From: an uncultured Gammaproteobacteria bacterium
GTDB lineage: Bacteria; Patescibacteriota; Microgenomatia; UBA10105; UBA927
Reading direction: 5' to 3'
DNA: 38,009 bases
Assembly: GCA_964429085.1 (NCBI GenBank)
Contig: CAYSAP010000001.1
Coordinates: 2,448-40,456 of the forward strand
Shown here: in pieces, positions 1-38,009 of the stretch
How the letters are laid out: every line of letters starts with the position of its first letter
How positions within the stretch are numbered: position 1 is the stretch's first letter
The notes under the pieces: generated by a model
Seen by the model: the letters and a program-made list of their open reading frames with translations, nothing else
Database searches by the model: none
Told to the model about the DNA's origin: nothing
Translations under genes and position numbers: made by a program

Positions 1-2
1 AC

Positions 3-497
3 GGCGGGCTTTCCGACACGAACAAGCAGAAAGTACTAAACGCGCTGAGTGTCCGGTATATTTTAGATAGAGCGGAAAACGCCAGTAACGAACAAACATA
101 TCCCCCACAGATATTCAAACTGGTTCATACGTTTGAGGATTGGCGTGTATATGAAAACACAAACGCACTGCCCCGCGCATATATGGAAAACGGAACCGCG
201 ACTATTCTCTCGTACGAGCCAGAGCGAGTGTCCATACAAACAGAAAGCAGTATTTCGTCGACTCTTGTCCTCACCGATACCTATTATCCGGGCTGGAAGG
301 CCAAAATAGATGATTTTGATGATGTTGCAATTGTGCGGGCCAACTGGGCAATGCGCGGCGTTATCGTTCCTGCAGGCCGACACATCGTCACCATGACCTA
401 TGCCCCGAAAAGTTCCTATTACGGTGCGATATTGAGTATGATAAGCATAGGAGCAACGGGTATCATTCTGGGATTCATTTCTAAAAAATGCGTATGA
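3..497 (+). CDS. YfhO-like polytopic membrane protein, C-terminal fragment (5' end outside the window)
   Basis: Frame 3 is open from nt 3 to the TGA at 495-497. The tail ..LNALSVRYIL..LPRAY..DTYYPGWKAKIDD..PAGRHIVTMTY plus a terminal TM helix matches the C-terminal module of the full-length paralogs at 7733-9982 and 11032-13341. Confidence 0.7.
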   Translation, partial: GGLSDTNKQKVLNALSVRYILDRAENASNEQTYPPQIFKLVHTFEDWRVYENTNALPRAYMENGTATILSYEPERVSIQTESSISSTLVLTDTYYPGWKAKIDDFDDVAIVRANWAMRGVIVPAGRHIVTMTYAPKSSYYGAILSMISIGATGIILGFISKKCV

Positions 498-2126
498 GCA
501 AACACACAAAAATATTTTTATGTATCATCGTCCTGATTGCCGCCGCTCTTAGGCTTAACCGTCTGACAGACGTCCCCCCTGGGGTTAACCGCGACGAGGC
601 ATCAATCGGAGTCACCGCATACTCCCTTATGACCACGGGCAAAGATGAATACGGCCGGTTTCTCCCGTTATCCTTTGAATCATTCGGGGACTGGAAGCTG
701 CCGCTGTATATCTACACGGCAATTCCGTTTGTAAAACTGTTCGGCCTTACGGAACTGGCCGTCCGCCTGCCATCTGCACTCGCCGGTGTTGCTTCGGTTG
801 CGGCGGTATATTATCTGGCACACCTGTTGTTCGCATCAGAAAGCATCGGGCTGCTGGCTGCGTTCTCGCTTGCCGTTATGCCGTGGCACATCCACATATC
901 CCGTCGAATCAGAAGCAATTGTCGCCGTATTTTTTACCATAGCAGGTTCCGTGTGCTTTCTGCGGGCTCTGAAACTCAAATCGTTACAAAGCCTCATATA
1001 CGCTGCCGTGCTGTTTGCGCTGACATACTATACCTATCACGGGAATCACGTATTTACGACATTGTTGCTTGCCGGGCTTGCCGGAATATATTGGGGTGAC
1101 ATCATAAAAATTCCCCGATGGTGGATAGCTTTGGGAACGGGTGCGATCATGGCACTTGTCATTCTCTCCGTCACTCTTACGGCAGACCACACCAAAATCG
1201 GCGGCATCAGCATCTTCGGCGACCCGACAGTCGTACATAACCAGATTGAACTCCCGAGACTCGCCCATGACAATCCGGATTCATTCACGGCACGCCTCAT
1301 TCATAACAGACTGACCTATGCCGTGACGGCGATATCTCAAAACTATCTCAAATCATACGGCCCCGAATTCCTGTTTATCAAAGGCGGCGGCAATAAAGCA
1401 CATAATATCCGGGGATTCGGCAATCTCTATCCCATAGACGCCCTGCTTCTTCTGTTTGGAGTTTCCGGTCTTATCGGTACGTTCAAACACAAGCATGCCA
1501 AATTTGTTCTCTGGTGGATGGCTATCGGAGGAATTGCAGCCGCTATCACCAAAGACGCGCCGCACAGCAACCGCATGCTCGCGGTGGTACCCTCGTTTGC
1601 TATCGGAGTAGCCGTGGGTCTGCATATGCTCTATGAAAAAATATCCCCGCATCTGAGGAAATATCCCGCGGCGGCATTGGTACTTATCTATTTTGTATCT
1701 ATATCCTGGTATCTGGATCTGTATTTTGTCCACTTCCCGAAAAACGAAGCGGCAAACTGGGGCTACGCCTACAAAAAACTGACTCCTGTACTGTTTACCC
1801 CGAACCATGCTTCCAAAAATATCGTGATGACCTATCCGCAGACATCTCCGTATATCTTTCTCCTATTTTACAGCGGCTATCCCCCCGCCCGGTACCAGAA
1901 AGAGGCAATCCGGTATCCGGTTTCCGCCGACGGATTTACCGACGTTTCAGGATTCGGAAGATTCTCATTCCGCGGAATAGACTGGAACAAAGATCCCAGT
2001 CTGCCCAACACGCTGCTTGTGGCGCATCAGGATGAAGTTCCTGACAATCTGGCCTCAAAAATTATTTCAACTATCAGTCTGCCCGATAATGCCATACAAT
2101 TTGTCGTAATTGATACCGGTAAATAA
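488..2126 (+). pseudogene. Frameshifted PMT_2/ArnT-like GT-C membrane glycosyltransferase (pseudogene, sequencing error or recoding)
   Basis: ORFs 488-1099 (frame 2) and 786-2126 (frame 3) together align end to end with the paralog at 2129-3778. Compare ..VNRDEASIGVTAYSL..KDEYGRFLPL..FGDWKLP..PWHIHISR|VESEAIVAVFF.. with ..LSHDETAIAYNAYSI..KDEYGVPFPL..FDDYKLP..PWHINFSRQLFESNGALFF. The +1 frame switch must lie at about nt 900-906 (atatcccgtcgaatc). The likely start is ATG 494, which forms an ATGA overlap with the upstream stop. Confidence 0.6.
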
Positions 2127-2128
2127 TT

Positions 2129-3778
2129 ATGAAACGGACACACATTCTCCTTTTTGTTATTCTGCTTCTGGGAGCAGTGCTCAGGTTTTACCGCCTCACA
2201 ACGGTTCCCCCTTCGCTTTCTCACGACGAAACGGCAATCGCCTATAACGCATACTCGATTCTGAAAACCGGCAAAGACGAATACGGGGTTCCTTTCCCGC
2301 TCTTGTTTAGGTCATTCGACGATTACAAGCTTCCCGGCATGGTGTACGCTTCCATTCCTGCGGTGGCAGCCTTCGGAACAACGGCTATGGGCGCCAGGTT
2401 CACATCTGCGTTTTTGGGATCACTGACGGTATTGCTTGTCTATCTTCTTGTGCATGAATTATTCCGGGGATCCGGTAAGCTGCGGCAATACAACCCCGAA
2501 ACGTATGCATTAGCATCCGCATTTTTCTTTGCCATATCACCGTGGCATATCAATTTTTCCCGGCAGCTGTTTGAATCCAACGGCGCGTTGTTTTTTCTAA
2601 GCTTTGCAGTGCTTATGCTGCTTACATCGCTGCGCAACGCCCGTTATCTGCTACCCGCCGCCTTGCTGTTGGCCGTTTCCGTGTATTTTTACTATTCCGT
2701 GCGGCTGGTGATTCCCTGTATTTTGCTCGCCTACTGGTTTATCAATAAAAAACAACTCGCCGCCCACAAGTTATTGGCTGCATGCTCCGTTCTTCTATTC
2801 CTTATTATTTTACTCCCTATCGGGAGCCAGATGTTTACCCGCAGAGGCTTAGAGCGCGTATCTATCGTAAGCATCGTGAACGATCCCAACTTTCACAAAT
2901 GGAAAGACGTATTCATACAATTTTATGCCACCCATCCGGACCCGGTCAGAAAAATGTTTTTTAACCAAAAAACAGCGCTCGTGTGGGCGGCCGCAGACAA
3001 CTATTGGAAAAACATTTCCCCGCTCCATGTATTTGCAAGCGGAACCAGCACGTATGGTTTACAGCACCCGTTTGAAATCCCGTTTATCGCAGTGGGTCTG
3101 CTGTTTTTTATATCATTTCCGCACCCGGGAAAATGGCTGCTGATCATATGGTTTCTGGCTTCATTTATACCCGGAGCATTAAGCACAAATCAGCCGAATG
3201 CGCTCCGCACGCTGCTCGGCTCTCCTTTTTTCTCCGTCTGCTCAGGAATAGGAGCCGTACAAATTTTCAAAGCCATAGAACAACGGAAACGGATATGGTA
3301 TGGTGCTGTACCGTTTGGCCTGATGCTTCTTTACTTTCTCTATACCTTTTACCAGTCGTACTTTATCGTGAATCCGACACGCAACGCTCTGGCATTCGGC
3401 GACGGGTACGAACAGATGATCAGATACGTACAAGCGCATGAGTCCCAATATGACCGCATCGTTATTTCCGGGTATTATTGGCGCCCCTATATTTTTATGC
3501 TCTATTGGAGCAAAACCGATCCGGAAACATACCAGAAAACCGGCTCCCGGCAGGGCTGGGGCAAATACGTATTTACCGGGGCCGAATGGGATAAAAACGA
3601 TATATTTCTCTATGACTCCTCCTTTGATCCCGAAACACTTGTGCTGCCCAAACCTGCTAAGACGCTGTTTATCCTGGCAAACCCTGAATACGAAAGAAAC
3701 CGGGAGCAATACTTGCATATCGATACGATTTCAGGGAGGCACGAGCCGGCCGTATTTATAGCAGCCTCGGTGAAATAG
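2129..3778 (+). CDS. PMT_2/ArnT-like GT-C membrane glycosyltransferase (GT39/GT83-like)
   Basis: 549-aa ORF. TM1 is followed by the acidic loop LSHDETAIAYNAYSILKTGKDEYG, typical of polyprenyl-P-sugar-dependent GT-C enzymes. Many hydrophobic segments follow, then a soluble C-terminal domain of about 150 aa. Confidence 0.8.
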   Translation: MKRTHILLFVILLLGAVLRFYRLTTVPPSLSHDETAIAYNAYSILKTGKDEYGVPFPLLFRSFDDYKLPGMVYASIPAVAAFGTTAMGARFTSAFLGSLTVLLVYLLVHELFRGSGKLRQYNPETYALASAFFFAISPWHINFSRQLFESNGALFFLSFAVLMLLTSLRNARYLLPAALLLAVSVYFYYSVRLVIPCILLAYWFINKKQLAAHKLLAACSVLLFLIILLPIGSQMFTRRGLERVSIVSIVNDPNFHKWKDVFIQFYATHPDPVRKMFFNQKTALVWAAADNYWKNISPLHVFASGTSTYGLQHPFEIPFIAVGLLFFISFPHPGKWLLIIWFLASFIPGALSTNQPNALRTLLGSPFFSVCSGIGAVQIFKAIEQRKRIWYGAVPFGLMLLYFLYTFYQSYFIVNPTRNALAFGDGYEQMIRYVQAHESQYDRIVISGYYWRPYIFMLYWSKTDPETYQKTGSRQGWGKYVFTGAEWDKNDIFLYDSSFDPETLVLPKPAKTLFILANPEYERNREQYLHIDTISGRHEPAVFIAASVK

Positions 3779-3806
3779 CAAAACCCCATAGTACGCATAT
3801 CAAAAC

Positions 3807-3835
3807 TTGCATATGCGGCAATAATATCCTATAAT
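3807..3835 (+). promoter_or_regulatory. sigma70-type promoter TTGCAT-N17-TATAAT, placed 6 nt upstream of ATG 3842 (leaderless configuration)
   Basis: TTGCAT lies at 3807-3812, a 17-nt spacer follows, and TATAAT lies at 3830-3835. Then acgcac precedes the ATG at 3842 and no Shine-Dalgarno is present. The inverted repeat CGCATAT(3794-3800)-N10-ATATGCG(3811-3817) overlaps the -35. Confidence 0.45.
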
Positions 3836-3841
3836 ACGCAC

Positions 3842-4183
3842 ATGCTTAGACCTGAACAGCTTCATGAAATCAGACGAATGGCAAACGAGCGACACCGGAA
3901 AAACACGCTTGCCGCTCTCCAGCTCCTGGAGGAAGATGCCGACCTGAGCCGGCTTCATACGGTTATTGACCACCCTACTGTTGTTGAAATATACCGCAGA
4001 ATACTGCCCCGCCACGCGGAATTATGTGAAATACGGGAGCGGCGCAAACTTACCGATACAGAACGAGGCCAGCTGGCAATCGGATACGGATCTTTGTACC
4101 CGACATTCGGCGATGAAGGAATCGTGGCGCTTGCAGCCACCTGGCTCGCTACAAAACCCATCCGGCAGGCGCGGTATAGTTAA
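3842..4183 (+). CDS. Hypothetical small protein (113 aa, R/E/L-rich, probably helical), no recognisable family
   Basis: This is the longest ORF in the 410-nt space between the + and - gene blocks. It has a consensus promoter immediately upstream and no motif I recognise. Confidence 0.45.
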   Translation: MLRPEQLHEIRRMANERHRKNTLAALQLLEEDADLSRLHTVIDHPTVVEIYRRILPRHAELCEIRERRKLTDTERGQLAIGYGSLYPTFGDEGIVALAATWLATKPIRQARYS

Positions 4184-4188
4184 CGCAA

Positions 4189-5898
4189 TTATTTCCCCGT
4201 TTTTGCCGTCTCTTCGATGTAGCCTAACGTCAGCAGCTTTTTTAAGATTTCTTCCTGGTACCGCTTGTCAAAATTAAACGTACCGTCTATGTCAAAATTT
4301 TCGGTTCTTTCGAGTTTCCACCGGTACTGCCTGTCCGTCAGGGTGTCATTGAGTTTAAATAAACGGAAATAATTCGCGTCGAGAAATTCCGACATCCACC
4401 AGTTATAGGTAGAAGCATCTCCTCCCCAAGGAGCGAATCCCCGGTTAAAAACAATTATCCTCGGCCGATTCTTAGATAGATCCGCAATAAGCTCATCTTT
4501 TATTTTTGACGTGGCGGCGTGATTTAAAAACCAATGGTATTTGCTCGGCTGGCGTTTGGTATTGAGATAAAACAATTCCTCAAATTCGAACGGCCCGATA
4601 AATACATAGTCATCGGGAGATACGATTGTGTTCACATACGTAGCAACCTGCGGACGGTTATAGATTAATGGCGCCGTCCCCATATATTTCGGGAAAAATT
4701 TCTGTTCCATTTTCATGGCTAGATACAACGGAGTCGCTATCCAATACAGCAACAACAGCGCATACAAAGCGGAGAGCGCTGCTTTTTGCGAAAAAGCCGT
4801 CTTTTCTTCATCGAGTAATTCCCTGAGAGCCCACAATGCAAATAGACCGTTAAACATGGAGGTGATAATGTAAACAAACGCCTGATAATCGGTTTCTCGG
4901 ATAGATTGGGGGTTACTCCGGGCATTGGAAAAAACAAGCGTGATAACGAGCGGGAACAGGAATGTCCACCGCCCCCGCAGTATGACGAGTATTATCGCAA
5001 CCGCGCTGGAAAATGCGAGCGTAACCTGCACCGGATTACTGATCGGAAATCCGACGACTCCCCACAATGCCGGTAAGTAATTATTGATGAACGTATCGGC
5101 AATCACCGCGGCGTACCGGATCGGATTTATGGCGGCTCCCGGCGCATGCGGGTAATTATAAATGTAGTAATTGGTGTTATACACGACATTTGCCCAGTAA
5201 TAATCCGCGATACTTCCGGTAAACAGTAAATAGAGACCAAACAGGATATACGGAACCGAAAGAAGTACTACACCCGTCAATATCCTCCACAGTACGGTTT
5301 TGTTGGTATGTGTAGTTACAAACAAATACACCGCATAGAGGGACAGTGCCATCACGATAAATATATACGTCATAGACGTAAACCAACTCAGGAATGCAAA
5401 CCCGCCGGCAATGATAAGATCAGCCGTTTCAAACCGCTCGTTGTAATAATCCTTAAGAAACAAAAGGGCAAAGGACGGCAGGATAAAATATCCCGCTAAC
5501 GTGTCCGCAAGCAGCATATTGCCCCAAAAATATGTTCCGGATAACCCTATGACAAACAGAAGGATCACATAAAATGACAGATCCCGTTTAGGAAGACGTT
5601 GCTTGAGCAGCAAGCAGGACCCGACCAGCAGCATCCAGAGTACTACTTCCCAACCAATACGAAATTTCACAAATGATCGTCCCGCAAATGACAGCACCCC
5701 TGCTGCCATGACGTATGCTCCCGGCTGATGATGCTGGAACCAATCCCGATACGGCAATTTCCCTTCCGTGATATATCTGCCGCCGACTATACTGTCGAAC
5801 TCATCAGGATACTTTTCGTGAAACGCATTCGTAACGAAGAGAATAAGGAGAAGTAAAAAAATGAGAACAGACCTCCAGTACGGCTTCATACCATTCAT
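4189..5898 (-). CDS. Polytopic membrane protein, GT-C-like, with a soluble C-terminal domain of about 165 aa
   Basis: 569-aa ORF. TM1 is followed by the acidic loop HEKYPDEFDSIVGG, then roughly 10 or more hydrophobic segments and a hydrophilic C-terminus. It is the last gene of the minus-strand array. The start may be M1 (5898) or M4 (5889). Confidence 0.6.
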   Translation of the reverse strand: MNGMKPYWRSVLIFLLLLILFVTNAFHEKYPDEFDSIVGGRYITEGKLPYRDWFQHHQPGAYVMAAGVLSFAGRSFVKFRIGWEVVLWMLLVGSCLLLKQRLPKRDLSFYVILLFVIGLSGTYFWGNMLLADTLAGYFILPSFALLFLKDYYNERFETADLIIAGGFAFLSWFTSMTYIFIVMALSLYAVYLFVTTHTNKTVLWRILTGVVLLSVPYILFGLYLLFTGSIADYYWANVVYNTNYYIYNYPHAPGAAINPIRYAAVIADTFINNYLPALWGVVGFPISNPVQVTLAFSSAVAIILVILRGRWTFLFPLVITLVFSNARSNPQSIRETDYQAFVYIITSMFNGLFALWALRELLDEEKTAFSQKAALSALYALLLLYWIATPLYLAMKMEQKFFPKYMGTAPLIYNRPQVATYVNTIVSPDDYVFIGPFEFEELFYLNTKRQPSKYHWFLNHAATSKIKDELIADLSKNRPRIIVFNRGFAPWGGDASTYNWWMSEFLDANYFRLFKLNDTLTDRQYRWKLERTENFDIDGTFNFDKRYQEEILKKLLTLGYIEETAKTGK

Positions 5899-5922
5899 GA
5901 GTTCCCTACAATCATAATCGTC

Positions 5923-6846
5923 TCAACGTTTCTCTGCAAGGATCACCATATTATCTTTCATGGGTATATACAGAGGGAACCGCATCAGCGGCGTGTGACG
6001 GATACGTGCATATATCCAGGAGGCAATTGGGCTTTCACCTGTCGTCCTAGCAAGGTGCAGCACATACCCCAAGCTTAACCATTTGCCGACCCTATGCCAT
6101 CCGGCCGGCTTGAGTCCCGCCATATGAAGCAGTTTGGAGACGTTTTTCCGGTGAAAAAAGAATATATGCTGAGGGGGGATAAAAAACGTCCACCGCCGCT
6201 TCATAATTCTGGCGGCGATACTTCGGGTATCTCCCGTTGCGATTATGATGACACCGTCGGGTTTTAACAGCGTCACCAATTTTTTCATGTCGGCAAGAGG
6301 CTCCTGCAAATGCTCAAATACGTCAAACATCGTAATGACATCAAAACTCGCTTTGGGGTACGTCACCTCCTGGATAGTCCCCTCCTGTATCCGTTTCCCG
6401 CCGACCAATGTACTTGCTTTCCCTACCGCAAATGACGACGGGTCGAACCCATACGCATCATACCCCAGGGCTTTTGCGATCTCCACGACATATCCGAACG
6501 CGCAGCCGACATCCAGCAATGTTCCTGAGGGCTTCAGTCCGGAAATAAAGGTGAGAAACTTATGCAGGTTACGTACAATCAACGGCTTATCCAGTTCATA
6601 ATCCGCATAGGCACTCCGTGTCGGATCGCCTTCGTAATATCCTTCGGAATAAAACTCTTTCACAAACGTTGTGTAGTCCCTTTGAAGATCAGTCTGACCC
6701 AGATAACACTTCGGGCACCGGTAAATCCAATAGTCGTTCTTATGGAGATATTTTTCAAGCGGTATCCGGCAAAGAAGGCATCGCATAAGGGGGATATTAT
6801 GTGGTAAATAGTGCTGCATCTTTCCGGCGCCAGTGCTTTGACGCAT
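5923..6846 (-). CDS. Class I SAM-dependent methyltransferase with an N-terminal Zn-ribbon
   Basis: The CxxC...CxxC pattern (CLLCRIPL...YRCPKCYL) is followed by SAM motif I LLDVGCAFGYVV and ..DVITMFDVFEHL... The start is uncertain. ATGs at 6846, 6819 and 6786 are possible, and 6786 (MRCLLC..) avoids overlap with the upstream gene. Confidence 0.8.
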   Translation of the reverse strand: MRQSTGAGKMQHYLPHNIPLMRCLLCRIPLEKYLHKNDYWIYRCPKCYLGQTDLQRDYTTFVKEFYSEGYYEGDPTRSAYADYELDKPLIVRNLHKFLTFISGLKPSGTLLDVGCAFGYVVEIAKALGYDAYGFDPSSFAVGKASTLVGGKRIQEGTIQEVTYPKASFDVITMFDVFEHLQEPLADMKKLVTLLKPDGVIIIATGDTRSIAARIMKRRWTFFIPPQHIFFFHRKNVSKLLHMAGLKPAGWHRVGKWLSLGYVLHLARTTGESPIASWIYARIRHTPLMRFPLYIPMKDNMVILAEKR

Positions 6847-7717
6847 GCATACGAGATAGTAGTATAGCAGGTAATTTTATAAGTGCCATACCGTATCCTT
6901 GTAGCATGAGGGTGTCGCCTTTTACGATCGCCTGGAGCAGCCGGACCGGTGTCCAGAAAGAATGGGTAATCCAGAGTCCTGTATCGGACATATTTTTCCA
7001 TAAAAAAATAAATTGATTCCGGTATGCGATCCGCTTAATATCAGAAGGCGTATATGATGTTTTTATTTTTCCTTCCTCATGAAAATGTTCCACCACGCTG
7101 TTCCTCTCAAACACAATGCGGTATCCTGATTTGAGTATTTGGTAGGATACATCAATGTCTTCCCAGTAAAAAGGGTTATACAATGTGTCCATGCCTCCCA
7201 ATGTTTTCCATACGCTCAGCCGGAAAGCAGCACTCCCCCCGGAAACCCATGCCGTGTCCTCACGGTCTACTTCGCCTCTGGCATGAATAAAATACCCTTT
7301 TTCCCACCGCGCAATTCCGCGGCCTCGCAGAACCGTTCCGTTTGTTTCGTGACTCTTCTCGAGACATCCGACCGCGGCAACCAGAGGATCGGAAAAACGG
7401 GCCAAAAGCGGAGTAAGGAAATCCGCTTGCGGGCGCACGTCGGTATTCAAAAGCACGACGATGTCCCCCGTTGCCAGACACACGCCACTGTTTACATTAC
7501 CCGCAAATCCCTTCTGCCGTTTGTTTTCCGCGACAATGATATCGGGAAACGTTGTTTTGAGGTACGTCACCGATGCGTCCTCTGATGCGTCGTCTGCAAC
7601 GATGATTTGAGCATCAGGCGCGGCGTTACGTACGGACGGCAAATTTTTCCTAAGCAGATGCTCCCCGTTCCAATTGGGTAATACTATACTCACCCTCATA
7701 CGTTGTTGGTTCGTCAT
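6797..7717 (-). CDS. GT2-family glycosyltransferase (GT-A fold)
   Basis: VSIVLPNWNGEHLL...IIVADDASEDAS...VLLNTDV...YWEDIDVSYQILKSGYRIVF are GT2 hallmarks. Confidence 0.85.
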   Translation of the reverse strand: MTNQQRMRVSIVLPNWNGEHLLRKNLPSVRNAAPDAQIIVADDASEDASVTYLKTTFPDIIVAENKRQKGFAGNVNSGVCLATGDIVVLLNTDVRPQADFLTPLLARFSDPLVAAVGCLEKSHETNGTVLRGRGIARWEKGYFIHARGEVDREDTAWVSGGSAAFRLSVWKTLGGMDTLYNPFYWEDIDVSYQILKSGYRIVFERNSVVEHFHEEGKIKTSYTPSDIKRIAYRNQFIFLWKNMSDTGLWITHSFWTPVRLLQAIVKGDTLMLQGYGMALIKLPAILLSRMHASKHWRRKDAALFTT

Positions 7718-7732
7718 ATATAGAGCACGGGC

Positions 7733-9982
7733 TTAGCGGTACCTGAGCCGCACATCATGCGTCCCGCCCGATACGGCAATACCCGTAAACAGATAATTAA
7801 CGGGAAACGCGCCGGACACGTTACCGTCTACCGTTACACGCCACCGGGCATCAAAACGGTTCAGAATAACCAGAAGCCGCGGGTTCGCTGTTATAACCCT
7901 GAGCCGTATCTCACTGGGCTGATACCTGATTATATCGACAGTTTCACTTGCCGCAAGCGGGATATTCATAATCGGTGCCTGGGCGTCTATGACGCCCGGA
8001 AGCGAGAGGCCTGCCGTAAAAAGGGCTGAAAGCGCATCAAGCGGTTTTTTTGCGATAATAATAGTGTCTGCCAGATACGCACGCGGCAGGCCCGGGGTAT
8101 ACTCATACACCCGCGTTTCCCCCTCTCTCATCACAAGACGTACATACGGCTTGGCAAGATCAGTGAGCGAGAGCACGTAGCGCACATTAAAGTACGGCAG
8201 CAACACCGAGTCGATATTGCGGGATGTATAAATCCGGTTATAGCCGGTCGGCCGTTTTAAATCCGCGCCGCCGCGCTCGCCTGCCACCAGAAAATTCTCA
8301 TACAGAAGCGGGGCAACCGGATCATATCCTTCAATCGTTTCTATACCGTAATACCCACTGACATTCGGAGGAAGTATGCGGTCATCCAGGGTCATTACCC
8401 GGAACGGTTTTTTTTGATGTACTAAAAACTCAATTGTTTTTGTCATGGGGAAAAAATACTCACGGGGGGTAAACGGCGTGAATTTCCATCCGAAACGGAA
8501 CAGATCAAATACAATAATACCGGCAAGCAGCCATATCCACGCCTGTCTTGCCGGCCCGGATTTCATCCTCCGGAATATGATAAACCAAACCATAGCCCCT
8601 GCAAAAAACGCAGACGGCAGGATTAAATTCCGCTTTGCTATGGCAAAGTTCTCCAGCGTGACCGGATCACGAACTATAAATAGAGCAGCATATACCGCAA
8701 CCCACAGCATAAGGAGTCCGGCGCCGAATATGAACACGCTGTGTAAAAATTTCTTCCCGTCCTTTTTCAGCAGATAATCCAACCCGAACGCAGCCAGCAC
8801 GGAAAGCGAAAAATCGACAACAATCATGAGGCGAGTCGGCTGCAGTACGGATAATAACGGGATATGCAGCGCAAACGGGACGCTGCTTACGGGGCTTTGC
8901 AGCATGAACACCAGGCTGACAAGCATCATAACGACAAAAAATCCCGGAACGCCCCCTGTAACGAACGCGCTCATGGCAAGAATAAGAGGTATGACGCCGA
9001 TATAGCCTATAAATTCACCGTAATTCCATATACCCCAGTAATTGAGCGTAGCAGGATTTCCGAAGAAATCCGGTGAGATAAATTGGATAAGATGCTGCCA
9101 GGGTAGAAACCACCCCGCCTGTTTCCATGACTCCGAGGCGGTAATGCGTCCGGAATCCGATAGAAACCGCACAAGAGGCACCCACTGGATTGCAGTCAGG
9201 ATACACGCCATACCTATCCCCAATGCCGCCCACCGGACAAGAGCGCGATTTTTTGACTGCTTCAGACGCCACAAAACATACACGAAGCTTACTCCGAGGA
9301 CATAAAACGCTACCTGGATGTGACCCGCCAGAACAGTCATCGCGACAGCCGCGGATAGCGCGGTACTCCACCGGAAATAGTACCCGCGCGGCTTTCGTAA
9401 AATAAACAGCATATCCACACAAAGCAGCAGCAATGGGAGCCAAAGAGCCGTGTGCACAATTGTTCCCCACGTGAGCCAGGAAACGGCGAATCCGCAAAAC
9501 GCCCATGCCGCCGCTCCGGTAAAAGAAGCAACATCAGATACGCCAAGCCTCCGTATGTACAGAAAGAAAAAAATACCGGCAAGAAGCGGTTGAAGAATGA
9601 TAAGAATCGTCCACGCCACAGGAAAATCAAAGAGAAAAAACAGCAGATTCAACGGATAATATGACGCAGCCTGTATGTTGGCGTCAAGCGGCACCCCGGC
9701 AAACGAGTACGGATTCCACCCGGGACGGGCTCCCATTTTCCAGGAATCAATAACGATTTTCCTCCAGGGAATTTGTTGACGCACCGGATCAGTGATAAGA
9801 AAATTCTTAAACGGTACGCCCCGTGGGTATTCCCCTGCAAATGCATCGCGCCAAGGGTGATACAGGCCTACCAGGGTATCGGATGGCACCGGAAGCTTCC
9901 GGTACAGCAGTGTCTGGTAAAAAAATCCCAGCACCAGCAGGACAAACACCGGCAACAATACCCATATCCGTATACGCTTCAT
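7733..9982 (-). CDS. YfhO-family-like polytopic membrane protein (GT-C candidate)
   Basis: 749 aa with many TM segments. N-terminal ..LVGLYHPWRDAFAGEY..FLITDPVRQQIPW.. and C-terminal ..NVRYVL..GLPRAYL..RFDARWRVTVDGN..GGTHDVRLRY match the YfhO-type architecture. It is a paralog of 11032-13341 and 3-497. Confidence 0.75.
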   Translation of the reverse strand: MKRIRIWVLLPVFVLLVLGFFYQTLLYRKLPVPSDTLVGLYHPWRDAFAGEYPRGVPFKNFLITDPVRQQIPWRKIVIDSWKMGARPGWNPYSFAGVPLDANIQAASYYPLNLLFFLFDFPVAWTILIILQPLLAGIFFFLYIRRLGVSDVASFTGAAAWAFCGFAVSWLTWGTIVHTALWLPLLLLCVDMLFILRKPRGYYFRWSTALSAAVAMTVLAGHIQVAFYVLGVSFVYVLWRLKQSKNRALVRWAALGIGMACILTAIQWVPLVRFLSDSGRITASESWKQAGWFLPWQHLIQFISPDFFGNPATLNYWGIWNYGEFIGYIGVIPLILAMSAFVTGGVPGFFVVMMLVSLVFMLQSPVSSVPFALHIPLLSVLQPTRLMIVVDFSLSVLAAFGLDYLLKKDGKKFLHSVFIFGAGLLMLWVAVYAALFIVRDPVTLENFAIAKRNLILPSAFFAGAMVWFIIFRRMKSGPARQAWIWLLAGIIVFDLFRFGWKFTPFTPREYFFPMTKTIEFLVHQKKPFRVMTLDDRILPPNVSGYYGIETIEGYDPVAPLLYENFLVAGERGGADLKRPTGYNRIYTSRNIDSVLLPYFNVRYVLSLTDLAKPYVRLVMREGETRVYEYTPGLPRAYLADTIIIAKKPLDALSALFTAGLSLPGVIDAQAPIMNIPLAASETVDIIRYQPSEIRLRVITANPRLLVILNRFDARWRVTVDGNVSGAFPVNYLFTGIAVSGGTHDVRLRYR

Positions 9983-9985
9983 ACA

Positions 9986-11035
9986 TTATTTGAGACCCGC
10001 AATCAGCGCATCAAATGCTCTGGTAAAATGTGTGTCGGAAAACTCTTCGGCCCGTGCTATTGCCGCTTGCGAAAAATCAGCATATTTCTTTGTATCAGCG
10101 GCAAGCATATTCGTTTTCTCTATCAATTCGTCCGGTGTGTGCCATATCAGGCCGTTTACTCCGTCGGAAACAATTTCCAACTGCCCGCCGGCCGCAAACA
10201 CGAGCGGCACGACACCCGCGCTCATCGCTTCTGCGGTCGTAATACCGAAATGCTCCATCTGAACGGGATTGCTTTCCCCGTAGCCTGCAGCATGCCAATA
10301 CAGCATGCTTGTCTGATACAACGAAATCAGCTCGTCATTGGTAATATTCGGCATGAGCCGGACATGTATTCCTGACACCATCTTCGAAAGCGAGTCAAAG
10401 TACGCCTGATCAGAAGGAATAAGCCCGCCGGCAAGAATGAGCTCCCAGCCCTTCAGCAAACCGTCTTCAACCGCTTTCGTAAAGGCCTTGATAAGCACGT
10501 CCTGTTTCTTCGCCTGGAAATATCCTGTAAACCGGCCCACGGACAGGATGTGCTTCTTTTTTTCTTTCTGCGGTGTTGCGGGCACCTGCTGTACCGGCGG
10601 GTATATCACAACTGCACGGCCGCCTAACTGCGGATCCAGCTCGCTTTTCGTAAAAACAGAATTACACACAATTGCGTCATACCGCTTGCGCTTCCACGGA
10701 TCGGCCAACACCGACGCAAACGGCACCTGAAAATGCAGAATATTATGCGTAGCCAGTGTCGCCGGTATGCTGCCGTCGCTTAAGAAGAATATCAGATCAT
10801 ATGTTCGACTCCCCAGCAGTTTTCCGAAAATGTTTTCATTCTTAAACAAATTCGGCACCACGCGCACTCGGGCTAGATCTATACCAAACCGTTTCTCTGA
10901 CAAGCCGACAATATTCGGATCATCCCAAAAAAGTACAACTTCGTGGGTTTTAGACCAATGACTAGCCAAAGTCAGCGTGTACCGTTCGCCTCCTCCCAAG
11001 CCATCGAAATACGGATTGTAAAAACCTATTTTCAT
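9986..11035 (-). CDS. GT4-family (GT-B, 'group 1') glycosyltransferase
   Basis: The EX7E-type motif EHFGITTAEAMSAGVVPLVFAAGGQLEIV is present, with N-terminal MKIGFYNPYFDGLGGGERYT. An AAGGAAG Shine-Dalgarno lies upstream. The start forms an ATGA overlap with the upstream stop. Confidence 0.85.
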   Translation of the reverse strand: MKIGFYNPYFDGLGGGERYTLTLASHWSKTHEVVLFWDDPNIVGLSEKRFGIDLARVRVVPNLFKNENIFGKLLGSRTYDLIFFLSDGSIPATLATHNILHFQVPFASVLADPWKRKRYDAIVCNSVFTKSELDPQLGGRAVVIYPPVQQVPATPQKEKKKHILSVGRFTGYFQAKKQDVLIKAFTKAVEDGLLKGWELILAGGLIPSDQAYFDSLSKMVSGIHVRLMPNITNDELISLYQTSMLYWHAAGYGESNPVQMEHFGITTAEAMSAGVVPLVFAAGGQLEIVSDGVNGLIWHTPDELIEKTNMLAADTKKYADFSQAAIARAEEFSDTHFTRAFDALIAGLK

Positions 11036-13341
11036 TGCTTCCTTTTCTTAAAAAGAAATGCTGCCAATATCAGTGTAGCAAATCCGGATATCAGCAGTCC
11101 GAGCCGGAAACTGACCGGCCGGTACTGCATACGCACGGTGTGTGTGCCTGAAGGCACCGCAACTGCACGAAAATCGAAATCAGCACGCAGAAGTTCTGCC
11201 GGCGTGCCGTCAACAGACGCCCGCCAGCCGGAATCATAGACGTCAGACAGGAATAACAGCTTCGGTACGTCAGACATTGTCTGGATTGCAATATCAGTCG
11301 TCCGGTACGAAGAAATAGTAGCGCTTCCCGATCCTGCTTGCGGATCAAATGCGGGTTTATGCTCAAGCACGATTGTTTCCCGCATGTTCAGGTCCTTTGC
11401 CGTTAACTGATCAAGTATTTCCTGTTCGCTTCCGGCAAGCGAATAGGCTGATGCCAAAAACATCCGCGGTAGACTGACTGTATTTTCTATAATTTCAAAA
11501 TGTTCATCTTCCCATATGCGATTGTATTGCGGCAATTCCCAGAACGGATAGGCCCATGGAAATCTGCCGTCACTTTTCTTGTGCGCATAATACCGTACAC
11601 CGAGCAACTGAAGCCATCGTTCCGAATAGTCGCCGTGCTTATCAAATACAACAACGGATCTGTCTACATCACGCGTCTTTCCGAAAGATGCCGCAGATAT
11701 AAATTTACCGTACCGGTATTGATATACGGCATCATATCCCTCAATAAGGGATAACCCGAATGCAGAACCGGCCTCGTTACCGATATTCCCAAACACCCGG
11801 CTGTTATCTGATGCCGTCAGTGACTGTAATTTCGTAATCACCGGCAATTGCGGATATACATATGATGACGGATCAAAGGGCATCCATTTCGATGCAAACC
11901 TATATACATCGACTGATGTCATCGCAATCAGAACAAACGGCAGCAGTACCAGCAACCGCTTCGGTACGAAAAATCCCGTCACAAAAACTGTAAACGTCAG
12001 AACTGCCAGACCCGTAGGTAGATACGAATTCCGGACGGCGACCGACAATTTATCAGGAGGCAGCGGACGGACTATCAAGAGTATCACCCACAATGCTGCA
12101 ATCAGCAGACACATACCCAATACACGAAGCCGTATCTGTTTCCACGCCCGTTTTTCCCACGCCTCCTGCAGCACATCAAATCCGAAACCGGCAAGCGTTG
12201 CCAGCGAAAAACTCATAAGCATGACAATCCGTGAAGCGGAACTCGTTGAAAGAACCGGAATTCTGAGTGCAAAAAGCAGATCAATTAACGGAGTCTGAAA
12301 CGCCAATACCAGGGAACAGAGCGCCATCACGGTGAAAAAAACCGCGTGGTCCGCTTTCTTCCTGATGCGCAGTGCGAACAAAGAAAGCAGCAGCGGAGCG
12401 ACCCCGATATAACTTGCCCACTCGGCATAGTGTCCGAACCAGTCATTTCGGGTTACCGGATTCCCGTAAAAATCAGGAGAAAACAGCGTGGGGATATATT
12501 GCCACGGAATAACTTCTCCTTTGAGGAACAAGCTGCTTCTTACCGCATTCGAGTAAGACACAAAACCCGGCAGGATCTGAAACGCCGCCAAACAGACACC
12601 GAGGAACACAAAAAAAACGGAAAGCAGTGCCGTCTTCTTTCCTGTAAAACGTGCCCGGTAGATACCGAAACAAAAGGCATAGAGAAGCACGTACAGGCTC
12701 ATCTGAAAATGGCCGGACACAAACGAAAGCCCCGTGCCGATAGCTACAATAAAAGCCGCCCATATGTTCTTGTTTTGCATAAACGTATTCATCGCGTACA
12801 GAATAAGCGGCAAAAAGAGCACGGCATACCCTAATGTCCCGTATGCCATCCAGACGACGATGAAGCCGGAGAACATAAACGCCAGCGCGCCGATTATACT
12901 TCCTGCTCTGCTCATTTTGAGGGAACGGAGAAACAGCAGCATAAACAATCCGGCCAGCACCGGCTGCAGCAGGATCATCAGACTCCATGCGTGTATTTCC
13001 GGCAGCAGGAAAAACAACGCATTCACCGGAGAAAATACCGCGCTCTGGTAGTTGCCTACGTGACTCGTACCCGAAAAACTATACGGATTCCAAAGTGGGA
13101 TCTCACCATGCTTCCATGCATCCACGGTTACACGTTTCCACGGATATATCTGCGTTATAACATCCGGCATCGCATTATTCTTTACCGGCATGCCGTAACT
13201 ATTACTCCAGGGCGCAAAAAATGTAACTAAGTACGTTGATGGAAACGGTATCAACCCCTTCCCCCAATACGGAAAGGCAAAAAGAAGCCAGAGTGCCACA
13301 ATAATTCCTGCCGGCCACAAACGCTGAAGTAATTTTTTCAT
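11032..13341 (-). CDS. YfhO-family-like polytopic membrane protein (GT-C candidate)
   Basis: 769 aa and polytopic. The C-terminal ..LGVRYYA..SLPRMFL..DVYDSGWRASVDGTP..SGTHTVRMQYRP plus a terminal TM mirror the other two YfhO-like tails. Confidence 0.75.
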   Translation of the reverse strand: MKKLLQRLWPAGIIVALWLLFAFPYWGKGLIPFPSTYLVTFFAPWSNSYGMPVKNNAMPDVITQIYPWKRVTVDAWKHGEIPLWNPYSFSGTSHVGNYQSAVFSPVNALFFLLPEIHAWSLMILLQPVLAGLFMLLFLRSLKMSRAGSIIGALAFMFSGFIVVWMAYGTLGYAVLFLPLILYAMNTFMQNKNIWAAFIVAIGTGLSFVSGHFQMSLYVLLYAFCFGIYRARFTGKKTALLSVFFVFLGVCLAAFQILPGFVSYSNAVRSSLFLKGEVIPWQYIPTLFSPDFYGNPVTRNDWFGHYAEWASYIGVAPLLLSLFALRIRKKADHAVFFTVMALCSLVLAFQTPLIDLLFALRIPVLSTSSASRIVMLMSFSLATLAGFGFDVLQEAWEKRAWKQIRLRVLGMCLLIAALWVILLIVRPLPPDKLSVAVRNSYLPTGLAVLTFTVFVTGFFVPKRLLVLLPFVLIAMTSVDVYRFASKWMPFDPSSYVYPQLPVITKLQSLTASDNSRVFGNIGNEAGSAFGLSLIEGYDAVYQYRYGKFISAASFGKTRDVDRSVVVFDKHGDYSERWLQLLGVRYYAHKKSDGRFPWAYPFWELPQYNRIWEDEHFEIIENTVSLPRMFLASAYSLAGSEQEILDQLTAKDLNMRETIVLEHKPAFDPQAGSGSATISSYRTTDIAIQTMSDVPKLLFLSDVYDSGWRASVDGTPAELLRADFDFRAVAVPSGTHTVRMQYRPVSFRLGLLISGFATLILAAFLFKKRKQ

Positions 13342-13350
13342 CCCGTTACA

Positions 13351-14121
13351 CTACAGATGTTTCTTATTTTTTTGCTGTAATTCCCAAAGTTTTGAGTAGG
13401 TGATAAACATCGAAAATCCCTGATACATGCTTTCAATCCAGCCGACCGTTCCGGCGCGCCACCCGCCCTGCCGGATATATGAAGCCCAAAATCCCGTCAA
13501 TACGACCCGCAGTATCCGCCACCACGTAATCGCAGGGTGATCTGTTTTAAGCCGGAGAGTAGCTTCCGACTGACTCCATTCATTTGTTTTTGTCACCATT
13601 TCTTTGAGTGTTCTATGCGTATCATGCAGAAGATCTCCTGTAATCCTGCCGGTTTCTCCCGAAATTATCGGTGTTTCATGAAGTGTTCCGCGCCACTCTT
13701 TAAACGCATCCCGGCGGAACAACCGGAGCATCCATTCCCGTGCCGGCCAAAGCACGCCTAAATAATAATTTTTCCGGTGAATTTCAAATCCTGTTTCTTT
13801 TCCCGTATATCCGGAGGTAATTTTCTGCTGTATAGAGGCGGCGAGCTCCGGGGTTACAATCTCGTCCGCATCCACATACAATATCCACTCGCCGGTTGCT
13901 TCTGCCGCTGCGATATTACGGAGTTTTGCAAAATCCCCTGAGTGGAATGACCGCACTAACGCACCTTTTGCTTTTGCCACCACCGCAGTATCATCTTCAG
14001 AACTATTATCAAGGACAATGAGTTCATCCGCAAATGTAACGGCATCGAGACATTTCCCGATACGGGCTTCTTCATTTTTGGCTATGACGATGACACTAAT
14101 CAGCGGCTTTTTTCGGTTCAT
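13351..14121 (-). CDS. GT2-family glycosyltransferase (WaaE/KdtX-like architecture with a helical C-terminal extension)
   Basis: LISVIVIAKNEEARIGKCLDAV..ELIVLDNSSEDDT..ILYVDADE. I chose ATG 14121 (MNRKKP..) because a GGGGGAAG Shine-Dalgarno precedes it. The longest ORF extends to 14154. It is a paralog of 15013-15918. Confidence 0.8.
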   Translation of the reverse strand: MNRKKPLISVIVIAKNEEARIGKCLDAVTFADELIVLDNSSEDDTAVVAKAKGALVRSFHSGDFAKLRNIAAAEATGEWILYVDADEIVTPELAASIQQKITSGYTGKETGFEIHRKNYYLGVLWPAREWMLRLFRRDAFKEWRGTLHETPIISGETGRITGDLLHDTHRTLKEMVTKTNEWSQSEATLRLKTDHPAITWWRILRVVLTGFWASYIRQGGWRAGTVGWIESMYQGFSMFITYSKLWELQQKNKKHL

Positions 14122-15016
14122 ATTGCTTCCCCCATCTGCCGCAGAATGCATCAATAACTGCCTTACGTTTTTCCGAATTTCCCATACGTGCCAACCGCAC
14201 TGCTTCCCGTAGAAGGGCTACCTTGGTACGAAACGGCGCATACCGTAACCCGACCAATAATCTGTTCCGCGTGATGTAGTAATCATGAATAGGGTTCCCT
14301 GCGCCTCCCGATGAACCGGCGTTTACATGCCAAATCACGGATTTGGGATAGTACATCAGGCGGAAACCGGCCGCCTTAGCGCGAAGCCCGTAATCCAGAT
14401 CCTCCAGATACAGGTAAAATTTATCATCCAGGAAGCCGATTTGTTCTATCACATCCCGTCGGATCATCATGGAGCAGCCCGTAACAAACGGTGTTTCCAT
14501 GACCTCATCGTATTGTCCCGCATCAACTTCGTCGACACCCCGATGACTCGCATACATATTACTCCAGTCGATACGCCCTCCGGCATACCAAAAAACTCTA
14601 CCTAATTCTTTTTTTGCATACCGGTTTTTATGGTATTCGTGTCCGGGAGCGAAATAAATCTTGGACCCTGCTATTCCGACCCGCGTATCTCGGAATGCTT
14701 CAACAAGTGACAGCGCGCCAGAATCGACGACCGTATCATTGTTTAACAACCACAGATAGTCCGCCCCGCGGGCCATAGCGTACCGTATACCTGTGTTATT
14801 GCCGCCGGTAAACCCTACATTTTTATCGAGCGCCAGTATAGTAACGTTAGGAAATTCGGCAGATATGTTAGAAACTGAACCATCCGTTGAGCCGTTATCT
14901 ACTACAACGGTCTCGAGGGCCACTCCTTTAGTATTCATGCGCTGTATCGAGGCTAAGCTCGCGCCCGTATCACGGCTCCCGTTCCAGTTGACCATAACGA
15001 GCATAATTTTTTTCAT
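14096..15016 (-). CDS. GT2-family glycosyltransferase (rhamnosyltransferase-like subgroup)
   Basis: MLVMVNWNG..VVVDNGSTDGS..LLNNDT..FYLYLEDLDYGLRAKAAGF. Start ATG 15016 forms an ATGA overlap with the upstream stop. The longest ORF extends to 15052. Confidence 0.85.
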   Translation of the reverse strand: MKKIMLVMVNWNGSRDTGASLASIQRMNTKGVALETVVVDNGSTDGSVSNISAEFPNVTILALDKNVGFTGGNNTGIRYAMARGADYLWLLNNDTVVDSGALSLVEAFRDTRVGIAGSKIYFAPGHEYHKNRYAKKELGRVFWYAGGRIDWSNMYASHRGVDEVDAGQYDEVMETPFVTGCSMMIRRDVIEQIGFLDDKFYLYLEDLDYGLRAKAAGFRLMYYPKSVIWHVNAGSSGGAGNPIHDYYITRNRLLVGLRYAPFRTKVALLREAVRLARMGNSEKRKAVIDAFCGRWGKQYEPKKAAD

Positions 15017-15918
15017 GATGAATGCAACATTCTGCGGAGTAATTTCTGCCACATTCTGGATAACGGGTTTTTCGCTTCACGCATTTTAACCGTCGCCACC
15101 CAGTATGCCGTTTCCCGCCCGGTTTTCTCAATTTCTCCGAGCGCGTGAGACGGGGCTATATCGATCTCGCGGAATTTTTCTTTTTCCCAAAGCTTCACAA
15201 AAATAATAAACGAATAAAATGCCTGAAGGATTGCGAGCACCAGTCCATGTAATCCGTCTTTATACCCGCTTTGAGCAAAATATAATTTAATAAAATCCGA
15301 CACGGGAAATCGTATGGCATCGCGCCAACTAATCCGATACCCCGAAGATACATACTTTTGGACTTCGCTTTCGGTATAAATACGATGCATTTTCTCCAGA
15401 TACTGACTGAGCGTGTCGTAGTTATAGTGAACATACGCGTTTTCCAGCGTTCCCGTAGGACCACTCACTTCCAGATACTCGTGAACATGGCTTTCGGGAT
15501 ACGTACCTGTTCCTTTTTTAAACAACCGGAGCTGTCGGTCTGGCCACCATATGCCATGACGGATCCAGCGGCCGAAAATAATATTTTTTCGCGGAATCCA
15601 GTACCCGCTCACATCCGGCGCTGCAATACATTTTTTAATTTCACCAGCTAATTCGACCGGGATTTCCTCGTCGTCGTCGAGGCAGAGTATCCAATCGCCT
15701 GAAGCCTTGGTAAATCCGTAGTTTTTATTAACATTGAGCATGAGATTGTTCGGACGGATATAGACCTTTGCCCCAAACTCTCGGGCTACGTCAGACGTAG
15801 TATCCGTTGAACCGTTATCTATAACGATAATTTCGTTTGCCAATTTTTTGAGCGAGGTAATTGTACGGGTTAAACTATCGGCACGATTATAGGTACTGAT
15901 AACCACACTGAGCTTCAT
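15013..15918 (-). CDS. GT2-family glycosyltransferase (WaaE/KdtX-like architecture)
   Basis: KLSVVISTYNRADSL..IIVIDNGSTDTT..ILCLDDDE. The C-terminal helical region parallels that of 13351-14121. An ATGA overlap joins it to the flippase stop. Confidence 0.85.
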   Translation of the reverse strand: MKLSVVISTYNRADSLTRTITSLKKLANEIIVIDNGSTDTTSDVAREFGAKVYIRPNNLMLNVNKNYGFTKASGDWILCLDDDEEIPVELAGEIKKCIAAPDVSGYWIPRKNIIFGRWIRHGIWWPDRQLRLFKKGTGTYPESHVHEYLEVSGPTGTLENAYVHYNYDTLSQYLEKMHRIYTESEVQKYVSSGYRISWRDAIRFPVSDFIKLYFAQSGYKDGLHGLVLAILQAFYSFIIFVKLWEKEKFREIDIAPSHALGEIEKTGRETAYWVATVKMREAKNPLSRMWQKLLRRMLHSS

Positions 15919-17366
15919 TGTGTACTCCTTCGGATTGTCGCTATAAATGCCTGAATCCTGTTTCTCTCAAGCATGTACAACACACACGCGTATAGTATAA
16001 CGCCGGTACCCCCAACCGCAAAAAGCCATGGATAGGTATGGGGGGTGAAAAAAAGAAATGCAGCGTACATCCCTCCCTGAACAAAGGCAGCAATAGCTGG
16101 CCCCCGGACGTTTGAAAAAAACGAAAAATCTGCGATACGTTTAGTTACCCGAACAACAAAATAGAGCGACCCGGAGATAAATAATAAAGCTAACGCCACG
16201 CCGTTAAAACCAAAAAACTGAAGTAACACCACGGTAAGCACCCACGTACTCACCGTCCAGCCTACCATAAATTTCAGGGTCGTACGGATATTTCCTACGG
16301 CATTTAATGCATTCATGAGCGGGGTAGACAATGCGGCAAGCGCTGAGGAAAAAATAAATAAGTTAAATGATATCAATGCGGGTTCCCATTTGCTGTATTT
16401 GGGAATTATTTGTACCATGGGCTGCATAAAAAAAAGCAAACCTGAGGAAATCGGCAACATTGCAGCCGACAATCCAAACAATGTCATATCGATCGCTTTT
16501 ACTAACAATTTCTTATCATGCTGCAGTCTGGAATATGCAGGAAATGTCACTCGTATCACGCTGTCCATAATAAGCCGCAGCGGGACTTCTGCCCATTTTT
16601 TTGCCCATCCTATATATCCCACTTCGGCAAACGGCAACACCCTGCCTAAAAACACAGTTAATAGATCGTCCTTGAGCAAAGCCAAAAAGGAATTCAACTG
16701 GAACGGAAGGCCAAATGACATAAGTTTTTTGGCACTTGCCCGCGAGACGACCAGCGAAGGAATCCATGGCTCAACAATATACATGGTGACAAGCCCCAAT
16801 ACACCTCTCACGAGCACGGCCCATGTAAAGCTGGTAATACCCCCGCCGTTCCAAGCCAGATATACCGCAACGCTATAAAATCCTACTGTTTCAACTATAT
16901 GAGGTATCACGAGACGGTCGAATGCCAATCTGCGTTCCAGGAGTACGGATGGGATTGTTTTGAGAGAAGAGAGAAAAAATGAAACAGCGAGCGCGCGAAA
17001 TAGCCAGACCCCAGCCATATCCAAACGGTAGAATGCGGCAATAGGCCCGGAAAATCCCAACGACAAGGAAACAAGAACCACAACTAATAATTGCTGGATG
17101 ACAAACGTCGTTGCAAGATCCTCACGGGTTACTGCTTCTTTTTTTTGCACTAACGCAGCTGCCAAGCCGATATCGGAAAAATACCCCAAAAAAGAAATAA
17201 TTGCGGAAACCACATAAAAAATTCCGAATGTTTCGGGATTCAAAAATAACGTCAACAAAAACGTCGCGCCAAAGGCGACAATCTGCAGGAGGAAGGTGCG
17301 CGCGGTAAGCGCTACTACACCCACAACAGAACGCCGCTTAATGAGTTCTATATCAATGTCTGCCAT
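15915..17366 (-). CDS. Wzx-like polysaccharide/oligosaccharide flippase (MOP superfamily)
   Basis: The protein has about 12-14 hydrophobic segments. The N-terminal LIKRRSVVGVVALTARTFLLQIVAFGATFLLTLFLNPETFGIFYV...GLAAALVQKK is typical of the Polysacc_synt family. ATG 17366 is preceded by a GGAGGAG Shine-Dalgarno. The longest ORF extends to 17420. Confidence 0.75.
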   Translation of the reverse strand: MADIDIELIKRRSVVGVVALTARTFLLQIVAFGATFLLTLFLNPETFGIFYVVSAIISFLGYFSDIGLAAALVQKKEAVTREDLATTFVIQQLLVVVLVSLSLGFSGPIAAFYRLDMAGVWLFRALAVSFFLSSLKTIPSVLLERRLAFDRLVIPHIVETVGFYSVAVYLAWNGGGITSFTWAVLVRGVLGLVTMYIVEPWIPSLVVSRASAKKLMSFGLPFQLNSFLALLKDDLLTVFLGRVLPFAEVGYIGWAKKWAEVPLRLIMDSVIRVTFPAYSRLQHDKKLLVKAIDMTLFGLSAAMLPISSGLLFFMQPMVQIIPKYSKWEPALISFNLFIFSSALAALSTPLMNALNAVGNIRTTLKFMVGWTVSTWVLTVVLLQFFGFNGVALALLFISGSLYFVVRVTKRIADFSFFSNVRGPAIAAFVQGGMYAAFLFFTPHTYPWLFAVGGTGVILYACVLYMLERNRIQAFIATIRRSTQ

Positions 17367-18102
17367 ATCTAAGTCTCCTCCACGGACGGCTTCGGAAAAG
17401 TCGCCACAATCCGTATACATCTCCCATTGCCGTTTTCATTACCCGCACCGTTGAGCCCGGGTTATCAATCCACGTCACTGGTTCCTCATACAGCCGGAAT
17501 CCGCTCTTTTCACCGACGATAAGAAGCTCGCTATCAAAAAACCATTCGTTATCTTTTATATGGGGAAGTAGCTCTGTTACAACCTTGCGTGTTACGGCTT
17601 TAAACCCGCATTGGGCATCCGTAAAATTCACCCAGAATATCATTTTAATGAGTGCAATATACCCTTTGGACGTAATGGACCGCAACGCGCTCCTTCCGAA
17701 CACTCGGGCTCCCCGGGTATTACGGCTTCCTATGGCAATGTCAAAACCCCGTTCAAGAGAATGAAGCAACGAGGGAAAGTGTTTCAGATCCGTTGACAGG
17801 TCAATATCCATATATGCGAGATAATCGTAGGAGCCACTGCGCCAAACATGTTTCACTGCTCTGCCTCTGCCTTTTTGGCTTAGGTGCTCGACTGATACAG
17901 TCTGATACGTTTGACTCAATTCCCTGGCTATCCGGAGTGTGGAGTCTGTAGACGCGTTATCGGCAATGGTGATGTGCCAGGAAAAATCCGCACAGTTTTT
18001 TGATAAAAATCGGACAAGTGTAGCAACGCTGGCCGCTAACTCCGCGGCTTCATTATATACCGGCAGTACGACATTAACGCTTGGCTTTTCGTTGTTTTTC
18101 AT
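17353..18102 (-). CDS. GT2 polyprenyl-phosphate hexosyltransferase-like enzyme (DPM1/ALG5/GtrB-like catalytic domain, no TM)
   Basis: VNVVLPVYNEAAEL..ITIADNASTDST..YMDIDLS..IGSRN..DAQCGFKA..FDSELL. The codon at 18117 is TTG, and the first ATG is 18102. Confidence 0.75.
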   Translation of the reverse strand: MKNNEKPSVNVVLPVYNEAAELAASVATLVRFLSKNCADFSWHITIADNASTDSTLRIARELSQTYQTVSVEHLSQKGRGRAVKHVWRSGSYDYLAYMDIDLSTDLKHFPSLLHSLERGFDIAIGSRNTRGARVFGRSALRSITSKGYIALIKMIFWVNFTDAQCGFKAVTRKVVTELLPHIKDNEWFFDSELLIVGEKSGFRLYEEPVTWIDNPGSTVRVMKTAMGDVYGLWRLFRSRPWRRLRYGRH

Positions 18103-19735
18103 AAAGAATTGCTGCAAAAACTATAAGGGCCACAAAGGATATGCCGTTGCCTGTCGCTCTCACCGGCGTATCGGCAAACCGCATCTCCAGCAATGACTGG
18201 CCTGCCTCAATGCTCACAACCGGCAAACCGTCTGCAATACGCGGGGTTATTTCCGCATTATTAATAACATACCGCCACCCCGGAAAATATGCCTTGTTAA
18301 CTATGATATCCATGGAGCCTGCGGCCTGCATCGCGACATTCAGATCAACTGCCGATTCCCGCAGCTTTGTTACAGACAGACCGGTTCTTCCCTCTATTGT
18401 ATCAAACATAGCTTCCGATTCCTTTGTCGGCCGAATTAAATCATTGGGCAAATATTCATCCGATATTTTCGAAACTCGCCAGCGCAAATCCGCCGGCGTT
18501 TCAAACATCCCGCTCTGTGCGGCATACATATACTGCGGGACAAACCATTTTGCATTCAGCGCTATAATGAGCGTCCCAAAAAACAGCGCTAATGCAGCTT
18601 GTTTTCTCAATCCTGACACAGCATTGATGCCGATGCCTCCGAGAAGTGACAATCCAAACGCAGAGATAGCCAAAAACCGCCAAGGATATTGCAGATATGC
18701 AAAACCCGGAATCAACTCCCACATAAAAGCCGAATATTCGGTCGTAAAAAACACTGACAGGACGGTAATAAGTACTCCGGCCACAACTATGGCTTTTGTG
18801 TGCTTTGGTTTTACCCACATCCATAGGAAAAGCGATATGAGGGCGCCCATAATGTGAAGTTTCCCCAAAATAAATGACATTCCGTCTAAACATCCCGCGG
18901 CTGACCCCCCATATCCCCAAAGCGAACTCCATAATTGGCTTATACAAACAAAATGGTCGCGAAAATTAGCCGTCTCACTGACCTGACCGGCGATACTTGT
19001 GCTGCCCATTTCCAGCAGAGCGGGCAGCCAAAAAAATGCGGACAGTCCTAACCCCAACAGTACTATATACACATGAAACATAAAGCCTGACCCGTCAAAT
19101 TTTCGACGCATCGACTGAACTGCCCAATACGTCAAAATTCCGGAAACAATAAAAAGCATGGTTACGAATCCGAGTAACGTATGGGATAGTACCGCACCCG
19201 CCACACCAATAGCTCCGATGGGGAAGCGCAGATACCCGAGTGGCGACGTGTTACGCATCAGTGCATACAGAATAAGTGGCCAAAACATAAGGATCCAATA
19301 CTCTCCTACCGCCCCCCGTACATATATTTGCACTGCATGGTACGGGGCAAAAAGATACAGGAGCGAAGAAACGACAGCAGCCGGAACACCTAGAACACCA
19401 GAAACTACTGCGTAAAGCAGTATCGCCGGCAAAATTATTCCAACCGCAAACATTAATTTTGTGGCTAACAACGCCGGCACACCGAGCGCATATATGACGC
19501 CTCCGAAATAATATGGTAACGGCCCGTAAAAATTAAAAATCGGATATCCATATCCGAATCCCAAATCGGAAACCATACGAACAGGGAATTGCCCCTCCGA
19601 AAGAGCTCTCCCCATTGTGATGACCCGGGACACCTGGGTGTCATCGTGCATCGGGAAATACCCGGATGAAATAATCGGGCGTATCGCAATAAAACTTACA
19701 CAAAAAATAATAATCACCCACAATAATCTCTTCAT
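18074..19735 (-). CDS. Polytopic membrane protein, PTPS-related/GT-C-like
   Basis: The N-terminal ..FPMHDDTQVSRVITMGRALSEGQFPVRMVSDLGFGYGYPIFNFYGPLPYY recalls the 'PTPS_related' membrane family. The C-terminal ..NKAYFPGWRYVINN.. plus a terminal TM follow. It is a tandem paralog of 19732-21258. Confidence 0.65.
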   Translation of the reverse strand: MKRLLWVIIIFCVSFIAIRPIISSGYFPMHDDTQVSRVITMGRALSEGQFPVRMVSDLGFGYGYPIFNFYGPLPYYFGGVIYALGVPALLATKLMFAVGIILPAILLYAVVSGVLGVPAAVVSSLLYLFAPYHAVQIYVRGAVGEYWILMFWPLILYALMRNTSPLGYLRFPIGAIGVAGAVLSHTLLGFVTMLFIVSGILTYWAVQSMRRKFDGSGFMFHVYIVLLGLGLSAFFWLPALLEMGSTSIAGQVSETANFRDHFVCISQLWSSLWGYGGSAAGCLDGMSFILGKLHIMGALISLFLWMWVKPKHTKAIVVAGVLITVLSVFFTTEYSAFMWELIPGFAYLQYPWRFLAISAFGLSLLGGIGINAVSGLRKQAALALFFGTLIIALNAKWFVPQYMYAAQSGMFETPADLRWRVSKISDEYLPNDLIRPTKESEAMFDTIEGRTGLSVTKLRESAVDLNVAMQAAGSMDIIVNKAYFPGWRYVINNAEITPRIADGLPVVSIEAGQSLLEMRFADTPVRATGNGISFVALIVFAAILYEKQRKAKR

Positions 19736-21258
19736 GTACGTTTATATGTCTTTCTCATCCATACCAGATACCCTAACACGCTTACTACACTCAGCATATC
19801 GGCGGCAAAGCGCATCGGCGTTTCACGAAACGCAGCCTCAAGACGGTGACTGCCCTGGGGAACTACGACACGCATTACCCCAAATGCATTGCCGTAATTT
19901 ATAGGTATTAGCCGGTCGTCAATGGTTATCCCCCAGCCAGGATAATATATTTTGTTGATCTGAACGATACTTTCGGTATTTGCTTCAATGTTGACGTTTA
20001 TTCGTTCTCCTGCAAATGTCCTCGAGGTAAAAGAAACATCCCCGTCTATAACCTCAAGCGTTTCAATGGGTCTCGATAACGGAATGTCGGACACCCATCG
20101 CGGCATATATTCATTAGCGACAGTTGTCGTAGCTTCGTTCGTCGTGTAGTACCCTGCTTCCCGGTTAACAAAAATCACGCGTTGCAACTGCCCTCCCGCT
20201 CCCTGGATCCAAATAAGCAAAAAGACGACGCAAAGCAACGTGTTTTGCCAGCCTTTTACCCGTTCCAGCGCCATAGCGACAATCCATGGCCCCAATAATA
20301 CGGGGATGACCAAAAATCTGTAAGGAAACTGTACAAGCTGGCTTACTATCGGCAGTTTCCAAATGAAAGAACTCAAAGCCAGGCTCATCAGCAATCCGCC
20401 TAGTACCAAAACAGCTATGGAAATATCCCGGAGTGGCAATTTTTTTCTGGAGCCCATCAATATTCCAAGCGCGATAACGGTAGAAAACCCAAGAAGCGTG
20501 GCGTTTTCCATACTGATAAAGTATGTTTCGGGACGCGATATCACCGTAAATCCAAAACGCACGAGACCCTTTTCCAACAATGCCGGCATCCAAAAAAATG
20601 CTGCGGCTCCGGCTCCGAACACAAACGACGCCATATACCGAAGCCTGTGCGCATGTGCCAATATGAGGACAAAAATCGCAGCTCCGGCTATAAGAGCTAC
20701 TGTATTGTGACTTACAATAAGCAGCGCGACTGACGGGGCAACTAACCAAATCCAGCTTTTTTCTATGGCCAGTAGGAGAAGAGCCGCTGCAAACATTGCC
20801 AAAACCTCACCGACGGAACCCCGACGATACAAATCATACAGAAGATACGGAGAAAATATAAAACTTAGCGAACCGACAAGACTGGGTACTATCCTAAACC
20901 TATTCCTAAGCGCTATAAAAATTGCTGCGGCAGCACCAATGACCGACGCGCCAAGAATAACTTTTACCGAATCCAAAAAAGACAAGCCAATCAGATGAAG
21001 AAGGCTTCCTATATAGAGAAACCCCGGGTATAAAAAGTTGGCAACCGGATACCCGTAGCTATTATGTAACCTGCCCAAATACCGCACGGGGAATTGCCCG
21101 TTTGCCAGGCTTTGATAAAAAGCGGAAAGCCGTATCACCATCCACTCGCCATCATCGGATACGTAAAATCCGGCGTGTGTAAGCGGCCATAAAACAAGGG
21201 CGAGTGCTATCCCCATGACTATAAGCACCGGGATGAGTAACGAGTTCTTTTTTTTCAT
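19732..21258 (-). CDS. Polytopic membrane protein, PTPS-related/GT-C-like (paralog of 18074-19735)
   Basis: ..YVSDDGEWMVIRLSAFYQSLANGQFPVRYLGRLHNSYGYPVANFLYPGFLY.. and the C-terminal ..NKIYYPGWGITIDD..GSHRLEAAF plus a terminal TM. ATGA overlaps occur at both ends. Confidence 0.65.
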   Translation of the reverse strand: MKKKNSLLIPVLIVMGIALALVLWPLTHAGFYVSDDGEWMVIRLSAFYQSLANGQFPVRYLGRLHNSYGYPVANFLYPGFLYIGSLLHLIGLSFLDSVKVILGASVIGAAAAIFIALRNRFRIVPSLVGSLSFIFSPYLLYDLYRRGSVGEVLAMFAAALLLLAIEKSWIWLVAPSVALLIVSHNTVALIAGAAIFVLILAHAHRLRYMASFVFGAGAAAFFWMPALLEKGLVRFGFTVISRPETYFISMENATLLGFSTVIALGILMGSRKKLPLRDISIAVLVLGGLLMSLALSSFIWKLPIVSQLVQFPYRFLVIPVLLGPWIVAMALERVKGWQNTLLCVVFLLIWIQGAGGQLQRVIFVNREAGYYTTNEATTTVANEYMPRWVSDIPLSRPIETLEVIDGDVSFTSRTFAGERINVNIEANTESIVQINKIYYPGWGITIDDRLIPINYGNAFGVMRVVVPQGSHRLEAAFRETPMRFAADMLSVVSVLGYLVWMRKTYKRT

Positions 21259-22778
21259 GGTAACGGTGCTGGAGCCGTGCCAACGCGGTAAAAACGAAGC
21301 TTCTTATGATCTTCACGCTGCGCTTTTTCGTATTCTCCAATAAGCGTAAGCGACCATTTCGGCGGAAGCATCTGGCTTTCGTTTAATACGAAATATGTCG
21401 CGCTTGCAGAAGCGGCGTCCACTATTTCCTGAGGCATAACCTGCGGCAACGGCCATAACCCTGTGATTTTTACGTTCGGGTTGTCGACGAGGTATATTTC
21501 AATAGCATACGGCATAAGTCCGAACGTTCCCTCCGTAAAGACGTTTACTTTTTGTGCTGCCGCTTCCGCACTAAGATAGGCGACCACTTCTTTTACTCCT
21601 CCCCCTGCAGGCCAATCGTCGATAAATTGACCCCTATCTGCAAGCGGAATCGGCGCTTCTTTGGGGGCACGCACGATAACATTCGTCACATAAAGACTTG
21701 GAAGAAACACTATGGCCACCAGAGCCAAGCGCACCATTGGCCGGCGAATGCGGTCCCATGCGTGTACCACCGCATAAGCCGCAATGATAAGAAGCGGTAT
21801 TGCCATAAAAAGGATAAATCGGGGATATAATATTTTCGCGAAATTCGCCAACGCCGCAAATGGTAACAGCCACCAAAGATATAACAACATGCGCTCCCGT
21901 ACTTTCGGCCATCTCGTGAACCACGGCACCATTGCCATAATAAACAGCGGGATTGTCAGGTAATGGCGTAACCAATCAAACATGCCGCGCAGATTGCCTG
22001 CAAAAAAACGAAACGGCTGATTTAACCATTCGGAAACGGTAAAAATAAACACATTGTCCTTTTGCCCCACTATATGGAAAAAAGGTGATAGCCGTAACAC
22101 GCTGTAACATACCTGCGATAGTACGGCGGCAATAGCAACTAACCCCGTCCACCTAACCAATCTTGCCCATCGGTCTTTCCGTTCCCAGTCGAACAACAGG
22201 AGAGTTACAGGCAAAAAATAGAGCGTCAGAAAACCGGAGCTTTTATTGAGTATTCCGGCTCCCAACACCATACCAAGCATCAATGCCGTATCTAAGCGTA
22301 CGTAACGGGCAAGTAACACAGCCAGGTAGAGGCCCCAAACTGAAAAAGTTGAAACTAACGAATCATAGAGTGCGATACGGTCATACCATGCGGTAAACGG
22401 CACGATCACGTAGAGGAGGCCGGTCAGCCAGGCGATACGCTTATCACGAAACAGCTCATGCGACACCAGCCACAATCCTATAAGCGTCGCAGCTCCCGCT
22501 ACAACGCTCGTTAACCTGCCGGCAAATAGTGGATCCGTTGACTCGAATACTTTAAGAAGCACCATCATGATCCAAGTGAACATCGGCTGTTTTCCGTCTG
22601 TCAGGGATATAAACCGCCAATTGGCATCCCGCATCCCGATCTGGGACCATCGGATATATATTGCTTCGTCCGTGAAAATAGGAAGGGCGGTGAGATTAAC
22701 AAGTCTCGTTAGGGCATAGAGTACTAAGATAGCTGCCGCTCCAAGTATCCACCAAAGCCATTGTTTGGTAATCCGCAT
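21255..22778 (-). CDS. PMT_2/ArnT-like GT-C membrane glycosyltransferase (GT39/GT83-like)
   Basis: TM1 is followed by ALPIFTDEAIYIRWSQ (acidic loop). The protein is polytopic with a soluble C-terminal domain. Confidence 0.8.
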   Translation of the reverse strand: MRITKQWLWWILGAAAILVLYALTRLVNLTALPIFTDEAIYIRWSQIGMRDANWRFISLTDGKQPMFTWIMMVLLKVFESTDPLFAGRLTSVVAGAATLIGLWLVSHELFRDKRIAWLTGLLYVIVPFTAWYDRIALYDSLVSTFSVWGLYLAVLLARYVRLDTALMLGMVLGAGILNKSSGFLTLYFLPVTLLLFDWERKDRWARLVRWTGLVAIAAVLSQVCYSVLRLSPFFHIVGQKDNVFIFTVSEWLNQPFRFFAGNLRGMFDWLRHYLTIPLFIMAMVPWFTRWPKVRERMLLYLWWLLPFAALANFAKILYPRFILFMAIPLLIIAAYAVVHAWDRIRRPMVRLALVAIVFLPSLYVTNVIVRAPKEAPIPLADRGQFIDDWPAGGGVKEVVAYLSAEAAAQKVNVFTEGTFGLMPYAIEIYLVDNPNVKITGLWPLPQVMPQEIVDAASASATYFVLNESQMLPPKWSLTLIGEYEKAQREDHKKLRFYRVGTAPAPLP

Positions 22779-22784
22779 ATCTTG

Positions 22785-22793
22785 ATTATACCA
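22785..22793 (-). promoter_or_regulatory. Extended -10 element TGgTATAAT, 6 nt upstream of ATG 22778 (leaderless configuration)
   Basis: The minus strand reads TAG-ttttcacgggattcc-TGGTATAAT-caagat-ATG. No Shine-Dalgarno is present and the -35 is poor. Confidence 0.35.
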
Positions 22794-22808
22794 GGAATCC
22801 CGTGAAAA

Positions 22809-23954
22809 CTAGGAAACAGAAGTGGATTTCCCGCTGCTGCGAGCCGGAATCAAGAGGCTTACAACTGCTATTCCTACGCCAATCCAGATAATTGATGTTT
22901 TCCAAAGCTGTTCAGTGACGGAATACTCTCCGAAATAGAGATACGGAGCATAACTAACTACAAGGCCCAGGGATATGACGGTTGCAAATGTCACGAGCTT
23001 ACTATAGTGCGCATTAAGCGCGACAAACGGCAGAATCCACACCCAATACCAGGGAAGAAATTCCCGCCTCAATAGCACCAGGGCAAGACCAAACATTATG
23101 GCCAAGAACATCCAGGTCACATTCTTCTTCAGCAAAAATACCGGTACCAAAAATATAGTCATAAACTTTGAGGCGACGGAGAGGGCGAGAAAAAACCATG
23201 ACGCAAGTGCATTTTTTTTGTAATAGCATATGGCCACTAACGCAAACGCGACCAATACTATATCGTTATGCCCGCTTACCAGCGATTCGATCAGAATAAG
23301 CGGATTGAGAGCAAACAACGCCAGTCCGTAAATTTTTTGTTTCGGACGTACTATATCCAAGGCATGCACAAGCGCCCAACACGCAAGGAGGTAAAAACCT
23401 GCAATCATAAACTTTGTCGCAAATAATACGAGAATAAAATATCCCAACCCGAAAAAATACGGTACCAGACTCAGCAAAATCCACAACGGCGTATATGCAC
23501 TCGTCAGATGTGTCCACCGCATGAAGTTCGTCCATGGATCTATACCAGAAAACTGCAGCGGCGTTACGGCGTAAGGATTTTGGTGATATACCAATACCGT
23601 TTTTGCTGTAAATAAATAGTTAAAAAAATCATAGGAAAATGCTGCAGGGTACGAAAACACGAGTATGACGGTCACGGCAATAATCAGCCTCCATATTGCC
23701 GCAAGTGTTATTTCCCCTTTTTTTACATAATGAAGCAGACCGGCATACAGTCCGAACAATGAAAAAAGTATGGAGACATATATAAGGGTCGAAAGCGGCC
23801 TCTGGTAGAATCCCACAAACTGAAACCCTTTTTGTATCGTTTGAACCAAACTAGCACGCGAAAGTGTGAGGTTGAGATCGACCTGCGTATAACTAAAAAA
23901 CAACAATGCAATAGCGGCAACTATGTATCCGGAAAAAGGTTTTGAATGTTTCAT
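22809..23954 (-). CDS. Polytopic membrane protein, GT87/DUF2029-like GT-C candidate
   Basis: The protein is about 381 aa and almost entirely hydrophobic. It carries ..FSYDFFNYLFTAKTVLVYHQNPY.. and ..SGHNDIVLVAF.. motifs reminiscent of PimE/GT87-type mannosyltransferases. Start ATG 23954 forms an ATGA overlap. The longest ORF extends to 24059. Confidence 0.5.
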   Translation of the reverse strand: MKHSKPFSGYIVAAIALLFFSYTQVDLNLTLSRASLVQTIQKGFQFVGFYQRPLSTLIYVSILFSLFGLYAGLLHYVKKGEITLAAIWRLIIAVTVILVFSYPAAFSYDFFNYLFTAKTVLVYHQNPYAVTPLQFSGIDPWTNFMRWTHLTSAYTPLWILLSLVPYFFGLGYFILVLFATKFMIAGFYLLACWALVHALDIVRPKQKIYGLALFALNPLILIESLVSGHNDIVLVAFALVAICYYKKNALASWFFLALSVASKFMTIFLVPVFLLKKNVTWMFLAIMFGLALVLLRREFLPWYWVWILPFVALNAHYSKLVTFATVISLGLVVSYAPYLYFGEYSVTEQLWKTSIIWIGVGIAVVSLLIPARSSGKSTSVS

Positions 23955-24703
23955 GTATATTTCCCCTGCCACGCATTTATCCGGATACGCAGGATATCCA
24001 CTAATCCCTGCGCGGAATCTTTGATAGGACTCACCCTTCTGGTTTCCACATAATGCCATTCTACCGGCACTTCTTTTATCTTAAACCCGAGTTTTTGTGC
24101 AAGAAACAGCGCTTCGATATCAAAACCGGCAGTCACCATGGGGCCGTGCACTTCATGCATGTTTCCATATAATTCGAGACGGGAAAATATATCTTTGGCC
24201 ACAGCGCGCTTAAATGCTTTAAACCCGCATTGCGTATCCGTTATACCCCTTAACCCTAACAATAATCCGCGCAATATCATAAATCCTCTCGCCATGATAA
24301 CCCGCGAAACCGGCGCACCCTCTCTTCTTCTGTTGCGGCTCCCTATAACAACGTCAAATCCGCGATCAAACCACGGCAATACTTTTTCCAGTTCCGAGAT
24401 GGGCGTTGCTTGGTCCAAATCCGAAAATAGCACGATCGACCCCTTGGCTTTCAGCATTCCGGATATAACGGTACCAGCTTTGCCTCTGTGCGGATTATGA
24501 TAAACGGTAAATCCCGGATTTGCCTGGGCGAATGCGTCAAGCAGCTTGGGTGAACCGTCCGTTGAACCGTCATCCACCAAGAGTGCCTCCCAGGCAAAGG
24601 ATTGGCGCTCCAGATAGCGCGAGACTTTATCAAGGCTTCCTAGCCGGATATTCGTTTCTTCGTTGTACGAAGGAATAATGACAGATAAAAACGGGCTGCT
24701 CAT
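23951..24703 (-). CDS. GT2 polyprenyl-phosphate hexosyltransferase-like enzyme (DPM1/ALG5/GtrB-like, no TM)
   Basis: FLSVIIPSYNEETNI..LLVDDGSTDGS..FSDLDQA..IGSRN..DTQCGFKAF..FDIEALF. Start ATG 24703 forms an ATGA overlap. The longest ORF extends to 24763. Confidence 0.8.
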   Translation of the reverse strand: MSSPFLSVIIPSYNEETNIRLGSLDKVSRYLERQSFAWEALLVDDGSTDGSPKLLDAFAQANPGFTVYHNPHRGKAGTVISGMLKAKGSIVLFSDLDQATPISELEKVLPWFDRGFDVVIGSRNRRREGAPVSRVIMARGFMILRGLLLGLRGITDTQCGFKAFKRAVAKDIFSRLELYGNMHEVHGPMVTAGFDIEALFLAQKLGFKIKEVPVEWHYVETRRVSPIKDSAQGLVDILRIRINAWQGKYT

Positions 24704-26301
24704 TTCGCTTCCTCTCCTTTGTAATGAACCAGTCCCATAACTTTGATAAACGATACCTGCCACTCGCCGTCAATTTCCGCCCTTCCGAATCCGGCGATCT
24801 CCCAAAGCGGATGCCCGAGAGGCTTACAGTCCTGCATCTCACAAATAATAATGAGCTGATCCGTAACACTCTTTCTTTCCGGATCCTTTTCGACGTTTTC
24901 TATGACAACTGGAGGATCCCCCCATATTTCAAAAAAATATCGGTACACATGATCGGAGTTAGAACTCGTCAGCAGCGCAAAGTTGTAGGGTTTGCCGCCT
25001 GTTTTTTCATATGCAGCTTTTGCAATCATTTTGGCTTGCCCCAGCTGATTATTCGGCTCGAATTTAAACGGCCTTCCTTCCCAATTGAGATATACAAGCG
25101 CCATGACAATAACGGCGGTTACTGCTTTACCGATCCTCGCCGCACGAACGCTTCGCAGAACAAGAGCCACTAACAAAAACGGCAGGGCAAAAAACAATCC
25201 GAAATAGTAATCATATATACCCTTTTTATAAAATCCAAAAAGCGTCAGCGGAATAATAAACCAAAGCAAAAATAGCACGACGCCGTAAAGTCCCGCCGCA
25301 GGATTGCCTGCGCGCGCGTTCTTGTTCCAGTTCACCGGCACTATGCGGGTGACATACGCGACGAGCAATCCCAAAGACGCAAAAAGGCTGAACTTTGTTC
25401 CGATTTCCCATATATGTTGGGCGACAACCGGAATATTTACCCATTGTTCCGGTGGCGGCAACCTAAATACGAGTCTGCCGAACAACCGGTAACTTACCTC
25501 TGATATATTTTTCCAGAACGTGCCTGTTACAAGTCCAGTGCCCTCGCCCTCACGGAGAAAGTTAACTATCGATATCGTGTTCGGAAACCCGTGACGCAGT
25601 TCAAACGCCAGAAAAGGACCGTACCCGATAATAAATCCCAACCCACCGAGTACATAATAGGTAAACCATGTTTTCGATCTTCCGTACATGAGATACCATA
25701 CGCCGACGACAGGAAACAAAAATAGAAAAAGGTAGTGCAATTGCAAACCAATACCCAATACGACCCCGATCCAAAACAGCAGCTTAGGATTATTTTTTGC
25801 CACGGAGTGCCATAATAAAAGGACAAGGAGCGAAGAAAAAAACGGAACCAGATTAGGATTCCAGGAGGAACGGGAATACGCAATGACTATCGGCGAAAAA
25901 CAATACAGTATTGCTGCAGTCAGTCCAACCCATTCGTCAAATAGGTCGCGGCCGAGCCTGTAGACTACATACATAGTTGCAATCCCAAAAAGCGCAACCA
26001 TGACGGCCGCTCCCGCAGGGTTAAGTCCCGATGCCCATACAAACGGCAACATAAAATAATAATAGATAGGTCCTAAAAAGAATCCTCCTACCGAAGCGGT
26101 TGGCCCAAGCAGCGTAAACGTATGATCCACGATCATGCGCTTGATAACCAGCATATCCCGTCCTTCATCGCCCAGGAACGTCATATACTCGGAAATACGG
26201 TAAAGCCGAAGATACGCGCCGAGCAGCAATATGACACATAACGCCATGAAGGGCAGATAAGGCGTGATCCGATGAAACAATTTAGTCATCCGTAATATCA
26301 T
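24700..26301 (-). CDS. PMT_2/ArnT-like GT-C membrane glycosyltransferase
   Basis: TM1 is followed by YMTFLGDEGRDMLVIKRM (acidic loop). The protein is polytopic with a soluble C-terminal domain. Start ATG 26301 forms an ATGA overlap. The longest ORF extends to 26379. Confidence 0.8.
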   Translation of the reverse strand: MILRMTKLFHRITPYLPFMALCVILLLGAYLRLYRISEYMTFLGDEGRDMLVIKRMIVDHTFTLLGPTASVGGFFLGPIYYYFMLPFVWASGLNPAGAAVMVALFGIATMYVVYRLGRDLFDEWVGLTAAILYCFSPIVIAYSRSSWNPNLVPFFSSLLVLLLWHSVAKNNPKLLFWIGVVLGIGLQLHYLFLFLFPVVGVWYLMYGRSKTWFTYYVLGGLGFIIGYGPFLAFELRHGFPNTISIVNFLREGEGTGLVTGTFWKNISEVSYRLFGRLVFRLPPPEQWVNIPVVAQHIWEIGTKFSLFASLGLLVAYVTRIVPVNWNKNARAGNPAAGLYGVVLFLLWFIIPLTLFGFYKKGIYDYYFGLFFALPFLLVALVLRSVRAARIGKAVTAVIVMALVYLNWEGRPFKFEPNNQLGQAKMIAKAAYEKTGGKPYNFALLTSSNSDHVYRYFFEIWGDPPVVIENVEKDPERKSVTDQLIIICEMQDCKPLGHPLWEIAGFGRAEIDGEWQVSFIKVMGLVHYKGEEAK

Positions 26302-27410
26302 GCATTCTTCCAAATAACCTTGGAATACATCGTGTAATTCCAAAAGAGCCCGATGCCGACGCCTATAAGATAAAACCATCGATACATGTCGTTCCCGAAA
26401 AGTAAGATACCCAGTGCAACGGTTCCCGACTGGATCAATAAGGCGCCTATACTGGTTGCGTTAAACTGTAAAAACTTCGGAACAAGCCTGAACCCCTGGA
26501 TCTTTTTTCCGCGGAATGTCCAATTATTATTAAGGAAAAAATTTGATATGATCGCGCATTCCGCTCCGATAGCGCTACCGGCGACAGGATGAAATCCCGA
26601 TCCCACCATCAATTCTAATATCGTGGTATTGATAATAAATCCTATGGAGCCTACAACGGCAAATTTAGAAAATGAACCGTGTCGTAACTGCCGGGCTCTC
26701 GCTGTTCCGACATAGAGAAATACGTTCCGGATATACTGAAGCGGAGCGATTTTTGACCTGCCGAACCGGCGATCAGTAAATTTAATAGGAACTTCGCCGA
26801 CTTTGGCTCCCGCAAGTATCGCGTTATGAAGAAATGCTATCTGATACACATAGCCGCTATGTTTTGCGACTTTGTGTTTTACCATTTCAAAATATGATTT
26901 CCTCAGTACCCGATATCCGCCGGTCCAATCGTGCACATGGGAAAAACCCAAACCAAACCGGACTATTGAGTTTCCTACAACACTAAAAATTTTTCTATGA
27001 ATCCCCCAATTTTCCGGTATGGAACCGCCCGGTATGTAGCGGCTTCCCACCACAAAATCGGCTCCTCCTGATATCTTTTTGAAAAACTCCGGCAAACTCG
27101 ACGGGTCATGAGATAAATCCGCATCCATCTGCCCGATGATATCGGCATCCAGGGTGTCAATCGCGTACGTCATCCCGCGGAGTAACGCTTTGCCTAAACC
27201 CTCTTTCTTCCCGCTTAGAATTTTGACATTGTCATGGGTCTTTGCAAATTCTCTAACTTCATCCTGTGTTCCATCCGGCGAGTTATCATCCACGACGAGA
27301 ATCGTGAATGTGTACCCTTTAATCAAGCGGGTCACCTCCATGAGGCGCGAGAGCATGGTTTTGATATTATCCCGCTCGTTGTATGTCGGAAGAATGATGA
27401 CTGCTTTCAT
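26298..27410 (-). CDS. Polyprenyl-phosphate mannosyl/hexosyl-transferase (DPM1/Ppm1/GtrB-like GT2) fused to a C-terminal GtrA-like 4-TM domain
   Basis: MKAVIILPTYNERDNI..ILVVDDNSPDGT..QMDADLSHDP..VGSRY. The C-terminal FSKFAVVGSIGFIINTTILELMV...ISNFFLNNNWTFR is the GtrA hallmark. Confidence 0.85.
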   Translation of the reverse strand: MKAVIILPTYNERDNIKTMLSRLMEVTRLIKGYTFTILVVDDNSPDGTQDEVREFAKTHDNVKILSGKKEGLGKALLRGMTYAIDTLDADIIGQMDADLSHDPSSLPEFFKKISGGADFVVGSRYIPGGSIPENWGIHRKIFSVVGNSIVRFGLGFSHVHDWTGGYRVLRKSYFEMVKHKVAKHSGYVYQIAFLHNAILAGAKVGEVPIKFTDRRFGRSKIAPLQYIRNVFLYVGTARARQLRHGSFSKFAVVGSIGFIINTTILELMVGSGFHPVAGSAIGAECAIISNFFLNNNWTFRGKKIQGFRLVPKFLQFNATSIGALLIQSGTVALGILLFGNDMYRWFYLIGVGIGLFWNYTMYSKVIWKNA

Positions 27411-27433
27411 ATACGGGTAGGTTTCTTGTTACC

Positions 27434-28390
27434 CTAAACTCGTTCTCTCCAGTAGTTGAGAAGATCCTCAGCAGTTTTTGTGAAGGGGACTTCCGGTTTC
27501 CAACCAGTTTTGGCCACAAATTTGGAATTATCACCGATAAGTATCGGTACATCGGAAGGCCGCATACGCTTGGGGTCCTGTTTTATCTCTACTTTCACGG
27601 TACTCATGCCCAGCATCATCTTTAACACGTCCTCAATTTTTATCGAGGTACCGGTCGCAATATTGTAGACCTCGCCCGGATCGCATTTTTCTGCTGCCAA
27701 AAGATATGCACGAACCATATCACGCACATCGGTGTAGTCACGCGATGCTTCCAGGTTGCCGACATAAATTACCGGCTCCTGCTTTCCTTTTTCGATCAGT
27801 GCAATTTGCTTAGCAAACGTGGACTCGGCAAACGTATCACCACGGCGCGGACCGGTATGGTTAAACCCACGGGTTCTGATAATACGCATATTGTACGACT
27901 CAAAATACTGATACCCAAGATAGTCCATGGCAACCTTGCTTACCGCATACGGAGAAAGCGGACGCAATGGATTCGTTTCTTTGATTGGTACTTCATTTTC
28001 ATGAACGAGTCCGTATTCTTCAGAAGAACAGGCAATCTGAATCACCGGATCGATGCCTACTTGGCGGACTGCCTCAAACACGTTGGCACTTCCTACGATG
28101 TTTACTTCCAGCGTCACTGCAGGAGAACCCCATGATGTCGGAACAAACGACTGGGCTGCCAGATGAAAAATATAATCGGGTTTTATCTTATTGATAGTCG
28201 TATACAAACTGTGGCTATCCAGAAGATCTGCATCCTCCAGTTGTAACTTAGGGATGATGGACTCAATATGATCCATTTTGCTCCGTGGCCGGCATAATCC
28301 GTAGACCTCAAATCCTTTAGAAAGCAGCAGCTCAGCCATGTGGCTGCCGACAAATCCCGCAATACCCGTGATCAATACTTTTTTGGCCAT
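27434..28390 (-). CDS. Extended SDR of the GDP-mannose 4,6-dehydratase / GDP-6-deoxy-D-mannose reductase (Gmd/Rmd) family
   Basis: VLITGIAGFVGSH (Rossmann), SPYAVSK (YxxxK), GFNHTGPRRG, VGNLEASRDYTDVRD, QDPKRMRPSD, TGWKP. The layout parallels Rmd/Gmd. A strong AGGAGG Shine-Dalgarno is present. Confidence 0.75.
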   Translation of the reverse strand: MAKKVLITGIAGFVGSHMAELLLSKGFEVYGLCRPRSKMDHIESIIPKLQLEDADLLDSHSLYTTINKIKPDYIFHLAAQSFVPTSWGSPAVTLEVNIVGSANVFEAVRQVGIDPVIQIACSSEEYGLVHENEVPIKETNPLRPLSPYAVSKVAMDYLGYQYFESYNMRIIRTRGFNHTGPRRGDTFAESTFAKQIALIEKGKQEPVIYVGNLEASRDYTDVRDMVRAYLLAAEKCDPGEVYNIATGTSIKIEDVLKMMLGMSTVKVEIKQDPKRMRPSDVPILIGDNSKFVAKTGWKPEVPFTKTAEDLLNYWRERV

Positions 28391-28405
28391 ATGAATCCTC
28401 CTTTA

Positions 28406-28422
28406 CCCCGATTTGATCGGGG
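28406..28422 (-). other. GC-rich stem-loop (7-bp stem, 3-nt loop) directly after the ugd stop codon
   Basis: The minus strand reads TAA-CCCCGAT-caa-ATCGGGG-taaAGGAGGattcatATG. No U-tract follows. Confidence 0.3.
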
Positions 28423-29718
28423 TTACATTCTTCCAACGCCGTAATACATAAATCCGAGCTCCCTCATGCGGGTGGGCTCGTAAATATTTCTCCCATCAAA
28501 TAATACCAGATGCTTCATGCCTTTGGCTAGACGGACAAGATCTATTTGCCGGAATTCATTCCATTCGGTCACGATTGCTACTGCATCGGCCTCATGCGCT
28601 GCTTCATACGGGTCTTTGGCAAACGTGACACCATGCGGCAGCTTGGACTTGGCTTTTTCCATAGCTATAGGGTCAAATACGGTAATGTCAGCGCCCTTAT
28701 TCATAAGCGACGTAATAATATCTATGGAAGGAGCTTCCCGCATATCGTCCGTATCCGGTTTAAAGGCCAATCCCAAAATGGCAATTGTTTTCCCCTTGAG
28801 CGAAGTAAAGTGATTAACAATTTTATCAACGAAATTATTTCTTGCTTCCATATTTACCTCATGCACGGATTTAAGAAGTTTGAAATCATAGTTATATTCG
28901 CCGGCAATGGCGATCAACGCTTTGACATCTTTCGGGAAGCAACTGCCTCCGTATCCTACTCCCGGATATAAGAAGCTTCGTCCGATACGTTTATCAAGAC
29001 CCACGCCTTCGAGTACGCGCTCAACATCTGCGCCTACCTTTTCCGCCAAAAATCCTATCGCGTTGGCAAATGAAATTTTCGTTGCCAGCATGGAATTAGA
29101 TGCATATTTAATGAGTTCTGCGGTTTCCACGTTACAAAGAACGTTCTCCCCATCTATAGATTTATGAAGTTCGACCAAAATATCCCGCGCTCTGTCGGAA
29201 TTTGTTCCAATAACCACACGGTCAGGATGCATCGTGTCTGAAAGTCCGGTCCCTTCGCGTAAAAATTCCGGAGCCGAAGCTATCGCAAACGATGACCCTT
29301 CAGGTTTGACACGATGTATAATTTCGGAAATCTTCCTGCCCGTTCCGGGAGGAACAGTACTCTTAGTCACGACCACTTTGTAACCCGACAGCGACGTACC
29401 TATTTCTTCTGCCGCTGAAAATACCTGGCTCAAATCCGCTTCACCATTAGACTTGGAAGGTGTTCCCACCGCTATAAATACCACTTGAGAGGCTGCCGTT
29501 CCCTCTTTGTAATCAGTCGTAAATTTGAGTCTTCCTGCGGCGAGATTTCGTTTGAGTAACTCATCGAGCCCTGGCTCATAGATTAACGGGTCTCCTTTTT
29601 TCAGACGGTCAATTTTTTCTTTTGTTCTTCCTACCACCCAGATCGTGTTCCCCAAGTCGGCAAATACCGCAGCGGTAACAAGTCCTACGTATCCGTGTCC
29701 GATAAAAGAAATGGTCAT
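28423..29718 (-). CDS. ugd: UDP-glucose 6-dehydrogenase
   Basis: N-terminal ISFIGHGYVGLVTAAVFA, catalytic GGSCFPKDV, and the C-terminal UDP-binding region ..LGLAFKPDTDDMREAP... Confidence 0.9.
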   Translation of the reverse strand: MTISFIGHGYVGLVTAAVFADLGNTIWVVGRTKEKIDRLKKGDPLIYEPGLDELLKRNLAAGRLKFTTDYKEGTAASQVVFIAVGTPSKSNGEADLSQVFSAAEEIGTSLSGYKVVVTKSTVPPGTGRKISEIIHRVKPEGSSFAIASAPEFLREGTGLSDTMHPDRVVIGTNSDRARDILVELHKSIDGENVLCNVETAELIKYASNSMLATKISFANAIGFLAEKVGADVERVLEGVGLDKRIGRSFLYPGVGYGGSCFPKDVKALIAIAGEYNYDFKLLKSVHEVNMEARNNFVDKIVNHFTSLKGKTIAILGLAFKPDTDDMREAPSIDIITSLMNKGADITVFDPIAMEKAKSKLPHGVTFAKDPYEAAHEADAVAIVTEWNEFRQIDLVRLAKGMKHLVLFDGRNIYEPTRMRELGFMYYGVGRM

Positions 29719-29728
29719 AATGAAAGCT

Positions 29729-29757
29729 AGTATACGAAAAATAATAGTGCCTGTACA
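29729..29757 (-). promoter_or_regulatory. Candidate promoter TGTACA-N17-TATACT, 10 nt upstream of the ugd ATG
   Basis: It lies in the 65-nt intergenic gap, the largest in the array. The -35 candidate sits inside the 10-bp palindrome CCTGTACAGG (29750-29759). No Shine-Dalgarno precedes ugd. Confidence 0.25.
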
Positions 29758-29783
29758 GGGACCGTCATCGCTTATGAATATTG

Positions 29784-30662
29784 TCAGAGGCCTGCGTCTT
29801 CCTGGCTCTTCATTTCGGCTACCCCTTCATCAAACCCGCGCATGGTGACACCGAGCGACCGGATCTTGTCGTTTTGCAAAACAGCATACTGCGGAATAGG
29901 GGCGCGGCCAGCAAAAAACTCGGCGAATGTCGTTTTCTTAACCAGCGTCGGGTCACAGGAATATACCCGTGCAATTGTTTTTGCCACATCAAACGGAGAC
30001 ACTGCCTGGCTTCCTACCACATGATAGATACCCGTGGCAGAATTGGTAAGGAGTACCTCCATAGCACCTGCTATATCATCTATGAAGGTCGGGACAAATA
30101 GCTGGTCGGCCGGAGCTACGACCTCGGAACCCGCCAAAAGCCGCTCGAGCATTTTATGGACAAAATCTTTCTTCCCAACTTGATGTGCGCGGTACGGATT
30201 CGATATGCGAATGACTAACCCCTTATCGCCTAATCCGAGCACCCGCTTTGCTCCTTCCGACTTTGTTGTTGCATACCAACTCAACGGATGTATATCGTCG
30301 CTTTCCGTGTATAGTTGCCTCAAACCGCCAAACGCATAATCCGTATCGACGTAGAGGAGGTGTTTGTTACTCGCCTTGCATGCATCAATGATATGTTCCG
30401 TTGCAATAACGTTTACCTTCCAGGCCGCACTTTCCGCGCCTAATCCGCGATCTGCTTCTGCCTGCTGCACATTTGTATAGGCCGCAAGATGCAGTACCCA
30501 GGAAGATTCCATATCATCCTTGATCTTGGCTATAATGTCTTCGCGGTTGGTTATATCCACACCGTTTTCGAGGCTGTAGTTAACAAACGCATGTTTTGAA
30601 GATAACAACTCCGTAATTCTTGACCCCACCAATCCTGAAAGTCCGGTCCCGAGTATTTTCAT
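29784..30662 (-). CDS. rmlD: RmlD-family dTDP-4-keto-6-deoxyhexose reductase-like SDR
   Basis: MKILGTGLSGLVGSRI, DTDYAFGG and YATTK match the RmlD substrate-binding family. Start ATG 30662 forms an ATGA overlap with the rmlB stop. The longest ORF extends to 30695. Confidence 0.7.
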   Translation of the reverse strand: MKILGTGLSGLVGSRITELLSSKHAFVNYSLENGVDITNREDIIAKIKDDMESSWVLHLAAYTNVQQAEADRGLGAESAAWKVNVIATEHIIDACKASNKHLLYVDTDYAFGGLRQLYTESDDIHPLSWYATTKSEGAKRVLGLGDKGLVIRISNPYRAHQVGKKDFVHKMLERLLAGSEVVAPADQLFVPTFIDDIAGAMEVLLTNSATGIYHVVGSQAVSPFDVAKTIARVYSCDPTLVKKTTFAEFFAGRAPIPQYAVLQNDKIRSLGVTMRGFDEGVAEMKSQEDAGL

Positions 30663-31645
30663 ACAGCGTACACCCCACTTTTTACCCGCCTCCACCAGTC
30701 TTCATGCTCTGTGTACCAACGCACCGTATGTTGGAGCCATGTATCGAAACCCTGCTCAGGCTGCCATCCCAACTCCGTATGGATGCGGGTCCAATCAACC
30801 GCATAACGGCGGTCATGTCCCGGGCGATCTTTCACATACTCTATCTCTTCGGTACTGCGCCCCATGAGGCCAAGAATTTTGTGAACAATACTGAGATTGT
30901 TTACATCCTCCGTAAGCCCGCCGACGCAATAGGTTTCCCCCACGTTGCCCCGGGATAATACGGCGTCGATGGCACGGCAATGGTCATCAACATGCAGCCA
31001 ATCCCGCACGTATAACCCATCTCCGTAAACCGGAACTTTTTTTCCTTCGATAAGATTTGTTATTGCAAGCGGAATGAATTTTTCAGGAAACTGAAAAGGG
31101 CCGTAATTGTTTGAACAGTTCGTTATACTGATAGGGAGGCCGAACGTGTGGTGATATGCACGGACCAAGTGATCGCTTCCTGCCTTGCTGGCCGAATACG
31201 GACTCCGGGGATCATAGGGCGTATGCTCGTTAAACTTTTCTGATCCGTCAAGTGGTAGTGACCCGAAGACTTCATCGGTCGAGATGTGATGAAAACGCTT
31301 CACGTTGGCCTTGAGAGCCGCATCGAGCAGTACCTGCGTTCCCACTACATTCGTCATAACAAAAGGAGCAGCTTCCAGGATAGACCGATCCACATGGCTC
31401 TCGGCCGCAAAATGCACCACCGTATCGATTCCCTTCATGGCAAGAGCCACCGCATTCGTGTCACAGATATCACCCTGAATAAACCGATACTTCGGATTTT
31501 TTTCTACGGACGCGAGATTCTCGAGGTTTCCGGCATACGTAAGCTTATCAAAGTTTATAACCTCATCCTCAGGATGAGCAGCAAGCCAGTAGATGATAAA
31601 GTTAGCGCCGATGAATCCGGCTCCACCTGTAACAAGTATTCGCAT
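30659..31645 (-). CDS. rmlB: dTDP-glucose 4,6-dehydratase
   Basis: MRILVTGGAGFIGANF..INFDKLTYAGNLENL..HFAAESHVDRS..YSASKAGSDHLVRAY. Start ATG 31645 forms a TAATG 1-nt overlap with the rmlA stop. The longest ORF extends to 31747. Confidence 0.9.
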   Translation of the reverse strand: MRILVTGGAGFIGANFIIYWLAAHPEDEVINFDKLTYAGNLENLASVEKNPKYRFIQGDICDTNAVALAMKGIDTVVHFAAESHVDRSILEAAPFVMTNVVGTQVLLDAALKANVKRFHHISTDEVFGSLPLDGSEKFNEHTPYDPRSPYSASKAGSDHLVRAYHHTFGLPISITNCSNNYGPFQFPEKFIPLAITNLIEGKKVPVYGDGLYVRDWLHVDDHCRAIDAVLSRGNVGETYCVGGLTEDVNNLSIVHKILGLMGRSTEEIEYVKDRPGHDRRYAVDWTRIHTELGWQPEQGFDTWLQHTVRWYTEHEDWWRRVKSGVYAV

Positions 31646-32394
31646 TACAGTTTCCCCTGTTTTACTAATTGTGCAACCTGAATATTTGCCTCTAACAGTT
31701 CGTCGTGCGACGTGCCTGCATCTACCCACCAATCGATAGTTTCGCAAAGAAGCGACTGCTCTTTGAGATACATATTATTTAAATCGGTCACCTCCAGCTG
31801 TCCGCGGTCAGATGGTTTCAAATCGCGGGCAAAATCAAATACCCGGTGATCGTAGACATAAATACCGGTTTGCGCGATATCGGATTTGGGATGTTCGGGT
31901 TTTTCCTCGATACTGACCACTTTTCCTTCTTTGTCCATTTCTATGACACCATACTGCTTCGCAAGTTTCTCGCGGCGTACGCCGAATACCATCGCTGCCT
32001 TTTGATCGCGGGCGAGTATACGTTCAAATCGGTTAATCGATGCGGTGAGATCAACGTTAAAAATATTATCTCCCAGAATCACCAGAATCGGCTCCTTTCG
32101 AGCAAACTCTTCTGCAAGCTTGAGCCCGTCAGCAATTCCGCCAGTCGGATTCTGCTGGATTGCATAATAAAGGCGCAAACCGAATTCTTCTCCGGAAAGC
32201 AGTAAGTTGGCAAAATCTCCGACATGCCCGCCACTTGTGATCAGAAGTACTTCTTTCATGCCGCTTCGCTTCATCATTTCCAGCGGATAGTAAATCATCG
32301 GCTTGTTATACACCGGCAGAAGATGCTTATTGGTTACCGCGGTAAGCGGACGAAGTCTTGTTGCTAACCCTCCGGCGAGAATAACACCTTTCAT
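31645..32394 (-). CDS. rmlA: Glucose-1-phosphate thymidylyltransferase-like sugar nucleotidyltransferase (short form)
   Basis: MKGVILAGGLATRLRPLTAVTNKHLLPVYNKPMIYYPL..VILGDNIF closely parallels the RmlA N-terminal signature. An AAGGAG Shine-Dalgarno is present. Confidence 0.8.
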   Translation of the reverse strand: MKGVILAGGLATRLRPLTAVTNKHLLPVYNKPMIYYPLEMMKRSGMKEVLLITSGGHVGDFANLLLSGEEFGLRLYYAIQQNPTGGIADGLKLAEEFARKEPILVILGDNIFNVDLTASINRFERILARDQKAAMVFGVRREKLAKQYGVIEMDKEGKVVSIEEKPEHPKSDIAQTGIYVYDHRVFDFARDLKPSDRGQLEVTDLNNMYLKEQSLLCETIDWWVDAGTSHDELLEANIQVAQLVKQGKL

Positions 32395-32415
32395 ACGGCA
32401 ATGCTCCTTTCTCTT

Positions 32416-32664
32416 TTATATCACCAACGTGGCAAGTAATACGATGGCAATCAGGCCCACGAGCACATATTCTATCACAACCTTATGGCACAAATCGCCG
32501 GCTATGGCATGGTGAATAATTCCCCACGCAACATATGCCGCTGCGGTAATACTTCCTGCAGCAAGCTGCAACGGAACATTACCTTGCCCGTACCAGAACA
32601 TCACGGATCCGCCTATGAGGATGAAGAATAAAACGAGTGTGTGGAGGAATCTCTGTTGTTTCAT
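32416..32664 (-). CDS. Small hypothetical membrane protein (82 aa, about 3 TM)
   Basis: Three hydrophobic segments and a GGGAG Shine-Dalgarno. No motif I recognise. Confidence 0.5.
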   Translation of the reverse strand: MKQQRFLHTLVLFFILIGGSVMFWYGQGNVPLQLAAGSITAAAYVAWGIIHHAIAGDLCHKVVIEYVLVGLIAIVLLATLVI

Positions 32665-32685
32665 ATAAGGCTCCCGCGGGCCAAA

Positions 32686-33606
32686 CTAAGCCCGCCAATG
32701 ACAATGGTGCCGAGCGCTAAATAAAAAAGTTCTGTATAGGAGGATAAGAATATGTGCGAGATTGTGTCCCACCAAACGGACTACGTGCTTACGCGTTACC
32801 ACAAATGCATCAACTGCGAGTAACCCGATCAATACGCCCGCAACAATAAATGTAACATTGCTTGTGAGGCCGGAAATATCGATTCTTGGCATTATAACAA
32901 CCTGTTCTGCTTGTGCTGCCGGTTCCGAAGCTACAACTGTTATCTCCGGCACTTTAGGAACAGCTGCAACTGGTGCGGGGGCAGCCGCCTGTACCCTTGG
33001 AATCTGAGCCACCGGGGCAGCATTAGATGACCCGAACATCTGTACAACCAATGTTGTTTCCTCGCCTGCCAATATACCGTTCACCACGGCAAATCCCACC
33101 TCGCGATATCCTGCTTTCACGATATTATCCCTGTGCGTCGGACTATTCATCCACGCATCAACAACCCCGCTGCTCGTTTGAAAATTCTTGGCTAAATTTT
33201 CTCCTGCCAGTACATACCGGTACCCCGCGGCAATGATAAAATCCCAAGGAGTTTTCCCAAGCGGACTATTGTGCGCCCAATAGTTATGGGCAAACATATC
33301 TGCTGCTTTAGCGGCCGATGCCTGGCTCAACGCGCTGTTTAACGTGAACATTTCCAGTCCGGCTTCCTTGCGTCGGGCATTTGTTGCATCCAATAGCTGC
33401 TCAACCCGGATATCCGTCGCGTATCCCAATACATCCGGAGCCTTCACATGGAAAAACCGGACACCGAGGTTAAATACGGCAAGCAATAACACGTATGCGA
33501 AAAGCACTTCAGAGTGAAGAGCCTTCGCACGGTGGTTGTTACCTTGGTGAGGAACCAGCCAATGATGAAGCATGCGGAGTAATCGCATATATCTATACTC
33601 CATCAT
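32686..33606 (-). CDS. CAP/SCP (YkwD-like) domain protein with N- and C-terminal TM anchors
   Basis: ..AADMFAHNYWAHNSP..LAGENLAKNF..VDAWMNSPTHRDNIVKAGYREVGFAV.. is the CAP domain signature. An Ala/Pro-rich linker and a second TM follow it. Confidence 0.75.
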   Translation of the reverse strand: MMEYRYMRLLRMLHHWLVPHQGNNHRAKALHSEVLFAYVLLLAVFNLGVRFFHVKAPDVLGYATDIRVEQLLDATNARRKEAGLEMFTLNSALSQASAAKAADMFAHNYWAHNSPLGKTPWDFIIAAGYRYVLAGENLAKNFQTSSGVVDAWMNSPTHRDNIVKAGYREVGFAVVNGILAGEETTLVVQMFGSSNAAPVAQIPRVQAAAPAPVAAVPKVPEITVVASEPAAQAEQVVIMPRIDISGLTSNVTFIVAGVLIGLLAVDAFVVTRKHVVRLVGHNLAHILILLYRTFLFSARHHCHWRA

Positions 33607-33658
33607 ACCGCACCATCACTGCAAGAGGGTATACTGATTCGCGTCTTTTCTATTGGTA

Positions 33659-33973
33659 TCACGAATAGGTGGGGGTCGCAAGTGTCTTTTTTCCGTTCAC
33701 CGGAATACCAAAAAGTGTAGCCAGCGTATTTGCGACAGAGAGGCCAACCCTAATACCGGTAAATGATCCCGGCCCGGTCACAACGCTAATGTCCGTAATA
33801 TCAGTCAGCGTAAGCGCGCGCTGTGTAAGCAACGATTCTATAAGCGGCAACAGCGCCTGTGAGCGGCTTCCGTCATCAGGCTGTTTTTTGGAAAAAACCT
33901 CCCCGTTACCATGAATCTCAATACTCGCTTCCTGCGACACGGACGTATTTATGTGCAATATGATGCTTTTCAT
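33659..33973 (-). CDS. tsaB: Minimal TsaB-like protein (t6A pathway; N-terminal half only, 104 aa)
   Basis: ..LTDITDISVVTGPGSFTGIRVGLSVANTLATLFGIPV.. is the YeaZ/TsaB signature. Start ATG 33973 forms an ATGA overlap with the tsaC stop. The ORF stops 52 nt before the next gene. Confidence 0.65.
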   Translation of the reverse strand: MKSIILHINTSVSQEASIEIHGNGEVFSKKQPDDGSRSQALLPLIESLLTQRALTLTDITDISVVTGPGSFTGIRVGLSVANTLATLFGIPVNGKKTLATPTYS

Positions 33974-34560
33974 AGGAGCTCCTCTCGTGTCAGCAGAACT
34001 GCTCCCTGACGTAGTATTGTAGCCGGAGTACTTACGGCATCCACAACGGTCGAAGCCACCCCCGCGCTGCACAGGCCGGGCACCACGTAATCGACAAGGC
34101 GCGTGAGCTCATTATCCAGATCTTCAAAACGAAACGGTGTTGGATTTCCGTGAAAGTTCGCTGACGATCCCAAAATCGGCGTGTTTACTCCGCGGATGAG
34201 CGACAGCGTCGTTTCATGATCCGGCATACGCAGGCCCACGGTATTTAAGCCTCCGCGGATAGGGGAGTATATACGATCTGCATTGCATACCGACACGATT
34301 GTTAAAGCGCCGGGCCAGTGTGTTTTCATTAAACATCGCACAATATCTTTCGGATGATCGAAGTAGGCGAGTGCTCTTTCCACGGAATCAACCAACACTG
34401 GCATGGCCATGGTCACTGGCCGCCTGCGCAAACGGAAAAGCCTGTCCACGCTTTCGCTTCGATCTATTCTGCACCCTATGCCAAACGCGGTATCCGTCGG
34501 ATATATCACTATTCCACCCTGAGCTAATACGACTGCCGCCTCGCTTACTATATTATCCAT
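33970..34560 (-). CDS. tsaC: L-threonylcarbamoyladenylate synthase, YrdC-type (short form)
   Basis: GGIVIYPTDTAFGIGC...HWPGALTIV...GLRMPDH..PILGSSAN. 196 aa with no Sua5 C-terminal domain. Confidence 0.85.
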   Translation of the reverse strand: MDNIVSEAAVVLAQGGIVIYPTDTAFGIGCRIDRSESVDRLFRLRRRPVTMAMPVLVDSVERALAYFDHPKDIVRCLMKTHWPGALTIVSVCNADRIYSPIRGGLNTVGLRMPDHETTLSLIRGVNTPILGSSANFHGNPTPFRFEDLDNELTRLVDYVVPGLCSAGVASTVVDAVSTPATILRQGAVLLTREELL

Positions 34561-35011
34561 ATGAGGCTCCCTGAACTTTATGGCTTCCGTTATTGAGGGT
34601 TGTAAAACGAAAGTCTATTCGTTTTTCCGGCAAAAGCCCGCCCAGGCGCTCCGGCCACTCGACAATAATTAATGATCCGGACTCATGAGTCATATCGGTA
34701 AATCCGACGGCTTTCGCGTCTTCGGGCGTCGCAATCCTGTACAAATCCAGGTGATATAAAACGTTGTAAGTTTCGGGTATGTTATGACGTCGCACAATTA
34801 TAAATGTGGGGGAGAGCAGGCGAGTTGTAATCCCTAATCCTTTTGCTACCCCCTGGACAAATGTTGTCTTTCCGCTTCCCAATTCCCCCCAAAGACAAAG
34901 AACGCGTGGTGTACTACTCCCCTCTCTCATCAAAAAGGAATTCCCGAATTCTTTGCCCAACTCCTGAGTTTGGGCGGCGCTTTGGGTAATAGATTCAAAA
35001 GGAAATACCAT
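34553..35011 (-). CDS. tsaE: tRNA t6A biosynthesis ATPase TsaE (YjeE)
   Basis: The P-loop LWGELGSGKTTFVQGVAKGLGI sits at the position expected for a full-length TsaE, followed by ..SPTF..YHLDLYR... Confidence 0.85.
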   Translation of the reverse strand: MVFPFESITQSAAQTQELGKEFGNSFLMREGSSTPRVLCLWGELGSGKTTFVQGVAKGLGITTRLLSPTFIIVRRHNIPETYNVLYHLDLYRIATPEDAKAVGFTDMTHESGSLIIVEWPERLGGLLPEKRIDFRFTTLNNGSHKVQGASYG

Positions 35012-35391
35012 ATCAGTCCTGCTCCGATGCCGTCAATTATAACATCGCGTAAAGCTCCCTGCCGGCTCGGAACAAATTGCTGATGAATCTCATCGGTCAT
35101 CGCATAGAGGATTGTCACGATAAATGCATTCCGGTACACCGGCGCTTTATCCCCTTTGGTATCCTGCCTCCATAGTGCACGGGCAGTAAGGGTAAATAGC
35201 GCGGCATACTCTATAAGATGCAACGATTTGAAAAACAAAAAGTTCCAAACATACTCAGGAGAAACCATCACGTTGTGGCGGCTGGACAGGAAAAAAATTA
35301 TCCCCATCCACAACACAACGGGTAACCAGTAGACTGCAATCAGTTGTCCGAATGAGACGCTTTCTTTTTTGGTTTGATCAGTTGTTTCCAT
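34930..35391 (-). CDS. VanZ-family membrane protein
   Basis: 4 TM segments. ..LYAMTDEIHQQFVPSRQGALRDVIIDGIGAGL is the VanZ signature. Confidence 0.7.
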   Translation of the reverse strand: METTDQTKKESVSFGQLIAVYWLPVVLWMGIIFFLSSRHNVMVSPEYVWNFLFFKSLHLIEYAALFTLTARALWRQDTKGDKAPVYRNAFIVTILYAMTDEIHQQFVPSRQGALRDVIIDGIGAGLIWYFLLNLLPKAPPKLRSWAKNSGIPF

Positions 35392-36152
35392 ATATCTACT
35401 TTTTGGATCGCCAGAGCAAACGAAAGCAGTGCAATGCCTACTCCGACAAAAAGAAGCGCGAACACCAAAGGGTGTGCGCGTCCTGACGCGGCGCTTTCCC
35501 CGCTGTTTGTCGCTGCCGTATCACCTAACACTGCTTCATTTGAGGCAATCTCACTTGTATCCAGTATATCAAACACAACAGATCTTGTCGGTGATGGTGC
35601 ACGGGTACTGGTCGGTTTGGACGTTGCGGTCGGTGATGGCGTTTGTGTTGAAGTGGGTTGCGGCGTGTCCGTTGGAGTACTCGTTGGCGTAGTGGTGGGT
35701 GAGGGCCTAATGGCTGCATTTTGCGATCCCTTAGTAGCGACACTTAGTGTCGCGAATGCCCCAGTCCCATCGGGGCTTCTTCCAAGCGATATATCACCTC
35801 CGGGATCCTCGTCATACTGATATTGATCGACAATTACCCCTTGTGAATCAAATAACACGACCCAATCTCCCGAATTATTGAGAAAAGAGCTTGTCTCAAA
35901 ATATGGGTACATCACGTTTGTAATGTTTAGATCGACGAGTGCCTTTTTTGCACCTGAACCGGAATCGCTCGTAAATGATAAATCGTCGTCGATAAAATAC
36001 TGCCGAAGATACTCTGCGCTATCGCTCGCGTTAAAAAGTTCTACCCACTCAACACTTGAGTTGGGAACAAGTTCATTGATACCTAGCGCCAACACGCTTT
36101 GAGGCAGGAGAAGAAATCCGATGCAAATCCAAATCACCCGCGGGCAGGACAT
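35340..36152 (-). CDS. Lamin-tail-domain (LTD) surface protein with a Pro/Thr/Ser-rich linker and a C-terminal TM anchor
   Basis: A signal peptide (IWICIGFLLLPQSVLA) is followed by INELVPNSSVEWVELFN...GDWVVLFD (LTD hallmark), a PT-rich stretch and the TM segment LVFALLFVGVGIALLSFALAI. Confidence 0.7.
   Translation of the reverse strand: MSCPRVIWICIGFLLLPQSVLALGINELVPNSSVEWVELFNASDSAEYLRQYFIDDDLSFTSDSGSGAKKALVDLNITNVMYPYFETSSFLNNSGDWVVLFDSQGVIVDQYQYDEDPGGDISLGRSPDGTGAFATLSVATKGSQNAAIRPSPTTTPTSTPTDTPQPTSTQTPSPTATSKPTSTRAPSPTRSVVFDILDTSEIASNEAVLGDTAATNSGESAASGRAHPLVFALLFVGVGIALLSFALAIQKVDIWKQLIKPKKKASHSDN
35583..35708 (-). repeat. Low-complexity Pro/Thr/Ser-rich coding region (linker of the LTD protein)
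   Basis: aa 149-190: RPSPTTTPTSTPTDTPQPTSTQTPSPTATSKPTSTRAPSPTR. Confidence 0.5.
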
Positions 36153-36197
36153 TTGGGTTCATAGTATAGCAATAAAACGGAAAATATTTTGTACGAT

Positions 36198-37334
36198 TTA
36201 TTGCACATGAAGGTAAAAACTTATGAGGCTGCTGCCATGATCGATATATTTAATTTTTATGATACTTGAGCCGCAGGATTGGCTCGAGGAATACAATTCT
36301 CCGTCCGCCGGCGCGCGTATGACCTTGCTACTGGCAGAAACCATATCAAATCCCGTATGTATTCCTCCCGAATATTTATATACATAACTCCAGGGGGTAT
36401 GGCCGAACCTTTGCGTTAAACGGATTTGGTCAGGGAGCGGCCAATCCCAGCTTCCACTTCCAACGGTCCAGTCACTATTGGTTTGTTCATCGCGAACCGT
36501 CTTTGAGGACAAAAATCCTGACGGATCAACCCATGCGTTGTTTTTCCTCACTTCCAAATGAAGATGTTCTCCCGTCGAACATGACGGCGCGCCCGTATTT
36601 CCGACAAGGGCTATCGGATCTCCCTTTTTTACGGGGCCAACTTTTATGGAATCCGCAATAGCCCGGTCCAACGCTTGTTTTTCTGCAAGGGCTTGCGCTA
36701 ACAATCGCTGATAAACAGCCTCGCTATTGCGTGTTTGATCCAGCAATACTTGTTTTTGTTTTTTTTGGTTGGCGAGATCGACGGTATGTTTTTCCTGTTG
36801 TTTCCGAAGAGACTCCTGCTCAAGACGCTTTTCTTCCCGTACGTCACGCCGCTCGTTATAGTTCGTTTGCGTAAGCTGCAGCTGCTTATACAACTGCGTG
36901 TCTTCTTCCTGCACCTGGACCAGGTATTTAGCTCGCGTCAGTAGCTCTGAAAAGTTCTGACTGAATAACAGCCATCCGAATTGGGACGATGAAGCGCGTT
37001 TATATGATTGCGGTATCCTATGAAGCACCAATTCCAACCGCTTTGTCTTGAGCTCCTCCAAACGGCTGATTTCCCCCGTAAGTTCCCCGATTTCACCCTC
37101 CAGAAGATTCACCTTTCGTTCCGTATCCTGTATTTGTAGAGTCGTAAGTTTTATTTGGGAATCAAGAAGGGTTATTTGTTTGGAAAGCGAATCACCCTGG
37201 GATTGAAGACTTGTTATCTTTTGTTTAAGCTCCGTAATAGTCTTGTCAATCTCTTCCGTCGATTGAGCGGAAACTCGTACGCTGACGAGCAACAGGAGGA
37301 GCAATGTGGCAGCTATCCGAAGAAATATTCTCAT
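36198..37334 (-). CDS. Secreted coiled-coil M23 metallopeptidase (EnvC/PcsB-like partner of FtsX) with a circularly permuted M23 domain
   Basis: A signal/TM segment is followed by a Q/E/K/L heptad-rich region of about 200 aa. M23 motifs are present, but the order is HxH (GEHLHLE) before HxxxD (IHTGFD) and the terminal YLH. Confidence 0.85.
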   Translation of the reverse strand: MRIFLRIAATLLLLLLVSVRVSAQSTEEIDKTITELKQKITSLQSQGDSLSKQITLLDSQIKLTTLQIQDTERKVNLLEGEIGELTGEISRLEELKTKRLELVLHRIPQSYKRASSSQFGWLLFSQNFSELLTRAKYLVQVQEEDTQLYKQLQLTQTNYNERRDVREEKRLEQESLRKQQEKHTVDLANQKKQKQVLLDQTRNSEAVYQRLLAQALAEKQALDRAIADSIKVGPVKKGDPIALVGNTGAPSCSTGEHLHLEVRKNNAWVDPSGFLSSKTVRDEQTNSDWTVGSGSWDWPLPDQIRLTQRFGHTPWSYVYKYSGGIHTGFDMVSASSKVIRAPADGELYSSSQSCGSSIIKIKYIDHGSSLISFYLHVQ

Positions 37335-37348
37335 GGGCGAAATATTGG

Positions 37349-38009
37349 CTATTTCAGGTATCTTCTAAGCGCTATAGAGCTCCCCAAAGCTCCCAGACAA
37401 AAACCGATCAACATGTTGCCTACCAAAAAAACGGCAACGGAGAAAAGAAACGTAGTAGAAGTAACACTTATAAGCAACACCTGAAGCGTCGGGATGGATC
37501 CCAAAAACGAAAACAAGTACGGCCGCAACCATGCGACAACTCCGCCCAAGATGCCCGATGCTACAGCGGCACCGACAAACCCGTAAAAACCGCCTTCGAG
37601 AATAAACGGTGCGCGTATCGTCCAGGGAGAAGCTCCTACCAGCGTCAGAATTTCAATCTCATCGCGCTTAAGAGCTATTTTCATGGCAATAACCGTTCCG
37701 ATAATAAGAAGCGAATCGAGAACCAAAAGCAACGCAAGGGTTCCGCCCACCCAACGGATGGCGTTGGTCCAGGCCAACAGGGAATCAACGACGTCGCGCT
37801 GATACACTACCTCATCCACACCGTCGCTCCCTTCGATGACGCCAGCTATCTCTGAGAGGAATTGCGGATCGGTTGCGGACACCTCAAGTGATGCCGGAAG
37901 AATATCTGCGGTTACCATTTCAAGAAGCAACGGATCGCTTTGGTTTTGCTGGCGGTAAATAGCAAGCGCGTCTTCTTTGGAAACAAAATGCGTTGCCGCG
38001 ACTTTACCT
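37349..38009 (-). CDS. ftsX: Cell-division permease FtsX (N-terminus outside the window)
   Basis: The frame stays open to the window edge, and the 'M' at 37930 is an in-frame TTG. ..FVSKEDALAIYRQQNQSDPLLLEMVTADILPASLEV.. (extracytoplasmic domain) and ..LTLVGASPWTIRAPFILEGGFYGFVGA.. are FtsX hallmarks. Confidence 0.85.
   Translation of the reverse strand, partial: GKVAATHFVSKEDALAIYRQQNQSDPLLLEMVTADILPASLEVSATDPQFLSEIAGVIEGSDGVDEVVYQRDVVDSLLAWTNAIRWVGGTLALLLVLDSLLIIGTVIAMKIALKRDEIEILTLVGASPWTIRAPFILEGGFYGFVGAAVASGILGGVVAWLRPYLFSFLGSIPTLQVLLISVTSTTFLFSVAVFLVGNMLIGFCLGALGSSIALRRYLK

Follow-up and report, generated by a model that had tools for sequence, protein, structure and literature searches.

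The locus considered here raises the question of what a bacterium makes with eleven candidate membrane glycosyltransferases of the GT-C type, which are accompanied by no recognizable machinery for priming or polymerizing a glycan. The window, meaning the whole stretch of 38,009 nucleotides that was analysed, was originally predicted to encode a multi-branch extracytoplasmic glycosylation factory, for which proteins, an S-layer, pili or an unknown polymer were put forward as possible acceptors, and as a description of the locus the multi-branch factory is fair. Judged from its sequence, the window likely forms the right-hand portion of a conserved island for cell-surface glycosylation in a genome of Candidatus Gottesmanbacteria (Microgenomates, Patescibacteria/CPR). 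The island is at least 27 kb long and probably extends over more than 50 kb. The machinery is of a known type, i.e. membrane enzymes attaching lipid-carried sugars outside the cell, and occurs here in exceptional numbers; no published description of this GT-C array was found in the literature. The host is a groundwater bacterium with a tiny genome, belonging to the candidate phylum Gottesmanbacteria.

Gene content and organization

All sequences used were metagenome bins, and the flanks examined comprised about 21 kb to the left of the island, taken from relatives, and about 5.6 kb to its right. The features are collected in Table 1. The eleven polytopic reading frames, as originally delimited, add up to 17,515 nt, or 46.1% of the window (63.9% of positions 1-27410); ten of them exist in that form, and B is not one ORF. 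The genes from 32394 down to 4189 are all co-directional on the minus strand, with 4-nt overlaps or gaps of at most 30 nt.

Table 1 Features of the glycosylation locus, in order of position
Feature	Position	Strand	Assignment	Evidence
A	3..497	+	YfhO-family GT-C, C-terminal 164 aa only	Pfam YfhO 47.9 bits, profile positions 757-835
B	488..2126	+	PMT_2/PMT-family GT-C, frameshifted	PMT_2 35.6, PMT 34.5 bits (N-terminal part)
C	2129..3778	+	PMT_2-like GT-C, B paralogue, HDE motif after TM1	PMT_2 23.4 bits, cut-off 26.1
D	4189..5898	-	Orphan-family GT-C, STT3/PglB/AftA/ArnT-like fold	AlphaFold2 + Foldseek
Methyltransferase	5923..6846	-	SAM-dependent methyltransferase	Pfam Methyltransf_23 98.7 bits
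GT2a	6797..7717	-	Cytoplasmic GT-A glycosyltransferase	Pfam Glycos_transf_2 76 bits
E	7733..9982	-	YfhO-family GT-C, 749 aa	Pfam YfhO 49.2 bits
GT4	9986..11035	-	Cytoplasmic glycosyltransferase, GT-B fold	Pfam Glycos_transf_1 82 bits + Glyco_transf_4
F	11032..13341	-	YfhO-family GT-C, 769 aa	Pfam YfhO 111 bits
GT2b	13351..14154	-	Cytoplasmic GT-A glycosyltransferase	Pfam Glycos_transf_2 60.9 bits
GT2c	14096..15052, likely start 15016	-	Cytoplasmic GT-A glycosyltransferase	Pfam Glyco_tranf_2_3 + Glycos_transf_2
GT2d	15013..15918	-	Cytoplasmic GT-A glycosyltransferase	Pfam Glycos_transf_2 92 bits
MOP flippase	15915..17420, likely start 17366	-	MOP-superfamily (Wzx-like) flippase	Pfam Polysacc_synt_3 166 bits
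PPS3	17353..18117, likely start 18102	-	TM-less GT2, polyprenyl-phosphate sugar synthase class	
G	18074..19735	-	YfhO/PTPS_related-like GT-C, HDD motif	YfhO 17.8, PTPS_related 12.6 bits, both sub-threshold
H	19732..21258	-	GT-C, G paralogue, SDD motif, D36 invariant	BLASTP to G, E 1e-27
I	21255..22778	-	PMT_2-family GT-C, TDE motif	Pfam PMT_2 45 bits
J	22809..23954	-	GT87-related polytopic protein, 381 aa	Orthologue HMM matches only
PPS2	23951..24763, likely start 24703	-	TM-less GT2, polyprenyl-phosphate sugar synthase class	
K	24700..26301	-	PMT_2-family GT-C, GDEGRD motif	Pfam PMT_2 44.4 bits
PPS1	26298..27410	-	GT2 + GtrA/DPMS-type 4-TM domain	Glycos_transf_2 95, GtrA_DPMS_TM 71 bits
SDR	27434..28390	-	NDP-sugar 4,6-dehydratase/epimerase-type SDR	Pfam GDP_Man_Dehyd 285 bits
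UDP-glucose 6-dehydrogenase	28423..29718	-	UDP-glucose 6-dehydrogenase	Three UDPG_MGDP_dh domains; NCBIfam NDP-sugar dehydrogenase 458 bits, above cut-off
RmlD-like	29784..30695, likely start 30662	-	dTDP-4-keto-6-deoxyhexose reductase	Pfam RmlD_sub_bind 174 bits
RmlB	30659..31747, likely start 31645	-	dTDP-glucose 4,6-dehydratase	TIGR01181 474.6 bits, cut-off 365
RmlA-like	31645..32394	-	Glucose-1-phosphate nucleotidylyltransferase	Pfam NTP_transferase 188 bits; NCBIfam rmlA 231, below cut-off

Membrane glycosyltransferases

The prediction that all eleven polytopic proteins are GT-C-type glycosyltransferases is supported by HMM, profile-profile, orthologue and fold evidence: seven have Pfam matches (two below the curated cut-off), two are placed by profile-profile comparison or orthologues, one by its fold and one by orthologue HMM only. 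Pfam YfhO is matched at or above the cut-off by A, E and F, and PMT_2 or PMT by the first frame of B (488-1099), I and K. The HMM and structure searches proposed as a check on the prediction gave GT-C matches and none to transporters. Acidic motifs follow TM1 as expected and do not vary in any of the family alignments made. Several GT-C sub-families are represented, as had been claimed; 'PTPS-related-like' and 'GT87-like' are labels borne out only through orthologues or sub-threshold matches.

In the plus-strand run, A does belong to the YfhO family, but what had been read as a polytopic enzyme is merely a C-terminal fragment cut by the left edge of the window; full-length orthologues of about 780 aa are found in two loci of relatives (L001 and L006). 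The length of B, 1,639 nt, is not a multiple of three, and the gene is read in two frames, 488-1099 and 786-2126, because two nucleotides are missing at 902/903 (GTGT to GT), as seen in a DNA alignment with intact 544-aa orthologues; the frameshift is either a pseudogene mutation or an assembly error. The C-terminal part of B is homologous to C, and the N-termini of the two proteins share 43% identity (BLASTP, E 2e-32). C also has a sub-threshold match to NCBIfam Agl23.

Among the minus-strand genes, E and F are 31% identical over 741 aa, and the C-terminus of F resembles PgfM2 and PgfM1 below threshold. H has no Pfam match of its own; in hhalign comparisons that covered G as well, its family profile matched the YfhO group in the membrane part (Prob 93.8) and the C-terminal domain (Prob 97.3), and the PMT_2 group with Prob 87.3, and YfhO is matched by 8 of 35 family members and PTPS_related by 3 of 35. 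No HMM matched J itself, but Pfam GT87 is matched by 28 of its 34 orthologues (best E 3.8e-10), for which precomputed PF26314 and PF09594 matches are on record; in its predicted model, the region 107-154 is disordered, and the fold search gave no PDB match. A, E, F, G and H have in common conserved C-terminal domains of the YfhO type, which have been proposed to bind the carbohydrate acceptor (PMC8035078).

D is the final gene of the long minus-strand array and its product has a C-terminal alpha/beta domain. HMM searches gave no Pfam or NCBIfam match for D; its AlphaFold2 model (pLDDT 92.6) retrieved GT-C enzymes, namely STT3, PglB, AftA, ArnT and DPY19, as all of the top 14 Foldseek matches in the PDB, and the fold also matches AftB and AftD. 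Residues D32, E33 and D35 do not vary across the family alignment. Distant family members either carry an N-terminal GtrA_DPMS_TM fusion or match PMT_2 above the cut-off, and the fusion suggests that the D family uses polyprenyl-P-sugars.

Predicted donor synthesis, flipping and cytoplasmic glycosyltransferases

Three GT2 enzymes had been called polyprenyl-P-sugar-synthase-like, rightly so, their best solved relatives being DPMS, ArnC and GtrB with E-values from 4e-41 to 1e-13. PPS1 matches PDB 5mlz over residues 1-367 (E 4e-41) and has the architecture of the Dol-P-Man synthase of Pyrococcus furiosus. The best PDB matches of PPS2 are ArnC (E 1e-13), DPMS (E 3e-12) and GtrB, and those of PPS3 are DPMS 5mlz (E 5e-16), then ArnC and GtrB. 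Sub-threshold NCBIfam matches were obtained to PgfS and ArnC for PPS2, to PgfS, AglJ, Dol-P-hexose transferase and ArnC for PPS3, and to gmd and LegB for the SDR; neither the synthases nor the SDR reach NCBIfam equivalog cut-offs, and they are assigned here at class level.

The gene for PPS3 immediately precedes that of the MOP flippase and overlaps it. The flippase has sub-threshold NCBIfam matches to MOP flippase, TuaB and O-glycosylation Wzx. Together with the GtrA/DPMS TM domain of PPS1, it makes the earlier statement that export machinery is missing an overstatement, correct as regards an ABC exporter. No stand-alone GtrA or GacJ/WpsB-like small activator was seen adjoining PPS2 or PPS3, which counts against the preferred explanation.

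Family matches confirmed the other accompanying genes, i.e. further GT2/GT4 enzymes, a methyltransferase and nucleotide-sugar genes. The best PDB match of GT2a is 6yv7, an entry titled only 'Glycosyl transferase, family 2', rather than DPMS, ArnC or GtrB, that of GT2c a galactofuranosyltransferase (E 3e-9) and that of GT2d GmaR (E 1.9e-15); for these three, DPMS appears among the PDB matches only at about E 1e-5. We infer that the methyltransferase acts on a sugar. The RmlD-like protein scores 160 bits against NCBIfam rmlD, below the cut-off of 224.

As predicted, not one of the ORFs of at least 100 aa in the window encodes a priming phosphoglycosyltransferase (PGT), Wzy, Wzz, ABC exporter, LtaS or TagF, and none was found in the approximately 21 kb beyond its left edge in relatives.

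Conservation and extent of the island

Conserved synteny was found, with the same gene order in nine Gottesmanbacteria-like MAG loci in which the identity of gene A ranges from 59 to 100%; in more distant MAG loci the order is reshuffled, and these are equally rich in GT-C genes. Since orthologues are intact and both the acidic residues and the order are conserved across MAGs down to 59% identity, the genes appear to be under purifying selection. Over about 21 kb of left flank, relatives carry a further ten GT-C-like genes along with GT2s, one GT4 and another MOP flippase. Around YfhO homologues, 8-11 GT-C-like ORFs per ~20 kb were counted in patescibacterial neighbourhoods vs 1-2 in non-CPR ones, in a BLAST-based count that is biased towards relatives of the window.

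Proposed mechanism

What the sequences show directly is the family and fold of the proteins, the order and conservation of the genes and, within the stretches examined, the lack of other machinery; the donors, their flipping, the direction of transfer and the logic of the modules are inferred. The island is probably built of stacked multi-component transmembrane glycosylation systems. Nucleotide sugars would be supplied by the rmlA/rmlB/rmlD-like genes, UDP-glucose dehydrogenase and the SDR, and the three DPMS/ArnC/GtrB-class GT2s would place single sugars on polyprenyl monophosphate at the inner membrane face. Flipping of the lipid-linked sugars could then fall to the GtrA/DPMS TM domain that is fused to PPS1, to the MOP flippase or to both, after which the eleven GT-Cs (and about ten further to the left in relatives) would move them onto extracytoplasmic acceptors by means of the acidic motif in the first outside loop. 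No priming PGT would be needed. As for the acceptors, our guess is a wall-associated glycopolymer together with Ser/Thr-rich surface proteins.

The gene order suggests four modules. The first (27410-24700) would pair a synthase with a GT-C in the manner of ArnC/ArnT or YkcC/YkcB. In the second (24703-18074), one synthase is followed by four putative partner GT-Cs (GT87-like, PMT_2 and two YfhO/PTPS-like), which implies one donor serving several positions or several acceptors. The third (18102-4189) would comprise, in order, a TM-less synthase, the MOP flippase, three GT2s, YfhO, GT4, YfhO, GT2, the methyltransferase and the STT3-fold GT-C, and resembles the lactococcal PSP pathway, with C55-monophosphate priming, cytoplasmic extension, flipping and GT-C polymerization or ligation. 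The plus-strand run of YfhO, PMT_2 and PMT_2 genes (3-3778) would form the fourth and continue the left-hand array.

Alternative explanations

The island might serve mainly protein glycosylation, the GT-Cs O-glycosylating disordered stretches rich in Ser and Thr in surface proteins, pilins or an S-layer, and D transferring a glycan en bloc onto such regions; we consider this possible, if on the unlikely side. The models would be GtrB/PgtC2 and PgfS/PgfM1 in streptococci and PMT in actinobacteria. The PMT_2/PMT families include protein O-mannosyltransferases, F and the synthases have sub-threshold likeness to PgfM2/PgfM1 and PgfS, respectively, the closest solved relative of GT2d is a flagellin glycosyltransferase, the best fold matches of D are the oligosaccharyltransferases STT3 and PglB, and a membrane-anchored LTD-domain protein (35340-36152) contains a 40-aa tract with 55% Ser+Thr and 82% Ser+Thr+Pro. 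PgtC2 and PgfM1, both of the YfhO family, glycosylate extracytoplasmic regions that are rich in Ser and Thr (PMC12041528), but teichoic acids, lipid A and wall polysaccharides are likewise glycosylated by the GT-C families concerned (PMC8035078). Moreover, D was found on reading its sequence to lack a WWDxG-type motif and has no STT3 HMM match, and some twenty GT-Cs far exceed the number in any known protein glycosylation system. Rather unlikely, too, is an assembly line in which linkage-specific GT-Cs act in succession to elongate and branch one large glycopolymer outside the membrane from few donors, as EmbA/B/C, AftA-D, PimE and MptA-C assemble arabinogalactan and lipoarabinomannan in mycobacteria. 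The many GT-C paralogues of several families set against only three synthases in the window, the weak GT-C_AftD matches of YfhO/PTPS_related genes of relatives, the GT87 relationship of J (GT87 being the PimE family), the AftA, AftB and AftD fold matches of D and the putative acceptor-binding domains all agree with it. However, neither a lipid anchor nor a pathway for a primer was identified, the likeness to mycobacterial enzymes is at the superfamily level only, and independent decoration systems fit the same data equally well.

The central block could also be read as an ordinary Wzx-dependent pathway handling undecaprenyl-diphosphate-linked units, with the PGT and perhaps a polymerase encoded elsewhere and the GT-Cs merely decorating. 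A MOP flippase with five cytoplasmic GT2/GT4s recalls O-antigen and capsule loci, the genome was inspected in part, and priming enzymes such as WecA and TagO are often unlinked; TagO also primes the lactococcal rhamnan (PMC10821137). A priming PGT elsewhere in the genome could feed the MOP-flippase branch. This reading is nevertheless doubtful, given that PGT, Wzy and Wzz are missing from both the 38 kb window and the left flank of relatives and that PPS3 immediately precedes and overlaps the flippase gene. Finally, four of the eleven proteins lack an above-threshold HMM match of their own and B is frameshifted, from which it might be argued that they are not glycosyltransferases (e.g. transporters) or that the array is decaying or non-functional. 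This is very improbable and already largely refuted by the uniform GT-C evidence and by the intact, conserved orthologues described above.

Comparison with known systems

The stacked multi-component systems preferred here have known counterparts, and the view that the layout departs from every known cluster grammar is not supported. Three- and four-component transmembrane glycosylation systems combine a C55-P-sugar synthase of the GT-A type with a flippase of the GtrA or Wzx type and a GT-C enzyme (PMC8035078). In lactococcal PSP, a TM-less GT2 primes on C55-monophosphate and cytoplasmic glycosyltransferases extend the chain, which is exported by a Wzx-like flippase and polymerized or ligated by GT-C enzymes (PMC10821137). 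Since both systems work without a PGT, the lack of one here is to be expected and is no anomaly. The central block of the window follows the same scheme as the lactococcal PSP, and its synthase-class GT2 just upstream of the flippase gene reproduces the arrangement found in C55-P-primed lactococcal PSP and in GacI/GacK.

Gene content of the window

The window carries a dense and largely co-directional set of genes, the positions of which are collected in the table. Of the eleven polytopic proteins (A to K) named in the original prediction, ten are present as ORFs exactly as given; the remaining interval, 488-2126, is not one ORF, gene B being split over two frames. The intervals do add up to 17,515 nt, or 46.1% of the window, as had been calculated, and also 63.9% of positions 1-27410. 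Orthologues of gene B in relatives are unbroken and encode 544 amino acids. On alignment of the DNA with the intact orthologues in two related loci (L006 and L014), a 2-nt deletion (GTGT to GT) was located at 902/903, within window positions 895-910, and it is because of this deletion that gene B, a PMT_2 gene, is frameshifted. Gene B is thus either a pseudogene or the result of an assembly error. Protein A consists of the final 164 residues of the product of a gene of about 780 codons, truncated by the window edge.

The minus-strand genes running from 32394 to 4189 overlap by 4 nt or are separated by gaps of at most 30 nt, and such tight packing would fit long operons. Right of 32394 lie unrelated housekeeping genes (CAP, TsaB, Sua5, TsaE, VanZ, an LTD (Lamin-tail-domain) protein, an M23 peptidase and FtsX). 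Read from its first in-frame start (GTG), the TsaB-like ORF encodes 137 amino acids and runs about 100 nt into Sua5 upstream of it, so that its real start may lie further inside. Of the 264-position TsaD profile, its Pfam match takes in positions 30-86 only, and the gene may be truncated. The M23 peptidase has a PcsB-like coiled-coil and adjoins FtsX, and the pair looks like a division hydrolase module of the FtsEX-PcsB type known in Gram-positive bacteria. A tRNA scan of the window found none.

Positions of the features discussed, with their best family or structural matches (bit scores are against Pfam profiles)
Feature	Position	Strand	Assignment or match
A	3-497		YfhO, 47.9 bits
B	488-1099 and 786-2126		PMT_2/PMT, 35.6 bits (N-terminal part, 488-1099)
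C	2129-3778		PMT_2, 23.4 bits
ORF between C and D	3842-4183		113 aa
D	4189-5898		No Pfam or NCBIfam match, STT3 HMM included
E	7733-9982		YfhO, 49.2 bits
F	11032-13341		YfhO, 111.2 bits
MOP flippase	15915-17420	-	Polysacc_synt_3
PPS3 (GT2, synthase class)	17353-18117	-	TM-less; best PDB matches ArnC, DPMS, GtrB, E 1e-13 to 5e-16 (with PPS2)
G	18074-19735		YfhO, 17.8 bits; PTPS_related, 12.6 bits
H	19732-21258		No Pfam match, including YfhO and PTPS_related
I	21255-22778		PMT_2/PMT, 45.0 bits
J	22809-23954		No HMM match of its own, even at E up to 10
PPS2 (GT2, synthase class)	23951-24763	-	TM-less; PDB matches as for PPS3
K	24700-26301		PMT_2/PMT, 44.4 bits
PPS1 (GT2, synthase class)	26298-27410	-	Pyrococcus furiosus Dol-P-Man synthase, end to end, E 4e-41; GT-A and GtrA/DPMS 4-TM domain alike
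Sugar genes	27434-32394	-	RmlA-like, RmlB (above equivalog cut-off), RmlD-like, UDP-glucose dehydrogenase, 4,6-dehydratase/epimerase-type SDR
RmlA-like, RmlB and RmlD-like genes	29784-32394
GT4			One gene
Methyltransferase			One Methyltransf_23 protein
TsaB-like ORF	33659-34072
LTD protein	35340-36152	-	Signal-like N-terminus, C-terminal TM anchor
M23 peptidase and FtsX	36198-37930
FtsX	37349-37930

GT-C identity of the polytopic proteins

All eleven polytopic proteins had been predicted to be glycosyltransferases of the GT-C type, and HMM, profile-profile and fold evidence bears this out: homology to characterised GT-C enzymes was found for ten of the eleven by HMM, profile or fold, and for J through its orthologues only. 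The Pfam gathering cut-offs are 28.5 bits for YfhO (PF09586), 26.1 bits for PMT_2 (PF13231) and PMT (PF02366), 25 bits for GT87 (PF09594; the PimE family) and 26.4 bits for PTPS_related (PF10131). A, E and F pass the first of these, and the N-terminal part of B, I and K pass the second. C falls short of the PMT_2 cut-off; at the N-terminus it shares 43% identity with B.

The scores of G are below threshold for both YfhO and PTPS_related. H is a paralogue of G (E 1e-27), and a profile of the H/G family built from 35 sequences matched the YfhO group in the membrane domain (Prob 93.8, E 1.7e-7) as well as in the C-terminal domain (Prob 97.3); against the PMT_2 group the value was Prob 87.3. Single members of the family match YfhO in 8 of 35 cases, and G and H are tied to YfhO at the level of profiles only. 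The PTPS-related-like label proposed for this window does not hold for G or H themselves, but three of the 35 family members do match PTPS_related, and a genuine PTPS_related gene (72 bits) sits just left of the window in relatives. The GT87-like label fared similarly: J itself has no match, but 28 of its 34 orthologues match GT87 at E up to 0.01 (best 3.8e-10), and for this reason J is regarded as a divergent relative of GT87 and not as a demonstrated member. The structural model of J (pLDDT 81.5, residues 107-154 disordered) gave nothing significant against the PDB with Foldseek, the best E being 0.31 and ALG12 standing at rank 26. Its profile matched the PMT_2 group insignificantly (Prob 43%), and searches of PDB sequences with the J-family and H-family profiles gave no matches. 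With orthologue matches to GT87 as its evidence, J is the least firmly placed of the eleven as a putative GT-C enzyme.

A GT-C enzyme is expected to have roughly 8-13 TM helices; hydropathy peaks indicate multiple TM segments in every full-length protein, the peaks overlapping so that exact counts are unreliable, and the A fragment keeps the last TM only. The acidic motifs expected after TM1 (RDE, HDE, TDE, GDEGRD, PDEFD, HDD and SDD) are all present, and in family alignments invariant acidic residues were found at D32/E33/D35 (D), D36 (H/G), D37 (PMT_2 group), D60 (YfhO group) and D26 (J). By the positive-inside rule, the loop that carries the motif would be extracytoplasmic. The alternative that these polytopic proteins are transporters was rejected, as no transporter family match and no significant transporter fold match was obtained. 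The donors would be lipid-phosphate-linked sugars, judging from the three adjoining GT2s of the DPMS/ArnC/GtrB class and from GtrA fusions in the D family.

Protein D, an orphan GT-C family

For protein D, a profile-profile comparison with the other GT-C groups was insignificant (Prob <7%), and a search of PDB sequences with the D-family profile returned only GABA-receptor noise at E 0.03 or worse. An AlphaFold2 model computed from a 42-sequence alignment (pLDDT 92.6, pTM 0.90) has at least 13 long helices, and its best 14 PDB matches are all GT-C enzymes (STT3, PglB, AftA, ArnT and DPY19; E 1.6e-5 to 2e-3, TM-scores 0.36-0.47). By fold, STT3 and PglB rank first (E 1.6e-5 to 6e-4, TM 0.38-0.47), and D shares with the STT3/PglB/AglB oligosaccharyltransferases a soluble domain at the C-terminus and, in its first external loop, an acidic D-E-x-D motif. 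D could on these grounds be read as an oligosaccharyltransferase; unlike those enzymes, however, it has no STT3 HMM match, and the conserved WWDxG motif is missing from both its sequence and the family consensus. With E 1e-3 as the limit, an exhaustive profile search collected 1,602 representative relatives, and among ten scanned distant members three (P0425, P0431 and P0444) have an N-terminal GtrA_DPMS_TM domain, i.e., they are flippase-transferase fusions, while one matches PMT_2 above the cut-off (35.8 bits) and another does so weakly. The oligosaccharyltransferase reading was therefore not adopted. The GtrA fusion is independent evidence that the D family works with polyprenyl-phosphate sugars, and together with the PMT_2 matches it points to monophosphate sugars rather than diphosphate-oligosaccharides as the probable donors of D. 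A precomputed match to PF26265, a Pfam model beyond those searched here, is recorded for one D orthologue (P0040). On its predicted structure, D is a GT-C family of STT3-like fold, and it lacks curated annotation in the Pfam and NCBIfam libraries searched.

Synthases, flippases and nucleotide-sugar genes

GT-C genes lie directly downstream of each of the three GT2s of the polyprenyl-phosphate sugar synthase class (PPS1 to PPS3). In control searches, three of the four other GT2s best matched GmaR, a galactofuranosyltransferase and PDB 6yv7 ('Glycosyl transferase, family 2'), with DPMS appearing at about E 1e-5 or not at all. Because these control GT2s prefer other solved relatives, the division of the GT2/GT4s into three synthase-like and five other proteins, as first proposed, is supported. 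A flippase was found twice, as the GtrA_DPMS_TM domain in PPS1 and as the MOP flippase, and flipping is accordingly a predicted step. RmlC (3,5-epimerase) was not found in the window next to the other Rml genes; the dTDP-sugar product may be other than L-rhamnose, or rmlC may be located elsewhere.

Conservation and extent of the island

Nine MAG loci, with 59-100% identity in gene A, have one and the same gene order around A to E. Source-named homologues are all from Patescibacteria, Gottesmanbacteria or Roizmanbacteria, and among the genomes retrieved the closest is that of Candidatus Gottesmanbacteria nzgw410 (Patescibacteria group, Microgenomates group). More distant Microgenomates-like loci are reshuffled and similarly rich in GT-C genes, with the same synthase, flippase and GT2 genes. 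It was concluded that this GT-C gene cluster, here called the island, is a real and conserved feature and that the original observation is largely right. Several MAGs with this Patescibacteria-type island (L007, L012, L015-L018 and L021) have records titled 'uncultured Gammaproteobacteria bacterium'; these bins are probably mislabelled, since they have 55-74% identity and gene order in common with Gottesmanbacteria.

The flanks were inferred from relatives with identities of 79-88% (D) or 59-100% (A). Six further full-length GT-C genes, all above cut-off (the PTPS_related gene, four PMT_2 and one GT87), and a partial seventh occupy the 10 kb to the left of A in nzgw410. A JGI contig takes the view some 10 kb beyond that, and on it are four additional GT-C-like genes together with two GT2s, a GT4 and the beginning of another MOP flippase. 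The left extension in relatives (L006:1-10000 and L033:11691-21638) totals about 21 kb, with ten more GT-C-like genes (PTPS_related, PMT_2, GT87 and YfhO-like) and a DUF5667 protein, so that the composite over the window and its relatives comes to about 21 GT-C-like genes in about 50 kb. Judging by contigs of 1.02 and 1.22 Mb, the genome would measure about 1 Mb. Neighbourhoods of YfhO homologues in Acidobacteria, Deltaproteobacteria, Elusimicrobia and Actinomycetota have one or two GT-C-like ORFs per about 20 kb against 8-11 in patescibacterial loci, the counts being BLAST-based and biased towards relatives of the window.

Some relatives have an extra polytopic protein of 653-688 amino acids in the slot between C and D (window 3779-4188; L003:11711-13672; L009 and L010), with about 12 hydrophobic segments, a C-terminal soluble domain and no Pfam match. 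The 113-aa ORF in this slot of the window was considered as a remnant of the relatives' 653-aa membrane protein, and no similarity was found. As the window has just this unrelated ORF there, the slot is a variable one within the island.

Priming, polymerising and export machinery

It had been noted that a priming phosphoglycosyltransferase (PGT), Wzy, Wzz, an ABC exporter, LtaS and TagF are absent, and the searches agree for every window ORF of at least 100 amino acids. No PGT of the WecA/MraY or WbaP/Bac_transf families was detected in these ORFs or in the left flank of about 21 kb in relatives. Among the same ORFs there are no matches to Wzy_C or Wzz/PCP, and none to Glyphos_transf, Sulfatase or ABC2, as would be expected for the teichoic-acid proteins TagF/TarF, LtaS and TagGH. 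The sole ABC-related protein in the window is the division protein FtsX. One of the orphan polytopic proteins may be a cryptic polymerase.

Proposed mechanism and candidate acceptors

Four modules are proposed across the window; family assignments, gene order and conservation are shown, and the donors, the flipping, the logic of the modules and the acceptors are inferred. No pathway for an acceptor (a teichoic acid, O-antigen, rhamnan, lipid A or protein) was identified, and both a glycopolymer and a protein may be considered as acceptor. C-terminal domains of the YfhO type are common to A, E, F, G and H, and such domains have been proposed to bind carbohydrate acceptors (PMC8035078), which would speak for a glycopolymer. 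On the side of protein, YfhO-family enzymes can glycosylate Ser/Thr-rich regions of membrane proteins (PMC12041528), and the nearest solved relative of GT2d, one of the other GT2s, is the flagellin glycosyltransferase GmaR, which was counted as an acceptor lead. The LTD protein has a 40-aa tract that is 55% Ser+Thr and 82% Ser+Thr+Pro and resembles streptococcal glycosylated regions. By analogy with the streptococcal YfhO-family enzymes, it is a candidate acceptor of O-glycosylation.

Significance

Very little is known of the envelope chemistry of CPR/Patescibacteria, whose obligate life in attachment is believed to be mediated by their surfaces. To our knowledge, which is not a census, the island would be among the densest GT-C arrays. 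In the open-access literature, no description of this array in CPR, Patescibacteria, Gottesmanbacteria or Microgenomates was found, which is not proof of novelty, and glycosylation processes in Saccharibacteria were termed unexplored in a recent study (PMC11623550). The class of mechanism is already known; the island differs in scale and clustering, with about 20 GT-Cs from at least five sequence families gathered in a minimal genome, in its many GT-Cs per synthase and in the D family. That a conserved island takes up several per cent of a minimal genome with about 20 membrane glycosyltransferases dependent on lipid-linked sugars implies an important role for a complex surface glycan in these cells. 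It is tentatively suggested, with more doubt than confidence, that Gottesmanbacteria, and perhaps the Microgenomates more widely, might assemble their main surface glycoconjugate almost wholly outside the cytoplasm, using about 20 clustered GT-Cs, few polyprenyl-monophosphate sugars and no PGT. This would be a mycobacterium-style assembly line in about 5% of a genome of about 1 Mb, with a new glycopolymer of the wall or surface, or else a dense coat of glycoprotein, as a product that could serve host attachment or phage evasion. The island is striking for glycobiology and bears on the open question of CPR envelopes, in organisms that are uncultured. It yields concrete candidates in the three synthases, the orphan STT3-fold GT-C family and the Ser/Thr-rich putative acceptor, and because the array is so dense it is a natural test bed for the diversification of donor and acceptor specificity among GT-C paralogues.

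Comparison with known systems

The mycobacterial machinery for arabinogalactan, LAM and PIM (EmbA/B/C, AftA-D, PimE/GT87 and MptA-C) likewise uses GT-C paralogues and few polyprenyl-P-sugars to build glycans outside the membrane. GT87 and weak GT-C_AftD matches, as well as the fold match of D to AftA, add to the likeness, which is at superfamily level only. The mycobacterial genes, however, are largely scattered in a genome more than four times larger, and no decaprenyl-P-arabinose pathway is evident in the island. With streptococcal protein O-glycosylation (GtrB/PgtC2, PgfS/PgfE/PgfM1/PgfM2; PMC12041528) the island shares a GT2 synthase with YfhO-family GT-Cs and a nearby Ser/Thr/Pro-rich membrane-anchored protein, but it has many more GT-Cs and no adhesin genes within the cluster. 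NCBIfam similarity to PgfS, PgfM1 and PgfM2 is sub-threshold and far under the equivalog cut-offs (44 against 1500 bits for PgfM2).

The original prediction held that the layout matches no known cluster grammar; this view was not upheld, as the gene set fits multi-component transmembrane glycosylation systems. There, a C55-P-sugar is formed by a GT-A enzyme and carried across the membrane by a flippase of the GtrA or Wzx type, and a GT-C enzyme with an external DxD-like motif passes the sugar to a wall polymer (PMC8035078). GtrA/GtrB/GtrV, CsbB/GtcA/YfhO, GtlA/GtlB, GacI/J/K/L and ArnC/ArnT (PMC8035078) resemble the island in combining a GT-A polyprenyl-P-sugar synthase with both a flippase and a polytopic GT-C, in the acidic motif in an outside loop, in the adjoining GT-A and GT-C genes and in drawing on both YfhO and PMT_2 enzymes. 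Known systems pair each synthase with a single GT-C and number one to four per genome, whereas the island combines 11 GT-Cs with three synthases within 27 kb (in relatives, about 21 GT-Cs over about 50 kb) and is without a stand-alone GtrA.

A further parallel is the lactococcal PSP (polysaccharide pellicle), where WpsA primes on C55-monophosphate without a phosphoglycosyltransferase, cytoplasmic GTs lengthen the chain, the Wzx-like WpsG flips it and enzymes of the GT-C fold polymerise or ligate (PMC10821137). As this best-fitting grammar does without a PGT, the absence of one from the island is expected and is not evidence for a new grammar. The block from 18102 to 4189 runs through a TM-less synthase, the MOP flippase, three GT2s, a YfhO protein, a GT4, another YfhO protein, a GT2, the methyltransferase and D, and in gene content and order it is like WpsA/B-C-D-E-F-G-H-I-J, a likeness read from the genes alone. 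It differs from the lactococcal system in that no WpsB/GacJ-like activator was seen, in its three GT-Cs (two YfhO-like and D) and methyltransferase, and in that the island is without a rhamnan ABC-transporter pathway as acceptor. Rhamnose-pathway genes lie nearby in both, and the block would on this analogy parallel a C55-P-primed pathway of the PSP type.

Follow-up and report, generated by a model that had tools for sequence, protein, structure and literature searches.

What kind of system is encoded by four consecutive genes whose ends overlap by four nucleotides, two for soluble or fused glycosyltransferases and two for polytopic membrane proteins? The original prediction read them as two back-to-back cassettes, each a polyprenyl-phosphate-sugar synthase followed by a GT-C glycosyltransferase, welded by ATGA overlaps that couple their translation. 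The window, the whole stretch of 38,009 nucleotides that was analysed, comes from an uncultured groundwater-type bacterium of Candidatus Gottesmanbacteria (Patescibacteria). The four open reading frames are consecutive on its minus strand, match the deposited NCBI gene calls (86,865-bp contig), and give deposited products of 370, 533, 250 and 381 aa for P1, P2, P3 and P4. ATGA is found at 26301-26298, 24703-24700 and 23954-23951, and in all three cases it is in frame with the ORF that follows.

26298..27410, minus strand: P1, a GT2 catalytic domain and a GtrA-like four-helix membrane domain in one chain (Pfam)
24700..26301, minus strand: P2, a polytopic PMT_2-family GT-C with ~10 hydrophobic segments and a conserved C-terminal soluble domain; alternative conserved start at 26289
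23951..24703, minus strand: P3, a soluble/peripheral GT2 of 250 aa with a C-terminal helix at residues 226-245 (Pfam GT2 only)
22809..23954, minus strand: P4, a polytopic membrane protein with ~10 hydrophobic segments, GT87/MptA_B-like; family conserved in the Microgenomates group
26298..26301, minus strand: P1>P2 junction, ATGA, P1 stop and annotated P2 start (ORF and deposited calls)
24700..24703, minus strand: P2>P3 junction, ATGA, P2 stop and P3 start, with the SD-like AAAGGAGAGG inside the last P2 codons
23951..23954, minus strand: P3>P4 junction, ATGA, P3 stop and P4 start, the latter backed by homologue N-termini

The two GT2 proteins support their predicted assignments. P1 is a GT2-GtrA fusion, as its Pfam matches (GT2 5e-27, GtrA_DPMS_TM 1e-19) and its full-length alignment with P. 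furiosus DPMS (5mlz; residues 1-367, 4e-41, membrane domain included) attest. MDADLSHDP of P1 corresponds to MDADLQHPP of 5mlz, the GSRY..GG motif is also aligned, and the membrane domain places Asn at Asn248, Asn at Arg341 and Leu at Phe338, with a Phe one residue later. P1 is predicted to be a type-III-DPMS-like polyprenyl-phosphate hexose synthase. P3 has no hydrophobic segment and was rightly called a soluble, ALG5-like polyprenyl-phosphate GT2: its family profile ranks DPMS (1.7e-23), GtrB (2e-19) and ArnC (4e-18) first in the PDB, and the top 17 Foldseek matches of its AF2 model (pLDDT 81) are solely ArnC, DPMS and GtrB (TM 0.68-0.74 normalised to P3, 236-265 columns). JGI and NCBI name the P3 orthologues dolichyl-phosphate beta-glucosyltransferase. 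Membership of both GT2s in the polyprenyl-phosphate glycosyltransferase group is thereby supported.

The polytopic proteins are placed less specifically. P2, predicted to be ArnT-like, belongs to PMT_2 (2.5e-11; 44.5 bits against a gathering cutoff of 26.1), but neither the protein nor its 27-sequence family profile finds a PDB match at E<=1, and so no solved GT-C, ArnT and Pmt included; the narrower label is too specific. The sequence FLGDEGRD after TM1 is invariant in 27 orthologues, and its acidic part, GDEGRD (residues 40-45), lies in the first outer loop. P4, predicted to be GT87-like, earns that description through its orthologues rather than its own sequence, which has no Pfam match even at E<=10 and none in NCBIfam or the PDB. 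Pfam GT87 is matched by 25 of 29 P4 orthologues; among those tested individually, five of six (53-66% identical to P4) pass the cutoff of 25 bits with 26-40 bits, and the closest one tested (74% identical) falls below it at 17.5 bits. Orthologues also carry a precomputed PF26314 MptA_B_family match. The AF2 model of P4 is all-helical (pLDDT 82), and its Foldseek search is not significant (best E 0.4), the highest probabilities going to GT-C enzymes (AglB, ALG12, STT3, ArnT and PimE); PimE 9dm5 aligns with TM 0.30 and E 1.8. D26 after TM1 is nearly invariant and H229-N230-D231 invariant. These data place P4 as a putative GT-C at the family level only.

The four genes do not stand alone. On gene content and order, they are unremarkable members of a larger (>20 genes) conserved putative cell-surface sugar locus, syntenic across Candidatus Gottesmanbacteria, in which the following neighbours flank them.

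28423..29718, minus strand: UGDH, a UDP-glucose/GDP-mannose dehydrogenase family protein (three Pfam UDPG_MGDP_dh domains, 1e-36 to 1e-59)
27434..28390, minus strand: SDR318, an extended SDR of 318 aa, GDP-sugar 4,6-dehydratase/reductase-like (Rmd/GMD type), with a strong SD, AAGGAGG
21255..22778, minus strand: P5, a second PMT_2-family GT-C (Pfam PMT_2 1.8e-11)
19732..21258, minus strand: P6, polytopic, PTPS_related/YfhO-like (GT-C clan), a paralogue of P7
18074..19735, minus strand: P7, polytopic, PTPS_related/YfhO-like (GT-C clan), with weak YfhO and PTPS_related matches; orthologues match PF10131
17353..18102, minus strand: P8, a soluble GT2 and P3 paralogue (28% identity, 3e-28)
15915..17366, minus strand: Wzx-type flippase (Polysacc_synt_3 1.5e-48)

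P6 and P7 share 24% identity (5e-32) and are joined by ATGA overlaps (18074..21258). P3 and P8 have the motif D[TA]QCGFKA in common, and the best NCBIfam matches of P8 are PgfS, AglJ, Dol-P-hexose transferase and ArnC. SDR318 is the most conserved protein of the cluster, mostly 78-97% identical among Gottesmanbacteria loci; its best PDB match is 2pk3 (GDP-6-deoxy-D-lyxo-4-hexulose reductase, 4e-84), followed by GDP-heptose 4,6-dehydratase (1.5e-71), and it scores under the NCBIfam gmd cutoff. Two YfhO proteins are also encoded.

About 55 species-level Gottesmanbacteria genomes share the order RmlA-RmlB-RmlD-UGDH-SDR318-P1-P2-P3-P4-P5-P6-P7-P8-Wzx-GT2x3-YfhO, and in Gottesmanbacteria loci UGDH always lies upstream of SDR318-P1-P2. 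The predicted pairs stay adjacent in related genomes: P3 directly precedes P4 in 79 of 79 P3>P4 pairs (80 GTDB loci, with only two gaps above 100 nt), P1 and P2 lie side by side in 57 loci, and P5 comes after P4 in all 73 related loci. P2 is missing from 12 Levybacteria-type loci that retain P3-P4-P5 without P1-P2, and in such loci P3 heads its own unit, with up to eight polytopic proteins in an array. P1-P2 and P3-P4 are separable evolutionary modules, and P3-P4 is, by gene order, the deeper conserved pair.

Two promoter-like elements would frame the block.

29729..29757, minus strand: promoter-like TGTACA-17 nt-TATACT, 10 nt upstream of the UGDH start (consensus scan)
22785..22793, minus strand: extended -10 box TGGTATAAT, 6 nt upstream of the P5 ATG at 22778 (sequence and conservation)

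A generic promoter and terminator scan of the whole window was overall not above shuffles, and both assignments rest on motif conservation. The TGTACA...TATACT layout recurs before UGDH in the closest relatives, and TATA[CA]T lies 5-13 nt before its start in 17 of 51 loci, and transcription of the unit with the four genes may begin at this element. Ahead of P5, 67 of 73 related loci have TAnnAT at a distance of 4-12 nt from the start (exact TATAAT in 59), and an SD-like motif precedes P5 in just 8 of 73. TAnnAT precedes every other cluster gene in 0-22% of loci; before P3 the count is 14 of 76, 13 of them Levybacteria-type, where P3 has a -10 and near-leaderless start in 13 of 13. The pattern points to a likely internal promoter after P4, from which P5 would be transcribed with little or no leader and which would close the four-gene block on its downstream side. 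P1-P4 probably make up the distal end of one six-gene unit, UGDH-SDR318-P1-P2-P3-P4, with transcription restarting at P5.

The favoured answer, held with a fair degree of confidence, is that P1-P4 form two multi-component transmembrane glycosylation modules within one large cell-envelope glycan locus. The predicted order stands: behind each GT2 lies a polytopic protein of GT-C type, and the two belong to different families (PMT_2 for P2, GT87-like for P4). In the first module, P1 would transfer a hexose from a nucleotide sugar, by homology a GDP-sugar such as GDP-mannose, to polyprenyl phosphate at the cytoplasmic face; its fused GtrA-like membrane domain may carry the product to the outer face, and P2 would move the sugar onto an extracytoplasmic acceptor. 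In the second, P3 (peripheral, ALG5/GtrB/ArnC-like) would make another polyprenyl-phosphate sugar, probably from a UDP-sugar, and P4 (GT87/MptA_B-like) would use this donor outside the membrane.

The notion of three-component logic repeated twice in tandem survives in part. Both modules have a predicted synthase and a GT-C-type protein, and P1 may supply a flippase-like element through its fused GtrA_DPMS_TM domain (1e-19), but the second has no flippase of its own: none adjoins P3-P4, and Wzx is encoded 6.5 kb further downstream within the locus. Nor are the modules self-contained, as the locus continues with P5, P6, P7, P8, Wzx and the two YfhO proteins. Other observations sit uneasily with two modules. 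P4 lacks a family match of its own and P2 a solved GT-C match; SDR318, the neighbour of UGDH, is of the Rmd/GMD type and not a UDP-sugar enzyme, which leaves the role of UGDH unexplained.

Adjacency alone is no proof that P2 uses the product of P1 or P4 that of P3, and a 1:1 pairing of donors and transferases is not established because the locus holds three synthase-like GT2s (P1, P3, P8) and at least seven GT-C-like proteins. The same numbers, in one co-oriented locus, would fit an assembly line with shared donors, in which P1, P3 and P8 would feed common polyprenyl-phosphate-sugar pools and P2, P4, P5, P6, P7 and the two YfhO proteins would draw on them. This is a real but clearly less probable alternative, and the same doubt attaches to its corollary, that one envelope glycan would be built or decorated outside the membrane and gene order would not mark exclusive pairs. 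Mycobacterial PimE/MptA/MptB-type enzymes draw on polyprenyl-phosphate-mannose. More broadly, known members of the families of P2, P4 and P5 (PMT_2, GT87/MptA_B) use polyprenyl- or dolichyl-phosphate-mannose, and P1 is DPMS-like; one P3 heads the whole Levybacteria-type array, and a single flippase serves three GT-A/GT-C pairs in L. lactis (PMC8035078). Shared pools are at odds, however, with the adjacency of P3 and P4 in every locus examined, with P1 and P2 being kept together and lost together, which fits dedicated pairs, and with the conserved putative promoter between P4 and P5, which would set P4 apart from the array.

A second alternative gives the overlaps themselves a purpose: they would be a selected device coupling the translation of each synthase to that of its GT-C, yielding near-equal amounts and possibly a complex. 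The overlaps are present in this genome and agree with the deposited gene calls. SD-like motifs are rare before internal genes (P1 4/55, P2 6/58, P4 14/78), and therefore reinitiation after termination is a plausible start mode. Comparison of the junctions in about 60-80 related genomes (GTDB loci) makes the device improbable all the same. The -4 overlap is kept at P1>P2 in only 4 of 57 relatives and at P3>P4 in 20 of 78, against 34 of 63 at P2>P3, the best conserved of the three, which lies between the cassettes, and 41 of 50 at RmlB>RmlD; P5>P6 keeps it in 32 of 56 loci and P6>P7 in 37 of 56. The closest relatives have a gap of 28-56 nt ahead of P4.

The start codons tell a similar story. 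At P3 (24703), N-termini are conserved at the overlapping ATG and the SD-like AAAGGAGAGG is present, and the P4 start at 23954 is consistent with homologue N-termini. The P2 ATG at 26301 is not conserved; the Met common to relatives (MTK...) is 26289, 12 nt downstream of 26301 and 8 nt past the P1 stop, and the annotated start is probably not the ancestral one. Alternative ATGs upstream (24059, 24763, 26379), which had been raised as starts that would abolish coupling, receive no support from homologue lengths. ATGA overlaps occur at 9 of the 22 same-strand junctions of the gene cluster, RmlB>RmlD, P5>P6, P6>P7, Wzx>GT2 and GT2>GT2 among them; they are common in this locus, and those of the four-gene block do not rise above its background. 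The image of welded cassettes holds insofar as the overlaps exist here, but they are not specific to synthase>GT-C pairs, and the conserved one joins the two cassettes to each other. Judged from these comparisons, the overlaps appear to reflect operon-wide compaction that would permit translational coupling, and not a conserved or specific trait of synthase>GT-C pairs; near-stoichiometric synthesis of synthase and GT-C can at most be inferred. Selected coupling runs against the comparative data and is already disfavoured.

That one or both GT2s are ordinary cytoplasmic enzymes acting on a lipid-pyrophosphate-linked or soluble acceptor, with polymerases, ligases or transporters as polytopic neighbours, is very improbable: the GT2 family is very broad, the P3 profile also matches chondroitin synthase (7e-16) and P2 and P4 lack significant matches to solved GT-C structures, but the match of P1 to DPMS spans the whole protein and takes in the membrane domain, sequence and structure rankings for P3 are headed by all three characterised polyprenyl-phosphate GT2s, and P2 and the P4 orthologues exceed the PMT_2 and GT87 gathering scores.

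The two-module arrangement can be set beside several known systems. The logic of GT-A, flippase and GT-C has been reviewed, along with variants that have a soluble GT-A or a Wzx-type flippase and with the pairing of GT-A and GT-C genes (PMC8035078). In GtrB/GtrA/GtrC, CsbB/GtcA/YfhO, GacI/J/K/L and L. lactis CsdAB/CD/EF with CflA, three steps follow one another: synthesis of a polyprenyl-phosphate sugar by a GT-A/GT2 enzyme, its movement by a flippase, and its transfer outside by a polytopic GT-C. The same sequence of events is predicted here from genes. GT-A and GT-C genes form adjacent pairs in both cases, and rhamnose-type nucleotide-sugar genes, a feature of Gram-positive rhamnose-rich wall polysaccharide clusters, are also found in this locus. 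The host, in contrast, is of a Patescibacteria lineage, where these proteins are predictions from sequence; P1 has its flippase-like domain in one chain with the synthase, P3 shows no small partner of the GtrA or GacJ type, the GT-Cs of the focal pairs are PMT_2 and GT87-like rather than GtrC or YfhO, and GT-C genes far outnumber synthase genes.

The order dehydrogenase-SDR-GT2-GT-C resembles ugd-arnA-arnC-arnT of the lipid A aminoarabinose pathway, and the P3 model has ArnC as one of its best structural matches. The likeness ends there: SDR318 is only weakly similar to ArnA/UXS (1e-9 to 2e-12) and is Rmd/GMD-like instead, aminotransferase, formyltransferase, deformylase and ArnE/F are absent here, P2 has no sequence-level ArnT match, and the host has no lipid A.

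P1 has the architecture of type-III DPMS from P. furiosus (5mlz, 9ep0), with the DAD motif, GSRY..GG and, as in non-Thermococcales members, Asn at the Arg341 position. It differs in belonging to a bacterial, mesophilic-type MAG lineage, where its acceptor would be a bacterial polyprenyl phosphate and not dolichyl phosphate; by strict motif definition, type III DPMS is reported only in hyperthermophilic archaea, and a flipping role has been proposed for the DPMS membrane domain (PMC12992685).

The mycobacterial PPM-dependent GT-C enzymes, PimE (GT87) and MptA/MptB, which go with Ppm1, can be compared with P4. Unlike in those systems, the P4 locus has no phosphatidylinositol-mannoside context, the gene directly upstream of P4 is ALG5/GtrB-like and not Ppm1-like, P4 alone does not reach the GT87 model, and its predicted structure agrees with PimE at a TM of only 0.30. 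Yet a PPM-synthase-like gene is present in the operon of P4 too, the P4 orthologues match both GT87 and MptA_B_family, and P4 is similarly polytopic at about 380 aa. Its nearly invariant Asp after TM1 may correspond in place to the catalytic residue of PimE, D58 (PMC12041525).

The four minus-strand genes P1 to P4 most likely constitute two multi-component transmembrane glycosylation modules, P1-P2 and P3-P4, of the kind reviewed in PMC8035078. In each module, a GT2 facing the cytoplasm would load a sugar onto polyprenyl phosphate, the lipid-linked sugar would be flipped across the membrane, and a GT-C would transfer the sugar on the outer side. The original prediction, which read the genes as two tandem synthase and GT-C cassettes welded by ATGA overlaps, was largely right about function, but the comparative data do not support its stress on the welds and on self-contained cassettes. 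The four ORFs are present in the window, and the gene calls deposited at NCBI for an 86,865-bp contig give the same products (370, 533, 250 and 381 aa). They lie within a nearly continuous series of genes on the minus strand (4189 to 37334), which includes the following.

28423–29718, minus strand: UGDH
27434–28390, minus strand: 318-aa short-chain dehydrogenase/reductase (SDR)
26298–27410, minus strand: P1, GT2 with a GtrA-type membrane domain
24700–26301, minus strand: P2, PMT_2-family GT-C
23951–24703, minus strand: P3, soluble GT2
22809–23954, minus strand: P4, GT87-like at family level
21255–22778, minus strand: P5, second PMT_2 protein
19732–21258, minus strand: P6, paralogue of P7 (5e-32)
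18074–19735, minus strand: P7, paralogue of P6
17353–18102, minus strand: P8, soluble GT2
15915–17366, minus strand: Wzx-type flippase

P1 contains both domains of the proposed GT2-GtrA fusion (GT2 and GtrA_DPMS_TM), and its residues 1–367 align with the dolichyl-phosphate-mannose synthase (DPMS) of Pyrococcus furiosus (5mlz, 4e-41) across the metal-binding motif (MDADLSHDP/MDADLQHPP) and the four-helix membrane domain. This full-length alignment identifies the fusion as the published type-III DPMS architecture. P1 carries Asn at the position of Asn248 of the Pyrococcus enzyme and Asn at that of Arg341. P3, predicted to be a soluble DPM1/ALG5-like GT2, consists of a GT2 domain only and has no hydrophobic segment. 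Among GT2 enzymes, its family profile places DPMS (1.7e-23), GtrB (2e-19) and ArnC (4e-18) first, and the top 17 structural matches of its AF2 model (pLDDT 81) are all ArnC, DPMS or GtrB, with TM scores of 0.68–0.74 over 236–265 columns that include the C-terminal helix. Both JGI and NCBI name its orthologues dolichyl-phosphate beta-glucosyltransferase. P8 is a soluble paralogue of P3 (3e-28) that shares its D[TA]QCGFKA motif, and its best named matches are likewise polyprenyl-phosphate sugar synthases. Judged by homology, the donor of P1 is probably a GDP-sugar, as for DPMS, and that of P3 probably a UDP-sugar, given its affinity to ALG5, GtrB and ArnC.

P2 scores above the Pfam PMT_2 gathering threshold and has about ten hydrophobic segments, with an invariant GDEGRD after the first. 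Neither the protein nor a family profile built from 27 sequences matches any solved structure in the PDB by sequence. Membership of the PMT_2 family is justified; 'ArnT-like' is too narrow a label. The GT87-like label given to P4 holds for its family and is marginal for the protein in the window, which has no match in Pfam, NCBIfam or the PDB. Pfam GT87 is matched by 25 of 29 orthologues, five of six tested singly exceed its gathering score, and precomputed annotation places the orthologues in PF26314 (MptA_B_family). The P4 family profile matched nothing in the PDB by sequence, and the AF2 model (pLDDT 82) gave no significant Foldseek match; the highest probabilities went to the GT-C proteins AglB, ALG12, STT3, ArnT and PimE, at TM scores of about 0.3 or lower. 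An hhalign comparison of the P4 and P2 families (45% probability over 110 columns) is too weak to argue for a shared fold.

The two pairs behave as distinct modules, although not as a symmetrical tandem. In the same locus from 80 species-level GTDB genomes, with orthologues assigned by BLASTP of all ORFs, P3 directly precedes P4 in all 79 called pairs, with a gap above 100 nt in only two. In twelve Levybacteria-type loci P3-P4-P5 lead a long series of polytopic proteins, and the fetched sequence, which reaches 6–10 kb upstream, contains no P2 homologue. P1-P2, for their part, accompany UGDH and the SDR, and an extra GT2 stands between P1 and P2 in two loci. The Levybacteria-type arrays (loci L074–L086; for example L075, 9171–21110) are unusually long runs of GT-C-like genes: P3-P4-P5 are followed by as many as eight large polytopic proteins in succession (YfhO-like, P6/P7-like or unassigned) and then by a P8-like GT2 and Wzx.

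The full locus is larger than two cassettes. Its context was drawn from homologues and a scan of GTDB; by the titles of related records it belongs to Candidatus Gottesmanbacteria, while Woesebacteria and Levybacteria carry more distant copies. Its order is fixed in about 55 species-level genomes: RmlA, RmlB, an RmlD-like reductase, UGDH, the 318-aa SDR, P1 to P8, Wzx, three GT2s and YfhO. P7 orthologues match PTPS_related and P7 itself is a weak YfhO match; further downstream are two clear YfhO proteins, a GT4, additional GT2s and a methyltransferase. In all, the locus contains three synthase-like GT2s and seven or more GT-C-like proteins rather than two of each, and the comparative data do not support two self-contained cassettes. 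The main rival to dedicated pairs is an assembly line in which the GT-C proteins share donors. The pairing of each GT-C with a donor is drawn from adjacency alone.

An Arn-like pathway (UGDH, decarboxylase, ArnC-like and ArnT-like enzymes) is rejected because the SDR resembles the Rmd/GMD enzymes of GDP-sugar metabolism far more than it does ArnA or UDP-xylose synthase. No protein of the locus is more conserved than this SDR, which is mostly 78–97% identical across Gottesmanbacteria and is closest to GDP-6-deoxy-4-hexulose reductase (2pk3, 4e-84) and GDP-sugar 4,6-dehydratases. No separate GDP-mannose dehydratase was found near it, and the SDR might be bifunctional. RmlA, RmlB and the RmlD-like reductase occupy 29784–32394. 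RmlC, the 3,5-epimerase, was not found in the cluster and the reductase, at 160.6 bits, falls short of the rmlD equivalog cutoff (224), so the dTDP-sugar may not be L-rhamnose. More polytopic proteins flank the cluster at 786–3778 (plus strand) and 4189–5898, of 549 aa (weak PMT_2 match, 8e-5), 446 aa and 569 aa (about 11 hydrophobic segments, no family match). Many of the related GTDB loci (L010, L013–L015 and L017 among others) are labelled 'uncultured Gammaproteobacteria bacterium', which looks like a placeholder on a Patescibacteria locus.

The overlaps themselves are real in this genome. ATGA lies on the minus strand at 26301–26298, 24703–24700 and 23954–23951, each ATG in frame with the downstream ORF. 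Longer ORFs starting at 24059, 24763 and 26379, which would abolish the overlaps, are opposed by homologue lengths and N-terminal alignments: P4 orthologues of about 380 aa begin with MK..., matching 23954, and P3 orthologues of 250 aa begin with MSSPFLS.... Such overlaps occur at nine of the 22 same-strand junctions of the cluster, however, and are not special to the cassettes. Nor does the weld extend from this genome to the system, as the following counts from relatives indicate.

Junctions at which the 4-nt stop/start overlap is kept among the loci compared
P1>P2: 4 of 57
P2>P3: 34 of 63
P3>P4: 20 of 78
P5>P6: 32 of 56
P6>P7: 37 of 56
RmlB>RmlD: 41 of 50

By these counts, the evolutionarily kept overlap among the focal three is the one between the cassettes, P2>P3, where an SD-like AAAGGAGAGG is embedded in the final P2 codons. 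The P2 methionine common to relatives is that of MTK... at 26289, 8 nt past the P1 stop; the upstream MILR methionine is additionally present in the closest relative only. P3>P4 gaps are 28–56 nt in the closest relatives. The focal genes are tightly packed throughout, with median gaps of +4, −4 and +3 nt across relatives, and termination-reinitiation at their junctions is plausible. Longer conserved overlaps are found downstream (15915–18117), of 29 or 23 nt at P7>P8 in 36 of 49 loci and of 14 nt at P8>Wzx in 24 of 49.

A different signal probably marks the end of the focal block. The extended −10 box TGGTATAAT (22785–22793, minus strand) is followed after 6 nt by the P5 ATG at 22778. In 67 of 73 loci TAnnAT stands 4–12 nt ahead of the P5 start, as exact TATAAT in 59, and an SD-like motif precedes P5 in only eight of 73. 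The motif is kept even where the P4-P5 gap falls to 7 nt and it overlaps the 3' end of P4. The same test finds it at 0–22% for every other cluster gene, the special case being P3, which has it in 13 of 13 Levybacteria-type loci. In computational work this layout is accepted as the mark of a leaderless or near-leaderless transcript (PMC3160421, PMC6028130), and it suggests that the P5 transcript may be of this type. The conserved boxes predict a promoter after P4 and, in Levybacteria, a P3-P4 unit with a promoter of its own. Both the window and its closest relatives have TGTACA-17-TATACT 10 nt upstream of UGDH. Together with the box before P5, this element yields three predicted transcription units: RmlA-RmlB-RmlD, UGDH-SDR-P1-P2-P3-P4, and P5 onward. 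These rest on cross-genome conservation, because a generic promoter and terminator scan of the window did not rise above shuffled sequence and found no terminator in the intergenic gaps of the block. The P4-P5 spacer, 30 nt in the window, reaches 300–420 nt in about a dozen loci (L009, L011–L014, L022, L027, L044, L047, L065, L073), and in L003, L004 and L011 contains a reverse-strand ORF of 73 aa that matches PQ-loop weakly.

Patescibacteria cell envelopes are almost unstudied. Conservation gene for gene in dozens of Gottesmanbacteria species, and partly in Levybacteria, makes the product probably a major surface glycan or glycoprotein modification, which would bear on the interactions of these small bacteria with their environment. 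In practical terms, the analysis yields two well-defined, separable modules for expression and assay, a bacterial protein related to the type-III DPMS of archaea, and operon boundaries predicted from conserved −10 boxes 6–9 nt before start codons. A bolder combined reading, which is improbable as a whole, is that P1 would be the equivalent of that archaeal enzyme in a mesophilic bacterium, making and flipping its own lipid-linked sugar; that its donor might be a GDP-6-deoxyhexose from the co-transcribed Rmd/GMD-like SDR instead of GDP-mannose; and that at least seven GT-C enzymes and three polyprenyl-phosphate sugars would form an extracytoplasmic assembly line for the main Gottesmanbacteria envelope glycan. 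If true, this would be a strategy like that of mycobacterial LAM in an ultra-small bacterium.

Counterparts of every part of the system are already described, from paired GT-A and GT-C genes, soluble forms of GT-A and Wzx-type flippases to DPMS-GtrA fusions, stop/start overlaps and leaderless promoters. P8 directly before a Wzx-type flippase recalls the GacI/GacK arrangement. The locus adds no new mechanism, since the synthase, flippase and GT-C logic is already established. Its novelty lies in the host lineage, in how strongly the locus is conserved and in how many GT-C genes follow one another. One full-text search on Gottesmanbacteria and glycosyltransferase found no paper concerned, by title and abstract, with this locus. 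New as well is P1, as a bacterial protein related to a type of enzyme lately described as archaeal-only. The DPMS membrane domain has been proposed to flip the product, and type III, strictly defined, is reported as confined to hyperthermophilic archaea (PMC12992685, 2026); P1 has the architecture of this type, with residues aligned at polar-pocket positions, yet is bacterial.

Follow-up and report, generated by a model that had tools for sequence, protein, structure and literature searches.

A circularly permuted M23 peptidase domain in a probable FtsEX-associated coiled-coil hydrolase of Patescibacteria

The window (the whole 38,009-nucleotide stretch of DNA that was analyzed) carries a gene which very probably encodes an FtsEX-associated, secreted coiled-coil peptidoglycan hydrolase of an ultra-small, Microgenomates-like Patescibacteria bacterium, with an M23 domain that is a genuine, lineage-wide circular permutant. 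The protein would be a counterpart of EnvC, PcsB, RipC, and CwlO. Sequence comparison confirmed the permutation: in this 378-aa protein, HxH (H257/H259) precedes HxxxD (H326/D330) and the catalytic H376; the canonical succession of HxxxD, the catalytic His, and HxH was not found. The last ~50 residues of the canonical domain (V..G..V.KGD...GxSTGxHLHFE...DP..YL) would now follow the coiled coil, ahead of the remaining domain, with a short connector bridging the former C- and N-termini and the chain ending 2 residues past the catalytic His of the 'Y-x-H' strand. No description of a permuted M23 peptidase was found in the literature searched, and a sequence-only reading of the same DNA, which had proposed the swap, had likewise been aware of none. 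The layout of the gene and its neighbors is given in Table 1.

Table 1. Coordinates in the window of the permuted M23 gene, its parts, and neighboring genes.
Feature	Position	Strand	Basis or remark
Permuted M23 gene, whole	36198..37334	-	ORF list; 378-aa secreted coiled-coil protein
Signal peptide, residues 1-23 (MRIFLRIAATLLLLLLVSVRVSA, followed by QS)	37266..37334	-	Inferred from sequence
Coiled-coil region, residues 24-227	36654..37265	-	AF2 secondary structure, hhalign
Canonical C-terminal third of M23, now first, residues 228-275	36510..36653	-	Pfam; V..G..VKKGD strand and GxHLH motif
H257	36564-36566		
H259	36558-36560		
Connector, old C-terminus to old N-terminus, residues 276-295	36450..36509	-	AF2 beta-hairpin
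Canonical N-terminal two-thirds of M23, now last, residues 296-378	36201..36449	-	Pfam, hhalign; WDWP...TQRFG, HTGFD, then H376, V377, Q378, stop
H326	36357-36359		In HTGFD
D330	36345-36347		In HTGFD
H376 (CAT)	36207-36209		Codon read directly
Stop codon (TAA)	36198-36200		Codon read directly
ftsX, cut by window end	37349..38009	-	Pfam FtsX_ECD 6.8e-11, FtsX 4.6e-9
LTD (lamin-tail-domain) surface protein, downstream	35340-36152	-	Pfam LTD 2.4e-9
VanZ-like membrane protein, downstream	34930-35391	-	Pfam VanZ 9.7e-13

The swapped order was evident from profile and pairwise searches. Pfam PF01551 matched the native protein in two partial stretches of swapped order, the outcome that the sequence-only reading had expected, and the best of them placed residues 234-271 on profile positions 62-96. 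Scores of 49.2 bits for the whole protein and 51.7 bits for the domain lay above the family cutoff of 28.7. When searched on their own, the C-half matched profile positions 62-96 (34.5 bits, E = 2.3e-8) and the N-half positions 2-52 (20.6 bits, E = 5e-4). A phmmer search of the PDB paired the pieces with LytU (5kqb) in swapped order (residues 305-377 with chain positions 12-79, residues 229-275 with chain positions 83-132), and 2hsi showed the same kind of pairing. Thus, the canonical C-terminal part does stand ahead of the N-terminal part, as had been claimed. An artificial de-permuted sequence was assembled from the N-half followed by the C-half. It gave a single contiguous PF01551 match (profile 2-96, 63.2 bits vs 51.7 bits for the native domain). 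Against the PDB, its E-value fell from ~1e-3 to 1.3e-9, and LytU, lysostaphin, LytM, and EnvC each aligned with it in one colinear stretch. At the sequence level, this gain on de-permutation is far beyond chance.

Further particulars of the sequence-only reading also held. The last 151 aa of the ORF are exactly as it quoted them, its numbering of H257/H259 (HLH), H326/D330 (HTGFD), and H376 (LHVQ-stop) agrees with the sequence, and the position of the stop codon places the protein end 2 residues past the YxH histidine. Its statement that all Zn-binding and catalytic residues are retained applies to this protein and extends to the family, since H257, H259, H326, D330, and H376 were invariant in 131/131 family representatives. 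From sequence, the predicted Zn ligands are H326 and D330 of the late piece together with H259 of the early piece, and H257 and H376 would be catalytic; we take these residues to be the homologs of LytM H210/D214/H293 and H291/H260, respectively. A family-specific pair of cysteines, one per piece (C252/C354), was present in full in 98 members, absent in 16, and discordant in 14. This co-occurrence (Fisher p = 4e-11, not corrected for phylogeny) fits a contact between the two M23 pieces.

The 22-aa 'linker' described between the pieces is present, but it is not floppy: the close subfamily conserves it, and AF2 confidently predicts a beta-hairpin here (model residues 57-61 and 66-70 as strands, block pLDDT 94-96). 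Across the family, its length varies, with an HxH-to-HxxxD spacing of 53-98 in 141 members, and in the Berkelbacteria ortholog it comprises only ~5 residues. The C-terminus lies 2-7 residues past the catalytic His in 128/128 members, and exactly 2 residues past it in 78.

Structure prediction suggests that both pieces fold back into one M23 domain. AF2 modeled the domain alone as one compact all-beta domain (pLDDT 91.1, pTM 0.86), with the beta-strands ordered as expected for a permuted M23. In the full-length model (pLDDT 91.2, pTM 0.74), a helix at residues 2-16 coincided with the putative signal peptide, which was recognized by eye from a hydrophobic core and a VSA-Q site of signal-peptidase-I type, and the coiled coil was predicted as helices 26-45, 50-115, 118-124, 128-201, and 205-227. 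Foldseek, run as a sequential aligner with the domain model against the PDB, returned no M23 structure (best E = 0.29) and no half-domain matches either; sequential aligners are expected to do poorly on circular permutants. With the full-length model, the top matches were FtsEX-bound EnvC (8tzl_E, E = 2.4e-5; 6tpi_A, E = 9.7e-4), followed by PcsB (4cgk) and RipC (8idc_E), both with a probability of 1.0. A search of BFVD with the domain model aligned two large phage proteins over all 157 residues (TMq 0.46-0.49). This phage lead was discarded: 100 kb of cyanophage S-TIM5 contained no 997-aa CDS and no match to the family HMM. A tblastn search of the permuted domain against 50,697 phage genomes also gave no match.

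Genomic context points to FtsEX. The ftsX stop codon precedes the start codon of the peptidase gene by 14 nt, and ftsE-ftsX was found upstream of every ortholog checked (L001-L004, L082, and L083). The downstream LTD and VanZ neighbors kept their order in L001, L002, and L003, and partly in L082 and L083. In an hhalign comparison with canonical FtsEX-linked coiled-coil-M23 proteins, residues 24-227 were colinear (probability 100, E = 6.8e-43), residues ~228-290 were skipped as an insertion, and the late piece aligned to the canonical N-half up to 'YAHxS'. Two profiles of known FtsEX partners scored below threshold on the coiled coil (CC_PcsB, 21.6 bits, threshold 27; EnvC NF008644, 33.5 bits, cutoff 270). 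The protein shows features of the class, i.e. a gene adjoining ftsE-ftsX, predicted secretion, and a long helical-hairpin coiled coil (helices 50-115 and 128-201) before the catalytic domain. Together, the position after ftsE-ftsX and the colinear coiled coil indicate a permuted ortholog of the Firmicutes FtsEX-linked coiled-coil-M23 proteins. The sequence-only reading had missed this context, namely the FtsEX-associated coiled-coil hydrolase and the lineage-wide permutation in its Patescibacteria ortholog.

The permuted order is shared by a large clade. We found 33 homologs (56-74% identity, 100% coverage), all of which end in ...LHVQ-stop. A profile search of 1.84 billion representatives, each standing for a cluster at 50% identity, gave 529 matches at E ≤ 1e-10, of which 74 reached E ≤ 1e-30. 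Of the best 150 representatives, ~140 are proteins of 380-420 aa with a single-stretch match reaching their own C-terminus, i.e. they have the permuted order. Members came from JGI, ENA, NCBI, and Logan assemblies, with identities down to ~30%; JGI names one of them 'CwlO-like'. Among the few cluster members for which taxon names were returned were Woykebacteria, Amesbacteria, and Microgenomates OLB23, and GTDB genomes with the permutant comprised Patescibacteria UBA10118, Ca. Berkelbacteria, and one further MAG. A scan of GTDB genomes with the pattern STGxHLHFE detected true permutants at 3/80 loci, the scan being swamped by canonical M23 genes. Apparent full-length matches in Firmicutes and Actinobacteria turned out to be canonical-order genes for which out-of-order HSPs had been joined. 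Short homologs (160-280 aa) were considered as stand-alone permuted domains, but most were contig fragments or gene calls with late starts (e.g. L083). Others were disrupted by an in-frame TAG (L001) or a frameshift (L082) or had a decayed coiled coil (L084). With an in-frame stop in at least one ortholog and a decayed coiled coil in another, the gene is not intact in every assembly.

Three other explanations were weighed. A chimeric contig or a local mis-join could have set the 3′ end of an M23 gene before its 5′ part, and an exact-sequence look-up of the window protein indeed returned no record. Yet the order, the junctions, and the position of the C-terminus relative to the catalytic His are common to the ~140 clusters described above. 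At the level of sequence families, the artefact reading is effectively refuted and its probability is negligible, since a permuted order in many independent assemblies rules out chimeric assembly. It is also very improbable that the two pieces complement each other between chains, by domain swapping in a dimer or oligomer along the coiled coil, or that only one piece is functional. The failure of Foldseek to match the domain to an M23 structure would fit such an arrangement, as would the ability of EnvC-like coiled coils to draw chains together. On the other side, the AF2 monomer puts both pieces in one compact domain, the ~5-residue connector of the Berkelbacteria ortholog fits adjacent old termini within one chain, the cysteines co-vary with one in each piece, and the Zn ligands are divided between the pieces and all invariant.

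The domain might instead be permuted but regulatory, as an EnvC/NlpD-like activator of a separate amidase or a peptidoglycan binder whose metal site serves for binding only. The closest whole-protein structural matches are EnvC in FtsEX complexes, and one source labels a homolog 'septal ring factor EnvC'. However, EnvC-type activators are known to have lost Zn ligands, whereas here the five catalytic residues are invariant throughout the representatives. The NCBIfam EnvC equivalog scores far short of its cutoff, no amidase gene was found in the neighborhood of the peptidase gene, and the monoderm FtsEX partners PcsB, CwlO, and RipC are hydrolases themselves. A purely regulatory role therefore appears improbable, and the protein is probably an active septal peptidoglycan endopeptidase, as judged from its conserved residues.

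For such an endopeptidase, the extracellular domain of FtsX may be bound by the coiled coil, as synteny and homology suggest. By analogy with monoderm FtsEX-hydrolase pairs, conformational changes of the FtsEX ATPase would be passed through the coiled coil and gate peptidase activity. Rather than a neutral rearrangement, the permutation itself could also represent a new coupling of the enzyme to the FtsEX motor, in which displacement of a strand or of the C-terminal carboxylate gates catalysis directly; we regard this as rather unlikely. The last coiled-coil helix (205-227) leads without a break into what is, in canonical domains, the strand after the catalytic-His strand. Both chain ends would lie beside the active site, with the C-terminus kept 2 residues past the His in most members, and FtsEX-driven movement of the coiled coil could thereby gate catalysis. 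Such direct gating would be distinct from autoinhibition by the 'restraining arm' of EnvC. If true, it would constitute a Patescibacteria-specific mechanism of cell-wall cleavage at the division site, in the first natural circularly permuted M23 family.

The permutation likely arose by a tandem duplication of M23 in the gene of the FtsEX partner, after which the N-part of the first copy and the C-part of the second would have been lost. This duplication route is plausible because the presumed intermediate architecture occurs in nature: there are natural tandem-M23 proteins, and the permuted profile matches them over the junction of their two domains. A tandem-domain intermediate was not encountered in the FtsEX-linked lineage of Patescibacteria; family members showed neither a remnant of a second C-part past the catalytic His nor an N-part separating the C-half from the coiled coil.

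M23/LytM proteins (lysostaphin, LytM, EnvC, NlpD) belong to the best-studied hydrolases of the cell wall and hydrolase regulators, and only one topology is described for them in the literature searched. A large natural family of permutants with strict catalytic conservation indicates that the fold withstands a change of chain connectivity as close as 2 residues to a catalytic histidine, a finding useful for engineering lysostaphin-like enzybiotics and for studies of fold evolution. Domain databases show the permutants as two weak partial M23 matches, and pipeline labels are generic or EnvC/NlpD/CwlO-like. To our knowledge, division in CPR/Patescibacteria is almost unstudied; the gene identifies a probable septal hydrolase there and, from sequence, may indicate a lineage-specific change in its attachment to the FtsEX motor.

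Re-connected folds are known from related contexts. The permuted NlpC/P60 families (YaeF/G6R, LRAT-like) and topological variants of the hybrid-barrel 'HABAS' fold, to which M23 is structurally related, are precedents for circular permutation in cell-wall hydrolase folds and barrel-sandwich-hybrid folds (PMC6403190, PMC11515920). Neither study describes a permuted M23 peptidase, and the HABAS variants are different, distantly related families, whereas the permutation reported here lies within one enzyme family. LytM, lysostaphin, and LytU (MEROPS M23B, PF01551) have the same HxxxD, HxH, and extra catalytic His as the window protein. The de-permuted sequence is colinear with 5kqb, 4qp5, and 2b0p, but the native order of elements differs from that of these enzymes, and, unlike them, the permuted family has its own Cys pair and connector hairpin.

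PcsB (S. pneumoniae), RipC (M. tuberculosis), and CwlO (B. subtilis) also combine a coiled-coil adaptor with a hydrolase domain under FtsEX control, as is predicted for the window protein; their catalytic domains, however, are CHAP or NlpC/P60 cysteine peptidases rather than M23. EnvC (E. coli, V. cholerae; PDB 6tpi, 8tzl, 8hd0) is an FtsEX-bound amidase activator. It shares with the window protein a signal peptide, a long antiparallel coiled coil, a C-terminal LytM/M23 domain, and the linkage to FtsEX, but it has a catalytically degenerate LytM domain of canonical order, whereas that of the window protein is permuted and keeps all catalytic residues. Finally, the coiled-coil-M23 proteins of Firmicutes (e.g. 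Syntrophomonas, Thermohalobacter, Clostridia MAGs; loci L011, L012, L023, L035, L036, L049, and L067) are also encoded after ftsE-ftsX. These canonical proteins are of about equal length (380-440 aa), their coiled coil is homologous over its full length, and their M23 active-site residues are intact. Their M23 domain runs from HxxxD through the catalytic His to HxH and ends in ...DP..YL, whereas the window protein has these final ~50 residues ahead of the rest of the domain and stops just past the catalytic His.

In the peptidase encoded directly downstream of ftsX, the order of the M23 domain is swapped with respect to the canonical arrangement. The early piece, corresponding to the canonical C-terminal third with the HxH motif, precedes the late piece, i.e. 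the canonical N-terminal two-thirds with HxxxD, and a connector links the old C-terminus to the old N-terminus. The last 151 residues as quoted in the sequence-only reading, which had proposed a circularly permuted and apparently active domain, match the ORF exactly. The codons for H376, V377, and Q378 and the TAA stop were confirmed by hand in the raw sequence.

Features of the permuted peptidase and its downstream neighbors
Feature	Position (nt)	Strand	Residues	Description
Permuted M23 peptidase ORF	36198-37334	minus	378 aa	From ORF list
Early piece			228-275	V..G..VKKGD...GNTG..CSTGEHLHLE...DPSGFL; bears H257/H259; read from sequence
Connector			20-22 residues	Follows early piece
Late piece			296-378	WDWPLPDQIRLTQRFG...GGIHTGFDM...APADGELY...IKYIDHGSSLISFYLHVQ; bears H326/D330 and H376, then stop codon
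C252	36579-36581			Early piece, just before STGxHLH
C354	36273-36275			Late piece, loop of long hairpin
LTD (lamin-tail-domain) protein	35340-36152	minus		Thr/Pro/Ser-rich stalk, C-terminal hydrophobic anchor
VanZ-like membrane protein	34930-35391	minus

PF01551 matched the native protein in two separate stretches with 49.2 bits, above the cutoff of 28.7; in the best stretch, residues 234-271 fell on positions 62-96 of the 96-position profile. The two pieces scanned alone gave the pair of partial, order-swapped matches predicted from the sequence: positions 62-96 for the early piece (34.5 bits, E = 2.3e-8) and 2-52 for the late piece (20.6 bits, E = 5e-4). A contiguous match in canonical order, named beforehand as evidence against a permutation, was absent for the native sequence. 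Among PDB sequences, phmmer aligned residues 305-377 of the native query to LytU (5kqb) chain positions 12-79 and residues 229-275 to positions 83-132; the same swapped pair was obtained for 2hsi. When the late piece was joined in silico ahead of the early piece, this de-permuted sequence yielded a single contiguous Pfam match (profile 2-96) with 63.2 bits versus 51.7 for the native domain. PDB E-values improved from ~1e-3 to ~1e-9, with single colinear alignments to LytU, lysostaphin, LytM, EnvC, and others.

With residues 222-378 as the query, 33 proteins were retrieved from JGI, ENA, NCBI, and Logan assemblies; their identities ranged from 56 to 74%, and coverage was 100% for most. All full-length ones end in LHVQ followed by the stop codon. 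Against 1.84 billion cluster representatives (clusters at 50% identity), the profile built from these homologs gave 529 matches at E ≤ 1e-10, of which 74 reached E ≤ 1e-30. Almost every one of the 150 best matches was 380-420 aa long, with one stretch (profile 2-206) reaching the protein C-terminus. By motif order, 141 of these 150 were unambiguous permutants, and most of the others were incomplete sequences of this type or carried variant motifs, so that the order is conserved in a clade. Among GTDB species genomes, the permuted order was confirmed in Patescibacteria UBA10118 (60% identity), in one MAG (40%), and on a chromosome of Ca. Berkelbacteria (33%). As the same order recurred in all these sources, an assembly artefact was ruled out. 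Named carriers include Ca. Woykebacteria (OGY25094.1 / A0A1G1WBW0), Ca. Amesbacteria, and Microgenomates OLB23; family members are annotated as plain 'M23' or as 'DD-metalloendopeptidase', 'EnvC', 'MepM/NlpD', or 'CwlO-like'.

The Zn-binding and catalytic residues H257, H259, H326, D330, and H376 were invariant in 131 of 131 representatives, i.e. all are retained as originally claimed. The chain ended 2-7 residues past the catalytic His in 128 of 128 members (exactly two in 78), and the spacing from HxH to HxxxD ranged from 53 to 98 residues. In the Berkelbacteria protein, '...NPRDYL' is joined to 'WPMSNYRITQEFG' by 'GGVLS' only, implying spatial proximity of the canonical termini in the folded domain. 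C252 and C354 were both present in 98 of 128 members, both absent in 16, and discordant in 14 (Fisher p = 4e-11, phylogeny ignored). Many discordant members have their own CxxC in the loop of the late-piece hairpin; a sub-branch without C252 carries CxxC there instead. This co-occurrence fits a disulfide or other contact between the two pieces, and a C252-C354 disulfide may staple them near the active site. Together, the invariant residues, the naturally short connector, and the Cys covariation point to a domain that the two pieces would jointly reconstitute.

AlphaFold2 predicted a single all-beta domain (29 sequences; pLDDT 91.1, pTM 0.86), with the connector as a confident hairpin. The full-length model (84 sequences; pLDDT 91.2, pTM 0.74) shows a signal helix, two long helices (50-115 and 128-201), and a last one at 205-227, with the beta domain starting two residues on. 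With this model, Foldseek retrieved V. cholerae EnvC in the FtsEX complex (8tzl_E, E = 2.4e-5), E. coli EnvC bound to FtsX (6tpi_A, 9.7e-4), PcsB (4cgk), and RipC in FtsEX (8idc_E). The domain model alone, compared with this sequential aligner, had no match in the PDB (best E = 0.29) and matched no canonical M23 structure in BFVD, where only two borderline phage proteins were found. All 157 model residues align with parts of these ~1000-residue virion proteins, A0A510E7V3_3 (TMq 0.49, prob 1.00) and H6WFX6 (cyanophage S-TIM5; TMq 0.46, prob 0.93), at identities of 16-18%. In 100 kb of S-TIM5, neither a corresponding CDS nor a family-HMM match was found.

The stop codon of ftsX (FtsX_ECD and FtsX domains; cut by the window end) lies 14 nt upstream of the peptidase start codon. 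Six loci with orthologs (L001-L004, L082, and L083) showed the order ftsE-ftsX-peptidase, usually followed by LTD-domain and VanZ-like genes as in the window; the window shares the succession LTD, VanZ-like with L001, L002, and L003. Since the ORFs as called overlap, LTD with VanZ by 52 nt and VanZ with TsaE by 82 nt, the true start of some of them is probably further downstream. In Firmicutes loci from the same scan, the gene after ftsE-ftsX encodes a coiled-coil protein of comparable length with a canonical-order M23 domain and intact catalytic residues. A profile-profile comparison of 84 permuted with 7 such Firmicutes proteins (probability 100%, E = 6.8e-43) aligned the coiled coil (24-227) colinearly, skipped residues ~228-290 as an insertion, and matched the late piece with the N-part of the canonical domain as far as 'YAHxS'. 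The window protein is thus orthologous to the coiled-coil-M23 protein linked to FtsEX, its C-terminal ~50 residues having been relocated.

The gene order nearest to that of the window was seen at L082:2789-3828 (ENA ERZ1286166 contig_442, 996 kb), with prfB, ftsE, ftsX, the ortholog, LTD, tsaE, tsaC, a tsaD fragment, and CAP; a frameshift within the ortholog and truncated adjoining genes suggest indel errors of long-read assembly. The 389-codon ortholog frame at L001:5326-6495 (GCA_040960175.1, contig JBFOMP010000004.1) contains one in-frame TAG at 5935-5937 (...QQQKEQ*QSILTATKND...), because of which gene callers split it into 203-aa coiled-coil and 163-aa permuted-M23 proteins. This TAG may reflect an error in sequencing or a nonsense mutation of recent origin, or it may be read through. 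At L084:2401-3498 (Microgenomates bacterium OLB23, LMZU01000006.1), away from ftsEX, gene calling gives an intact permuted M23 part of 165 aa, but the upstream coiled-coil frame is full of stop codons, reflecting either a decaying copy or poor assembly.

A duplication-and-truncation route to the permutant is plausible. Two or three tandem canonical M23 domains occur in five natural proteins (P0151, P0156, P0169, P0177, and P0182, the last fused to a BlaR1-type M56 sensor domain), and alignments of the permuted profile span the junctions between these domains. Near-identical repeats in P0169 and P0177 indicate recent duplications; no duplication intermediate or remnant was found in the FtsEX-linked lineage. 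The permuted domain also sits at or near the C-terminus of the very large proteins P0096 (1256 aa), P0170 (894 aa), and its cluster mate P0189 (2492 aa), one of which has an Exo_endo_phos (endonuclease/exonuclease/phosphatase) domain, indicating reuse of the module outside the FtsEX partner.

Elsewhere in the window, a stretch of ~27 kb on the minus strand (4189-31747) is occupied by glycan and envelope biosynthesis genes. Numerous GT2/GT4 glycosyltransferases are among their products, together with a flippase, four membrane proteins (two YfhO-like, two PMT_2-like), a UDP-glucose dehydrogenase, a nucleotidyl transferase, and dehydratases/epimerases. No Pfam match was obtained for four large ORFs in this stretch (4189-5898, 18074-19735, 19732-21258, and 22809-24059). 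The whole 38-kb window (1-38009) contains no tRNA genes and no Rfam families at gathering threshold.

No model in Pfam or NCBIfam covers the permuted arrangement. In line with the sequence-only reading, which was aware of no such described peptidase, we found no description of a permuted M23/LytM domain in full-text literature, a coverage that leaves out most subscription journals. In a review of cell-wall hydrolases, only NlpC/P60 families are mentioned as circularly permuted (PMC6403190). For the hybrid-barrel 'HABAS' domains, topologies related by circular permutation have been described across different families, with M23 among the structural relatives compared (PMC11515920).

Taken together, both the observation and the interpretation of the sequence-only reading are supported. 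Within a known enzyme family, the permuted M23 adds a new topological variant, which is fixed in a large clade of Patescibacteria and occupies a well-defined functional slot, that of the FtsEX partner. The finding is solid and apparently undescribed, and it does not constitute a new kind of system.

In the FtsEX-EnvC, -PcsB, -RipC, and -CwlO systems, the coiled coil binds the extracellular domain of FtsX, and ATP hydrolysis by FtsE relieves autoinhibition of the C-terminal domain. The permutation would place the coiled-coil attachment point and the free C-terminus at most two residues from a catalytic His; an altered gating mechanism as a result is speculative. Unlike the FtsEX-linked coiled-coil-M23 proteins of Firmicutes with their canonical order, the window protein has its C-terminal ~50 residues moved. 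In contrast to EnvC, the window protein has kept all catalytic residues; since Patescibacteria are moreover monoderm-like, the protein would most likely act directly as a septal peptidoglycan endopeptidase under FtsEX control.
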